38,749 nucleotides of DNA. Origin: Candidatus Woesearchaeota archaeon (GTDB lineage: Archaea; Nanobdellota; Nanobdellia; Woesearchaeales; DATGWN01). The stretch spans positions 1 to 38,749 of the forward strand of contig JBLKOU010000006.1 of the NCBI GenBank assembly GCA_047603125.1. The letters are read 5' to 3'. How positions within the stretch are numbered: position 1 is the first letter of the stretch; the number at the start of each line of letters is the position of its first letter. Made by a program: the position numbers and the translations under genes. Below are positions 1-38,749 of this stretch, piece after piece. Under the pieces are notes generated by a model. It was not told where the DNA came from. It worked only from the letters and a program-made list of their open reading frames with translations, and ran no database searches.

Positions 1-20
1 CCTGTCATTTTTTATCACCA

Positions 21-43
21 ATTATAGTTTTTTAAACTATAAT
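21..43. repeat. Perfect 10-bp inverted repeat (ATTATAGTTT-ttt-AAACTATAAT), possible operator
   Basis: Read directly from the sequence; AT-rich, function unknown. Confidence 0.4.
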
Positions 44-140
44 AAAAAATGCGGGGTTTAACATACAATCATAATTGATGAATTTCTCATAGTTTTATAA
101 GTCTTTTTAAAGCGATATGTGAATGTACGACTTCACACAA

Positions 141-153
141 AAACATTTATAAA
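141..153 (+). promoter_or_regulatory. Archaeal BRE/TATA promoter of rpl41e
   Basis: AAACATTTATAAA; TATA begins at 146, 31 bp before ATG 177. A similar motif precedes many genes here at 29-33 bp (e.g. 1278, 3245, 14372, 19364, 34452). Confidence 0.75.
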
Positions 154-176
154 TAGGCGACTTGTTCTGCACATAC

Positions 177-278
177 ATGAAGCGAAGTTCACGAAGATGG
201 AAGAAAAAAGGTCAAATGCGCTGGAAATGGCAACGCAAAAAGATCCGAAAAGAAAAACGCAGACGAAATAGAGTGTAA
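177..278 (+). CDS. rpl41e: Ribosomal protein L41e (eS32/eL41), 33 aa
   Basis: Manual translation MKRSSRRWKKKGQMRWKWQRKKIRKEKRRRNRV matches the archaeal L41e pattern WKKKGxMRWKW; has its own TATA; too short for the ORF track. Confidence 0.9.
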   Translation: MKRSSRRWKKKGQMRWKWQRKKIRKEKRRRNRV

Positions 279-311
279 ACATTTTAATACTTGAACTGCT
301 TCTCTTCTGGT

Positions 312-692
312 ATGGTCAGCTCACAAACAGTCCTAAAAAAGAATTTTACGACCCTTACAAGGGATTTATCTGTTTTTTTACATAATGATGCTGAGTTTCG
401 TTCACTTCACCCTTCTGCTGATTTTGATGTCAAAGTAAAAAAGGGTCTTACTGGTCTGGCACTTGACATTCGTTCTAAAAAGCCGGGTATTGAGCATACT
501 GTTGAGGAAGAGTCAATCATTTCTTCTACATTACACAAAGACACGCTTAAAGTTCAAGTGACTGACAAAAAACACAAACACATTGAATTCGAAAAACTTC
601 TCAAACCCCCATATCATTATGCACATGTGCGAAATCAATTATGTGCAGCATTGCATGCGGGTGCGCATATGTACAAACAGAGGCAAACATGA
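312..692 (+). CDS. Hypothetical protein (~126 aa)
   Basis: Open frame, ATG 312 preferred over TTG 291; stop overlaps the next ATG (ATGA), implying translational coupling. Confidence 0.65.
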   Translation: MVSSQTVLKKNFTTLTRDLSVFLHNDAEFRSLHPSADFDVKVKKGLTGLALDIRSKKPGIEHTVEEESIISSTLHKDTLKVQVTDKKHKHIEFEKLLKPPYHYAHVRNQLCAALHAGAHMYKQRQT

Positions 693-1264
693 GTATTAAA
701 ATAATTCAGGCAAATACAACGCAGGCAAATGAGTATGCAAGTATTCTTACGAACAAAACATGTAAACGCATCCTTGATGCGCTTGCACAAAAAACACAAC
801 CTGTTGCTGAACATGATTTAGTCAAAGCACTCAAACTTCCTGCATCTACTATTCATTACAATATGCAAAAGCTCAAAAAAGCGGATTTGATTGTTGCAAC
901 ACATTTTAACTATTCAGATAAAGGAAAACAAGTCAATCACTATCAACTCAAACACCAATACGTCATCATTTCTCCAAAACAAGCAAGCTTGACAGAGATT
1001 TTACAACAAATTGCTCCTGCATTTTTAATAGGTCTTACCGTCATTATTTATAGCTGGTTTCAAAGTTTACGTCAAGAATCTGTGGCGATGATCGAATCAG
1101 TAAGGACAATGGCAGATCAAGTTGATGCGCCAATGATGGCAGCTGATGTTGCAGTACAAAGTGCGCAAACGTCTCTTGAATTTTCCTATATTTATGGCTT
1201 TTTTACTGCACTCGTAATTATAACGCTTACACTTTTCGTATTAAGACGTTTCAATCGAGTTTGA
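689..1264 (+). CDS. ArsR-family winged-HTH regulator with two C-terminal transmembrane segments
   Basis: ILTNKTCKRILDAL...LVKALKLPASTIHYNMQKLKKADLI...YSDKGK HTH-wing pattern; hydrophobic segments near PAFLIGLTVIIY and YIYGFFTALVIITLTLFVL; ATG 689 overlaps the upstream stop. Confidence 0.8.
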   Translation: MSIKIIQANTTQANEYASILTNKTCKRILDALAQKTQPVAEHDLVKALKLPASTIHYNMQKLKKADLIVATHFNYSDKGKQVNHYQLKHQYVIISPKQASLTEILQQIAPAFLIGLTVIIYSWFQSLRQESVAMIESVRTMADQVDAPMMAADVAVQSAQTSLEFSYIYGFFTALVIITLTLFVLRRFNRV

Positions 1265-1307
1265 AGGTATCACAGTATTTATATATCTGCGATGTGTGTA
1301 TAGGCAT

Positions 1308-3236
1308 ATGAATCACTATCGGATATTCCAACTATTTATTGTCTTCGCATTTCTTCTCTTTGTGAGTGCATGTACACCTATTGATACTCCTAAGCCACAA
1401 GATGCACAATATGCACAAAGTGTTGATCAGCTTCGAGAACTTCTTGCGCAATCGTCTTCACCAGTAGGAGGTGAACGTGCGGTACTAGACAGCATGGAGC
1501 GCATGGAGTCAGGTTCATCAGCACCTGCTCAGGATTCCCGATCCATTGATTATTCTACAACAAATGTACGAACGCCAGGTATTGATGAGAGCGATATTAT
1601 TAAAACGGATGGGCAATATGTCTATACGGCCTCAGATAAAACACTCTATATAATAAGTGCTGGTGAGCAAGCGTCTATTTTATACGAACATACATACAAT
1701 TATTCTATTACAAGTCTTTTGATTGAAGACGATCAACTCATTGTTTTTTTCTCAGATCACACCTATACACCAAATTGGCAATTTATTCAAACAACATTTA
1801 TGCATACGTATGATGTGAGTGATCGCAGACAACCTATTTTAGAGGACACGCTCGAGCTAGAAGGTTCACTTATTGATGCGAGATTATTTGAAGGAACAGT
1901 GTACATAACAAGTCAAGATAGACCAACATATCACCGGCCCATGCCATTGCTTCGCGTTAATGATGTTCAAGAAGATTTTCCGGTCTCTTCTATTCGAATA
2001 TTTCCAACACCCTACACAAATCCTTCACTTGTTAGTGTGTTGACATTTGATTTAGATACACGTAATATTGAAATTTCTTCTGTTCTGACAGAAGGGTTTT
2101 CGCAAATATACATGAGTGAGCAAAACCTCTATATTTTTGAGTCCATATATATTAGTCAATACCAAATTCAACAAGAGTTCTTTTTAGAACAGGTAAGACC
2201 TCATTTAACAAGGGATGATCGTGATTTAATTGAAAGAATTTTCGATGTAGATGATGATATTTTATCCCGATCAGAAAAAGAGCAAAAAAATCAACAAGTC
2301 TACGCACAAGCATTTGCTCGATTAGATTCCCAAGAACGCGAACAGATAGAACGACGTGTTGAAGAGCTCACAAAAGAAAAAATTCAAACATATGAATCGT
2401 TGACACAAACAACAATTCACAGAATGGATATACATACACTTGAGGTGCAAGCAACAAATACATTTGCAGGACAGCTGAGTAACCAATTTGCAATCGATGA
2501 GCACGAACAAGTACTTCGCGTTGCAATGACACTTCCAACACAATGGTTCCAACGAGAACAAACACAATCAGAGAATCGGGTTTTGACACTTGATATGCAA
2601 CTTGATGAGCTTGCACGCATTGGAAATATTGCACCGGGAGAGTCTATTTTTTCTGCACGATTCATGGAAAATAGATTATATTTAGTCACATTTGAGCAAA
2701 TTGATCCATTTTTTGTTATTGATTTAGAAGACCCCTACAATCCAACAATATTAGGAGAACTCAAAATTCCAGGATTCTCTCGATACTTGCACCCTTATGA
2801 TCAAAATCATATCATCGGTATAGGAAGACAGGCAACTGAGACGGGTAGACAACAAGGGATTAAAGTTTCATTATTTAACGTACAAGATGTAGAGAATCCA
2901 CAAGAAGTACAGACATTTGTGGCAAGCGATGATTTTGGTTATAGTAGTGCTGAATTTGAACCACATGCATTTTTGTTTTCCAAGCAAAAAGAATTACTTG
3001 TAATTCCTTATTCGTCATGGCAAGATAGACAATATGGGGCGTATGTATTCGAAATTAATCCCGATACTATAGAATTACGCGGCCTTATTGATCATGGACA
3101 ATCCGTTGAGAGAAGTTTATATATTGAAGATCTCTTGTATACAAAATCACCATCAAGGCTTCGCATACATAGAATTGATACACTTGATGCTGTCGGGGAT
3201 ATTTTATTAAGTAGAAATGACGTAAGGATTGTTTAA
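1308..3236 (+). CDS. Secreted lipoprotein with beta-propeller domain (Beta_propel family)
   Basis: Lipobox VSAC; motifs YSTTNV..GIDESDIIKTDG, NQFAIDE...LRVA, GESIFSARF..RLYLVTF.QIDPFFVIDL, GELKIPGFSRYLHP. Confidence 0.85.
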   Translation: MNHYRIFQLFIVFAFLLFVSACTPIDTPKPQDAQYAQSVDQLRELLAQSSSPVGGERAVLDSMERMESGSSAPAQDSRSIDYSTTNVRTPGIDESDIIKTDGQYVYTASDKTLYIISAGEQASILYEHTYNYSITSLLIEDDQLIVFFSDHTYTPNWQFIQTTFMHTYDVSDRRQPILEDTLELEGSLIDARLFEGTVYITSQDRPTYHRPMPLLRVNDVQEDFPVSSIRIFPTPYTNPSLVSVLTFDLDTRNIEISSVLTEGFSQIYMSEQNLYIFESIYISQYQIQQEFFLEQVRPHLTRDDRDLIERIFDVDDDILSRSEKEQKNQQVYAQAFARLDSQEREQIERRVEELTKEKIQTYESLTQTTIHRMDIHTLEVQATNTFAGQLSNQFAIDEHEQVLRVAMTLPTQWFQREQTQSENRVLTLDMQLDELARIGNIAPGESIFSARFMENRLYLVTFEQIDPFFVIDLEDPYNPTILGELKIPGFSRYLHPYDQNHIIGIGRQATETGRQQGIKVSLFNVQDVENPQEVQTFVASDDFGYSSAEFEPHAFLFSKQKELLVIPYSSWQDRQYGAYVFEINPDTIELRGLIDHGQSVERSLYIEDLLYTKSPSRLRIHRIDTLDAVGDILLSRNDVRIV

Positions 3237-3274
3237 TCATAACATTTATATGTGTGAAATGTCCTTATATGTAT

Positions 3275-4024
3275 ATGTTTTGGCCCATAGCAAGCGTATT
3301 TATTGTCATGACTATTGCTTTTATAGTAGCAAGTCTAAAAAAGAATAATGGTCTTGTTGATATATTTTGGGGTATTGCGTTTGCAGTGCTCAGTTGGGGA
3401 GCCTATGCGGTCTCTTCTCGTCATTTTATTATGCTTGTCGTGAGTATACTTATAACACTCTGGGCACTGCGGTTGAGTATCTTTTTAGCCATTCGTAATT
3501 GGAATGCAAAAGAGGATTGGCGTTATGCTAATTGGCGGGAAAGTTGGTCTAATTTTTACATTCGCAGTTTTTTTCAAATATATATGCTCCAAGCAGTTAT
3601 CGCATTACTCTTGGCAGGCCCTATACTTTTTATCGCAAACCAGCAGGCGCGAACGTCAACATGGCTTGATCTTATTGCAATTGCGGTATTTCTCATTGGT
3701 TTGAGTATAGAAGCGATTGCAGATTATCAAAAATACCAGTTTAAGAAAAAATATTCTCGCGCACTTTGTCAGATTGGGCTGTATAAATATGCGCGCCATC
3801 CAAACTATTTTGGAGAAATGGTTCAGTGGTTTGCAATTGCGCTCTTTGCTGTTTCATTTGCTGGTGGTTGGGTGATGCTGTATAGTCCTATTTTGCTTTA
3901 TTTATTACTACGCTATGTCTCTGGTGTTCCCATGCTTGAGGCTCGTTGGAAAAAGCAATATAAGGAGTTTTCCTATTATAGGAGAAAGACACGAATGTTT
4001 GTTCCTATAAAGAAGTTTTCTTAA
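3275..4024 (+). CDS. DUF1295 / steroid 5-alpha-reductase-like membrane protein
   Basis: VDIFWG, EDWRY, EAIADYQK, GLYKYARHPNYFGE, SGVPMLE motifs; start chosen 30 bp after TATA at 3245. Confidence 0.85.
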   Translation: MFWPIASVFIVMTIAFIVASLKKNNGLVDIFWGIAFAVLSWGAYAVSSRHFIMLVVSILITLWALRLSIFLAIRNWNAKEDWRYANWRESWSNFYIRSFFQIYMLQAVIALLLAGPILFIANQQARTSTWLDLIAIAVFLIGLSIEAIADYQKYQFKKKYSRALCQIGLYKYARHPNYFGEMVQWFAIALFAVSFAGGWVMLYSPILLYLLLRYVSGVPMLEARWKKQYKEFSYYRRKTRMFVPIKKFS

Positions 4025-4209
4025 ATCTCTTGTTGTGAACCTCTGATTGCTCTTGGTTCTGCGATACGTAGAGATGTTACTAGGGTCCGAATACAAATGT
4101 ATTCATCTATAGGTAGTAACAAAACGAAACATTTATAAGTTTGACAATCTTCCATTCCTTACTTTAATAGCGACTGTGCTATGTGATTTAGAAATAATGG
4201 AGAAAAACA

Positions 4210-4878
4210 ATGAAAAAGGATTTAAAATTTTATTATGGAGACATTTTTGACAATGTAAGAGAAATGCAAGACGATGAAAGAGTTCCGCTTTCCATAGCGG
4301 GAGTAATGAAAAGAAGATTAGAAGTATTAGGAACTTCGTATGAATCTGCAATCTGGAACGACAGTATAGTTACGGGGGATGCAGCTTTAAAATCATCTAA
4401 CCCCAATGCCAGTCCTTCTTCGATAAAACTCGTTCGAGGAAACCCTGAGATGCTAAACCTATTAGGAAAATATGGACGACGGGAACATATGGCTTTTCGA
4501 CTAGGTTCCACGAGACAAGACGCCGAGAAAAATTATAATCGATTTGAAGGAATTGAATCAGATATACATGATGTTCCTAGCGATTTCAATACGTTAAATG
4601 AAGTCTTGAGTAATCCTGAATTAATATTTTTATGTCGAGATGCTCGATTGTTGAAAGAATATACTACGACGCATGTATCCCGAATGGGGAGAGATCGATT
4701 TCTCCCTTCAGTTTCAGCCGCAATTGATGTGATTATTGATCAGAAGGCTAAACCAAAAATCGCTAGTGGTTACTTACTCTCTTTAGAGTCGGTTTCAAAT
4801 ATAGCGGTAGATTTTGACGATAACGAGATGTGCATGGTGGGTGTACGAAAAGAAATAGCTGATAGATATCACAGCTAA
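4210..4878 (+). CDS. Hypothetical protein (222 aa)
   Basis: Long ORF, GGAG upstream of ATG; no recognised domain. Confidence 0.7.
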   Translation: MKKDLKFYYGDIFDNVREMQDDERVPLSIAGVMKRRLEVLGTSYESAIWNDSIVTGDAALKSSNPNASPSSIKLVRGNPEMLNLLGKYGRREHMAFRLGSTRQDAEKNYNRFEGIESDIHDVPSDFNTLNEVLSNPELIFLCRDARLLKEYTTTHVSRMGRDRFLPSVSAAIDVIIDQKAKPKIASGYLLSLESVSNIAVDFDDNEMCMVGVRKEIADRYHS

Positions 4879-4892
4879 TTTTTTTACATATT

Positions 4893-5243
4893 TTATTTGT
4901 CAAGATCTCCGTTAATATAATGTAATAATTCGTGGCGGATTCTTGCTTTTGTTGTTCCTTTTTTCATGTTTAAAAAGACAACATACGCATCTTTTTTTTC
5001 AGAATCTCTTCTAAGATAATCAAATCCATCATATTTTAAGCGAAGTTCAAAGTTATCTTCGGCAAGTTCATAGTGTCTGAGTAAGTGACGAAAATATTCC
5101 TCTGCCTGTGCCTCACTATTGAGCTTAGGTGAGTTTTTTTCAGCTTTTTTCTGCAAATGAGAAAGCCAACAAACATACCCAATGCCTGTTGCAGCGCACA
5201 CTCCTGCAGTTGAGACACTTGCAATTATAACTTCTTCAAGCAT
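4893..5243 (-). CDS. Small membrane-anchored protein with HExxH motif (possible zinc metallopeptidase)
   Basis: Likely start MLEEVIIAS; N-terminal hydrophobic helix; C-terminal RHELLHY. Confidence 0.55.
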   Translation of the reverse strand: MLEEVIIASVSTAGVCAATGIGYVCWLSHLQKKAEKNSPKLNSEAQAEEYFRHLLRHYELAEDNFELRLKYDGFDYLRRDSEKKDAYVVFLNMKKGTTKARIRHELLHYINGDLDK

Positions 5244-5445
5244 AGTTTTATTATCATTATTTGATGTATATAAATCTATTTCTTGTCCGGAATATTTGTG
5301 AATCCATGAAAAAAGAGGTAATTGATGGAGTGGTCTCATAAAAATAAGAGAATAAGTCATTTTATAAGATTTCGTTTGAGAAAATTGAAAAGTTTTCAGA
5401 ATTTTGCAAACAAACTACATAAACCTTTTTGTTGTAATGTATAAT

Positions 5446-5922
5446 ATGCATAATCTTCTTACGATGGGCGGGACGCTGAAAGGCAATATCGGTGAAACCA
5501 TTTTTACGCATCTTCATAAATATGTGCATAGAACAAAATTTGATTCGTACGAGTGGTTACATAAGATGAAATTTCATATTCCAAACGATATGAAATTGTT
5601 TCTGATTAGTAACTGGGGAACTATTGATGCATTTGAGTTTATTGTGGTGGAAAATAAAGCTGTAAATCTTATTTTCTATGAAATTAAAACGACGTACGAT
5701 CGAAATAAGGAAATTTGTATCACCGCAAATGCAAAGCGCTTTTAGGAGACTTGTCTGCAAAAAGGATTTATTGTGAAATTAGCTCTTGTAATTATGTACG
5801 AGAACTGGAATTTTGAGATAGAAGTGTCAGATTATGATGTGACAAAGTATCGAATCCGAAGCGGTAATCCGAGGTTTAGTAAGAAGAGCAGGAACACTGT
5901 GCAATTTTGCCAAAGAATCTAG
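5446..5922 (+). pseudogene. PD-(D/E)xK nuclease-like gene interrupted by in-frame TAG at 5743-5745
   Basis: KGNIGE...IDAFEF...FYEIKT motif layout; the frame stays open for 58 codons after the TAG (ETCLQKGFIVKLALVIMYENWNFEIEVSDY...) to TAG 5920-5922. Confidence 0.55.
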
Positions 5923-5981
5923 AATTCAAACAGAAAATCAATCATTTTGCAATCAGCAAAATAATCTATTCCCCGTCGGTA

Positions 5982-6052
5982 TGCACCGACGGGGAATCGA
6001 ACCCCGACCGAAGCCTTGGCAAGGCCCCATTGTACCATTCAACCACCGGTGC
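5982..6052 (-). tRNA. tRNA-Gly(GCC)
   Basis: Reverse complement GCACCGG...GGGCC-TTGCCAA-GGCTT...GGTTCGATTCC...TCGGTGCA folds as a cloverleaf; CCA not encoded. Confidence 0.95.
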
Positions 6053-6107
6053 GTTAAGTAGTAGCGACAAACTAAGGATTTAAAAAGGTTATTGTTTCCC
6101 TCAATAT

Positions 6108-8873
6108 ATGCACGAATTTAAGACAAAACCAACATCAAGAACTCGTCTTTTAGAGAGTTTGCATCCAAGTGTCAGAGAGTGGTTTTTTACGCAGTTCAAA
6201 GACTTTTCCCAATCACAATTATTTGCAACCTATGACATTCATTGTCGAAAAAATATTCTCTTAAGTGCGCCGACAGGAAGCACAAAAACATTGACGTCAT
6301 TTCTTTCTATTCTCAATGAACTTATTGACTTAGATAAAAAAAATATTTTGGAGGACAGAGTTTATGCCATATACATAAGTCCGCTCAAAGCATTAAATTA
6401 TGATATTGAACATAATTTGCAAACCCCTTTAGAACAAATAGATCCAAATTCAAATATTCGCGTAGGGGTGAGAACGGGTGATACTACACCGTATCAGCGT
6501 TCCAAAATGCAAAAAACCCCTCCGCATATTCTTATAACAACGCCGGAGAGCCTGGCATTATTATTATCAACAAAATTCACACAACACATAACAAAAACTG
6601 ATTGGCTTATTATTGATGAAATTCACGCACTTGCTACAAATAAACGAGGAGTTTATTTATCTCTTTTATGCGAGTTGTTACAAGAGCTCTCTCCGGGCAT
6701 GGCAAGAATTGGTCTTTCGGCAACAATTCAACCACTTGAGACGATTGCATCCTTTCTTGTCGGTAAAGATAGGGATTGTACTATTATTGATATTGAACAA
6801 ACAAAGTCGCTTGAAGTGTCTTGTCAGCGTCCAGTACCGTCTTTTGTCATCCCCCATACACAGTATGAGACCGCATTTTTTGAAACGATACACAAACATA
6901 TTCAAGAACACACAACCACGCTTATTTTTACAAATACACGTTTTTTAACAGAAAAAATTGTGTTTGAATTAAAATCACGATTTGAAGGAGCATATTATGA
7001 AATTGAAGAACAACCTCCATTTGCACGCTCGCAGCTTATTGCCACTCATCATGGTTCGCTAAATACACAAATGAGAAAAGTCATAGAATCCAAACTTCGT
7101 AGTGGAAAATTAAAATGTGTGGTGTGCTCAACTTCCTTGGAGCTTGGCATTGATATTGGGTATGTGGATTTTGTGATACAAGTTGGCTCGCCGAAAAGTG
7201 TTTCAAAATTTTTACAACGAATAGGAAGAAGCGGACATAAATATGAACAAACACCTAAAGGAATAATTCTCGCTCAAGATCGGGATGATTATGTAGAGTC
7301 GGCTCTTATTTGTGCACATGCAAAAGCAAAAAACATTGATTCAATTACTATTCCTACCAATTGTCTGGATGTTTTGAGTCAGTTTATACTATTGCAAATT
7401 ATCATAAAGCCTCAATCCATAAAAGAATTGCATAGTGTTATTACACAATCCTATTGTTATAAAGACACGTCACTTGGAACTGTTCGAAATTGTGTTCAAG
7501 CCCTGGGGCAAATCTATGAGCAATTGCATATTTATCCGCGATTGTTTATAGAAGACGATATTGTATACCCGAGAAAAACAACCAAACTCTTATTTCAAAC
7601 AAACGTGGGAACAATTGCGGACAGTGGAAGAATTACAGTCAAAATTGGAACGCAAGTTATTGGCTTTATTGATGAAGGCTACCTAGAGGAACTTCGACCA
7701 GGAGATACCTTTGTTTTAGGGGGAGAAACATATGCATTTTCTCATGCAAAAGGAATGGTTGCATTTGTCAGGGCAACGAGTTCGCGAAAAGTGAGTATTC
7801 CTCGCTGGTTTAGCCGTGCACTTGCCCTATCTCAAGAGCTCTCTCATGCAATAGCAAACACATTTTCAAGCAGTGATGACTCGTTTATCAAACTCTATGC
7901 AAACCAACAAAAAGAATTCGGGTTTATTCCTCAAACAAGTGCAGTTCATATTGAACAATATAGTGATGGTCCTATGCACTTTGTCATTATTCACAGTCCA
8001 CATGGAAGAAGAATAAATGAAGTTCTTGCTCTTGCCTTATTTGATATTTTGAGCAAAACGCATCATGCAACTATCACAACAATTTGCACGGATAAGGCGA
8101 TTTTATTTTCCTGTGAGAAAACAATTCAAATTCAAAGAGCGATGGGTATTTTATTAGAGCACCCCCTTGACCAAATACTCACACAATCAATTGAACAAAG
8201 TGAGCATTTTAAGCGAAGAATCCGTCAATGTGCATACCGAGGGTTATTTTTGACAAAACGCTACAAAGCACAAACGATTTCTGTAAATAAACAACAAGTA
8301 AAATCGCATATGTTTTATTATACGCTCAAGCGATTAGAGCCGGACCATCCGATCATTTTAGAGGCCAGAAGAGAAATTACACGAGATGTATATGATTATG
8401 AAGGTGCAAAAACGCTTTTAGAAAAAGTAAAACAAAAGACTGTTGGTATTTTTTATCATCAATTAACTGTTCCAAGTCCCTGTGCAACACATATTGCCGT
8501 TTTAGGGTATAGCGATTATATGAGTGCCACAAACCGTCAAGAATATATGAATAATATGTATAACATGCAGCTTGCCACCATTGCTTTGAAAAATAAAAAG
8601 CAAAAAAAAGCCTATGTCTATGAAACACCTCAGCCAATTAATTATTACAAGGAATGGGGTGAAGATTCCAAGAAAAAATCCCGTTACACCTTGCCAAAAA
8701 TCCCTTTGGACCCTCATATAGAATTTTATCTCAAACGTGTTTTGGATGGGACTTTGGATGGAACTGATGCGCGTTTTAAAAAATGGCTGGACATATTATT
8801 AGAAGAGAAAGCACCAAAACAATGGGACGAACAAACGATTGCGTATTTGCGTTCCGTGCAAAAAAAGCTGTGA
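6108..8873 (+). CDS. lhr: Lhr-family ATP-dependent SF2 helicase
   Basis: APTGSTKT, YISPLKALNYD, RTGDT, PPHILITTPESL, DEIH, LSAT, HHGSL, STSLELGIDIG, QRIGRSGH. Confidence 0.92.
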   Translation: MHEFKTKPTSRTRLLESLHPSVREWFFTQFKDFSQSQLFATYDIHCRKNILLSAPTGSTKTLTSFLSILNELIDLDKKNILEDRVYAIYISPLKALNYDIEHNLQTPLEQIDPNSNIRVGVRTGDTTPYQRSKMQKTPPHILITTPESLALLLSTKFTQHITKTDWLIIDEIHALATNKRGVYLSLLCELLQELSPGMARIGLSATIQPLETIASFLVGKDRDCTIIDIEQTKSLEVSCQRPVPSFVIPHTQYETAFFETIHKHIQEHTTTLIFTNTRFLTEKIVFELKSRFEGAYYEIEEQPPFARSQLIATHHGSLNTQMRKVIESKLRSGKLKCVVCSTSLELGIDIGYVDFVIQVGSPKSVSKFLQRIGRSGHKYEQTPKGIILAQDRDDYVESALICAHAKAKNIDSITIPTNCLDVLSQFILLQIIIKPQSIKELHSVITQSYCYKDTSLGTVRNCVQALGQIYEQLHIYPRLFIEDDIVYPRKTTKLLFQTNVGTIADSGRITVKIGTQVIGFIDEGYLEELRPGDTFVLGGETYAFSHAKGMVAFVRATSSRKVSIPRWFSRALALSQELSHAIANTFSSSDDSFIKLYANQQKEFGFIPQTSAVHIEQYSDGPMHFVIIHSPHGRRINEVLALALFDILSKTHHATITTICTDKAILFSCEKTIQIQRAMGILLEHPLDQILTQSIEQSEHFKRRIRQCAYRGLFLTKRYKAQTISVNKQQVKSHMFYYTLKRLEPDHPIILEARREITRDVYDYEGAKTLLEKVKQKTVGIFYHQLTVPSPCATHIAVLGYSDYMSATNRQEYMNNMYNMQLATIALKNKKQKKAYVYETPQPINYYKEWGEDSKKKSRYTLPKIPLDPHIEFYLKRVLDGTLDGTDARFKKWLDILLEEKAPKQWDEQTIAYLRSVQKKL

Positions 8874-8899
8874 TTTTTGAAAGCAGATTTGTTATAACA

Positions 8900-9040
8900 G
8901 GTGTTATTCAAAAAATAAGAAAAAGAGCACCTTGCAGCAAAGTCAGAAAATTTGGCGATTGTTTGTAGACGAATTTTCGCACCATTCTCAAAGCGGGACT
9001 CTTGAGCAAAATCTGCGTGCTCTTTTTTGCAAATAAAGAC
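8900..9040 (+). mobile_element. MITE-like element, family A, copy A1 (decayed ends)
   Basis: Core AAAGAGCACCTTGCAG...CTCAAAGCGGGACTCTTGAGC...CTGCGTGCTCTTT shared with A2/A3; TIRs degenerate; flanks TTGTTATAACA (8889-8899) and TTGCCACAACA (9041-9051) differ only by C/T. Boundaries approximate. Confidence 0.75.
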
Positions 9041-9085
9041 TTGCCACAACAACCCTTATAAATCCAACTTCCTAGAATGAGTAGT

Positions 9086-9751
9086 ATGGCAATTATTATG
9101 ATTAATTTTAAGACATATGCAACATCTGTCGGAATAGATAGCGCACTCTTAGCAAATATTTGTAACGAAGTGGCAGATTTAACACAAAGTGATATTCGCA
9201 TTTGTGTCTCGCCAACAGATATCTATAAAGTCTCACAGCAGATACATATCCCTGTGTACTCGCAACATGTTGACGGGGTTGAGTTTGGTGCACATACGGG
9301 AAAAATTCTTGCAATTGATATAAAAGAGCATGGCGGACAGGGTTCGTTAATTAATCACAGTGAAGATCAATATTCAATTGAGCAAATTCGTAAAGCCGTA
9401 CTAGCATGTCGTGAGAGTGCTCTGACAAGCGTGGTGTGTGCAGATTCTATTGAGACAGTCAAACAAGTCATTGACTTTGAGCCTGATTGCATTGCATATG
9501 AGCCACCAGAATTAATTGGGGGGGATATTTCTGTTACGACTAAGCCTGAAGTCATTAAAGAACTCGTTCATTTAGTAAAAGAACAAAAACCAAATATGAA
9601 AATTCTTGTTGGCGCGGGTGTAAAAACCGGAAAAGATGTTGCTTTAGCAACCAAACTTGGTTGCCACGGTGTTTTGCTTGCGTCCGGTGTGACAAAATCA
9701 CCCGATCCGCATGGCGCGCTTTTGAACTTACTTAGCGGTATTCAAAAGTGA
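9086..9751 (+). CDS. tpiA: Triosephosphate isomerase (archaeal short type)
   Basis: INFKTY, YSQHVD, GAHTG, LINHSE, IAYEPPELIG, GAGV, GVLLASGV. Confidence 0.95.
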   Translation: MAIIMINFKTYATSVGIDSALLANICNEVADLTQSDIRICVSPTDIYKVSQQIHIPVYSQHVDGVEFGAHTGKILAIDIKEHGGQGSLINHSEDQYSIEQIRKAVLACRESALTSVVCADSIETVKQVIDFEPDCIAYEPPELIGGDISVTTKPEVIKELVHLVKEQKPNMKILVGAGVKTGKDVALATKLGCHGVLLASGVTKSPDPHGALLNLLSGIQK

Positions 9752-10313
9752 GTCTGTCACGAACTGTTGGGAATCCGCAATTTAGATTGACACAGCTTAT
9801 GTTAAAAGGGATATGATACCTTCCTCTCTCAATTTTTGAGCCTCTTGGGATGTTAACAACGACTACAAACGCTTCATCCCGACCAAACTCGATTGTTTGT
9901 CTGTCTGGAAAGGGGAAGATTGTTAAGTCGCTTGCTTCCCTTGGCTCTATTTCCCAGCCTAGTTCGCTCAAATTCATTTTCACATTATCTCGATAAAAAC
10001 CAGTCACTTCTGAGTGATCGACTTGAACTTGTAATGTAATATCGCTTTGGTTAATAGAATTTCTAATGACTAGACCAAAACGAAATGTTCCGATTTGATT
10101 AATTCGTTGATTTTGATCAATAATGCAATATCGTTGATTTTGACATTGAAGGCGAGAAAGGTCTTCTACGAAATTTCTTCCAAGGTCTTCCAAACTCGAA
10201 TCGGCAGCACTTAGCATAGTATTGACTATAAAGAGTCCTCCGGAGAAAACGACAATTGCTAAAATAAATGTTACAAGAAAGTTTACAGAAAGTTCTATTG
10301 CTTTTTTATTCAT
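9732..10313 (-). CDS. Class III signal-peptide (type IV pilin-like) protein
   Basis: MNKKA/IELSVNFLVTFILAIVVF prepilin-type N-terminus; SD GAGGTG upstream. Confidence 0.7.
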   Translation of the reverse strand: MNKKAIELSVNFLVTFILAIVVFSGGLFIVNTMLSAADSSLEDLGRNFVEDLSRLQCQNQRYCIIDQNQRINQIGTFRFGLVIRNSINQSDITLQVQVDHSEVTGFYRDNVKMNLSELGWEIEPREASDLTIFPFPDRQTIEFGRDEAFVVVVNIPRGSKIERGRYHIPFNISCVNLNCGFPTVRDRLTFEYR

Positions 10314-10345
10314 TCACACACCTCAAAAAAGAAAATAAAAAAAGT

Positions 10346-10576
10346 TTAGCGTATGATTTCAAACTCACGAATGAGAAGGAAAATCAATAATGCTAAGATA
10401 ACAAACCCTGATATTAAAAACCCAAGACCCTGCCATGCTAAATAGGACGGATCGACAGTGAGTTTGTAAAATCCAAGTCCTAATATGACTAGTCCTACTA
10501 AGAGGAGTTTGTCAAATACAACTTTGAATAACTCGAATTCTTCATGTTGTGTTAAACGTTTTTTCATCTTTGCCAT
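10346..10576 (-). CDS. Small two-TM membrane protein
   Basis: 76-aa ORF with two hydrophobic helices between two pilin-like genes. Confidence 0.7.
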   Translation of the reverse strand: MAKMKKRLTQHEEFELFKVVFDKLLLVGLVILGLGFYKLTVDPSYLAWQGLGFLISGFVILALLIFLLIREFEIIR

Positions 10577-10580
10577 TGTT

Positions 10581-11189
10581 CTAGGACCTCACATTCATCG
10601 TTAGTTGTATCGTTTCATAAATTTTTGGTTCCGCCCCATCTTCTAAGCAGTTTCGTAAATTAGAACTGTCTTCACAACCTGTCAAAGCACTTTGCTCTAC
10701 TGCAGCAAATGTACAAATATATGAGTTTCTTCCTATATACAACTGTCTTAAATCGGAATCACTTATGTCGATAAAAATAATAAAGCCGGAACTGGAAGAA
10801 ACATCTACTGTGGCGGGTTGCGCTCGCACTGTTGGTAGTTGGGAGGAATTAACGTAATTATCTCCTGATTGAACACTCTGACAGCTCAAAAATGTAAATG
10901 TAGTATTTTCAGCAGTAAATGTATTTCTGTTATAATATCCGATTTCGAATCGTTCTTGACCACCTGTTTTAACTTCAATATCTCGACTGAGTGTGAGGGG
11001 TCTATCAGCACTTGGAGGTTGTCCTAAATCTCCGATATCTATTTCGCCCACTGTTCCTCCAGCAATGTCAAAAATCATATTTGTCAATGTCAAACCAAGC
11101 CCGAGCATCACAAACGCCAGAACAACAACAACGATGGCATTAATCGATAAACTCATCGAACCTTTTGTAAATTGTAATTTTTGTTTCAT
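10581..11189 (-). CDS. Class III signal-peptide (pilin-like) protein
   Basis: TKGS/MSLSINAIVVVVLAFVMLGLGL N-terminus, followed by a beta-rich extracellular region. Confidence 0.65.
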   Translation of the reverse strand: MKQKLQFTKGSMSLSINAIVVVVLAFVMLGLGLTLTNMIFDIAGGTVGEIDIGDLGQPPSADRPLTLSRDIEVKTGGQERFEIGYYNRNTFTAENTTFTFLSCQSVQSGDNYVNSSQLPTVRAQPATVDVSSSSGFIIFIDISDSDLRQLYIGRNSYICTFAAVEQSALTGCEDSSNLRNCLEDGAEPKIYETIQLTMNVRS

Positions 11190-11339
11190 GTATTGTCAAC
11201 CTCTTTTGTGTAAATATACTTAAATAGTATACAAATTGCCATACTGATTTATAAATATTGCGACATTGGGCGCGAAACATTTATATATCAAAACAAAACA
11301 CAACTAGAACATAACCAATTATTCTTTGGGGTAGAAATT

Positions 11340-11969
11340 ATGACAGAACAAGTCAAAACTGGAACAACAACTATAGGTATTGTCTGCTCGGATGGTATAG
11401 TCATTGCTGCAGATAAGCGAGCAACGGCAGGTAATTTTATTGCACGATCTGATATTGAAAAAGTCATTCCAATCAATGACACAATGGTTTTAACAATCGC
11501 AGGTGTTGTTTCAGACGCACAGAAATTCATTAAGTATATCAAAGCTGAAACACGGCTTAATGAATTACAAAAAAGTCGAAAAAACACACCTAAAGAAGTT
11601 GCAAATCTAATTGGAAACCTCACATATGGTTACTTACGATACCAAGGAGCAATCACACACTTTTTGTTTGCGGCAAAGGGATTAAATGGTGATTATGAGC
11701 TCTATGACATTACACCCGATGGTGTTGTCTGGAAAATTGATACATATGTTTCAAGTGGCAGCGGAAGTATCTTTGCATTGAGTGTATTAGATGATCAGTA
11801 TAAAAAAGGATTGAGCATTCAAGATGGTCTCAAGCTTGTCAAACAAGCAATTAATGCGGCGCTTCGACGAGACAGTGCATCTGGAAATGGTGCGGATATC
11901 TACACAATTACAGAACAAGGCGTCAAACATGAACAAACGGTAACCGTTTCAACTGAGTTACCACAATAA
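11340..11969 (+). CDS. psmB: Proteasome beta subunit
   Basis: Propeptide ending KTG/TTTIG, AADKRAT, SGSGS, RRDSASG. Confidence 0.95.
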   Translation: MTEQVKTGTTTIGIVCSDGIVIAADKRATAGNFIARSDIEKVIPINDTMVLTIAGVVSDAQKFIKYIKAETRLNELQKSRKNTPKEVANLIGNLTYGYLRYQGAITHFLFAAKGLNGDYELYDITPDGVVWKIDTYVSSGSGSIFALSVLDDQYKKGLSIQDGLKLVKQAINAALRRDSASGNGADIYTITEQGVKHEQTVTVSTELPQ

Positions 11970-11976
11970 TATTCAG

Positions 11977-13881
11977 ATGAGTTCTCAAGAAATAATCAAG
12001 GAAATTCTCAAAAAACTTCCGGACAACCTCATAAGTCAGGCGGTTTTTGAAGGAGCAAACATTGTCTTATATACTAAGGATGAGCAGTTTTACATAAATG
12101 AACAACAAAAAATTAAAGATATTGTTAATACGATAAAAAAACGAATTGAGCTGCGCCCCGATCCTGATGTCTGCATGAATCAAGAAAAAGCAAAAGACAT
12201 TATTACAAAACTCATGCCTGATGATGCAGAGCATGGAAATATCATTTTTGATCCAAGAAGAAGTATTGTTATCATTGAATCTGAAAAGCCTGGCCAGATT
12301 GTAGGAAAATCAAAAGGAATTTTACAACAAATTAGAGAACAGACACTTTGGGTGCCGACAATTCGACGAACGCCAATTATACGAAGTCAGATTACTGAAG
12401 ATATTCGAAGTGTTTTGTATGAGAACTCGGACGAGCGACGAAAATTCTTGCATAAAACTGGTGAACGAATTTACAATGGGTGGATTCGTGGAAAAAAAGA
12501 AGGATGGATTCGCATGAGTTATCTAGGAAGTGGTCGCCAAGTTGGACGAAGTTGTTTATTATTACAAACAAATGAATCGCGTATTTTACTTGATTGCGGT
12601 GTTGATCCTTCAGGAACAGAGGATGCTTATCCAATGCTTGAAGCGCCAGAATTTAAATTAGAAGATATTGATGCAATCATTGTCTCACACGCACATTTAG
12701 ATCATGTTGGTTTTTTACCCTATCTCTTTAAGTTTGGATATAGGGGTCCTGTATATTGTACGGAACCAACGCGGGACATTATGGCACTTTCATTAATAGA
12801 TTATGTGAAAATTCAAAATATGGAAAATGAAAAACCACTCTTTTCTATGGATGACATTCGTGAATTGATAAAACATACTATTTCATTAAATTATGAGGAA
12901 GTAACTGATATTACGCCCGATGTACGTATTACACTTCATAACGCGGGGCATATTTTAGGTTCTGCGGTGACACATCTTCATGTAGGCAATGGTCTTCATA
13001 ATATCGTGTATACGGCAGATATTAAGTATGGAAAAACACGACTACTTGATCCTGCAATTAATAAATTTACACGCTGTGAAACGATGCTTGTAGAAGCAAC
13101 ATATGGTGGAAAGACAAATTCGCTTCCAGGAAGGGAAGAAGCAGAACAGGAGTTTGCAGATATTATTAAACACACTGTTGAGCAGAAAAAAGGAAAAGTG
13201 CTCGTTCCAGTCTTAGGTGTAGGGCGTGCACAAGAAATTATGCTTATTTTAGAAAACCTTGTTCGTGAAGGGAAACTACAAGAAATCCCGGTTTATATCG
13301 ATGGGATGGTCTGGGATATGACTGCGATTCATACGGCATACCCTGAATACTTAAATGCGCAGGTTCGAAAACAAATTTTTCAAAAAGATACGAATCCATT
13401 CTTGCATACAATGTTTAAGCGTGTCGGTTCTTACAAAGAACGAATGGATTTAATTCAAAATGAAGGTCCTTGTGTTATCCTTGCAACGAGTGGTATGCTT
13501 GTAGGTGGTGCATCAGTTCAGTATTTCAAACATTTAGCTGAAGATAAAAAGCACAGTCTTGTATTTGTTTCCTATCAGGGTGAAGGTTCACTTGGTCGAC
13601 GTGTTCAACGCGGTGAAAAAATCATTACGGTGGCAAGTGGTGGTTCTAAACCAGAGCAGCTTGATATTAAAATGGAGCTGTTTACGTTAGATGCATTTAC
13701 AGGACACAGTGACCGAACAGAATTGATGAATTATATTAAACGATGTAATCCTATGCCTCGACGTGTACTCACAAATCACGGAGAAATTACGCGGTGTTTG
13801 GATTTAGCAGCAAGCATACATAGGAGTTATCGTATAGAAACAATGGCGCCAAAGAATCTGGATGCTGTTCGTTTGCGCTGA
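11977..13881 (+). CDS. fttA: Beta-CASP ribonuclease aCPSF1 (transcription termination factor FttA)
   Basis: N-terminal KH region, GRSC, SHAHLDH, NAGHILGS, ATSGML, FTGHSDR, NHGE; conserved adjacency to psmB. Confidence 0.95.
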   Translation: MSSQEIIKEILKKLPDNLISQAVFEGANIVLYTKDEQFYINEQQKIKDIVNTIKKRIELRPDPDVCMNQEKAKDIITKLMPDDAEHGNIIFDPRRSIVIIESEKPGQIVGKSKGILQQIREQTLWVPTIRRTPIIRSQITEDIRSVLYENSDERRKFLHKTGERIYNGWIRGKKEGWIRMSYLGSGRQVGRSCLLLQTNESRILLDCGVDPSGTEDAYPMLEAPEFKLEDIDAIIVSHAHLDHVGFLPYLFKFGYRGPVYCTEPTRDIMALSLIDYVKIQNMENEKPLFSMDDIRELIKHTISLNYEEVTDITPDVRITLHNAGHILGSAVTHLHVGNGLHNIVYTADIKYGKTRLLDPAINKFTRCETMLVEATYGGKTNSLPGREEAEQEFADIIKHTVEQKKGKVLVPVLGVGRAQEIMLILENLVREGKLQEIPVYIDGMVWDMTAIHTAYPEYLNAQVRKQIFQKDTNPFLHTMFKRVGSYKERMDLIQNEGPCVILATSGMLVGGASVQYFKHLAEDKKHSLVFVSYQGEGSLGRRVQRGEKIITVASGGSKPEQLDIKMELFTLDAFTGHSDRTELMNYIKRCNPMPRRVLTNHGEITRCLDLAASIHRSYRIETMAPKNLDAVRLR

Positions 13882-13999
13882 TTGCTTAGGTTTTTGTGAT
13901 GATTCTTGTATTTACGTAAGCAATAGTGTTTATTGAGAGTTTCGCGGGTATAATACCTCGGACTTTTGTTATTACAAAATTCTCACACATTTTCACAAC

Positions 14000-14194
14000 G
14001 GATTTGTGTAAAAAATTGAAATTTTATTTTACAGCAATATTACGATTGATTCGGACTCGCGTATCTTGCCGACGAGGCGCTGCATATTTTCGGATTTTCA
14101 TCCTCAAGTTTGAAAGAAGCTTTCAAGCAATCGCGCCATGTCGTAATAGTGCATCAAGGTAATATTGCTTATTTTTTTTAATTTACACAAACCT
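14000..14194 (-). mobile_element. MITE-like element, family B, copy B1
   Basis: Near-identical reverse complement of 27704-27901; imperfect TIRs GGATTTGTGTAAA / TTTACACAAACCT; flanked by TTTCACAAC at 13991-13999 and 14195-14203. Confidence 0.85.
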
Positions 14195-14203
14195 TTTCAC
14201 AAC

Positions 14204-14356
14204 GGCTTCATCCAATAATTGTTTTCAAAAAAGAGCACGCAGATTTTGCTCAAGAGTCCCGCTTTGAGAAGTATGCGAAAATTTAGTTGCAGACAATCAC
14301 TAAATTCTCTGATTTTACTGCAAGGTGCTCTTTTTTCTTATTTATTGGATGAAGCC
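14204..14356 (-). mobile_element. MITE-like element, family A, copy A2 (best preserved)
   Basis: Perfect 15-bp TIR GGCTTCATCCAATAA / TTATTGGATGAAGCC; perfect 9-bp direct repeat TTTCACAAC at 14195-14203 and 14357-14365. Confidence 0.9.
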
Positions 14357-14404
14357 TTTCACAACCAAACATTTATAAACCCCTAATAAATCACACATAT
14401 AATT

Positions 14405-15637
14405 ATGAATTTTTATGAACTTGGATTATCAGATTCTATCTGTCAAAAATTAGAACAATACAACATCACCGAACCAACGCGTATACAAGAGCAAGTTATC
14501 TCTCAAGTATTAAAAGGAAGGGACATACTTGCCCAATCAGCAACAGGTTCGGGTAAAACAATTGCATTTGGTGGGCCGATCATTGATATGATTGGAACAA
14601 ATAAACAACCAATGCAAGCACTTATTTTAGCTCCGACAAGAGAACTTGCCGAACAAATTAAACAGAGTTTGCAAACATTAACCAAAATTCCTATTTGTAC
14701 AGTTTATGGCGGTGTAGGATATCAACCACAAATTGATGGATTACGACGCTCGCCAATTGTTGTTGCAACGCCAGGTCGATTTATTGACTTGCTTGAGCAA
14801 GGACATGTGCAAACTGAAAATTTAAAGCAATTTGTTTTAGATGAAGCGGACCGTATGCTTGACATGGGTTTTTTTCCAGACATTGAGAAAATTATATCAT
14901 ATTTGCCTGAGAAAAAATTTCAAGCGATGTGTTTTTCAGCAACATACCCTCCTCAGATTACTGGATTAACAAAGAAAATTCTCACAGAACCATTCTCTGC
15001 TAAAGGAACACCGCAAGTAGATCCGACAAAATTAAAGCAGTACTATTATGAAGTGCCCCAAAATTTGAAATTTTCATTGCTTGTGCACTTATTAGAAAAA
15101 GAACATGCGGGTTCAGCAATGGTTTTTACAAACTCAAAACGTATGGCCGATATGCTTGCGTCTCAATTAAAGACAAAGAACATAAAAGCATCTGCGATAC
15201 ATGGTGGTCTTACACAGGCAAAAAGAAAACATATTTTAGAACAATTTCAAAAGCAAAAAACATTTGCGCTTATTTGTACAGATGTTGCAGCTCGTGGACT
15301 TGATATTCCTGATGTTTCCCATGTCTATAATTATGATATTCCTGCGGATTCTAAGCAATATATTCATAGAATCGGCCGAACAGCACGTGCTGGAAAGGAT
15401 GGTATGGCAGTAAGTATACTTGCTCAAAGAGATTATGAGAATTTTGATAAAATACTCCAATTTGAGCGTGTGAAAGTAGACGTTTTGGAACGACCGTATT
15501 TGCAAAAAGAGCATCTTCCAAGTACGCCATCTCGAGATTCACCACGTGGTGGAGATCGTCAAAGAGGTTCTCGACGACCACCCCAAAGGTCAAATAATAA
15601 TCGTGGTTCATATCGACGTCAAAGCAATCGTCGGTAA
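14405..15637 (+). CDS. DEAD-box RNA helicase
   Basis: ATGSGKT, LAPTRELA, TPGR, DEAD, SAT, ARGLD, HRIGRTAR; Arg/Gly/Ser-rich tail. Confidence 0.95.
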   Translation: MNFYELGLSDSICQKLEQYNITEPTRIQEQVISQVLKGRDILAQSATGSGKTIAFGGPIIDMIGTNKQPMQALILAPTRELAEQIKQSLQTLTKIPICTVYGGVGYQPQIDGLRRSPIVVATPGRFIDLLEQGHVQTENLKQFVLDEADRMLDMGFFPDIEKIISYLPEKKFQAMCFSATYPPQITGLTKKILTEPFSAKGTPQVDPTKLKQYYYEVPQNLKFSLLVHLLEKEHAGSAMVFTNSKRMADMLASQLKTKNIKASAIHGGLTQAKRKHILEQFQKQKTFALICTDVAARGLDIPDVSHVYNYDIPADSKQYIHRIGRTARAGKDGMAVSILAQRDYENFDKILQFERVKVDVLERPYLQKEHLPSTPSRDSPRGGDRQRGSRRPPQRSNNNRGSYRRQSNRR

Positions 15638-15703
15638 TTTTGCTATCTACTTTAATGCCTTTTTTTGGCAAATTTTTTTAAACAGTGCACTTATGTTCAT
15701 AGT

Positions 15704-16177
15704 ATGGGATTGGATGTAAAGAAGTATCTTAAACAAATAAACATTTCTTTTATAGTATTCACTCATCCACCAGTCTATACTGTTGAGCAAGCAAAGGAGT
15801 GTAGCAAAGATATAAGAGGAGTACATTCTAAAAATTTGTTTCTCAAAAACAAACATTCTACAAAATTTTATCTTGTGATAATTCCTGACGATCAAAAAGC
15901 GAATATGAAAGAACTTGGGTTTTTAGCAGGAGATTCGTTAACATTTGCAAGTGAGCGTAATTTAAAAGACGTTCTTGGGTTAACGCCGGGTGCAGTTTCA
16001 CCATTTGGTTTGATTAATAACAAAGACAATGCTGTGGAATTGCTTATTCATAAAGCAATATGGGAATCGAAATATTTGAGCTTTCATCCCAACATAAACA
16101 CAGAAACTTTGGAGCTTAAAGGTGAAGATTTTCATAGATTCGTTGAATTACTGGGGATAAAGTATTATATAGTTTAA
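15704..16177 (+). CDS. YbaK/ProX-family aminoacyl-tRNA editing deacylase (PrdX-like)
   Basis: HPPVYTVE, SKNLFLK, LTFAS, LGLTPGAVSPFGL, FHPNIN. Confidence 0.9.
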   Translation: MGLDVKKYLKQINISFIVFTHPPVYTVEQAKECSKDIRGVHSKNLFLKNKHSTKFYLVIIPDDQKANMKELGFLAGDSLTFASERNLKDVLGLTPGAVSPFGLINNKDNAVELLIHKAIWESKYLSFHPNINTETLELKGEDFHRFVELLGIKYYIV

Positions 16178-16191
16178 AAGTTCGCTGTTGT

Positions 16192-18888
16192 TTATCTTCG
16201 TGTATGGAACGGATCTGTTTTTTTCATTTCTTCAAATTCTATTTTGAGAATCATTTTCTTGAATTCCACAAAGATGAGAATACTCAGTGAAATCAAAAAG
16301 CAGACAAACCATTGATATCCGGTTAATGGAACAGTTCCTAATATTGCATTGAAAAAAGGTATCTGGACAGCGATGATGGTACTGACAACTGCAATTGCAA
16401 CACCTGCCAGTAAATAGAGATTTGTAAACGGATTTAAGTCGATGATGGATTCATTCCAGCTTCGTGCATTAAATGCATGCAGGGACATAAATAAGATAAT
16501 GGTGACAAAGAGAAGTGTTTGTGCGTGTTCTAAATCACCAACAGTAACAGCCCAAGTGTAGAGAAGAATAGAACTTAAAACAATTAACGGTACAAGACTA
16601 ATCACATTCATCCATAAATATGGACTTAAGATACCTTCTTTTGGATCTCGAGGTCGCTGTTTCATTGTGTGCGGATGTGGTTTTTCAAAACTGAGTCCAA
16701 TAGCTGGAAATTCATTTGTAATGAGATTAATAAACAAAACCATGAGTGCGGTGAGCGGAAGAACTGTTGAGCCAACAAGACTTGAAATTAAGAGGATGAG
16801 AAGGACAGAAAAATTTCCTACAAGTAAATAATACATGAACTTTCGAATATTCTCATAAATTGTTCGTCCATATTCAACTGCGCGAGCGATTGTTGCAAAA
16901 TTATCATCTTTAAGAACAAGTTCTGATGCTTCTTTTGCAACATCTGTTCCGGAGCGACCCATAGCAATACCGATGTCTGATTTTTTAAGAGCTGGCGCAT
17001 CATTAACACCATCACCAGTCATTGCAACGACATGTCCGCGTTTTTGAAGGACTTGGACGATTTTTAGTTTATGTGCAGGTGTAACCCGTGCAAAAACACT
17101 GACGCGATCAACAAGTGATTCAAGTGTGTGCATATCGTACTCATCAAGTTGTTTTCCTGTTAAAATGATATCATTTGCTTGAAATATTCCTACTTCTGCG
17201 GCAATAGATTTGGCAGTAACCTCATTGTCTCCAGTAATCATAACAACGCGAATACCGGCTTGCTGACATTCGAGGATGGCATCTCTGGCAGTCGGTTCTG
17301 GCGGATCACGAATAGCGACAAGACCGACTAATATTAATTGTTCTTCTGTTTGTTTTGTTGTATAATTTTTTGCAGATTTGAGTGGTTTATATGCGAGTGC
17401 AAGAACGCGAAGCCCCTGAATTGCAAATCGCTGGTTGGCTTCTTGAAAGTCGTGGAGTTGTACTTTGGTTAAAGGAACGATTCGTCCGTTTTTATACATC
17501 TTTGTTGATTTTTGTAAGATAACTTCGGGTGCTCCTTTAACAAATGAATGAACACCTTTTCCTTCTTTGACAACAACACTCATACATTTTTTTGTGGAAT
17601 TAAACGTAAATTCTTTGAGACGTTCTCCCGAACCTTTTTGATAGCGCGCTTTTTTTGCAGCGACAATAAGTGCACATTCGGTGGGTTCTCCATCAGGTAT
17701 CCATTGGTCCTCTTCGTATTTTACATCACTATTATTACAATGCGTCGCTGTTTCAAAGAGTTTTAACAATGTTTTATTTTTTTGTGGATGAACAATTGAT
17801 CCTCGTTGTGTAAAGGAACCTTCCGGTGTATATCCATCTCCTGAAACATCATACTCGCCACTTCCTGTAAATATGTGGTGCACAACCATTTTATTTTGTG
17901 TAATTGTTCCTGTTTTATCCGAGCAAATAACACTGCACGTTCCAAGCGTTTCAACTGCAGGAATTTTTTTTACGATGGCATTTTGTGAAGCCATCTTTCG
18001 AACACCAGTGGCAAGTGTGATTGCAACAACCATTGGAAGACTCTCAGGGATTGCCGCAACAATGATTGCCATAGAAAAAATAAGCATGGTTGGTAGATCA
18101 AAACCATTGTATAAACCAATAAATAAAATACCGATGGAAATACAAATGGCAATAAGGGATATTTGCTTTGTTAATTTATCAAGACGCCTTTGCAAAACTG
18201 TTTTTGTTTGCTCGACATTTTTGAGCAGTGTTGAAATTTTTCCAAATTCTGTCTTCTCTCCAATTTGAACGACAACTGCAAGTCCACTTCCTGCAGTGAT
18301 ATGTGTGCCTGAGAAGACCATATTATGTTGTTCTGATAATGACACTTGTTCAGTAATTGGTTTATTGTGTTTTGTTACAGGAACGGACTCTCCTGTGAGT
18401 GCGGATTCATCCACTTGCAATTCATTTGCAAGAATAAGTCGTGCATCTGCAGGAACAAAACCGCCCCGTGTAAGAACGATAATATCGCCCACTGTCACCT
18501 CCTTTGCTAAAATCTCTTGGCGCTTTCCATCACGAATGACTTTGGTCATTTTGGGTGTCATTTCAAGAAGTGCTTCCATGGATTTAGACGCGCCATATTC
18601 CATTGCAAAGTTGAGCAAAACAATAAAAGCGATGATAATAAGTAAAACAATTGTTTCTATATAATGACTTTGTATATACGTAATTCCTACAGCGATAAGT
18701 AAAATCCACACAATTGAAGAACCAAATTGCTCGAAAAATAACCAGAGAAGCGATTTCTTTTTTGTTTTGACAAATTCATTCAATCCGTATTTTGCTTGTC
18801 TAGTGGGTGCATCTTTAATGCCATCTTGATTTGTTTGGAGCTCAGAATAGACTTGCTCAACAGTCTTTTGATAGTAATGATCACCCAT
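16192..18888 (-). CDS. Type II cation-transporting P-type ATPase
   Basis: LTGES, IPESLP, CSDKTGT, KGAPE, MITGDN, TGDGVNDAPALK. Confidence 0.92.
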   Translation of the reverse strand: MGDHYYQKTVEQVYSELQTNQDGIKDAPTRQAKYGLNEFVKTKKKSLLWLFFEQFGSSIVWILLIAVGITYIQSHYIETIVLLIIIAFIVLLNFAMEYGASKSMEALLEMTPKMTKVIRDGKRQEILAKEVTVGDIIVLTRGGFVPADARLILANELQVDESALTGESVPVTKHNKPITEQVSLSEQHNMVFSGTHITAGSGLAVVVQIGEKTEFGKISTLLKNVEQTKTVLQRRLDKLTKQISLIAICISIGILFIGLYNGFDLPTMLIFSMAIIVAAIPESLPMVVAITLATGVRKMASQNAIVKKIPAVETLGTCSVICSDKTGTITQNKMVVHHIFTGSGEYDVSGDGYTPEGSFTQRGSIVHPQKNKTLLKLFETATHCNNSDVKYEEDQWIPDGEPTECALIVAAKKARYQKGSGERLKEFTFNSTKKCMSVVVKEGKGVHSFVKGAPEVILQKSTKMYKNGRIVPLTKVQLHDFQEANQRFAIQGLRVLALAYKPLKSAKNYTTKQTEEQLILVGLVAIRDPPEPTARDAILECQQAGIRVVMITGDNEVTAKSIAAEVGIFQANDIILTGKQLDEYDMHTLESLVDRVSVFARVTPAHKLKIVQVLQKRGHVVAMTGDGVNDAPALKKSDIGIAMGRSGTDVAKEASELVLKDDNFATIARAVEYGRTIYENIRKFMYYLLVGNFSVLLILLISSLVGSTVLPLTALMVLFINLITNEFPAIGLSFEKPHPHTMKQRPRDPKEGILSPYLWMNVISLVPLIVLSSILLYTWAVTVGDLEHAQTLLFVTIILFMSLHAFNARSWNESIIDLNPFTNLYLLAGVAIAVVSTIIAVQIPFFNAILGTVPLTGYQWFVCFLISLSILIFVEFKKMILKIEFEEMKKTDPFHTRR

Positions 18889-18934
18889 AACGAATTTAGA
18901 CCACTCTTCCTTTAAAAATACTTATAACTATCCT

Positions 18935-19324
18935 TTAGTGATGATAAGTGTGCATGTTTTTTGTCTTTGTTTGATCGCTCACGCCTCGTACTTCTAATTG
19001 GAAGCTGGTTATTGTTCCAGGAATAATTTTTTTTAAAAAATCAAGTGAATCCACATCAAAATGAATAATTTTTCCCGATTTTTCACAGATATAATGACAA
19101 TGATTTTTCTGTTTAGAATAGATTGTTCGCCGGTTGCATTGATATGCGTGTAAGTGTTTTTCATTTGCCTGTTCTTTTAAAAATCGATACACTGTTGCAA
19201 GGCCGATTTCTGAATCTTTTTTACGGGCTCTCTCAAGAACATCTTCAGCATTAAAGAATTCTTTAAATGAAGCAATGGTTGTCTGTAATAATTCTTTTTG
19301 TCGTGTTTGTCTGGATTTTGCCAT
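18935..19324 (-). CDS. Fur/Zur-family metal-responsive repressor
   Basis: RQTRQK...AEDV...IGLATVYRFL...HCHYICEKSGKI...LEVRG; SD GAGGTG before ATG 19324. Confidence 0.88.
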   Translation of the reverse strand: MAKSRQTRQKELLQTTIASFKEFFNAEDVLERARKKDSEIGLATVYRFLKEQANEKHLHAYQCNRRTIYSKQKNHCHYICEKSGKIIHFDVDSLDFLKKIIPGTITSFQLEVRGVSDQTKTKNMHTYHH

Positions 19325-19343
19325 GATAATCACACCTCTTAAT

Positions 19344-19362
19344 GATAATGAAAATCATTAAC
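19344..19362. promoter_or_regulatory. Fur-family operator (Fur box)
   Basis: GATAATGAAAATCATTAAC matches the classical Fur box GATAATGATAATCATTATC at 17/19; lies within the larger palindrome 19341-19365 and abuts TATA 19364-19371 between fur and the divergent operon. Confidence 0.85.
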
Positions 19363-19393
19363 ATTTAAAAAGTATTCGTTATTACTTCAAGAT

Positions 19394-19711
19394 ATGTCGC
19401 AACAACAGTACCCACTTATTGCAATGCCATATGTCTTTGAGACAATGACAAAAAGGTATGAACACGAACAGCAATACCTGCGTACACTTGATGCGGTGCT
19501 TGGCTTGCTTTCTTCTTCTCAAAGGCTTCCTTGTCTAACAACAATTGTTTCGCCGATGTATACATTAGCAAGCAAATATAGACAAATGGGCGAGGACACA
19601 TTAGCTGGTGATTGGACTTCCCTTGCCAAACTCGTCATAGATTCGCATCCTTGTCAAGATTGTGCACAGGCACGAGTGAAAAAATTACAAAAGAAAGAAG
19701 GTTTACGATGA
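19394..19711 (+). CDS. Hypothetical protein with HPCxxC motif (105 aa)
   Basis: Starts 30 bp after TATA; ATGA overlap with the GTPase gene; SHPCQDC. Confidence 0.7.
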
Positions 19712-20946
19712 AAAAACTACCAGTAACTGTACTATCTGGCTTTTTAGGGTCAGGGAAAACAACGCTACTTAACCATATTTTAACAAATAGGCATGGATTA
19801 AAGGTTGCCGTTATTGTCAATGATATGTCTGAGATTAATATTGATGGCCAAATAGTTGAAAAGGGTGAAGCCAAGTTATCTCGAACTGATGAAAAGCTTG
19901 TACAAATGCAAAATGGCTGTATTTGTTGCACATTGCGAGAAGATTTACTTAAAGAAGTTGCAGATCTTGCAAAAGAAGGAAAATATGATTATCTTGTAAT
20001 AGAATCTTCAGGAATTTCTGAGCCGCTTCCTGTTGCAGCAACATTTACATTTGATATGGAAGATGGAAATCCTCTCAAAGATATAACACAACTCGATACT
20101 ATGGTAACCGTTATTGATGCGGGTTCTTTTTTTGATTATTATGACTCAACAAAATCACTCAAGGATATAAAACAACAAGTCAATGAAGAGGATGAGCGCA
20201 CATTAATAGACCTCCTTGTTGATCAAATTGAGTTTGCCAATGTCATTTTATTGAACAAATGTGATTTAGTGGACGAAAACACAAAAAAACAAATAAAAGC
20301 AATTTTACGCTCCCTTAACACTGATGCAAAAATTATAGAAACAACACGGGGAGGGGTGGATATCAAAGAAATTTTACACACGAAGCTATTTGACTTTGAA
20401 AAAGCATCACAAGCTTCAGGTTGGGCAAAGGAACTTCAAGGAAGCGGAATAGAGCATACACCGGAAACAGAAGAATATGGAATATCGAGTTTTACATTTA
20501 CTTCTCGAAAACCTTTTTCTCCAAAACGACTCTGGGATTTCTTTCATAAAAAACATCCGGGTCTTGTTCGAGCAAAGGGATATTTCTGGCTTGCAACGCG
20601 AGATAACGATGCCGGTTTTTTTTCACTTGCTTCTCGGCTAAAAGAATATAGCTTTGCAGGAAAATGGTGGAAGAGTGTTCCAAAACAAAAGTGGCCAGAA
20701 GATGCAAAAGAGATGATTGAAAGTGTTTGGCAAGAGCCTTACGGGGACTCACGACAAGAATTAGTGTTTATAGGGGTCGGATTGGATCAAGAAGTCATGA
20801 AAAAAGAACTTGAACAATGTCTTTTGAATTCTGATGAATTACAGTCTGATTGGAAATCCTTTGAAGATCCGTTTCCTTCTTGGAATCAGCAGGCGCAAGA
20901 ATTAGAAGATGCGCTCAAAGTACATGAAGATACATCCAAAAATTAA
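19708..20946 (+). CDS. COG0523/CobW-family zinc metallochaperone GTPase (ZigA/YciC-like)
   Basis: [74 protein letters not shown]. Confidence 0.95.
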
Positions 20947-21460
20947 GAAGCTTGGTTTTACTGCTTATGAACTGGGTTGTGAAATAAAACAATCTCTTTT
21001 TGGCTCATCTTCGGCCATTTTGGAGAGAACGTCACGTTTTGCAAAAGAGGAAGCTATGTTTTTTTCACGGAGTAAGCCTGTTTTGTTTGTTGGCAGTGGA
21101 TATTATCCTGAAAGTGCACTTGCTTTACGTCAAGATGGATTTACAGTAACACTTTTGGACAAAAACCGTTTTGCTCTTTATTGCTCAAAAAAATTTAGAT
21201 TTTCACAGACACGTGCAGATGCACAAACCTTTAACTACCATGATTATGATCAAATTATTGTCGCAGTCATGGTTAATAAAAAGGAATTGGTACTTCGTCA
21301 AATTTTACTAACGAATCCTGATGCAATAATTATACTAAGAAATGTGAACGATAACACCTATTATACACCTGCCAAAGAAATTCCAAAACAGCTAAAAACT
21401 ATGCACGTGATTACGCAGCCAGAAACGATTATGCATGCGCATGTTCTCAAAAAAATCTAA
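20924..21460 (+). CDS. Nicotianamine-synthase-like SAM-dependent enzyme (catalytic domain only)
   Basis: KEEA...[14 protein letters not shown]...TLLDKN...ADAQ...[17 protein letters not shown]...IILRN follows the NAS/CntL layout (E..., FIGSGPLPLT, DVxxxAALxxxK, xxR); overlaps the GTPase stop. Confidence 0.6.
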
Positions 21461-24084
21461 TGCACTTCAATCCATTTAAAGTGATTATTAAGCAATTTAA
21501 ACACATCAAAGACGGCAATAATAATAAGAGAAAGTAAACCTGCATAGAGCCAGTATATTCCTGGAACAGGTGCAGTCTCAAAAATGATGGCAAGTGGTGT
21601 GTACACAACTAAGAGAGTTATGAGTATTGCAATAATCGAGGCTGCAAGTAAATAGACATTTGCATTAAGGGGAAGACGTGTAACGGGATATCGAAACGAG
21701 CGAAAATTAAATGCATTTGTCACACCAAAAAAGACAATGGTAATAAATGCAAATGTTTGTGCCTGTTCGAGTGGCAGCTCTAATACATTGAGCATGTAAA
21801 CAAAAGAAATAACTGCAGTTATTATGACAGTAGCAGTTGCTAAAAAGAGCATGACGGCAAGATGTTTATCAACTAGTTGTGATCCTTTTCGTGGTTGTTT
21901 TTGAAGGACATCAAAGGATGGTGGATTAAATCCAAGCATTATTGCGGTAAGTTCATCGGAAAGTAAATTGATAAAGAGTATCTGCATTGCAACAAGTGGA
22001 AGAGGAAGCCCCATCATAATTGCCACAAAGACAAAGCCTAATTGTGCGAGTGTGATTGAAATTTGGTATACGGAGACTTTTTGAATATTCTTAAAAATTG
22101 TTCTTCCTTCAACAATAGCGCTGACAATCGTTGCAAAATTATCATCTTTTAATATCAGATCGGAGACTTCTCGTGAAACATCTGTTCCATTTTTTCCCAT
22201 TGCAATTCCAATATGAGATTCCTTTAGTGCAGGTGCATCGTTTACACCATCGCCAGTCATACTGACAATTTCACCTTGCTCTTTGAGTATTCGAACAATT
22301 CGAATTTTATGCTCGGGTCGTACTCGTGCAAAAATTTGGATACTGCCGATCTGATCTTTTAATTCTTCATCAGTCATGTCATCAAGCTCAAAACCTTCAA
22401 TAACGCGACCATGTAATCCGACCTGCTTAGCGACTGCGCCAGCCGTATTTTTATTATCCCCTGTAAGTATTTTTACTGCGATACCTGATTGCATACATTC
22501 GTGAATTGCCACCTTTGCCTCATCGCGTGGTGGATCTTCCATAACTGCAAATCCTAAGAATGTTAATCCTGTTTCTAGCTGCTTTTTGACTGTCGATTTT
22601 GTTTGTTTTTGTGCGAGTGCTAACACGCGGTAGCTTTGTGTTGTGTATGAGTCAACAATTGCAAGAAATTCTTTTTTCTTTTCATTAGTGAGTGCCCTAA
22701 CTTTATTTTTGTATCGGTAATGCGTACAACGATTCAGAAGTATCTCGGGGGCTCCTTTTGCATAGACATTGTTTTGTTTTTGTTCTTTTACAAGAACACT
22801 CATTGTTTTATTATGAGAACTAAAAGGGATTTCTTCAAGACGATCTGTAGTAAATGTGTCTTTGTAAAGCTGTGCTTTTGCACCTAAAACGAGCAATGCG
22901 GCTTCTGTTTGTGAGCCTCGAATTTTGTATTCATTACTGTCCAAATGCTTTTCAATGCCTGCGTCATTACAAATAATCCCTGCTTTGATGAGTGTGTGTA
23001 CATGGGGATAGGAATTTGGATCAATCTTTTTTTTCCCGATAGTAAAATCGCCGTTTCCTATATATCCTGCGCCACTAATTGCTACTGTATGTTCGGGTGT
23101 GAATAGTTCGCGAACAGTCATTTGTCCCTTTGTAATTGTCCCTGTTTTATCCGAGCAAATAACGGTTGTTTCTCCCAATGTTTCAATAATTGCCATACGA
23201 TTGACAATGGCATTTTTTTTGGCCATTCTTCGTGCACCGCCTGCAAGCGTGGTAATTAAAACAACGGGAAACCCTTCAGGAAACGCAGAAACGCTCAGTG
23301 CTATAACAACGATGAGAATTTCAATAGCAAGTTCTGTTGTCAGTGGTGCATCCCGAAATGCCATGACAAATCCTGTAATAATTGCAAAAAAAAGTGCGTT
23401 AATGGACATATATTTAACAATAGTATTGACTTTTTGCTGAAGTGGGATATCTTTTTGTGTTTGTGTAATCATACCTGCTATTTTTCCAAATTCCGTATTC
23501 ATGCCAGTATGAATGACTTTAATTTTACAATGTCCATTTACAACATATGTACCCATGAATACTTTATGTTTATCAATGATTTTTCCAGAATGCTCGCTTG
23601 GCGTAACAGTTTTATGTACTTCCTTTGCCTCTCCAGTAAGCATACTCTCATTCACTCGTAATTCTTTTTGTTCTAAAATTATTCCATCTGCAGGAACTTT
23701 ATCGCCCGTTCGCAAGATAACAATATCTCCGGGAACTAAATGATGTGATTCGACTTCTTGTTCTTTTCCATCACGAATAACAAGTGAGGTCTGTGTAATC
23801 ATATTTTTGAGTGCAGCAATGGACTTTTCTGCTCTATACTCCATGAAAAAGCCTACAACAACGACTACAACAATAACACCGACAATTGTGTAGGCTGTAA
23901 TTTCTTTTCCAACAAAAAATGAGAGAATCGCAGCAAATGTAAGAATATATATGAGAAAATTTGATTTTATCTGTCGAAAAAAAATTTTGAGCGCAGAATT
24001 TTTGCCTTTTTCATCTATTCGGTTCTCTCCAAATTGATGTAAAAGCTCACGAGCCTTTTTTTGTGTCAGGCCATTATATGACAT
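21457..24084 (-). CDS. Type II cation-transporting P-type ATPase (second paralog)
   Basis: LTGEA, FPEGFP, CSDKTGT, KGAPE, LTGDN, TGDGVNDAPALK. Confidence 0.92.
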   Translation of the reverse strand: MSYNGLTQKKARELLHQFGENRIDEKGKNSALKIFFRQIKSNFLIYILTFAAILSFFVGKEITAYTIVGVIVVVVVVGFFMEYRAEKSIAALKNMITQTSLVIRDGKEQEVESHHLVPGDIVILRTGDKVPADGIILEQKELRVNESMLTGEAKEVHKTVTPSEHSGKIIDKHKVFMGTYVVNGHCKIKVIHTGMNTEFGKIAGMITQTQKDIPLQQKVNTIVKYMSINALFFAIITGFVMAFRDAPLTTELAIEILIVVIALSVSAFPEGFPVVLITTLAGGARRMAKKNAIVNRMAIIETLGETTVICSDKTGTITKGQMTVRELFTPEHTVAISGAGYIGNGDFTIGKKKIDPNSYPHVHTLIKAGIICNDAGIEKHLDSNEYKIRGSQTEAALLVLGAKAQLYKDTFTTDRLEEIPFSSHNKTMSVLVKEQKQNNVYAKGAPEILLNRCTHYRYKNKVRALTNEKKKEFLAIVDSYTTQSYRVLALAQKQTKSTVKKQLETGLTFLGFAVMEDPPRDEAKVAIHECMQSGIAVKILTGDNKNTAGAVAKQVGLHGRVIEGFELDDMTDEELKDQIGSIQIFARVRPEHKIRIVRILKEQGEIVSMTGDGVNDAPALKESHIGIAMGKNGTDVSREVSDLILKDDNFATIVSAIVEGRTIFKNIQKVSVYQISITLAQLGFVFVAIMMGLPLPLVAMQILFINLLSDELTAIMLGFNPPSFDVLQKQPRKGSQLVDKHLAVMLFLATATVIITAVISFVYMLNVLELPLEQAQTFAFITIVFFGVTNAFNFRSFRYPVTRLPLNANVYLLAASIIAILITLLVVYTPLAIIFETAPVPGIYWLYAGLLSLIIIAVFDVFKLLNNHFKWIEVH

Positions 24085-24145
24085 ATAGTCTATTTATCTG
24101 GCTTTCTCTTTAAAAATATTCTTCTACACTCTCAAGAGACATCCA

Positions 24146-24898
24146 TTATACGATTTGATATTGTTTGAGGTTTCGTGTGGCATGACGACAAATCCATTGT
24201 GTGCTTGGGTGTTTTGAGGCCTTCCAAGCTTTTAGAAGTGGGAGTGTTTGTTTTGGGTTTACTTTGAGATAATCGGCAATACAATTTGCAACTGATTTTT
24301 GCACAAATTTGACTGGGTCTTCTTTGATAAGTTCAAGTATAAAAAAAATAGGTTTTGGATTGTCAATAAAGACATCAAGTTTTGTCGCCCAAGGAAGTTT
24401 AGGACGCAAACCCTCGCTTGCTAATCGTCGAAGATGAAAATCTGATGATTGTGCCCAGCGTTTTATTTTCTGAAGAGTTTTTTTTGGATGATGTCGTATA
24501 AAAGGGCGAATTGCATATTCACCGGTACAACGCTGTGTGATTTGCTCGATTGCATTAAGTGAGATGTCGACATGTTCTAACCCATAGATTTCTACAAATT
24601 TTGCAACAGGCAAGACCCAGTAGTATTGTGTGAACATACCAGTTTGATTGGGATTTGGTTCTCCTAAAATCCGTGTTAAGATGTTGATTGCTTGTGGATA
24701 TTCTTTTACGAGTGTACGTTTGAGTGCATTTGCATGTAATTCTACCCGTTGTGTGTATGTGAGTGGTCTGTATTGTTGTTTTATTGTTTGGACATATGTT
24801 TCCTGATCAAATTGCGGGTATACTTGAAGAATCTTTTCGCTAAGAAGGATTGCTAAATTTACTCCAAACCATTTTGTGATTCCGGTCTCCGTAGTCAT
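24146..24898 (-). CDS. DNA alkylation repair protein (AlkC/AlkD HEAT-like glycosylase)
   Basis: ITQRCTGEYAIRPFI, HLRRLASEGLRPKLPW, FVQKSVAN. Confidence 0.85.
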   Translation of the reverse strand: MTTETGITKWFGVNLAILLSEKILQVYPQFDQETYVQTIKQQYRPLTYTQRVELHANALKRTLVKEYPQAINILTRILGEPNPNQTGMFTQYYWVLPVAKFVEIYGLEHVDISLNAIEQITQRCTGEYAIRPFIRHHPKKTLQKIKRWAQSSDFHLRRLASEGLRPKLPWATKLDVFIDNPKPIFFILELIKEDPVKFVQKSVANCIADYLKVNPKQTLPLLKAWKASKHPSTQWICRHATRNLKQYQIV

Positions 24899-24942
24899 AT
24901 CGTTATACAGGAAGCAAGAATTAAAAATGTTTTGTCAAAGAA

Positions 24943-25137
24943 GTCTTTATTCAAAAAAGTGTAATGAAGAGCACCTTGCAGTAGGATTAGAAAATTTGGT
25001 GATTGTTTGAAAGCTTCTTTCAAACTTGAGGATGAAAATCCGAAAAGATGTAAGCAAATTTTCGCACGATTCTCAAAGCGGGACTCTTGAGCCAAATCTG
25101 CGTGCTCTTCTTTGAAAAATAATCGGTGGATGAAGTC
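24943..25137 (+). mobile_element. MITE-like element, family A, copy A3 (carries a family-B module)
   Basis: Ends GTCTTTATTCA / TGGATGAAGTC; flanks GTCAAAGAA (24934-24942) and ATCAAAGAA (25138-25146), 8/9; segment 25001-25046 identical to 27769-27814. Confidence 0.85.
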
Positions 25138-25213
25138 ATCAAAGAAAACATATGAGTAAATACAATTTGTTTTATTAAAGAAAAGAGATAAAAAAATAAA
25201 AGGGAAAAAGTGG

Positions 25214-25522
25214 TTAATCCACCATTTCAATTTCGATGTTCAAACCTTTAGGAATTTCGACACGCATTACCATTCGAAGCGCTCGTTCATCAACACCCAT
25301 ATCGATGAGTCTTTTATGAATTCGCATTTCATATCGTTCCCAACTTGCTTTTCCTTCACCATCTGGCGATTTTCGCGTAGTGATTTTGAGCTTTTTTGTA
25401 GGTAACGGAATGGGGCCTCGTACATCAACACCAGTTTTTTCAGCAATGGACTTTATGTAGTCACAAACCTGATTGATCTTGTCAATGTCGGTGCTTACTA
25501 ATTTAATACGTGCTTTTGGCAT
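25214..25522 (-). CDS. rps10: 30S ribosomal protein uS10
   Basis: [32 protein letters not shown]. Confidence 0.97.
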
Positions 25523-25531
25523 TGTTGATCC

Positions 25532-26818
25532 CTAAATGTTTTTCTTTTTTACAGCCATACACATTCCTGCAGCAACTGTTGAACCTGAGTCTCGAATTGC
25601 AAATCGTGACATTTGAGGAATCTGTTTTGTTTCTTCAATAACTACAGCTTGAACCGGTTTTAATCGGACAATTGCAGCGTCACCATTCTTAATAAAGTCA
25701 GGGTTTTCTTCAACAACTTCTCCTGTTGCAGGATTGAGTTTCTTCTCAATTGCGACAAATTGACAAGCAATCTGTGCTGTGTGAATGTGGAAAACCGGCG
25801 TGTAACCAACAGTAATAACTGATGGGTGGTTGAGTACAACGATTTGTGCTGTGAATTCTTCTGCAACAGTTGGTACATTGTTTGTGTGTCCAACAACGTC
25901 TCCTTTTGCAAGATCTTTTGCTCCAAATCCTCGTGCGGAAAATCCGATGTTATCTCCAGGACCTACTTCTTGAACTGATTCGTGATGCATTTCAATAGAT
26001 TTAAGTTCTGCATTGACACCTTTTCCTTCACGTCCAGGAACACCAATTAATTTATCGCCAACTTTCATAATACCTGTTTCAACTTTTCCAACTGGAACCG
26101 CTCCAATACCTGTGATGTTATAGACATCTTGAATTGGTAAGCGAAGTGGCAAGTCAACTGGTCGTTGAGCCGGTTCTAAGCTATTAATTGCTTCAAGAAT
26201 TGTTGGGCCTGTGTACCAAGACATATTTTCTGATTTTTTCACAACATTGTCTCCTTTTAAGGAAGCAACTGGGATGAATTTCACAGTGTCTGGTTTGTAT
26301 CCAACAGATTTAAGTAATGTTGTAACTTCTTCTTTAACTTCGTTAAAACGCTTTTCGCTCCAGTCTTGCAAGTCCATTTTGTTAACTGCAATGATCATTT
26401 GCGTAACACCAAATGTTTTCGATAAGAAAACGTGCTCTCGTGTTTGTGCATTAATTCCGTCATTTGCTGCTACAACAAGTACACCTGCATCTGCTTGTGA
26501 TGCTCCTGTAATCATGTTTTTAACAAAATCCTTGTGACCTGGTGCATCAATAACTGTAAATTCGTATTTATCAGTTTCAAATTTCTTGTGTGCTAGGTCA
26601 ATTGTAACCCCTCGTTCTTGTTCTTCTTTCAAGTTGTCCATGACGTATGCAAATTCGAAACCAGATTTACCGAGTTGTTCAGCTTTATCTTTTAATTTTC
26701 GCATTGCTTGTTCGTCAATGTTACCTGAGTCGAACATCAAACGGCCTACCGATGTCGATTTTCCATGGTCTACGTGACCAATGAATATCAAGTTCATATG
26801 TTCTTTCTTTTTTGCCAT
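25532..26818 (-). CDS. tuf: Elongation factor 1-alpha (aEF1A)
   Basis: [41 protein letters not shown]. Confidence 0.98.
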
Positions 26819-26947
26819 TTGCTGCCTCCATTTTCATAAATGGTAAACTATGGTGAGTGAAACATTGGCCTGTTTATAAAGATTATGGTTAAAAGCTTGC
26901 GAGAAACTTGCCTGAAAGTGAATCTTTGCTCAGATGATGGCGCGACA

Positions 26948-27658
26948 TTAGTCATGCACAAATGCAATATCTGCGACAAGGGCCAAATGGTCTGAAAATG
27001 CAACATCGCATGTCTGAAATTGCTTAATTATTATATCAGAAGTATGGAGTATGTAGTCAATGCACTTTTTCGGATTATATCGGGGAAAGGTTGGCTGGTG
27101 GTCTTTAGGTTTATAAGCAATCTGCTCAAAGAATGTCGAGAGAGTTTCAGGAGTAGTATTAAAGTCTCCAATGATGATTGCACCTTTTTTTGGAATAATT
27201 GTTGAAAGCTCTTGCAATTGCTGCTCTCGTGTCTTTTTTTGTAGTGCTAGATGAACTAAAAATACGGATAATGGTTTTGGTGCTTGTATATTCATTTCTA
27301 TGACAAGACGCTTCATACCTTTTGATAAATAATGTTTTTTATATGTACATTTGTGTTTACTGACAACACCATTTGCTTGTTTTTTTAAAATGGGAAGTTT
27401 AAGAAGCGATCCTGTGTATTTTGTGTCAAAAAATTGGTAATCGAAGACATTTCGAAAAAAAAGCGTTTGATCCCCTCGGATGAAGGATCCAGTATCTATT
27501 TCCACTAGTCCTATAATATCGGGGTCCTGCTCAAGAATCCATTGTTCAATTGCAGCCATATGTTTTTTTGTTTGAAAAAATTTCCAAAATTGTAGATAGT
27601 CACTTGTTTTGCCAGAAAGTCCTTGGCCATAACAGAGATTATAACAAACAATTCGCAT
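26948..27658 (-). CDS. Endonuclease/exonuclease/phosphatase (EEP) family protein
   Basis: MRIVCYN, PDIIGLVE, VHL, IIGDFN, IDYI, SDHLAL; start 30 bp after TATA 27688. The longer ORF-track start runs into the MITE. Confidence 0.88.
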   Translation of the reverse strand: MRIVCYNLCYGQGLSGKTSDYLQFWKFFQTKKHMAAIEQWILEQDPDIIGLVEIDTGSFIRGDQTLFFRNVFDYQFFDTKYTGSLLKLPILKKQANGVVSKHKCTYKKHYLSKGMKRLVIEMNIQAPKPLSVFLVHLALQKKTREQQLQELSTIIPKKGAIIIGDFNTTPETLSTFFEQIAYKPKDHQPTFPRYNPKKCIDYILHTSDIIIKQFQTCDVAFSDHLALVADIAFVHD

Positions 27659-27703
27659 ACCCTCTTTTCTTGAAAATTCATTTAAAAATGTTTGCATATG
27701 TTC

Positions 27704-27901
27704 GGGTTTTGTGTAAAAATTAAAAGAAATAAGCAATATTACCTTGATGCCTCATTACGACATGGCGCGATTGTTTGAAAGCTTCTTTCAAACTTGAGGA
27801 TGAAAATCCGAAAATATACAGTGCCTCGTCGGCAAGATACGCGAGTCCGAATTAATCGTAATATTGCTGTAAAATAAAAATTCGATTTTTTACATAAACC
27901 C
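27704..27901 (+). mobile_element. MITE-like element, family B, copy B2
   Basis: Ends GGGTTTTGTGTAAAAA / TTTTTTACATAAACCC; perfect 9-bp direct repeat CATATGTTC at 27695-27703 and 27902-27910; internal inverted repeat AGCAATATTA / TAATATTGCT. Confidence 0.9.
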
Positions 27902-27991
27902 CATATGTTCAGCTCCATCAAAAAATAAGTAAAAATAACATTTGCAGTAAAATAAGAAGTCTAAAAAAATATTGAAGAAAAAAGAAAAAAT

Positions 27992-30151
27992 TTACTCCAA
28001 TCCCTTTCGAGATCGGATTTGTTGGGAAACTTTCTTTTGCAATTCGTCTGGAAGTCGCTCAAAGTTCTGATCAACAAGTGAAGATGTTCCTCGTCCACCC
28101 GTTGCACTTCGAAGTTCGTTTGATAATCCAAACATTTCTGCTACAGGAAGTTTTGCTTTTACAACAACGTGATTTTCTTCTTGAATCATATCCAAGAGTT
28201 GTCCTCGTTTGTTTGAAACAAGCTTTGAAATTTCTCCCATGTAATCAACAGGTCCTTCAAATTGCAATGTTTGTACCGGTTCAAATAGTACAGGATTTGC
28301 AGTTGCAATCGTTCCACGAATACCATCTCGAACAGCCGGATAAACTTGTGCAGGTCCTCGGTGAATTGCATCTTCGTGAAGAACAAGATCATCCAAAATA
28401 ATCTTCATACCAATACATGGTTCATTTGCAACTGGTCCTTTTTTCATAACATCTTCAAACATATCTAAGATAAGTTCGATAATTTCGTTAATTTGAACGA
28501 TACCTCTTGTTGCATCAACAAACATATTTCCATTAATTACAGCTTTAATTTTATCTGCTTCTTTTGCATCCATTCCTGCATCGATATATTTTTGACGAAT
28601 GTCGAGATCTTTTTTCTTATATCGGTCTTGAGGAACTTCCCCAGTTTTAATCAAATGCTGAATTTCTTGTGAGAGAGGTTCACATCGAAAGTACAATTTA
28701 TTGTGTTTGTTTGGTGTTTTTCCTTCTGCAAGCTCACCTGTTTTTGTAATAGTCTCTCGGTAAACAACAATTGGTGGTGATGTTTTTACTTTCACATTCT
28801 TTTCTGTTTTAATTCGATTTTCAATGATTTCTAAGTGAAGTTCTCCCATACCCGAAATTAAGTGCTCACCTGTTTCTTCGTTAATTTGAATTTGAACTCC
28901 TGGGTCTTCTTTATTTACGATTTGCAAGACTTCAATTAATTTAGGAAGGTCGGATGCACTCTCAGCTTCAATTGCTTTTGTGATAACTGGATCAAAGATA
29001 TGTTTGAGTTCTTCAAATGGTTCTGTTTCAACACTACTAATAGTCTCCCCTGGAAATGATTTTAATCCTGCGATTCCAACGATGTTTCCTGATCGAGCAC
29101 CTGTAATGATTTCTCGTTTTGCACCATTTCTAATGAATACTTGCTGTATTCTTCCCTTCGTTCCTGGACTCATACTTTGAAATACTTCCATTCCTTTTTT
29201 GAGTGAGCCGCCAAATACACGACCTGTCGCAATTTCACCCGCTTGTGGGTCTACTTCAATTTTAGTAACGACGAAGACGAGTGGTTTATTTGGGTCACAG
29301 TCAAGAAGTCCTTTACCGACATCGGATTCTTTATCTCCGTGCCAGAGTCGTGGGATTCTATATTCTGCAGCCTGTTTTGGTGTAGGGTGATGTTTAATGA
29401 CTGAGTTAAGAACACACTCGTGAATTGGTGCTTGTTCTTTGAGCTTTTTATATTCGTCAGAGCCGTCACTATATGCTTCAATAATTTGTTTGAATGAAAT
29501 GCCCTTATCCTGCATAAATGGAATCGAAAGTCCCCAGTTATGAAATGCAGAACCAAACATAACTGAACCATCATCAACGCGAACTTTCCATTTTTCAGCA
29601 GTTTCATCCCCTGCAATTTTACGAATAAGCTCATTTACGCTTGCAATTGTTTTAATAAATCGTTGTTGCATTGCTTCTGGCGTTAATTTTAATTCTTTGA
29701 TCAAACGATCAACTTTGTTAATAAATAAAATTGGCTTTACACGTTCACGAAGTGCTTGTGTGAGAACTGTTTCAGTTTGAGGCATAATTCCTTCAACTGC
29801 ACAACATAAAACTACTGCACCATCAACTGCACGCATGGCTCGAGTAACGTCTCCACCAAAATCAACGTGTCCTGGTGTATCGATGAGATTAATAAGATAC
29901 TCGTTACCTTTAAATGTGTGAAGCATTGAAACCGATGCTGAATCAATAGTGATTCCTCGCTCAGCTTCATCTGCGTGAAAATCTAATTGTCTTGCCGAAC
30001 CTGCAAGCTCAGAAGACATCATCCCTGCTCCAAAGAGCAAGTTATCTGAAAATGTTGTTTTTCCATGATCTATGTGTGCACAAATCGCAATATTTCGAAT
30101 GTTATCTGGATGCGACATTGCCTCTACTATTCTATCACTTCGTGTAGCCAT
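27992..30151 (-). CDS. fusA: Elongation factor 2 (aEF-2)
   Basis: AHIDHGKTT, ERGITI, DTPGHVDFGG, NKVD, GMGELHLE, diphthamide-site HEDAIHRGPAQ. Confidence 0.98.
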   Translation of the reverse strand: MATRSDRIVEAMSHPDNIRNIAICAHIDHGKTTFSDNLLFGAGMMSSELAGSARQLDFHADEAERGITIDSASVSMLHTFKGNEYLINLIDTPGHVDFGGDVTRAMRAVDGAVVLCCAVEGIMPQTETVLTQALRERVKPILFINKVDRLIKELKLTPEAMQQRFIKTIASVNELIRKIAGDETAEKWKVRVDDGSVMFGSAFHNWGLSIPFMQDKGISFKQIIEAYSDGSDEYKKLKEQAPIHECVLNSVIKHHPTPKQAAEYRIPRLWHGDKESDVGKGLLDCDPNKPLVFVVTKIEVDPQAGEIATGRVFGGSLKKGMEVFQSMSPGTKGRIQQVFIRNGAKREIITGARSGNIVGIAGLKSFPGETISSVETEPFEELKHIFDPVITKAIEAESASDLPKLIEVLQIVNKEDPGVQIQINEETGEHLISGMGELHLEIIENRIKTEKNVKVKTSPPIVVYRETITKTGELAEGKTPNKHNKLYFRCEPLSQEIQHLIKTGEVPQDRYKKKDLDIRQKYIDAGMDAKEADKIKAVINGNMFVDATRGIVQINEIIELILDMFEDVMKKGPVANEPCIGMKIILDDLVLHEDAIHRGPAQVYPAVRDGIRGTIATANPVLFEPVQTLQFEGPVDYMGEISKLVSNKRGQLLDMIQEENHVVVKAKLPVAEMFGLSNELRSATGGRGTSSLVDQNFERLPDELQKKVSQQIRSRKGLE

Positions 30152-30153
30152 AT

Positions 30154-30729
30154 TTATTCACCTTGTCTGTATAATAATTCTTCATCAATTCGTTTCCAAC
30201 TATGAATTTCTTGATTAGTAAACCAAAGTCCGATTTCTCTTTTTGCATCATCTTGAGAGCTGGATGCATGAATGAGATTTTGCAGTGCTCGTTTGGAAGT
30301 GTCTGCGAGTTGATATGTATCAAACGAATAATCGCCTCGTATTGTTCCGGGAGCACTTTGTTCAGGACTCGTATCTCCAACGAGCTTTCGCACATGGAGT
30401 ATTGCATTGTGCCCTTCTAGGACTAATGCAACAACAGGAGAAAGTCGAAGAAAATCAATTAATGATTTTCGAACGGTTAATCCCAATTCTTTATTTGATT
30501 GTTCAATACTCATCCCTTTTAACTTGTAGTTTTTTCGTTGTTTTTCACCAACTGTTTCTAACCAGTTTTCGTCTGCAATATAATGATCACCTGCAAGTTT
30601 TTCATCAGGGTATGCCATTTTCATTGCAACAAGCTTTAAACCACAGCGCTCAAAGCGCGTTATAATTTCACCAATTAACCCTCGCTGAACCGCATCAGGT
30701 TTTAAGAGAATGAGTGTTTGTTCAATCAT
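30154..30729 (-). CDS. ndk: Nucleoside diphosphate kinase
   Basis: KPDAVQRGLIGEII.RFE, PGTIRGD, NLIHAS. Confidence 0.95.
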   Translation of the reverse strand: MIEQTLILLKPDAVQRGLIGEIITRFERCGLKLVAMKMAYPDEKLAGDHYIADENWLETVGEKQRKNYKLKGMSIEQSNKELGLTVRKSLIDFLRLSPVVALVLEGHNAILHVRKLVGDTSPEQSAPGTIRGDYSFDTYQLADTSKRALQNLIHASSSQDDAKREIGLWFTNQEIHSWKRIDEELLYRQGE

Positions 30730-30920
30730 TGTTTTTTCGTAGTCTCCTTAATTTTATGATATTCTTTTGTCCACTTTGTTTCACGTGGTTTTCGACCAAG
30801 CTTGACCATGTTTTTTTCTGCTTTTCTATCAGCAAAATACCACACTCGGCCATCTTTTCGAATATACATAATACCTCGTCCTTGAGGTATTTCTTTTCCG
30901 CTAAAACTGCATTGTACCAT
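30726..30920 (-). CDS. rpl24e: 50S ribosomal protein L24e
   Basis: CSFSGKEI..GRGIMYIRKDG...KPR..KWT; conserved L7Ae-S28e-L24e-ndk order. Confidence 0.93.
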   Translation of the reverse strand: MVQCSFSGKEIPQGRGIMYIRKDGRVWYFADRKAEKNMVKLGRKPRETKWTKEYHKIKETTKKQ

Positions 30921-30924
30921 TTTT

Positions 30925-31176
30925 TTACCTATTAAGTGGGCGAGCTTCTATTTCTGTCTCGCGAAGCATAATCGTATCTCCAAGTCGAACGGGGCCTTTG
31001 ACATTTCGTCGAATTATTTTATTAGCATCCCGACCTTCAAGAATTTTGACACGAACTTGTGTTGCTTCTCCTCGTGTTCCAGTTCGACCAATAATTTCTT
31101 CCACAGTACTTGTTACTGCTTCGCTAAATTGAACTGAACCTCCGGATGTTTTTTGTTTATCAGCTTTGGGAGCCAT
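30925..31176 (-). CDS. rps28e: 30S ribosomal protein S28e
   Basis: [21 protein letters not shown]...[11 protein letters not shown]...ETE. Confidence 0.95.
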
Positions 31177-31178
31177 GC

Positions 31179-31520
31179 TTATTCACCTTGCAAGAATTTT
31201 GCTAAATCGTCTTTTGCATTTGCTTCATCAATAACTGCAACTGCTGTTGTTCCAACAGTTAAACCTGCTGCTGTTCCTAATTCTTCTTTTGTACTTACAG
31301 TAAAACAAGGAATGTTTTTTTCTTCACAGATAAGTGGAATATGCATAACTAATTCTTTTGGTGAAACATCGCTTGCAATAACTACTGCTTTTGCGACACC
31401 GCGTTCTGCTGCCTTTGTAACTTCGTTGGTACCCTTTTTGAGTTTTCCATTTGCTTTGACAACTTCGATAATTCGAAGCATATCTTCAATTTGTTGTTCA
31501 TTGAGTTCTTGTTGAGCCAT
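31179..31520 (-). CDS. rpl7ae: 50S ribosomal protein L7Ae
   Basis: [38 protein letters not shown]. Confidence 0.96.
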
Positions 31521-31552
31521 TTTGTACCCTCACAAACCGAGAAGATTCTCTT

Positions 31553-31579
31553 CTCTCAGGCATAGTGCCGTCATTAAGG
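31553..31579 (-). promoter_or_regulatory. Candidate k-turn in the rpl7ae 5' leader
   Basis: Minus strand CCUU-AAU-GA-C-GGCA-cua-UGCC-U-GA-GAG: 3-nt bulge, tandem GA/AG pairs, closing stems. Confidence 0.6.
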
Positions 31580-31626
31580 TTATCCAGTTGGAAATCGCAG
31601 GGTTTTATAAAGGTTATTGTGGGTTG

Positions 31627-31742
31627 GGTTTCAATCTAAAAAGAAAAAAGAAGAGCATCTTGGAGCAAAGTTAGAAAATTTGGTGATTATTAACAGCTAA
31701 ACCTGCGTGCTCTTTTTTGAAAAATAATTATCGGATAAAGTC
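31627..31742 (+). mobile_element. MITE-like element, family A, copy A4 (internally deleted)
   Basis: Keeps AAGAGCATCTTG.AGCAAAGTTAGAAAATTTGGTGATT and CTGCGTGCTCTTTTTTGAAAAATAATT; flanks TGTGGGTTG (31618-31626) and TGCGGGTTC (31743-31751), 7/9. Confidence 0.75.
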
Positions 31743-31762
31743 TGCGGGTTCGAGGTGGGCGT

Positions 31763-32560
31763 TCACATAAATGTACGTATCAGCCACATTCTTATTCGCG
31801 TCGGGATAAATGGTTCAAAAAAGAGTGCAATACGTGACATTGCTCCTGCAGGGTATCGGAGTTTTTTGGAGGAAGTTGTTGCCGCCTTATGGATGACTTT
31901 TGCAATCTGCTCTGGAGAGCTTGCGTTTTTGGTCATATTTTCAGATTGCTCAAGCATGCGTTTTTGTTTGGCGCTCAGATTCTTAGGAAGAGCCATATCT
32001 AAACTTCGCGAAAAAAAGTCAGTTTTTACTGGACCGGGTTCAACAATCTTTACTCGAATACCCTGCTGTCCAGCTTCATAGAATAAACTTTCACTAAATC
32101 CTTCCACTGCCCATTTGGATGAGGTATATAACGATGAAAATGGAAACGCGATTCTTCCAATAATTGATGAGATGTTAACAATAACTCCTGATTTTTGCGT
32201 TTTCATAATGGGTAGAACTGCCTTTGTTATTAGGATAAGTCCTTGTACATTTGTGGCAAGCTGGCGCGCTATTTTTTCTTCACTGATGTCTGTTAATTCG
32301 CCAAAGAGTCCATATCCTGCATTATTGACAAGAACATCGATTCGTTTATGTGTACGCATGACTTTTGCCACAGCGTTTTTGATAGTGTCTGGTTTTGTGA
32401 CATCAAGAGCAAGTATTGTCACATTTTTTGGAAAAGGGGGAGCTTGAGAAATATCCCTCATTGTTGCAATAACTCGCCAACCTTTTTTTGCAAAGAGTTG
32501 CGCAGTAGCGTATCCAATTCCACTTGATGCGCCAGTTATAAAAATGACTTTTTGTTTCAT
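31763..32560 (-). CDS. Short-chain dehydrogenase/reductase (SDR)
   Basis: ITGASSGIG, VNNAG, NISS, YTSSK, EPG. Confidence 0.93.
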   Translation of the reverse strand: MKQKVIFITGASSGIGYATAQLFAKKGWRVIATMRDISQAPPFPKNVTILALDVTKPDTIKNAVAKVMRTHKRIDVLVNNAGYGLFGELTDISEEKIARQLATNVQGLILITKAVLPIMKTQKSGVIVNISSIIGRIAFPFSSLYTSSKWAVEGFSESLFYEAGQQGIRVKIVEPGPVKTDFFSRSLDMALPKNLSAKQKRMLEQSENMTKNASSPEQIAKVIHKAATTSSKKLRYPAGAMSRIALFFEPFIPTRIRMWLIRTFM

Positions 32561-32617
32561 AATATTATGGAAAAATACAACAAGTTTTTTAAAAGGTTAT
32601 GAATGTGCACATCTCAC

Positions 32618-32725
32618 GAGCCTGTAGCTTAGTCTGGTGGAGCGCTGGTCTTATAAGACCCATATTCGCGTAAGGATATGTGCTGAGTCAGCCAGTGGTC
32701 GCGAGTTCAAATCTCGCCAGGCTCA
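32618..32725 (+). tRNA. tRNA-Ile(UAU) with a 34-nt intron at position 37/38 (intron 32656-32689)
   Basis: Acceptor GAGCCTG/CAGGCTC, anticodon stem CTGGT/GCCAG, anticodon TAT at 32652-32654; bulge-helix-bulge with central helix CUUA/UGAG and bulges UA|A and UC|A. Confidence 0.92.
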
Positions 32726-33387
32726 TTTTTCTTTGTTATATTTGCAAGGACAATTGTCTGCGAATCAGTAAATTCATAATAGACACCGCGATGATAAAAT
32801 CCGAGTGTTCCTGCTTCAAGCTCAATAGTATCGGTGTTTTGGAGTTTTTGCGCGGCTTTGGCGCGTATTTGTCGTGCATTTCGCTGAATCTGTGCTTTTC
32901 CATCTACAAAGGAAATAAAAGAATCAGCCGGTTGAACACTTGCTTGCCAGATCCAGGCCATAGAATGACAAGTGTCGCCAACATTTTCCATCTCAAATGT
33001 AATAATTTCGTCTTGTGGGTGCACAATGCGAGCAATCTCAGTATACGTTGCAAGACACGTGCTTATGTTTGGTTGATAAGAAAATTCGCCCGCACGAATT
33101 TGCGTATTTGCAGTATCGCTCACACGCATTTGTAAGACGACGGGTTGAGTTTGTTCTGTTTCAAGTGTGATACTTGCATTACATGTTGCACCAACCCAAA
33201 ATTGTGAGGGTCTGACAAGAAAGGACGTGATGGGTGAATTCCCATCAAAAAAAGTGTATATTCCCATACGATCCTTAAAATCAACGACACAATCTGAATC
33301 GACTGTTTGTTCTGTTAGTGACCAATCGATGCCAGACTGACAACCGATAAGAAAAATACTGAGCATGATAATAACCATTGCGCGCAT
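32707..33387 (-). CDS. Hypothetical lipoprotein
   Basis: Lipobox LIGC after a hydrophobic stretch; 226 aa. Confidence 0.7.
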   Translation of the reverse strand: MRAMVIIMLSIFLIGCQSGIDWSLTEQTVDSDCVVDFKDRMGIYTFFDGNSPITSFLVRPSQFWVGATCNASITLETEQTQPVVLQMRVSDTANTQIRAGEFSYQPNISTCLATYTEIARIVHPQDEIITFEMENVGDTCHSMAWIWQASVQPADSFISFVDGKAQIQRNARQIRAKAAQKLQNTDTIELEAGTLGFYHRGVYYEFTDSQTIVLANITKKNEPGEI

Positions 33388-33441
33388 GTAAGAGATTATA
33401 ATACGCTGATTTTATAAAGATTCAGTTTTCATATACGCTCT

Positions 33442-34425
33442 ATGGTACTATCGACTCCATTGTTTGCAAAATCCATCTCAGTGATTCTTGCAGTTTTTTT
33501 GGGTATCGTCACGTATTCTATTACTTTTTCATTTGAAAATTTTTTTGTTCAAAGTTTGATGATAATCCTTGAACTGTTTATTATCTCATCCATATTCTTT
33601 TTTATTCTCGGGTTTTTCTCAACACTTGGCGCTCAAATGGTTGAACTGCTTGCTATTCGTGGACAATTTTCTTCTCTTATAAAAAAAATTGTAGCTGCCA
33701 TTATTCTCATCCCTGCGTGGATAATTGGTGCGGTTTGTTCGTTTTATATTCTTGATATTGTTGAAATTTATGCAGGGGTGTATAGAATAGGGGCATACTT
33801 ACTTATTGTGTTTTTATTTAATGTATTTTATGCTGCACATCAACTCTCAAAAGGAAAACGCCATACAGTACTTGGGCATTTTTTTCGAGTGGTGGTACTT
33901 CCTCAAACATATTTTGATCTGTATTATTTGTTTACTGCGTTTACCCGTTCATTGTTTTATGCACTTATTTTTGTCAATCTCTTAGTCATTGCATCCGTAT
34001 TATCAGTTGTTTTGCTTGGCTTTCCATTTTTACTTGGTTTAGGATATATTTGGTGGTGGTTAATTTTACTTGAGCGACGAAATGCGCATTTATTGCTTGG
34101 CATAAAATTTAAGCCAATTCCAAAAATTCGAAAACGAACACTCAAAAAACGCTTGTATGCACATCTTTCTCGATCCATCACATGGAAGGGATTGTTATAT
34201 TTGGTGCTGAAATTTCCTATTTCCGTGCTCCCATTTACCGTAATTGCGGGATTATTTACGCTTGCTGTGACTATTTTATTGCAACCACTCTTACAAACAC
34301 TCACGGTGTATGAAGCAGCAGGATATATATTGCTTGCTTCTATAATAATAATAATAACATTACATATTGTTCGTTTTCTTATTAAATTACACAAAGGGAT
34401 TGTACTCAGATTGTTGGGCATATAG
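33442..34425 (+). CDS. Polytopic membrane protein with putative 'sensor' domain
   Basis: Many TM helices; C-terminal half has LLERRNA.LLLG...TWKGLLYLVLKFPI, resembling the Pfam Sensor membrane domain; no kinase domain. Confidence 0.65.
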   Translation: MVLSTPLFAKSISVILAVFLGIVTYSITFSFENFFVQSLMIILELFIISSIFFFILGFFSTLGAQMVELLAIRGQFSSLIKKIVAAIILIPAWIIGAVCSFYILDIVEIYAGVYRIGAYLLIVFLFNVFYAAHQLSKGKRHTVLGHFFRVVVLPQTYFDLYYLFTAFTRSLFYALIFVNLLVIASVLSVVLLGFPFLLGLGYIWWWLILLERRNAHLLLGIKFKPIPKIRKRTLKKRLYAHLSRSITWKGLLYLVLKFPISVLPFTVIAGLFTLAVTILLQPLLQTLTVYEAAGYILLASIIIIITLHIVRFLIKLHKGIVLRLLGI

Positions 34426-34481
34426 GTTTATTACTATCTTGTGACGAAAACTTTATAAATTGGTGAGAAATTCTTGCCCTT

Positions 34482-34844
34482 ATGAAACGAATTTCCAAAT
34501 ATATGGGCGTAGCAGGTTTGCTTGTAGGTAGCTATTTTGCGTTCATGCACCCACAGCAAGTTGAAGTCAATCAACGTTATCAAGGTCGTTCCGGTGTAAT
34601 TGAACCAGGGAGTTATATTGGTATCTTTGATCCAAAATGTCGCAATACGCGAAATGGTGCACCAGAAGCGAGGATAAATATTACGCGTTTTGTGAATGGT
34701 GGGGTCGCTTATGATACTCTGGGAAATCCTCTTGAAGTGGATGGGGTGAAATATAGGGTTGAAGCCACTAGATTTGGTCGTTTCTCAGATCCGGTTGCTA
34801 GAGAAATAAAACCTTCGAGTTTAGATTCTTACATAAAAGAATAA
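34482..34844 (+). CDS. Hypothetical exported protein
   Basis: Signal/anchor N-terminus; TATA 30 bp upstream. Confidence 0.7.
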   Translation: MKRISKYMGVAGLLVGSYFAFMHPQQVEVNQRYQGRSGVIEPGSYIGIFDPKCRNTRNGAPEARINITRFVNGGVAYDTLGNPLEVDGVKYRVEATRFGRFSDPVAREIKPSSLDSYIKE

Positions 34845-34890
34845 ATTTAAAAAGAAGACAATTCTTTTTTTCTAAAATTGATTACACAAC

Positions 34891-34907
34891 TGCTCCTGTA
34901 GTGTAGT
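34891..34907 (+). repeat. 17-bp direct repeat of the tRNA-Glu 5' end
   Basis: TGCTCCTGTAGTGTAGT at 34891-34907 and 34963-34979. Confidence 0.9.
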
Positions 34908-34963
34908 ACGACCCAACCTTCAAACAAAGGTTGATCATGTTGTGCGACATAAAGTAGCAAAAT

Positions 34964-35038
34964 GCTCCTGTAGTGTAGTCCGGCCAATCATTCAGGACTT
35001 TCATTCCTGAGACCCGGGTTCGAATCCCGGCGGGAGCG
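34964..35038 (+). tRNA. tRNA-Glu(UUC)
   Basis: GCTCCTG/CGGGAGC acceptor, CAGGA-CTTTCAT-TCCTG anticodon arm, GGTTCGAATCC T arm; CCA not encoded. Confidence 0.95.
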
Positions 35039-35367
35039 TTACTTTCTTTACCAACATTTTTGTGGGTCGTATGTGTCACTAACTCCAAGTGGAATGCCCA
35101 TTTGTCTACGTTCCACGCATTTGGTGGTGTGAATAGAGACGCTCCGGTTTGGTGTGTTTGCCTCAGGGATTTTTTTGAAGTATCGTCAGCAAAAGTACCT
35201 AGATAAAAGTACAGCATCATTCTCGCTCAAATGAAGTATTTTTTAGACACATTTCGCAATCTACACTGTTCATTGTCAGAAATATCGAGGGTTTTGAAAA
35301 GGTGTTTATAAAAATCCATAGACACAGCTATATGCAATTAACATCAACGCACGTTTAATAATAGCAC

Positions 35368-36216
35368 TTAAAGTTGGCGATAGTTTTCCAAAAAAATATT
35401 AAGCTCTTCACTATTATTACAACCTACAATCACAGATGTAAATACCTGGCTACTTCTTACTAGAGGTAAAGAATCCATAAGAGAATGCCCTGAGAGAATT
35501 TTGTATGCAGAAACTGCGCACTTTTTCTTCAACAGCATATTAGTAATCTGCTACCTCTCGTCCGCAGCTACTCTAGAATTGTACCAAACCCATATATTCT
35601 GCACATCAAGACTTTGTATTTTGGAAAGCACCTCGACTCCACCTTCACAGATTGCTACAGGAGTCAAATTTTTATGTTTCACCAATTCTACCTGTTCTTC
35701 AACGACATCATGTCTCCCCGCTAGATATAGAAACCCATGACTAATATTTCCCACAAGACTATAATCACAAAAATCAAATGCACTAAGCAAATCCTGAAAC
35801 TCATTTCGGTTGAACATAATTTGAGAAATTTCCTTATCAGAAAAAGGAATCGCTCCCGAGTTAACGCCATACCACTCCTGTCTCAGAGGTTGATTTAATC
35901 CGATCAATTTAATTTTTTCAGTAGCCAAAATGCGCTGACGAAGATGCGAATCCCAAAGAGAGTTTCCATTAAAATAGTAATTGTATCCCTTGTGAGGATT
36001 AGCAAAGCAAATTATGTCAGGGTGACTTTCTTTAAAAGATTTTAGTATAGGGATCAAGTAAGGTACAGGCGACATAGCATATCCTCTAATACCCGAAGCA
36101 TATGCGAAACGCAATGTATTCGCATAGTTATCGATTCTTTCAGCGAGAGTAAACTTGCTATTATTACCCCAACCTGCAAACGCATCTTCTCCAAGAATTA
36201 TTTTAGGGCTTTCCAC
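35368..36216 (-). pseudogene. Aldo-keto-reductase-fold-like gene with in-frame TAG at 35551-35553
   Basis: N-terminus KIILG...LRFAYASGIRG; 60 more open codons after the TAG (AVSAYKILSG...VFTSVIVGCNNSEEL) resemble the C-terminal end of AKR barrels. Confidence 0.55.
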
Positions 36217-36266
36217 AATTGGTGATTGTTGAAAAGATTTATAAACTTTTAAGTAAATAAACGACT

Positions 36267-36695
36267 ATGACTATTAGACAAACTGTCACGAATGTAATTA
36301 TTTACGATAATGAGATTCTTCTAGGTAAGCAAAAAGCAAAGCCCGACAAAATCCATCAATTTAAAGAAGAATGGACCATACCTTGTGGAACTATGCAACA
36401 AGAAAGTGTTGAAGATTGTGCAGTGAGAGAACTACAAGAAGAGACAGGACTAACCCCTTACACCATATCTCTCATCGATGCCTATTTAATAGAATTTGAA
36501 AAGAATAGTCAATTGTATCAAACGATAGCAACATGGGTGCATATCTCGCCAAAAAACAAAAACGCATTTGCTAATGATGATTTGGTTCAATTACAATGGG
36601 TGCCCCTAAGCGAGCTTAGTAGATACATCACACCTGAATCCAAAATTTATTCGCTCATGAGCGAGAAAGTAAAAAAATATCTCAATTTACAATGA
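36267..36695 (+). CDS. NUDIX hydrolase
   Basis: Nudix box PCGTMQQESVEDCAVRELQEETGL; DDL...WV. Confidence 0.88.
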   Translation: MTIRQTVTNVIIYDNEILLGKQKAKPDKIHQFKEEWTIPCGTMQQESVEDCAVRELQEETGLTPYTISLIDAYLIEFEKNSQLYQTIATWVHISPKNKNAFANDDLVQLQWVPLSELSRYITPESKIYSLMSEKVKKYLNLQ

Positions 36696-37696
36696 TTACA
36701 CCCGAAGATTTCGCGAAATATGAGATGGTTGGAGAAATTCCAAGTAGATTAGCTAAGCTTTGCCTCTATGTTTCAGAAAATTACCCACGTATCATTATAT
36801 TCGGACCACGAGGCAGTCGAAAAACCTGTCTTGCTACTGAAATTGCAGAGATATTAGTTGCAAAAAAAATAATTGACAGATATATTGTGATTACTGACAG
36901 AACGTCACTACAAAAGCAATTATCAAAATATACACCTAGAGAAATCTTTTTGATTGATGCTTTAGATTTAACTCAACTTGAATTAAACAGCCTGTGCAAG
37001 AACGACATATCGTTTATTTTGACACTCGATCAGGAAGTTAATCCCTTTATCCAAAGTGGTTACAGCACAACAGATACACCCTATATAATTACCCCAGAGA
37101 TTTTATCTTGGACAAATAATTTGTCACTCAAATATAAAAATCATATCCTTACATATCTGAGCTCTGCGAAAATAAACAAGAAAATTATTCCATTTAGAAT
37201 GTTAGAAGATATAATCCTGAACTTCAATAGGTATTCAACTGAAAAATTATTGCTGCACTTTGTTTATTTAGAAAATCCAGATCTTTTCAAGGTGCGCTTC
37301 AATCTTTTGAAGAAATTTTTGGTCCAACAGATTCGCGACCCGCCAGATTTTGAAAAAAAATTTGAACAAACCTTGTGTTTTGTTCAACGACCCCTCGTGA
37401 AGCATAAACCTACAGGAACAGATAAAAGATCCAATCTGATTGCATGTGAAATTACAATCTTGAGCCCTTTCGCTTGCGAGATTAATGGACACAAAATACA
37501 GAAAGGTTTCAATAGATTGGTAGTTTCCGATGGAAAGCACAAGTGCGAATTTTGCAAGAAAATGTTTAGAATTCAAGCCCCAAAAGAAGGAGCTCACGTA
37601 TTATTTTGCGATTCGCAAGGCAAAATAGTTCCTAATAATCTATGTAAACAATTTTCGCAAGACATAGATTGTGTGATCACCACCCCAAGAAAATAA
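36692..37696 (+). CDS. Hypothetical protein with degenerate P-loop and C-terminal Cys-rich region
   Basis: IIIFGPRGSRKT, IFLID, CEFC plus further Cys; ATGA-coupled to the NUDIX gene. Confidence 0.6.
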   Translation: MITPEDFAKYEMVGEIPSRLAKLCLYVSENYPRIIIFGPRGSRKTCLATEIAEILVAKKIIDRYIVITDRTSLQKQLSKYTPREIFLIDALDLTQLELNSLCKNDISFILTLDQEVNPFIQSGYSTTDTPYIITPEILSWTNNLSLKYKNHILTYLSSAKINKKIIPFRMLEDIILNFNRYSTEKLLLHFVYLENPDLFKVRFNLLKKFLVQQIRDPPDFEKKFEQTLCFVQRPLVKHKPTGTDKRSNLIACEITILSPFACEINGHKIQKGFNRLVVSDGKHKCEFCKKMFRIQAPKEGAHVLFCDSQGKIVPNNLCKQFSQDIDCVITTPRK

Positions 37697-38407
37697 ATTA
37701 CACCGAATTATCTCTTGCTCAAGGTTAATAATATCTTTCTTAAAATTTTCGTTAAGCTTTGAAGATCTATAATTGTACAATGAGCTAATGACTGGAACAA
37801 CTTTCAAAACCTCTAAACCATTATTCATTGCAATTATTTTAAATTCCTCAATATCAAAACAACGAACAGGGAATTCTTCAGAAAGCTCAATGGCTTCCCT
37901 TTTTTTTAGAATTCTTCGCGCCTCAGCAAAATTTCCATTCGAGACACTGTTTACAAGTTTACCATATAAATTATCAACACCTATGATTATTGTGCCGCCA
38001 TTTTTAGTAACGCGACACAATTCAGATATAGCCTTTTCATAATCATTTAAGCAAAAACTTACACCATCTCCAAGACTTATACTGCAGTCAAAACTGTTGG
38101 CTTCAAAAGGAATTTCACGAATATCAGCCACTCGGAAATCACAGTTTTTTTGTGAGCAATTTTTTCTTGCAGTTTCTATCATCCGGCCGGAAATGTCTAA
38201 GCAGGAAAAATGAAGCCGTGGTGTAGAAAAAAAATATGCATCTCTGCCAGTTCCACAGCCGGCATCTAATACTTTCCCTTCCTCAGGCAGATACATTTTC
38301 AGTACCGCCATACCTATCAAATTACGAAGAGCGGGCTTCAAGAAATATTTATTCTCAACTTCAGCATATTGGTCAAAAAACTGTGATAGCCTCTGAGTGT
38401 CCGTCAT
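37640..38407 (-). CDS. Class I SAM-dependent methyltransferase
   Basis: VLDAGCGTG, LDISGRMI, ADIREIPFEANSFD, ELCRVTKNGG. Confidence 0.9.
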   Translation of the reverse strand: MTDTQRLSQFFDQYAEVENKYFLKPALRNLIGMAVLKMYLPEEGKVLDAGCGTGRDAYFFSTPRLHFSCLDISGRMIETARKNCSQKNCDFRVADIREIPFEANSFDCSISLGDGVSFCLNDYEKAISELCRVTKNGGTIIIGVDNLYGKLVNSVSNGNFAEARRILKKREAIELSEEFPVRCFDIEEFKIIAMNNGLEVLKVVPVISSLYNYRSSKLNENFKKDIINLEQEIIRCNLFSWGGDHTIYVLRKLFT

Positions 38408-38462
38408 ACCTTCATAGTATAACTAGCAAAATTTATAAAATCGTCGTTATTACCAAGTAATA

Positions 38463-38708
38463 ATGCACCATACATTAGATATTGAAGGAACTGACGCTTG
38501 CGGAAAAACAACCTTAATCAACAAAATTTTAGCAAATTATCCACATTTTAAGAGAGGTCCCGATTTTAAAGAGCGAATTGCATTTGCTGCGGGAATAGAT
38601 CATGATAAGTTTTCCTTTGTAGAAGACTATCTCAAGCTGCCCGTCGAAGATAGAGTTAAATTATCAAAAGAGAGTGCTGTGTCGGATAAACCGGTAGAAA
38701 TTCTTTAA
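38463..38708 (+). CDS. Nucleoside/thymidylate-kinase-like P-loop protein, short or frameshifted
   Basis: IEGTDACGKTT resembles the dTMP kinase P-loop; stops at 81 aa, while another frame stays open to the window end. Confidence 0.5.
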   Translation: MHHTLDIEGTDACGKTTLINKILANYPHFKRGPDFKERIAFAAGIDHDKFSFVEDYLKLPVEDRVKLSKESAVSDKPVEIL

Positions 38709-38749
38709 AAAAAGTGAAACTATTTGATTTTAAAGAAAAGGACAGCCTT

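Follow-up and report, generated by a model that had tools for sequence, protein, structure and literature searches.

Short mobile elements abut the upstream edge of host core promoters in a woesearchaeal genome: candidate promoter-guided transposition

The window, a 38,749-nt stretch of DNA from a Candidatus Woesearchaeota archaeon, carries six short elements of two families, A and B, upstream of tpiA, rpl7ae and genes for a DEAD-box helicase, a DNA-alkylation-repair protein and an EEP-family protein (Table 1). Pfam matches of the downstream genes (TIM, L7Ae, DEAD helicase, DNA_alkylation and Exo_endo_phos) agreed with the names given to them in a sequence-only reading of this DNA. The elements have the attributes of MITEs: they are short (119-196 bp, with two composites of ~380 bp), non-coding, bounded by TIRs of ~15 nt, flanked by a 9-bp duplication and multi-copy, with 74 BLAST loci in 1.1 Mb. 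In 21 elements (16 of family A and 5 of family B) the duplication has at most one mismatch in 9 bp. A2 is 100% identical to another locus of the genome (C33:34445-34597) and is therefore a recent insertion.

Table 1. Elements, target duplications and promoters in the window
Feature	Positions	Strand	Details
Decayed family-A MITE A1	8901-9045	.	Upstream of tpiA
tpiA promoter, by A1	9055-9062		TATA CTTATAAA; ATG 9086
Target duplication, copy 1 of three	13991-13999	+	TTTCACAAC
Family-B MITE B1	14000-14194	+	TIR GGATTTGTGTAAAAAA
Target duplication, copy 2	14195-14203	+	TTTCACAAC, between B1 and A2
Family-A MITE A2	14204-14356	+	153 bp; perfect TIR GGCTTCATCCAATAA; duplication match 9/9
DEAD-box helicase promoter	14357-14379	+	Next to A2; TTTCACAAC copy 3 14357-14365; BRE CAAACA 14366-14371; TATA TTTATAAA 14372-14379; ATG 14405
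DNA-alkylation-repair gene promoter	24920-24942	-	Duplication TTCTTTGAC 24942-24934; BRE AAAACA 24933-24928; TATA TTTTTAAT 24927-24920; ATG 24898
A3, family A long form	24943-25137	-	Distal duplication 25138-25146 (8/9)
EEP-family gene promoter	27681-27703	-	Duplication GAACATATG 27703-27695; BRE CAAACA 27694-27689; TATA TTTTTAAA 27688-27681; ATG 27658, 30 nt past TATA start
Family-B MITE B2	27704-27901	-	Distal duplication CATATGTTC 27902-27910 (9/9)
Promoter upstream of rpl7ae	31604-31626	-	Next to A4; duplication CAACCCACA 31626-31618; BRE ATAACC 31617-31612; TATA TTTATAAA 31611-31604
A4, internally deleted family-A MITE	31627-31742	-	Distal duplication 31743-31751 (7/9)

At A2, A3, B2 and A4, four of the five window cases, the order proposed in the sequence-only reading (element end, 9-bp duplication, 6 bp, TATA) was reproduced to the base. 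The A4 element itself extends 27 bases further left than first given. The fifth case, A1, had been placed 14-15 bp before its TATA box, and this did not hold: its TIR-like end at 9045 lies at an offset of 10 from the start of the TATA box at 9055, outside the spacing of the others. In ungapped register with A3 (family D3) the end of A1 falls at 9052, and the gap reaches 15 only if terminal bases were lost.

Across the genome, the distance between elements and promoters was narrowly distributed. For 19 of the 62 family-A ends, a promoter scoring 8 bits or more had its TATA start exactly at offset 16, while every other offset was occupied by at most two ends; the background was 0.29% per random intergenic position and direction (binomial P=1.9e-33). 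When TATA offsets of 15-17 were accepted on at least one flank, a promoter was found for 25 of 31 family-A and 5 of 7 family-B elements, as compared with 1048 of 20000 random intergenic targets (5%). Among elements whose duplication has at most one mismatch, the promoter was present in 15 of 16 for family A, the sixteenth running off its contig, and in 4 of 5 for family B, the one without it being B1, which lies distally in a stack. No TATA signal was seen on the distal flank of the MITEs, and the flank profile showed the one-sided TATA peak 16-23 nt from the element end that had been predicted. The profile also contains the conserved adenines of the BRE, with an A frequency of 0.77 at offset 12 and 0.92 at offset 13. 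This sharp peak at offset 16 supports the earlier suggestion that insertion is guided by position with respect to the promoter and not by a consensus of the duplicated 9-mers.

These are working host promoters, which serve protein genes and a tRNA gene. In this genome the TATA box peaks at -30 from start codons (157 genes versus ~6 per background position). A called ORF starts 29-34 nt past the TATA start at 14 of 22 MITE-adjacent promoters; three more are followed by an ORF at +29 to +31 that escaped calling because it is short or truncated at a contig end, and one drives a tRNA-Arg at +35. Since the TATA box lies outside the duplication and 29-34 nt before the start codon, the promoter is that of the host gene. 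Nothing distinguishes the target profile from that of promoters in general, no further position is conserved, and the accepted TATA variants are those that promoters use (e.g. TTTATAAA, TTTTAAAA, TATATAAA, TTAATAAA and TATAAAAA). Strong motifs next to MITEs were followed by an ORF start more often than intergenic strong motifs in general (16/19 versus 453/783, the latter including 330 look-alikes; Fisher P=0.03), a modest enrichment of real promoters that depends on crude gene calls and on look-alikes that may include promoters of unannotated genes. That the element itself carries the TATA box as an outward promoter, for which adjacency alone speaks, is virtually untenable, given that TATA and BRE lie outside the target duplication, vary between sites like host promoters, keep the genome's normal -30 position, and can be faced by either element end. 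Thus neither of the two outcomes that would have spoken against the initial reading, broad distances or a TATA box belonging to the element, was observed.

Could selection alone have produced this arrangement? In a compact genome, random insertion followed by purifying selection would leave harmless copies upstream of promoters, and in agreement with this the genome is ~86% coding by our ORF calls and no gene is interrupted by a copy. Nevertheless, selection cannot yield one exact offset, and it leaves unexplained the 76-118 bp of unused spacer distal to A3, B2 and B1, the 15 of 16 among the youngest copies, and the exact re-use of the same 9 bp in tandem stacks. In the window stack, TTTCACAAC occurs three times, with the young A2 adjoining the promoter and the older B1 promoter-distal. 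In a second stack (C25:29365-29708), TGTTTTTT(G/A) is found in both promoter-side copies and the third is a decayed remnant only, with a decayed A element on the distal side. Such stacks would arise if renewed insertion at the same promoter re-used the identical 9 bp, leaving the youngest element on the promoter side. We therefore consider selection a very improbable source of the pattern, and we are confident that the transposase sets the position of insertion.

The same habit was found in other archaea. The promoter-edge position was occupied by 10 of 12 MITEs in one other genome (G007) and by 4 of 5 full-length insertion sequences in a further one (G166). Among metagenome insertion sequences, 20 flanks scored 5 bits or more, and in 14 of them the match lay at a single offset, corresponding to an 8-bp duplication followed by 6 bp; with a promoter matrix derived from another organism and many copies with one readable flank, a promoter stood at the expected place in only 15 of 32 copies. 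In GTDB genomes, the position was occupied in all four elements whose TIR and duplication were clean, and at 6 of 8 additional right ends, in Woesearchaeota, Thermoplasmata, Thaumarchaeota/Nitrososphaeria and Thermoproteati. Across these relatives the duplication measures 8 or 9 bp, but duplication and TATA stay 6 bp apart. Since the relatives with 8-bp duplications keep the 6 bp, the invariant is the 6-bp gap, and the fixed 15 bp from the element end that was first proposed has to be replaced. A literature search for a description of this promoter-edge habit in archaea returned none.

Judging from their ends and duplications, families A and B are probably non-autonomous derivatives (MITEs) of IS903-group insertion sequences of the IS5 family. 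The inverted repeat of IS903B (GGCTTTGTTGAATAAATC, plasmid record NZ_CP021742.1) matches 12-13 of 18 bases in seven of the eight MITE ends compared, the exception being one of four family-B ends (9 of 18). The 9-bp duplication, a trait of the IS903 group, is found in both families; some full-length relatives make 8 bp. An IS5-type transposase (PF01609 with N-terminal PF13737) was found in the full-length elements of relatives, and the G166 transposase matched both domains as well as NF033579 (152 bits, cut-off 140), with 24% identity to the IS903B transposase. The autonomous relatives belong to this group and not to the IS1595, IS1, IS256 or IS6 families, which had been suggested as candidates. 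In this genome a PF01609 search gave no match and no transposase gene is assembled; the sole trace of one is at the end of contig C52, where the final 25 residues of an ORF equal such a transposase. Searches that included metagenome insertion sequences and GTDB genomes did not recover an element combining GGCTTCATCC ends with a transposase gene. Because the gene is unassembled here, we infer the mover of both families, which would be a DDE transposase of ~290-306 aa acting in trans.

How would such an enzyme find the promoter? We propose that the archaeal core promoter is its target criterion, and that the complex of transposase and element ends takes hold of the promoter in its cellular state, with TBP/TFB bound to it and bending it. 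The BRE adenines would suit the A-A preference of IS903-type transposases next to the duplication. The promoter-side nick would border the BRE on its upstream side, 6 bp ahead of TATA, and the second nick would lie another 8 or 9 bp upstream. Repair would leave the element flanked by two copies of these 8-9 bp, with the whole promoter still joined to its gene; this holds also for BRE position -7, with which the proximal copy ends. This agrees with the observation, already made in the sequence-only reading, that promoters and genes remain intact.

The landmark might instead be another feature of the promoter, such as the full pre-initiation complex (with RNA polymerase and TFE), the negative supercoiling that transcription generates upstream, or a chromatin-free gap at promoters. 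All targets look like active promoters of leaderless genes or tRNA, and in bacteria the nucleoprotein context of the host steers IS903, as reported for the nucleoid protein H-NS in E. coli (bioRxiv 10.1101/2024.02.16.580519). On the other hand, supercoiling or an open gap would give an insertion zone and not a single base position, the stacks re-use the same 9 bp exactly, and the position follows TATA and BRE, to which TBP and TFB bind. We consider this explanation unlikely.

A much stronger contender, which we hold to be plausible though somewhat short of probable, is that the transposase needs no host protein and recognises naked DNA on one side of the target, either by the BRE/TATA sequence or by how readily it bends. 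Direct read-out is the usual basis of target preference in insertion sequences. IS903 itself reads flanking DNA (target motif WTTYA-N9-TRAAW; PMC2577343, Table 1), which provides a precedent within the family and counts against a TBP/TFB step; the A-A at +3/+4 of TRAAW, directly beside the 9-bp duplication, falls on the conserved BRE adenines of the present targets. The transposases of the relatives are also no longer than the bacterial IS903 transposase, and hence without an extra domain that could act as a tether. In a variant of this explanation, the promoter would serve as a pseudo-end: the inner inverted repeat, with ATAAA at about positions 12-16 counted from the tip, looks like a TATA box placed 10-14 bp away from the cut, and an A/T-rich block lies at ~positions 11-17 in the inverted repeats of all lineages. 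Such mimicry would account for the polarity, the one-sidedness and the fixed distance. However, the inner repeat motifs differ by lineage (AATAAT, AAAAAAT, CATAAAT and ACAATTAAT) while the target stays constant, and the distal flank lacks the symmetric signal expected from a dimer reading both flanks. Moreover, the target profile and TATA variants equal what TBP/TFB accept, with no added conserved position, and harmless intergenic look-alikes seem under-used. The last two observations, together with the steering of IS903 by H-NS in E. coli, make us lean towards TBP/TFB-bound promoter DNA, through a putative contact with the transposase, a reading to which we would give nearly an even chance. 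The broader proposition, that for a widespread archaeal IS903-type clade the core promoter bound by TBP/TFB is the integration landmark, we hold a shade more tentatively.

Several known systems share part of this behavior. In IS903 too, target choice depends on the bases beside the duplication and is influenced by host nucleoprotein. By contrast, its preference is a weak palindrome on both flanks, and many sites are used, whereas the elements described here follow a one-sided, polar signal that extends 14 bp beyond the duplication, is the archaeal core promoter and is present at nearly all young copies; they also live in archaeal hosts, and some relatives make 8-bp duplications. Yeast Ty3 integrates at the start sites of RNA polymerase III, directed by TFIIIB (TBP plus Brf1), and Dictyostelium TRE5-A inserts ~48 bp upstream of tRNA genes. 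The likeness is in the constant spacing from a promoter that TBP and a TFIIB-type factor occupy, repeated here at many unrelated genes, and in a gene-sparing haven within a compact genome. However, Ty3 and TRE5-A are retrotransposons with integrase or target-primed mechanisms and proven protein contacts, whereas the contact proposed here is putative; Ty3 lands at the start site, downstream of TATA, and the present elements upstream of the BRE, with a DDE transposase of cut-and-paste type. Among prokaryotic insertion sequences, the IS1202 family (ISAjo2 relatives) likewise sits at a constant spacing from where a host protein binds, 5 bp from the XerC site at dif/pdif, in one orientation (PMC10132070). 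Its transposase family and landmark are different, and it has one or a few sites per replicon as opposed to hundreds of promoters. Sulfolobus SM1-SM4 are known archaeal MITEs. Like them and Halobacterium MITEHsal (PMC7002104), families A and B are small, non-coding, TIR-bounded, duplication-flanked and multi-copy. MITEHsal also hit genes such as dmsA and bop, and the available text of PMC7002104 reports no promoter-edge targeting for it.

The elements make safe-harbour transposition in archaea a concrete matter that can be tested: a simple one-gene transposon locates the upstream edge of the core promoter to the base, and has hundreds of possible sites. By landing at promoter edges, ~70 mobile copies fit into a 1.1-Mb genome of such coding density with its genes uninterrupted. 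A young copy marks a TATA box and start site, and can be used for promoter mapping in uncultured archaea. Each insertion also splits a core promoter from its former upstream DNA, and the elements may thus rewire regulation. If TBP/TFB were the landmark, this would be an independent invention of the Ty3 strategy, a counterpart of Ty3/TFIIIB among prokaryotic DNA transposons and the first archaeal transposition known to be guided by host transcription factors; it would let elements multiply in very compact genomes without gene breakage, and could become a promoter-directed integration tool for archaea. If naked DNA were read instead, the one-sided target signal would be unusually long for an IS5-family enzyme.

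Beside position, orientation was considered. Five of the six window copies had been described as facing the promoter with the same end; genome-wide, the promoter-facing end was the R-end in 12 cases, the L-end in 7 and both in 3 (P=0.36), which is a weak trend only. Between the two families, A3 carries a core of ~50 bp common to family B, and within family B the identity of B1 and B2 is 93.5%.

Repeat finding and direct reading of the sequence revealed two families of small elements in the window, family A (copies A1 to A4) and family B (copies B1 and B2). The sequence-only reading had proposed that these MITEs sit at a fixed distance upstream of TATA boxes, and the order of element end, 9-bp duplication, 6 bp and TATA-like octamer proved exact for A2, A3, B2 and A4. 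The spacing claimed for A1 could not be upheld: this copy is too decayed to show the rule, with its TIR-like end at position 9045 and the first TATA base at 9055. The names given to the downstream genes agree with Pfam (DEAD helicase, DNA-alkylation repair, EEP nuclease/phosphatase, L7Ae and TIM). With Rfam at gathering thresholds, nothing was matched on the MITEs of the window, where the matches consisted of three tRNAs only. A palindromic core is common to the long family-A copies, family B and a third MITE-like family, and was also found by itself at further loci; it has the appearance of a module moving between MITE families. The third family adjoins some family-A copies (on contigs C29 and C16).

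Features and their locations (C-numbers are contigs of the window's own genome, G000)
Feature	Ends or sequence	Size	Location
MITE family A	GGCTTCATCCAAWAA	two forms, 153 bp and ~194 bp	
MITE family B	GG(R)TTTGTGTAAAAA	~190 bp	
Palindromic core	TTGAAAGCTTCTTTCAAACTTGAGGATGAAAATCCGAAAA	~50 bp	window 25001-25050, 27769-27817, 14083-14132
Third MITE-like family	TAGTTAGCGG.../...GTCGTCGACTA		C42:4042-4237, C52:1-190, C20:10308-10504
Further repeat	gagagtttcgcgggtataatac...		window 13930-13990; C45:218-287, C55:3218-3287, C53:18759-18828
Mirror-case stack			C25:29365-29708
ORF at contig end (L106)			C52:3062-3541
IS903-like element of G166 (complete genome)		991 bp, five copies; 288-aa transposase	
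rpl7ae, TATA start (31611) to ATG (31520)		91 nt	window 31520-31611, minus strand
Rfam tRNA match		108 nt	window 32618-32725
Paralogous genes		898 and 875 aa	window 16192-18888 and 21457-24084, minus strand

In the window's own genome (1.116 Mb, 70 contigs, the window being contig C39), BLAST with the six window copies as queries found 74 merged loci. Crude gene calling yielded 1061 ORFs, which together take up 86% of the genome. TATA-like octamers before start codons numbered 157 at -30, 91 at -29 and 67 at -31, with about 6 elsewhere, a peak suggesting that most mRNAs are leaderless. A matrix of the TATA and the BRE, the region directly before it, was built from 304 such promoters of this genome (BRE C/A-R-A-A-A-N-A, then TTTWTAAA). 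Element ends for the duplications were anchored on the terminal inverted repeats (TIRs); low-complexity filtering loses T-rich duplications. Family-A ends were counted where they departed from the 15-nt TIR at no more than 3 positions; for 31 of these 62 ends the best match within 52 nt scored 8 bits or more. The TATA started at offset 16 from the element end in 19 of the 31 and at offset 17 in 2, and the other ten were scattered with at most 2 per offset; the background is 0.29% per random intergenic position and direction (P = 1.9e-33). Counted by element, 25/31 A and 5/7 B copies have a promoter at offset 15-17 on one flank or both, compared with 1048/20000 random intergenic targets. Where the duplication was intact (at most one mismatch), the promoter was present at 15 of 16 family-A copies, the sixteenth having one flank off the contig, and at 4 of 5 family-B copies, the exception being B1, which lies behind A2 in a stack.

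The promoter beside the MITEs is the host's. TATA and BRE lie outside the duplication, their sequences vary from site to site, and the promoter-side flank profile is the general promoter profile. A promoter match was present at 22 of the 28 TIR-paired family-A elements, and in 14 of these 22 a called ORF starts 29-34 nt after the TATA start. Three further promoters have ORFs at +29 to +31 that are too short or contig-cut for the ORF caller, and one MITE-adjacent promoter drives a tRNA-Arg that starts 35 nt past the TATA. The TATA signal is absent from the far-side flanks; it is thus one-sided and polar, with the element always on the BRE side.

The duplication of families A and B has the same length, 9 bp, as that of IS903. 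The inverted repeat of IS903B, taken from a plasmid record, is GGCTTTGTTGAATAAATC, and 12-13 of its 18 bases matched in seven of the eight MITE ends compared (9 in one family-B end). A PF01609 profile search of the own genome assembly gave no match, and TIR pairs 420-4000 bp apart in it were weak chance pairs only. When nine IS903-like transposases were compared with this genome by tblastn, the sole match was to the last bases of contig C52, where 25 residues are identical to P0001, a 306-aa PF13737+PF01609 transposase from public data, suggesting that such a gene is present in the population, though not assembled. The ORF reaching this contig end begins directly after the upstream gene's stop; its last 25 residues alone equal an IS903-like transposase and the remainder is at most 34% similar. 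Either the contig end is chimeric or the transposase gene is degenerate. By PF13737, IS903-like genes occur in 8 of 301 genomes of the order. The transposase of G166, a related archaeon, scores 152 bits with NF033579 (cut-off 140) and is 24% identical to that of IS903B. The lone PF01609 element of G007, an archaeon of another genus in the same family, was considered as the MITE partner and rejected, its ends (TCAGTATCTCCGAAT) being unrelated.

The same habit was found in other archaea, within two limits: the promoter matrix applied to them was that of the own genome, and for several foreign elements the ends are certain only to within one base. In G166, duplication, 6 bp and TATA follow one another at 4/5 copies, each time at the end of the element that lies closest to the transposase gene's 3' end, and the adjacent promoters have start codons at +29, +30 and +39. 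The MITEs of G007 (214-216 bp) have the same ends as in the own genome, and in 10 of 12 a TATA-like octamer lies at offset 15-16, with an open frame after it at +27 to +34. Among other IS903-like loci of the order, the arrangement is present at L014, L016 and L019; the TATA is not clear at L013 and L020, and L021 offers a single flank only. At L168, a further IS903-like locus, no TATA is seen. A scan of public metagenomes with an alignment of P0001-type transposases yielded 57 loci. When the ends were anchored on the TIR core, 20 of 52 distinct flanks had a match of at least 5 bits; the offset was 15 in 14 of these, 14 and 16 in one each, and different in the remaining four. The promoter was at the expected place in 15 of 32 copies, and none was there at L108, L128, L130, L134, L143 and L148. 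The duplications of these elements are 8 bp long, as with AATTTAGG, which stands at either side in L147/L166; at offset 15 the TATA therefore again follows the duplication and 6 further bp. The same type of scan in GTDB genomes found 46 loci, in Woesearchaeota, Nanoarchaeota, Pacearchaeota, Thermoplasmata, Nitrososphaeria/Thaumarchaeota, Thermoproteati, Micrarchaeota and Bathyarchaeia. Duplication, 6 bp and TATA were present at all 4 elements whose TIRs and duplications are clean, and at 6 of 8 further distinct right ends; of the remaining two, one runs into another IS end after 9 bp and the other is without signal. Since both 8- and 9-bp duplications are followed by 6 bp, what stays constant is the 6-bp gap that separates the duplication from the TATA, with the promoter-side nick always at the edge of the BRE.

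Two loci had 'bacterial' titles: L179 was rejected as a bacterial example because its genome encodes TBP and is therefore archaeal, and L164 lies at a contig end, without a flank. A single 1224-bp IS on four metagenome contigs (L137, L139, L140 and L163) showed swapped half-duplications, with CGATTACAG and CTTTTTCAG on opposite sides in different contigs, as expected from recombination between two copies.

The claim that copies face the promoter with the same family end amounts to a weak trend for family A across the own genome (R end 12, L end 7, both 3; P = 0.36). The MITEs of G007 were oriented 9:3. For full-length elements, the 3' end of the transposase gene more often faced the promoter (G166, 4:0; GTDB set, 8:2; metagenome set, about 13:8 as read by eye; pooled, 25:10, P = 0.017). 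This bias could come from mechanism or from selection.

Selection alone cannot set the position of the copies, because the offset histogram is a single spike, the far-side spacer is left unused (76 bp at A3, 90 bp at B2, 118 bp at B1), the identical 9 bp TTTCACAAC occur three times in the window (on both sides of B1 and again beyond A2), and in a mirror case TGTTTTTT(G/A) occurs in two promoter-side copies, the third being only a decayed remnant. A2 has a 100% identical copy on contig C33, and B1 is 93.5% identical to its nearest kin; B1 is therefore the older insertion, and A2 later re-used the same promoter-side 9 bp. In the mirror case, the far side is taken by a decayed A, and B adjoins the promoter. 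Aimed insertion by the transposase is the sole reading that fits, and very probably the right one.

Other stacks were observed. A further repeat lies directly upstream of B1, so the helicase promoter may hold a three-element stack. At L178, in a Thermoplasmatales MAG, a second IS end (TGCTCTGTTGAAC...) starts exactly 9 bp beyond the IS right end, so that full-length elements are stacked in tandem here as the MITEs are in the own genome. In the left flank of the IS at L109, on a metagenome contig, the end of a full-length TGCTCTGTCGGACAA-type IS is separated by 9 bp from an end of the family-A type (GGCTTCATCCAAAAAA), indicating that family-A MITEs exist elsewhere and stack with this type of IS. 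Contigs from 4 of 8 lake-water runs with the locus, compared with window positions 12000-31999, break at the MITEs; none spans an element, and neither an empty site nor a filled/empty polymorphism was observed.

As to what guides the transposase, it quite possibly reads TBP/TFB-bound promoter DNA. This is supported by the degeneracy of the target, which is exactly that of promoters with no extra conserved base, and by the targets being working promoters. It is also supported by an enrichment of ORF starts: strong MITE-adjacent motifs were followed by one in 16 of 19 cases, compared with 453 real and 330 look-alike among intergenic motifs (P = 0.03), and with called genes only the counts were 14/22 MITE-adjacent versus 332/959 (Fisher, P = 0.0066). 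H-NS steers IS903 in E. coli, according to bioRxiv 10.1101/2024.02.16.580519, which lends further support. Direct reading of the promoter DNA by the transposase is a nearly as likely alternative. The preference of IS903 for TRAAW directly beside the duplication, given in PMC2577343, puts A-A at the position of the BRE adenines; the enzymes are without an extra domain, and the elements' own repeats have an inner, A/T-rich part that appears to resemble a TATA and lies about as far from the cut. Between the two, we lean slightly towards the reading of TBP/TFB-bound DNA. Full-text searches covering mainly openly available papers, PMC7002104 and PMC6640164 among them, revealed no account of archaeal IS or MITEs being aimed at the edge of promoters.

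Three other features of the window were observed. The distance from TATA to ATG of rpl7ae exceeds the leaderless norm of about 30 nt, and could represent a structured leader, for instance for L7Ae autoregulation. A tRNA matched by Rfam and absent from the ARAGORN output is probably an intron-containing tRNA gene. Finally, two large genes on the minus strand are paralogous, with DNA stretches that are 75-79% identical.

Follow-up and report, generated by a model that had tools for sequence, protein, structure and literature searches.

A predicted zinc-regulated operon that ends in a shortened NAS-family gene is present in the genome of a tiny-genome lake archaeon of a Woesearchaeota-type lineage. 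The window, i.e. the whole stretch of DNA that was analysed (38,749 nt, contig JBLKOU010000006.1, assembly GCA_047603125.1), carries a Fur-family gene divergent from three genes, whose products are an orphan of 105 aa, a COG0523 GTPase of the ZigA type and an NAS-family protein of 178 aa. By its Fur fold and an operator ahead of zinc-uptake genes the regulator is Zur-like, while the role of the enzyme is read more tentatively.

Gene order and predicted regulation

The preliminary description of this DNA placed four genes here, in a DPANN-like archaeon, with no opine dehydrogenase or ABC importer adjacent. All four open reading frames are present (Table 1), the lineage fits, and the neighbours of the operon are two P-type cation ATPases.

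Table 1. Positions of the genes and predicted elements in the window.
Feature	Position	Strand	Evidence
Predicted Fur-family repressor, Zur-like (129 aa, start at ATG 19324)	18935..19324	-	Pfam FUR, E=3e-16
Predicted operator TAATGATAATGAAAATCATTA, a 21-bp imperfect palindrome (consensus of the family TATTGATAATCATTATCAATA)	19340..19360		matrix from 27 sites of other genomes
TATA-like element TTTAAAAAG, lying between the operator and the first gene of the operon	19364..19372	+	read from sequence
105-aa orphan, HPCQDC near C-terminus, four predicted helices	19394..19711	+	coding score 0.38
COG0523 G3E GTPase, ZigA/YeiR-like zinc metallochaperone, 412 aa	19708..20946	+	Pfam cobW 2e-55, CobW_C 2e-22
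Short NAS-family protein of 178 aa, or of 183 aa if started at ATG 20909, corresponding to about MtNAS residues 60-264	20924..21460 (or 20909..21460)	+	homologues, profile, fold

The Fur-family gene has an in-frame GTG at 19333 as an alternative to its ATG. The stop of the orphan overlaps the start of the GTPase (ATGA), and the NAS-like frame overlaps the 3' end of the GTPase by 23 nt (178-aa form) or 38 nt (183-aa form). A hexamer model trained on the genome scores all four frames as coding, 0.29 to 0.60 against -0.29 to -1.66 for their other frames; 89 shadow ORFs reach at most 0.30, and the NAS (0.29) and Fur (0.31) genes are near the low end. An assembly error or a frameshifted GTPase-NAS fusion is excluded as the origin of the short NAS gene, as contigs from three of four sequencing runs bridge the GTPase/NAS junction with zero differing letters and zero indels; one of the runs compared may be the source of the window itself. 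No variants of the NAS gene were seen in these runs. Rfam gave no matches within 18000-22500. No relative was found in viral contigs, and phage records gave a single match, an unannotated Pseudomonas phage record.

Orthologues of the regulator occur in 89 of the 401 genomes of the order (own genome counted), and 22 of 29 close orthologues adjoin ZIP, ZnuA or COG0523 genes. Using an operator matrix built solely from sites of other genomes (n=27), the intergenic site obtained 22.9 bits, the top site genome-wide, and one of 50 shuffled genomes reached 22. The second-best site of the genome is located 34 nt upstream of znuABC, on contig C22. The regulator is called Zur-like because its orthologues neighbour ZIP, ZnuA and COG0523 genes and because its operator is common to znuABC. 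The structural zinc site of Zur is formed by four Cys. Such a site is incomplete in the window's regulator, in which the C-terminal CxxC of most orthologues is missing and the sequence reads CEKS and GVSDQT; the C-terminal Cys pair is fully absent also in three of 28 other orthologues. From the spacing rule of archaeal promoters, we infer that the TATA-like element is a promoter giving a leaderless transcript.

The GTPase contains CobW and CobW_C domains with an intact CxCC motif (GCICC). It matches the NCBIfam ZigA model (NF038288) full-length (match 4-390) with 588.2 bits, 12 bits below the cut-off of 600. Passages of a 2009 paper (PMC2770081) place Zur-regulated COG0523 proteins downstream of a Fur-family operator in bacteria, and report the archaeal genomes then available to be without a Fur/Zur homologue. 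The window has the GCICC motif, the CobW_C domain and the position 3' of a Fur-family operator in common with the Zur-regulated ZigA, YciC and YeiR; it differs from these bacterial systems in its Woesearchaeota-type host and in the score under the ZigA cut-off. Together, the Zur-like regulator, the operator shared with znuABC and the ZigA-type GTPase bear out the zinc-starvation context proposed earlier.

For the orphan, neither a family nor a homologue or specific fold was matched. Neither of two candidate homologues was confirmed, and among 400 other genomes there were two weak matches, one of them stop-riddled; Atlas and Foldseek returned generic helical bundles only. It was rejected as the missing NAS lid (-1.2 bits against the lid profile, with 221 of 345 reported shuffles scoring as high) and as the C-terminal partner domain of CPR CobW proteins (no BLASTP alignment, -2.9 bits against a 3-sequence profile). 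The predicted complex of NAS and orphan scored 0.00, a value to which we give no weight.

Fold and residues of the NAS-family protein

NAS-like enzymes have been characterised from plants, fungi, one methanogen and cnt-type pathogens. On its own, the window's protein has no Pfam match at E<=1, thus none over the cut-off of Pfam NAS (PF03059), and direct phmmer against PDB sequences gave chance matches only. Among its homologues, 29 out of 34 carry Pfam NAS, and the profile search finds MtNAS at 1.5e-31 and CntL at 4e-24. For an AF2 model built on the NAS alignment, the fold Z-score is 19.6 with MtNAS, 17.9 with CntL and 16.1 with the best methyltransferase. The first 11 of the Foldseek matches listed are CntL or MtNAS (E 5e-10 to 3e-9, the next 4e-7), and the Atlas's own model yields the same neighbours. 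By fold and profile, the class I Rossmann SAM domain is nearest to MtNAS/CntL, and in these models the protein is kin to NAS/CntL rather than to methyltransferases, in agreement with the kinship suggested in the preliminary description.

The top structural match, MtNAS of Methanothermobacter thermautotrophicus (PDB 3FPE/3FPJ), superposes with an rmsd of 2.8 over 180 aligned residues at 18% identity. According to the alignment register, E25 corresponds to MtNAS E81, E48 to E114 and T41 to Y107. Besides E25 and E48, the protein keeps the GSG motif for SAM, D84, A119 and, in the C-terminal domain, K125, R144 and Y152. It differs from MtNAS by the absence of the first ~59 residues, by Y107 to Thr, L136 to Glu and G77 to Glu, by a His in the N256 region, and by being placed, together with a COG0523 GTPase, under a Zur-like regulator. 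MtNAS works without CntM, and no CntM is adjacent in the window either. E25 is invariant across 18 of 18 aligned group members, and 16 of the 18 have Thr in place of MtNAS Tyr107. Extracts of PMC10491745 give E81 and Y107 as the catalytic pair of MtNAS. Two CntL encoded in cntLM operons are likewise without the catalytic Tyr, so its loss alone does not abolish transfer. CntL of the cntKLM operons (staphylopine, pseudopaline, yersinopine) otherwise shares the fold and the zinc-limitation context with the window's protein, but CntM, an exporter and a chelate importer are not adjacent in the window.

For the plant enzyme AtNAS1, PMC10248798 describes E73, E77 and Tyr106/107 as essential and a VGMD motif; Glu at E73 is conserved in nicotianamine-making NAS and missing from MtNAS and CntL, and NAS enzymes are inhibited by MTA. 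Compared with plant/fungal NAS in the register set through MtNAS E81, the window's protein has Glu at both the E73 and E77 positions (ExxxE), while the Tyr106/107 position is Thr and the VGMD motif and the N-terminal helices are absent. The string GSGYYPES, earlier noted as replacing GSGPLPLT, is present, but other proteins share its pattern: the whole group has the PES/HES ending as its signature (consensus GSGPFPES), and two relatives have GSGYxPES.

The protein keeps 17 of 21 highly conserved columns and 21 of 94 variable ones, and full-length relatives keep 76-100% of the conserved columns. In its sequence 83 consensus columns are gapped, compared with 1-45 in 18 relatives; all deletions are in frame, with no stop and no frameshift. 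The N-terminal lid is incomplete, the model aligning with MtNAS 60-264 only, and no remnant of it was found in any forward frame of 19301-21100 nor among the other ORFs of the genome.

The NAS group and its genomic partners

Judged by sequence, the protein belongs to a NAS group of CPR bacteria and Woesearchaeota, usually flanked by Fur-family or NikR regulators; in six of eight independent contexts such a gene adjoins NAS. The Zur-NAS pairing recurs at G1016 and L060 (directly divergent) and at L057 (one gene apart), with an operator of 22.9-25.3 bits in each. In other archaea, Zur directly faces a NAS of at least 250 aa. At the CPR loci L053, L054 and L058, a group member, a Fur-family regulator and a COG0523 gene occur together, and at L053 a CobW fusion and znuABC follow downstream of the member. 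The window shares with this trio the NAS group, the Fur-family regulator and a COG0523 gene, but its GTPase is a canonical ZigA instead of the long CobW fusion, its NAS is shortened and its orphan is unrelated. The C-terminal domain that the CobW proteins of these loci carry was not found in the window's genome, and 300 genomes of the class of G403 gave one weak match to the partner domain.

Using the NAS profile, 25 of the 401 genomes of the order match at E<=1e-3 and only five at E<=1e-13; G101, the one genome inspected among the 20 with weaker matches, has a methyltransferase-like gene. The NAS gene was not found in seven genomes of the same family (84-96% complete), and ZigA occurs without NAS in one genome of the family, G007. 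Against its own group the protein obtains 109 bits, against a two-sequence CntL profile 20 bits. A tree from 44 of 48 rows (P0023, P0032, P0036 and G244 left out, missed by the motif pattern) puts it in an unstarred 22-row group (90/70), exact place unsure, with an end branch of 2.0 against a median of 0.88. The unpublished genomes G215 and G140 are not used to support any statement made here. Shortened relatives have 223 and 230 aa, and NAS-like clusters of the Atlas 162-215 aa. A tRNA-editing (ProX/YbaK) gene is located 2.8 kb away in the window and another adjoins the L057 cluster; of 12 other loci examined, only one has such a gene.

Neither two Pfam models nor tblastn with the MetK of three relatives found a SAM synthetase in the genome, whereas of five other NAS-bearing archaeal genomes checked four have one. 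No MTA nucleosidase or phosphorylase was found in the genome. We count both results against the preferred reading given below, along with the long end branch, the 83 gapped columns, the seven same-family genomes in which the gene was not found and the fact that our literature search found no assay of any NAS-group member. Diphthamide enzymes and a radical-SAM activase encoded elsewhere in the genome also use SAM, so the cell must be supplied with it in any case. Genome-wide searches for the EamA exporter, the nickel/peptide-type binding protein SBP_bac_5 and ZIP found none, with controls detected and EamA as the exporter family covered; the CntM (PF10100) search was blank, its positive control also being undetected. 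Thus, of the zinc-scavenging metallophore pathway proposed in the preliminary description, the NAS kinship and the zinc context stand, while the secreted pathway is not supported by the exporter, metallophore importer, SAM synthetase and MTA-clearing searches.

Proposed role and alternatives

The nearness of fold and profile to MtNAS/CntL, the kept catalytic residues, the in-frame deletions and the recurrent Zur-NAS link make an aminocarboxypropyl transferase producing a short intracellular chelator our tentative preference. With zinc present, the Zur-like protein would bind the palindrome by the TATA box and repress its own gene and the operon, and would also repress the distant znuABC importer. 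At low zinc the orphan, the GTPase and the short enzyme would be made. The enzyme would most likely move the 3-amino-3-carboxypropyl group of SAM to the amine of an amino acid or of another SAM-derived unit, with Glu25 as base, releasing MTA; its SAM would be supplied by a host or made through an unassembled gene. With the back of the lid gone, it would probably catalyse one transfer only or release a short product. Since the searches found neither an exporter nor an opine dehydrogenase or chelate importer, the product would most likely remain cytoplasmic and act as a metal buffer or shuttle beside ZnuABC and the GTPase.

The main rival reading, somewhat unlikely, takes the gene as decaying or already without catalytic activity, left over behind a Zur-ZigA pair that still works, ZigA having been inserted before a former Zur-NAS pair that lost its N-terminus. 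The long branch, the missing lid helices and internal deletions, the CxxC lost from the regulator, the low NAS coding score, the missing MetK and MTA-clearing enzyme, the archaea in which Zur faces a NAS of full size and ZigA without NAS in G007 all fit decay. However, the frame is intact, the conserved columns are kept within the range of the relatives, similarly short proteins exist, and the other SAM users imply a supply. The decaying fragment that the preliminary description named as a refutation of its reading thus keeps some probability in view of the absent N-terminal lid part and the fast evolution, although 17 of the 21 conserved columns are kept.

A secreted nicotianamine- or opine-type metallophore, scavenging zinc outside and then re-imported, is improbable. 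It would suit the NAS kinship and the zinc regulon, the L053 arrangement, and a ZnuABC under the same operator that could take up the released zinc, but the export and import families searched were not found, and, according to passages of PMC7438024, known zincophore clusters combine NAS, CntM, import and efflux genes almost without exception. There is a slim chance that the enzyme uses SAM alone, for cyclisation to azetidine-2-carboxylate or for nicotianamine assembly. The Glu at the E73 position is as in nicotianamine-making NAS, azetidine-2-carboxylate (AZE) synthases are found among CPR bacteria and in lakes (extracts of PMC11794875), and tRNA-editing genes lie near the cluster in the window and at L057; the Thr at Tyr106/107, the absent VGMD and the rarity of the editing gene at other loci speak against it. 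AzeJ/VioH entries did not appear among the profile and fold matches listed, which decides little. Very slim is the chance that the enzyme, its acceptor site laid open by the missing lid, adds the group to a macromolecule (RNA, or a protein, for instance the orphan or the GTPase) as a metal-binding or regulatory modification. The kept SAM-binding and catalytic residues and the tight coupling of the three genes would allow it, and unrelated enzymes transfer the group to RNA and peptides (excerpted text of PMC10491745); we found no precedent in the NAS family, and full-length group members in the same regulon favour a shared small-molecule role. An ordinary class I methyltransferase is hardly credible: the fold is that of Rossmann methyltransferases and Atlas neighbours have mixed NAS/PCMT/Methyltransf labels, but the leading Foldseek matches, the Pfam NAS homologues and the kept NAS-specific E81 helix point to NAS.

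Returning to the aminocarboxypropyl transferase reading, the group differs at catalytic positions (Thr for Tyr107, added Glu residues), accompanies metal sensors in CPR bacteria and Woesearchaeota and is without the usual export and import partners, and on these grounds its product is likely to be a small chelator of a new kind that works inside the cell. A bolder version, which we consider unlikely, is a minimal NAS that stays active without its lid, in an episymbiotic archaeon that is auxotrophic for SAM and takes it from its host, where a novel chelator or protein aminocarboxypropylation feeds zinc to the COG0523 chaperone. If true, no smaller NAS would be known to work, and the window would represent the archaea in a Zur/NikR-NAS-COG0523 module that ultra-small prokaryotes share, so far unstudied and marked by an active-site signature of its own (ExxxE, RT, PES, IxH). 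Our literature search found no paper on the Zur-like regulon of the order or on the NAS group; Laffont and Arnoux 2020 may already cover some of the group's sequences, and what the window adds to the CPR trio is the predicted archaeal Zur operator and the lid-less enzyme. The short copy probes the extent of lid that a NAS requires, an interest tempered by possible decay, and a Zur-like regulon with a defined 21-bp predicted operator offers a direct way into the zinc homeostasis of an order of uncultured archaea.

Organisation of the locus

The preliminary description had a Fur-family gene divergent from three overlapping genes, and all four lie at the positions it gave. The Fur-family gene is separated by 69 bp from the 105-aa ORF, the GTPase and the NAS-like ORF; overlaps are 4 nt (105-aa ORF and GTPase) and 23 or 38 nt (GTPase and either form of the NAS-like ORF). 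P-type ATPases stand on either side, as if the cluster had been inserted between tandem copies, and Pfam gives neither a heavy-metal type. A ProX/YbaK gene also adjoins the cluster of locus L057, and one was seen in 1 of 12 other loci tested.

Features in and around the cluster
Feature	Position	Strand	Remarks
ProX/YbaK tRNA-editing gene	15704-16177		2.8 kb off the cluster
P-type cation ATPase	16192-18888		Cation_ATPase_N/C type (Pfam); same strand as second copy, paralogous
Fur-family gene	18935-19324	minus	Pfam FUR, E=3e-16
Predicted operator	19340-19360
105-aa ORF (orphan)	19394-19711	plus
COG0523 GTPase	19708-20946	plus	412 aa, downstream of 105-aa ORF; Pfam cobW and CobW_C; NCBIfam ZigA 588 bits (cut-off 600)
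NAS-like ORF	20924-21460	plus	178 aa; 183 aa from 20909
P-type cation ATPase	21457-24084		As first copy

The stretch is present in eight lake-water DNA runs from two studies. Contigs from three of the four runs examined (one run is possibly the window's source) span the GTPase/NAS junction with no differences and no indels, so the short NAS form is real. The window forms contig C39 of its genome (1.12 Mb, 70 contigs), which is 100% complete by markers. A Woesearchaeota-labelled genome has an EF-1alpha with 66% identity to the one encoded here; this likeness, together with a contig common to one same-order genome and another Woesearchaeota-labelled one, indicates a Woesearchaeota-type lineage. 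Contig C60 of genome G000 (1-10431) holds an open frame, 3477 aa or longer, whose start has, judged by eye, BspA-like surface repeats.

The orphan has a coding score of 0.38, a weak four-helix fold prediction (pLDDT 58) and no detectable relatives in sequence and fold searches; it may carry a putative CxxC-His metal site. Direct comparisons rejected it both as the missing NAS lid and as the partner domain that ends the long CobW fusion of CPR loci. In genome G268 the place between Zur and ZigA is taken by a different orphan, of 135 aa. The order also has a second Zur-regulated operon (L097, G268:C29, 3429-10920), with similar pieces in L099 (G351) and L100 (G141). It runs orphan, ZigA, CooC/MinD-like ATPase, second CobW, PLP decarboxylase of the DAP/ornithine type, CysK-like PALP-rhodanese enzyme and ZnuA. 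We take the decarboxylase and PALP pair to resemble the staphyloferrin B precursor enzymes, and the operon is a candidate for a different zinc-chelator pathway.

Kinship of the NAS-like enzyme

Searched alone, the NAS-like protein matches no Pfam family. Exhaustive phmmer found 34 homologues (best E 1e-11, 28-40% identity), 29 of them carrying Pfam NAS, and a profile of 26 homologues found MtNAS (1.5e-31) and CntL (4e-24) in the PDB, with the rest far behind. The AF2 model (pLDDT 93), built on that same homologue set, gave Z 19.6 with MtNAS residues 60-264, Z 17.9 with CntL and Z 16.1 with the best methyltransferase; the top 11 Foldseek matches listed are exclusively CntL and MtNAS. The independent Atlas model matched NAS-labelled clusters at TM 0.74-0.85. 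The profile and Foldseek comparison proposed in the preliminary description thus finds MtNAS and CntL as the nearest structures. Because sequence profile, fold and Atlas matches favour NAS/CntL, the objection that the protein is closest to ordinary methyltransferases fails as to kinship, and that it acts as a methyltransferase is hardly credible.

The nearest relatives share the signature ExxxE, RTFxFAxxE, GSGPFPES and IxHS. Matched with 18 group members the protein reaches 109 bits; three other groups give 67-70 and two CntL give 20. The test is partly circular, as all sequences except the plasmid references were retrieved with this protein. The tree places it in an unstarred group of 22 rows, with a branch length of 2.0 (median 0.88). 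Other NAS proteins are fused to a GNAT acetyltransferase (P0019, P0022) or to a long N-terminal region, CoA-ligase-type by eye and with no Pfam match (P0020, P0029), and short NAS-like domains are fused to FeoA (P0023, P0031, P0032).

Regulator and neighbourhoods

Of 401 genomes in the order, 89 (the regulator's own among them) encode a close orthologue of the regulator. The 29 best-scoring orthologue loci adjoin a ZIP transporter in 13 cases, ZnuA in 7 and COG0523 in 2 (22/29), so by context the subfamily is classed as Zur-like. The C-terminal CxxC is missing from the local copy and from 3 of the 28 other orthologues compared; the local regulator's metal specificity and DNA binding are predictions. 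According to a 2009 paper (PMC2770081), Fur/Zur was missing from the archaeal genomes known at that time. In many Zur operons of the order, the ZIP gene is followed by one for a small predicted lipoprotein that has a DHDHDGDG motif and a His/Asp-rich tail (L074, L076, L077, L078, L085, L072), possibly a surface zinc-binding peptide.

A palindrome common to the orthologue upstream regions has the consensus TATTGATAATCATTATCAATA; its seed pattern was selected visually, using both those regions and the site in the window. With a matrix of 27 sites that excludes the window and the two NAS loci, the predicted operator (22.9 bits) is the top-scoring site of the genome. Shuffled genomes reached at least 22 bits in 1/50 and at least 20 bits in 6/50. 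The second-ranked site (20.2-20.3 bits) lies 34 nt before znuABC on contig C22; its score alone is not significant and its weight comes from this position. An intergenic operator-like site of 16.9 bits (G000:C70:727), which precedes a seryl-tRNA synthetase-like gene by about 400 nt, scores within the range of shuffled-genome maxima.

Locus scans were keyed on exact motif words and yielded 12 genome loci and four metagenome loci, three of the latter repeating genome ones, plus one from the class survey; kin among them are not independent, and the NAS-group loci collapse to eight contexts. The neighbourhood survey suggested earlier finds a metal-sensor gene beside NAS in 6 of these 8, and the group is thus tied to a metal sensor there. 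Three contexts (G1016, L060, L057) share the Zur-like subfamily and operator. The Zur-like gene is directly divergent from NAS in G1016 and L060 (in the latter a NAS-GNAT fusion), and L057 has Zur, a His-rich membrane protein, a 230-aa NAS, a His-rich protein and ZIP. The L057 genome, though labelled alphaproteobacterium, encodes an archaeal EF-1alpha that shares 73% identity with the window's. A bacterial Fur adjoins NAS in L058 and in the related trio L052-L054 (records labelled gammaproteobacterial, CPR-like in gene content by eye); a long CobW fusion follows Fur-NAS in L053, L054 and L058, and znuABC is present in L053. NikR is divergent from NAS in L056, and the contexts L047-L051 and L055 have no metal gene.

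The NAS gene is rare: of 401 genomes in the order, 5 match at E<=1e-13, and an overlapping sample of the class, also 401 genomes, gives 4 at E<=1e-9; none of seven same-family genomes has it. Locus L043 (G098:C7, 4579-15213), from a Woesearchaeota-type genome, is a NiFe-hydrogenase maturation cluster that includes NikR and a NAS of 268 aa in which Phe replaces the catalytic Tyr; the product of this NAS is possibly a nickel chelator. In L045 (G279:C99, 256-4063) a NAS-like gene, an asparagine synthase-like amidotransferase, a DAP-epimerase-like gene and a convergent EamA exporter look like a fuller small-molecule pathway. In searches of the openly readable literature, no listed publication treats NAS in Woesearchaeota or CPR, or a Zur regulon there. 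Among the matches listed, 'nicotianamine synthase' occurs in papers on these lineages only in the one on azetidine-2-carboxylate (AZE), and the available parts of PMC11672702, PMC12454661 and bioRxiv 10.64898/2026.08.27.747422 hold nothing on these lineages.

Possible roles of the short enzyme

The cluster had been proposed as a zinc-scavenging metallophore pathway. In nearly all zincophore clusters described, NAS and CntM occur together with import and efflux genes (PMC7438024). The window cluster lacks that combination, and the proposal is not well supported. Unlike cnt operons, to which it does not belong, it has no CntM or transporters nearby. In the window genome ZIP, PNP/MTA nucleosidase, SBP_bac_5 and EamA were not found, with controls detected; a CntM search gave no match, and no signal from its control either. 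A secreted scavenger as the NAS product is improbable. Neither archaeal nor bacterial SAM synthetase was found there, with controls detected, and tblastn with MetK of three relatives gave nothing at E<=1. MetK is present in 4 of 5 other NAS-bearing archaeal genomes. Since the window genome encodes other SAM users, SAM is probably imported or its synthetase gene unassembled.

Decay of the gene to a remnant is unlikely, and would be a more serious rival. The window copy alone has lost about 59 N-terminal residues and several internal stretches in frame, with 83 gap columns (1-45 in relatives). It keeps 17 of 21 highly conserved columns and 21 of 94 variable ones; the pattern argues for continued selection or recent relaxation, with which it is equally compatible. 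In contrast to canonical NAS, the protein departs at the Tyr position and the lid. E25 aligns with MtNAS E81 and T41 with MtNAS Y107, the residues that deprotonate the acceptor amine (PMC10491745). Thr holds the Tyr position group-wide (16 of 18 members), and the Tyr is absent from two operon-encoded CntL as well. E21 takes the position of AtNAS1 E73, a residue that is essential there and characteristic of enzymes that make nicotianamine; Y106 and VGMD, likewise essential in AtNAS1 (PMC10248798), are missing. Cyclisation of SAM alone to azetidine-2-carboxylate or nicotianamine is distinctly improbable; AZE synthases do occur in CPR (PMC11794875). Modification of a macromolecule by the enzyme is more improbable still.

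We tentatively prefer, at less than even confidence, a short chelator kept in the cell. The NAS-like enzyme is predicted to work like MtNAS and CntL. Loss of zinc would lift Zur repression, and ZnuABC would bring zinc in. The short NAS would move the aminocarboxypropyl group from SAM onto an amine, and the resulting short chelator would stay intracellular and may buffer zinc for the GTPase.
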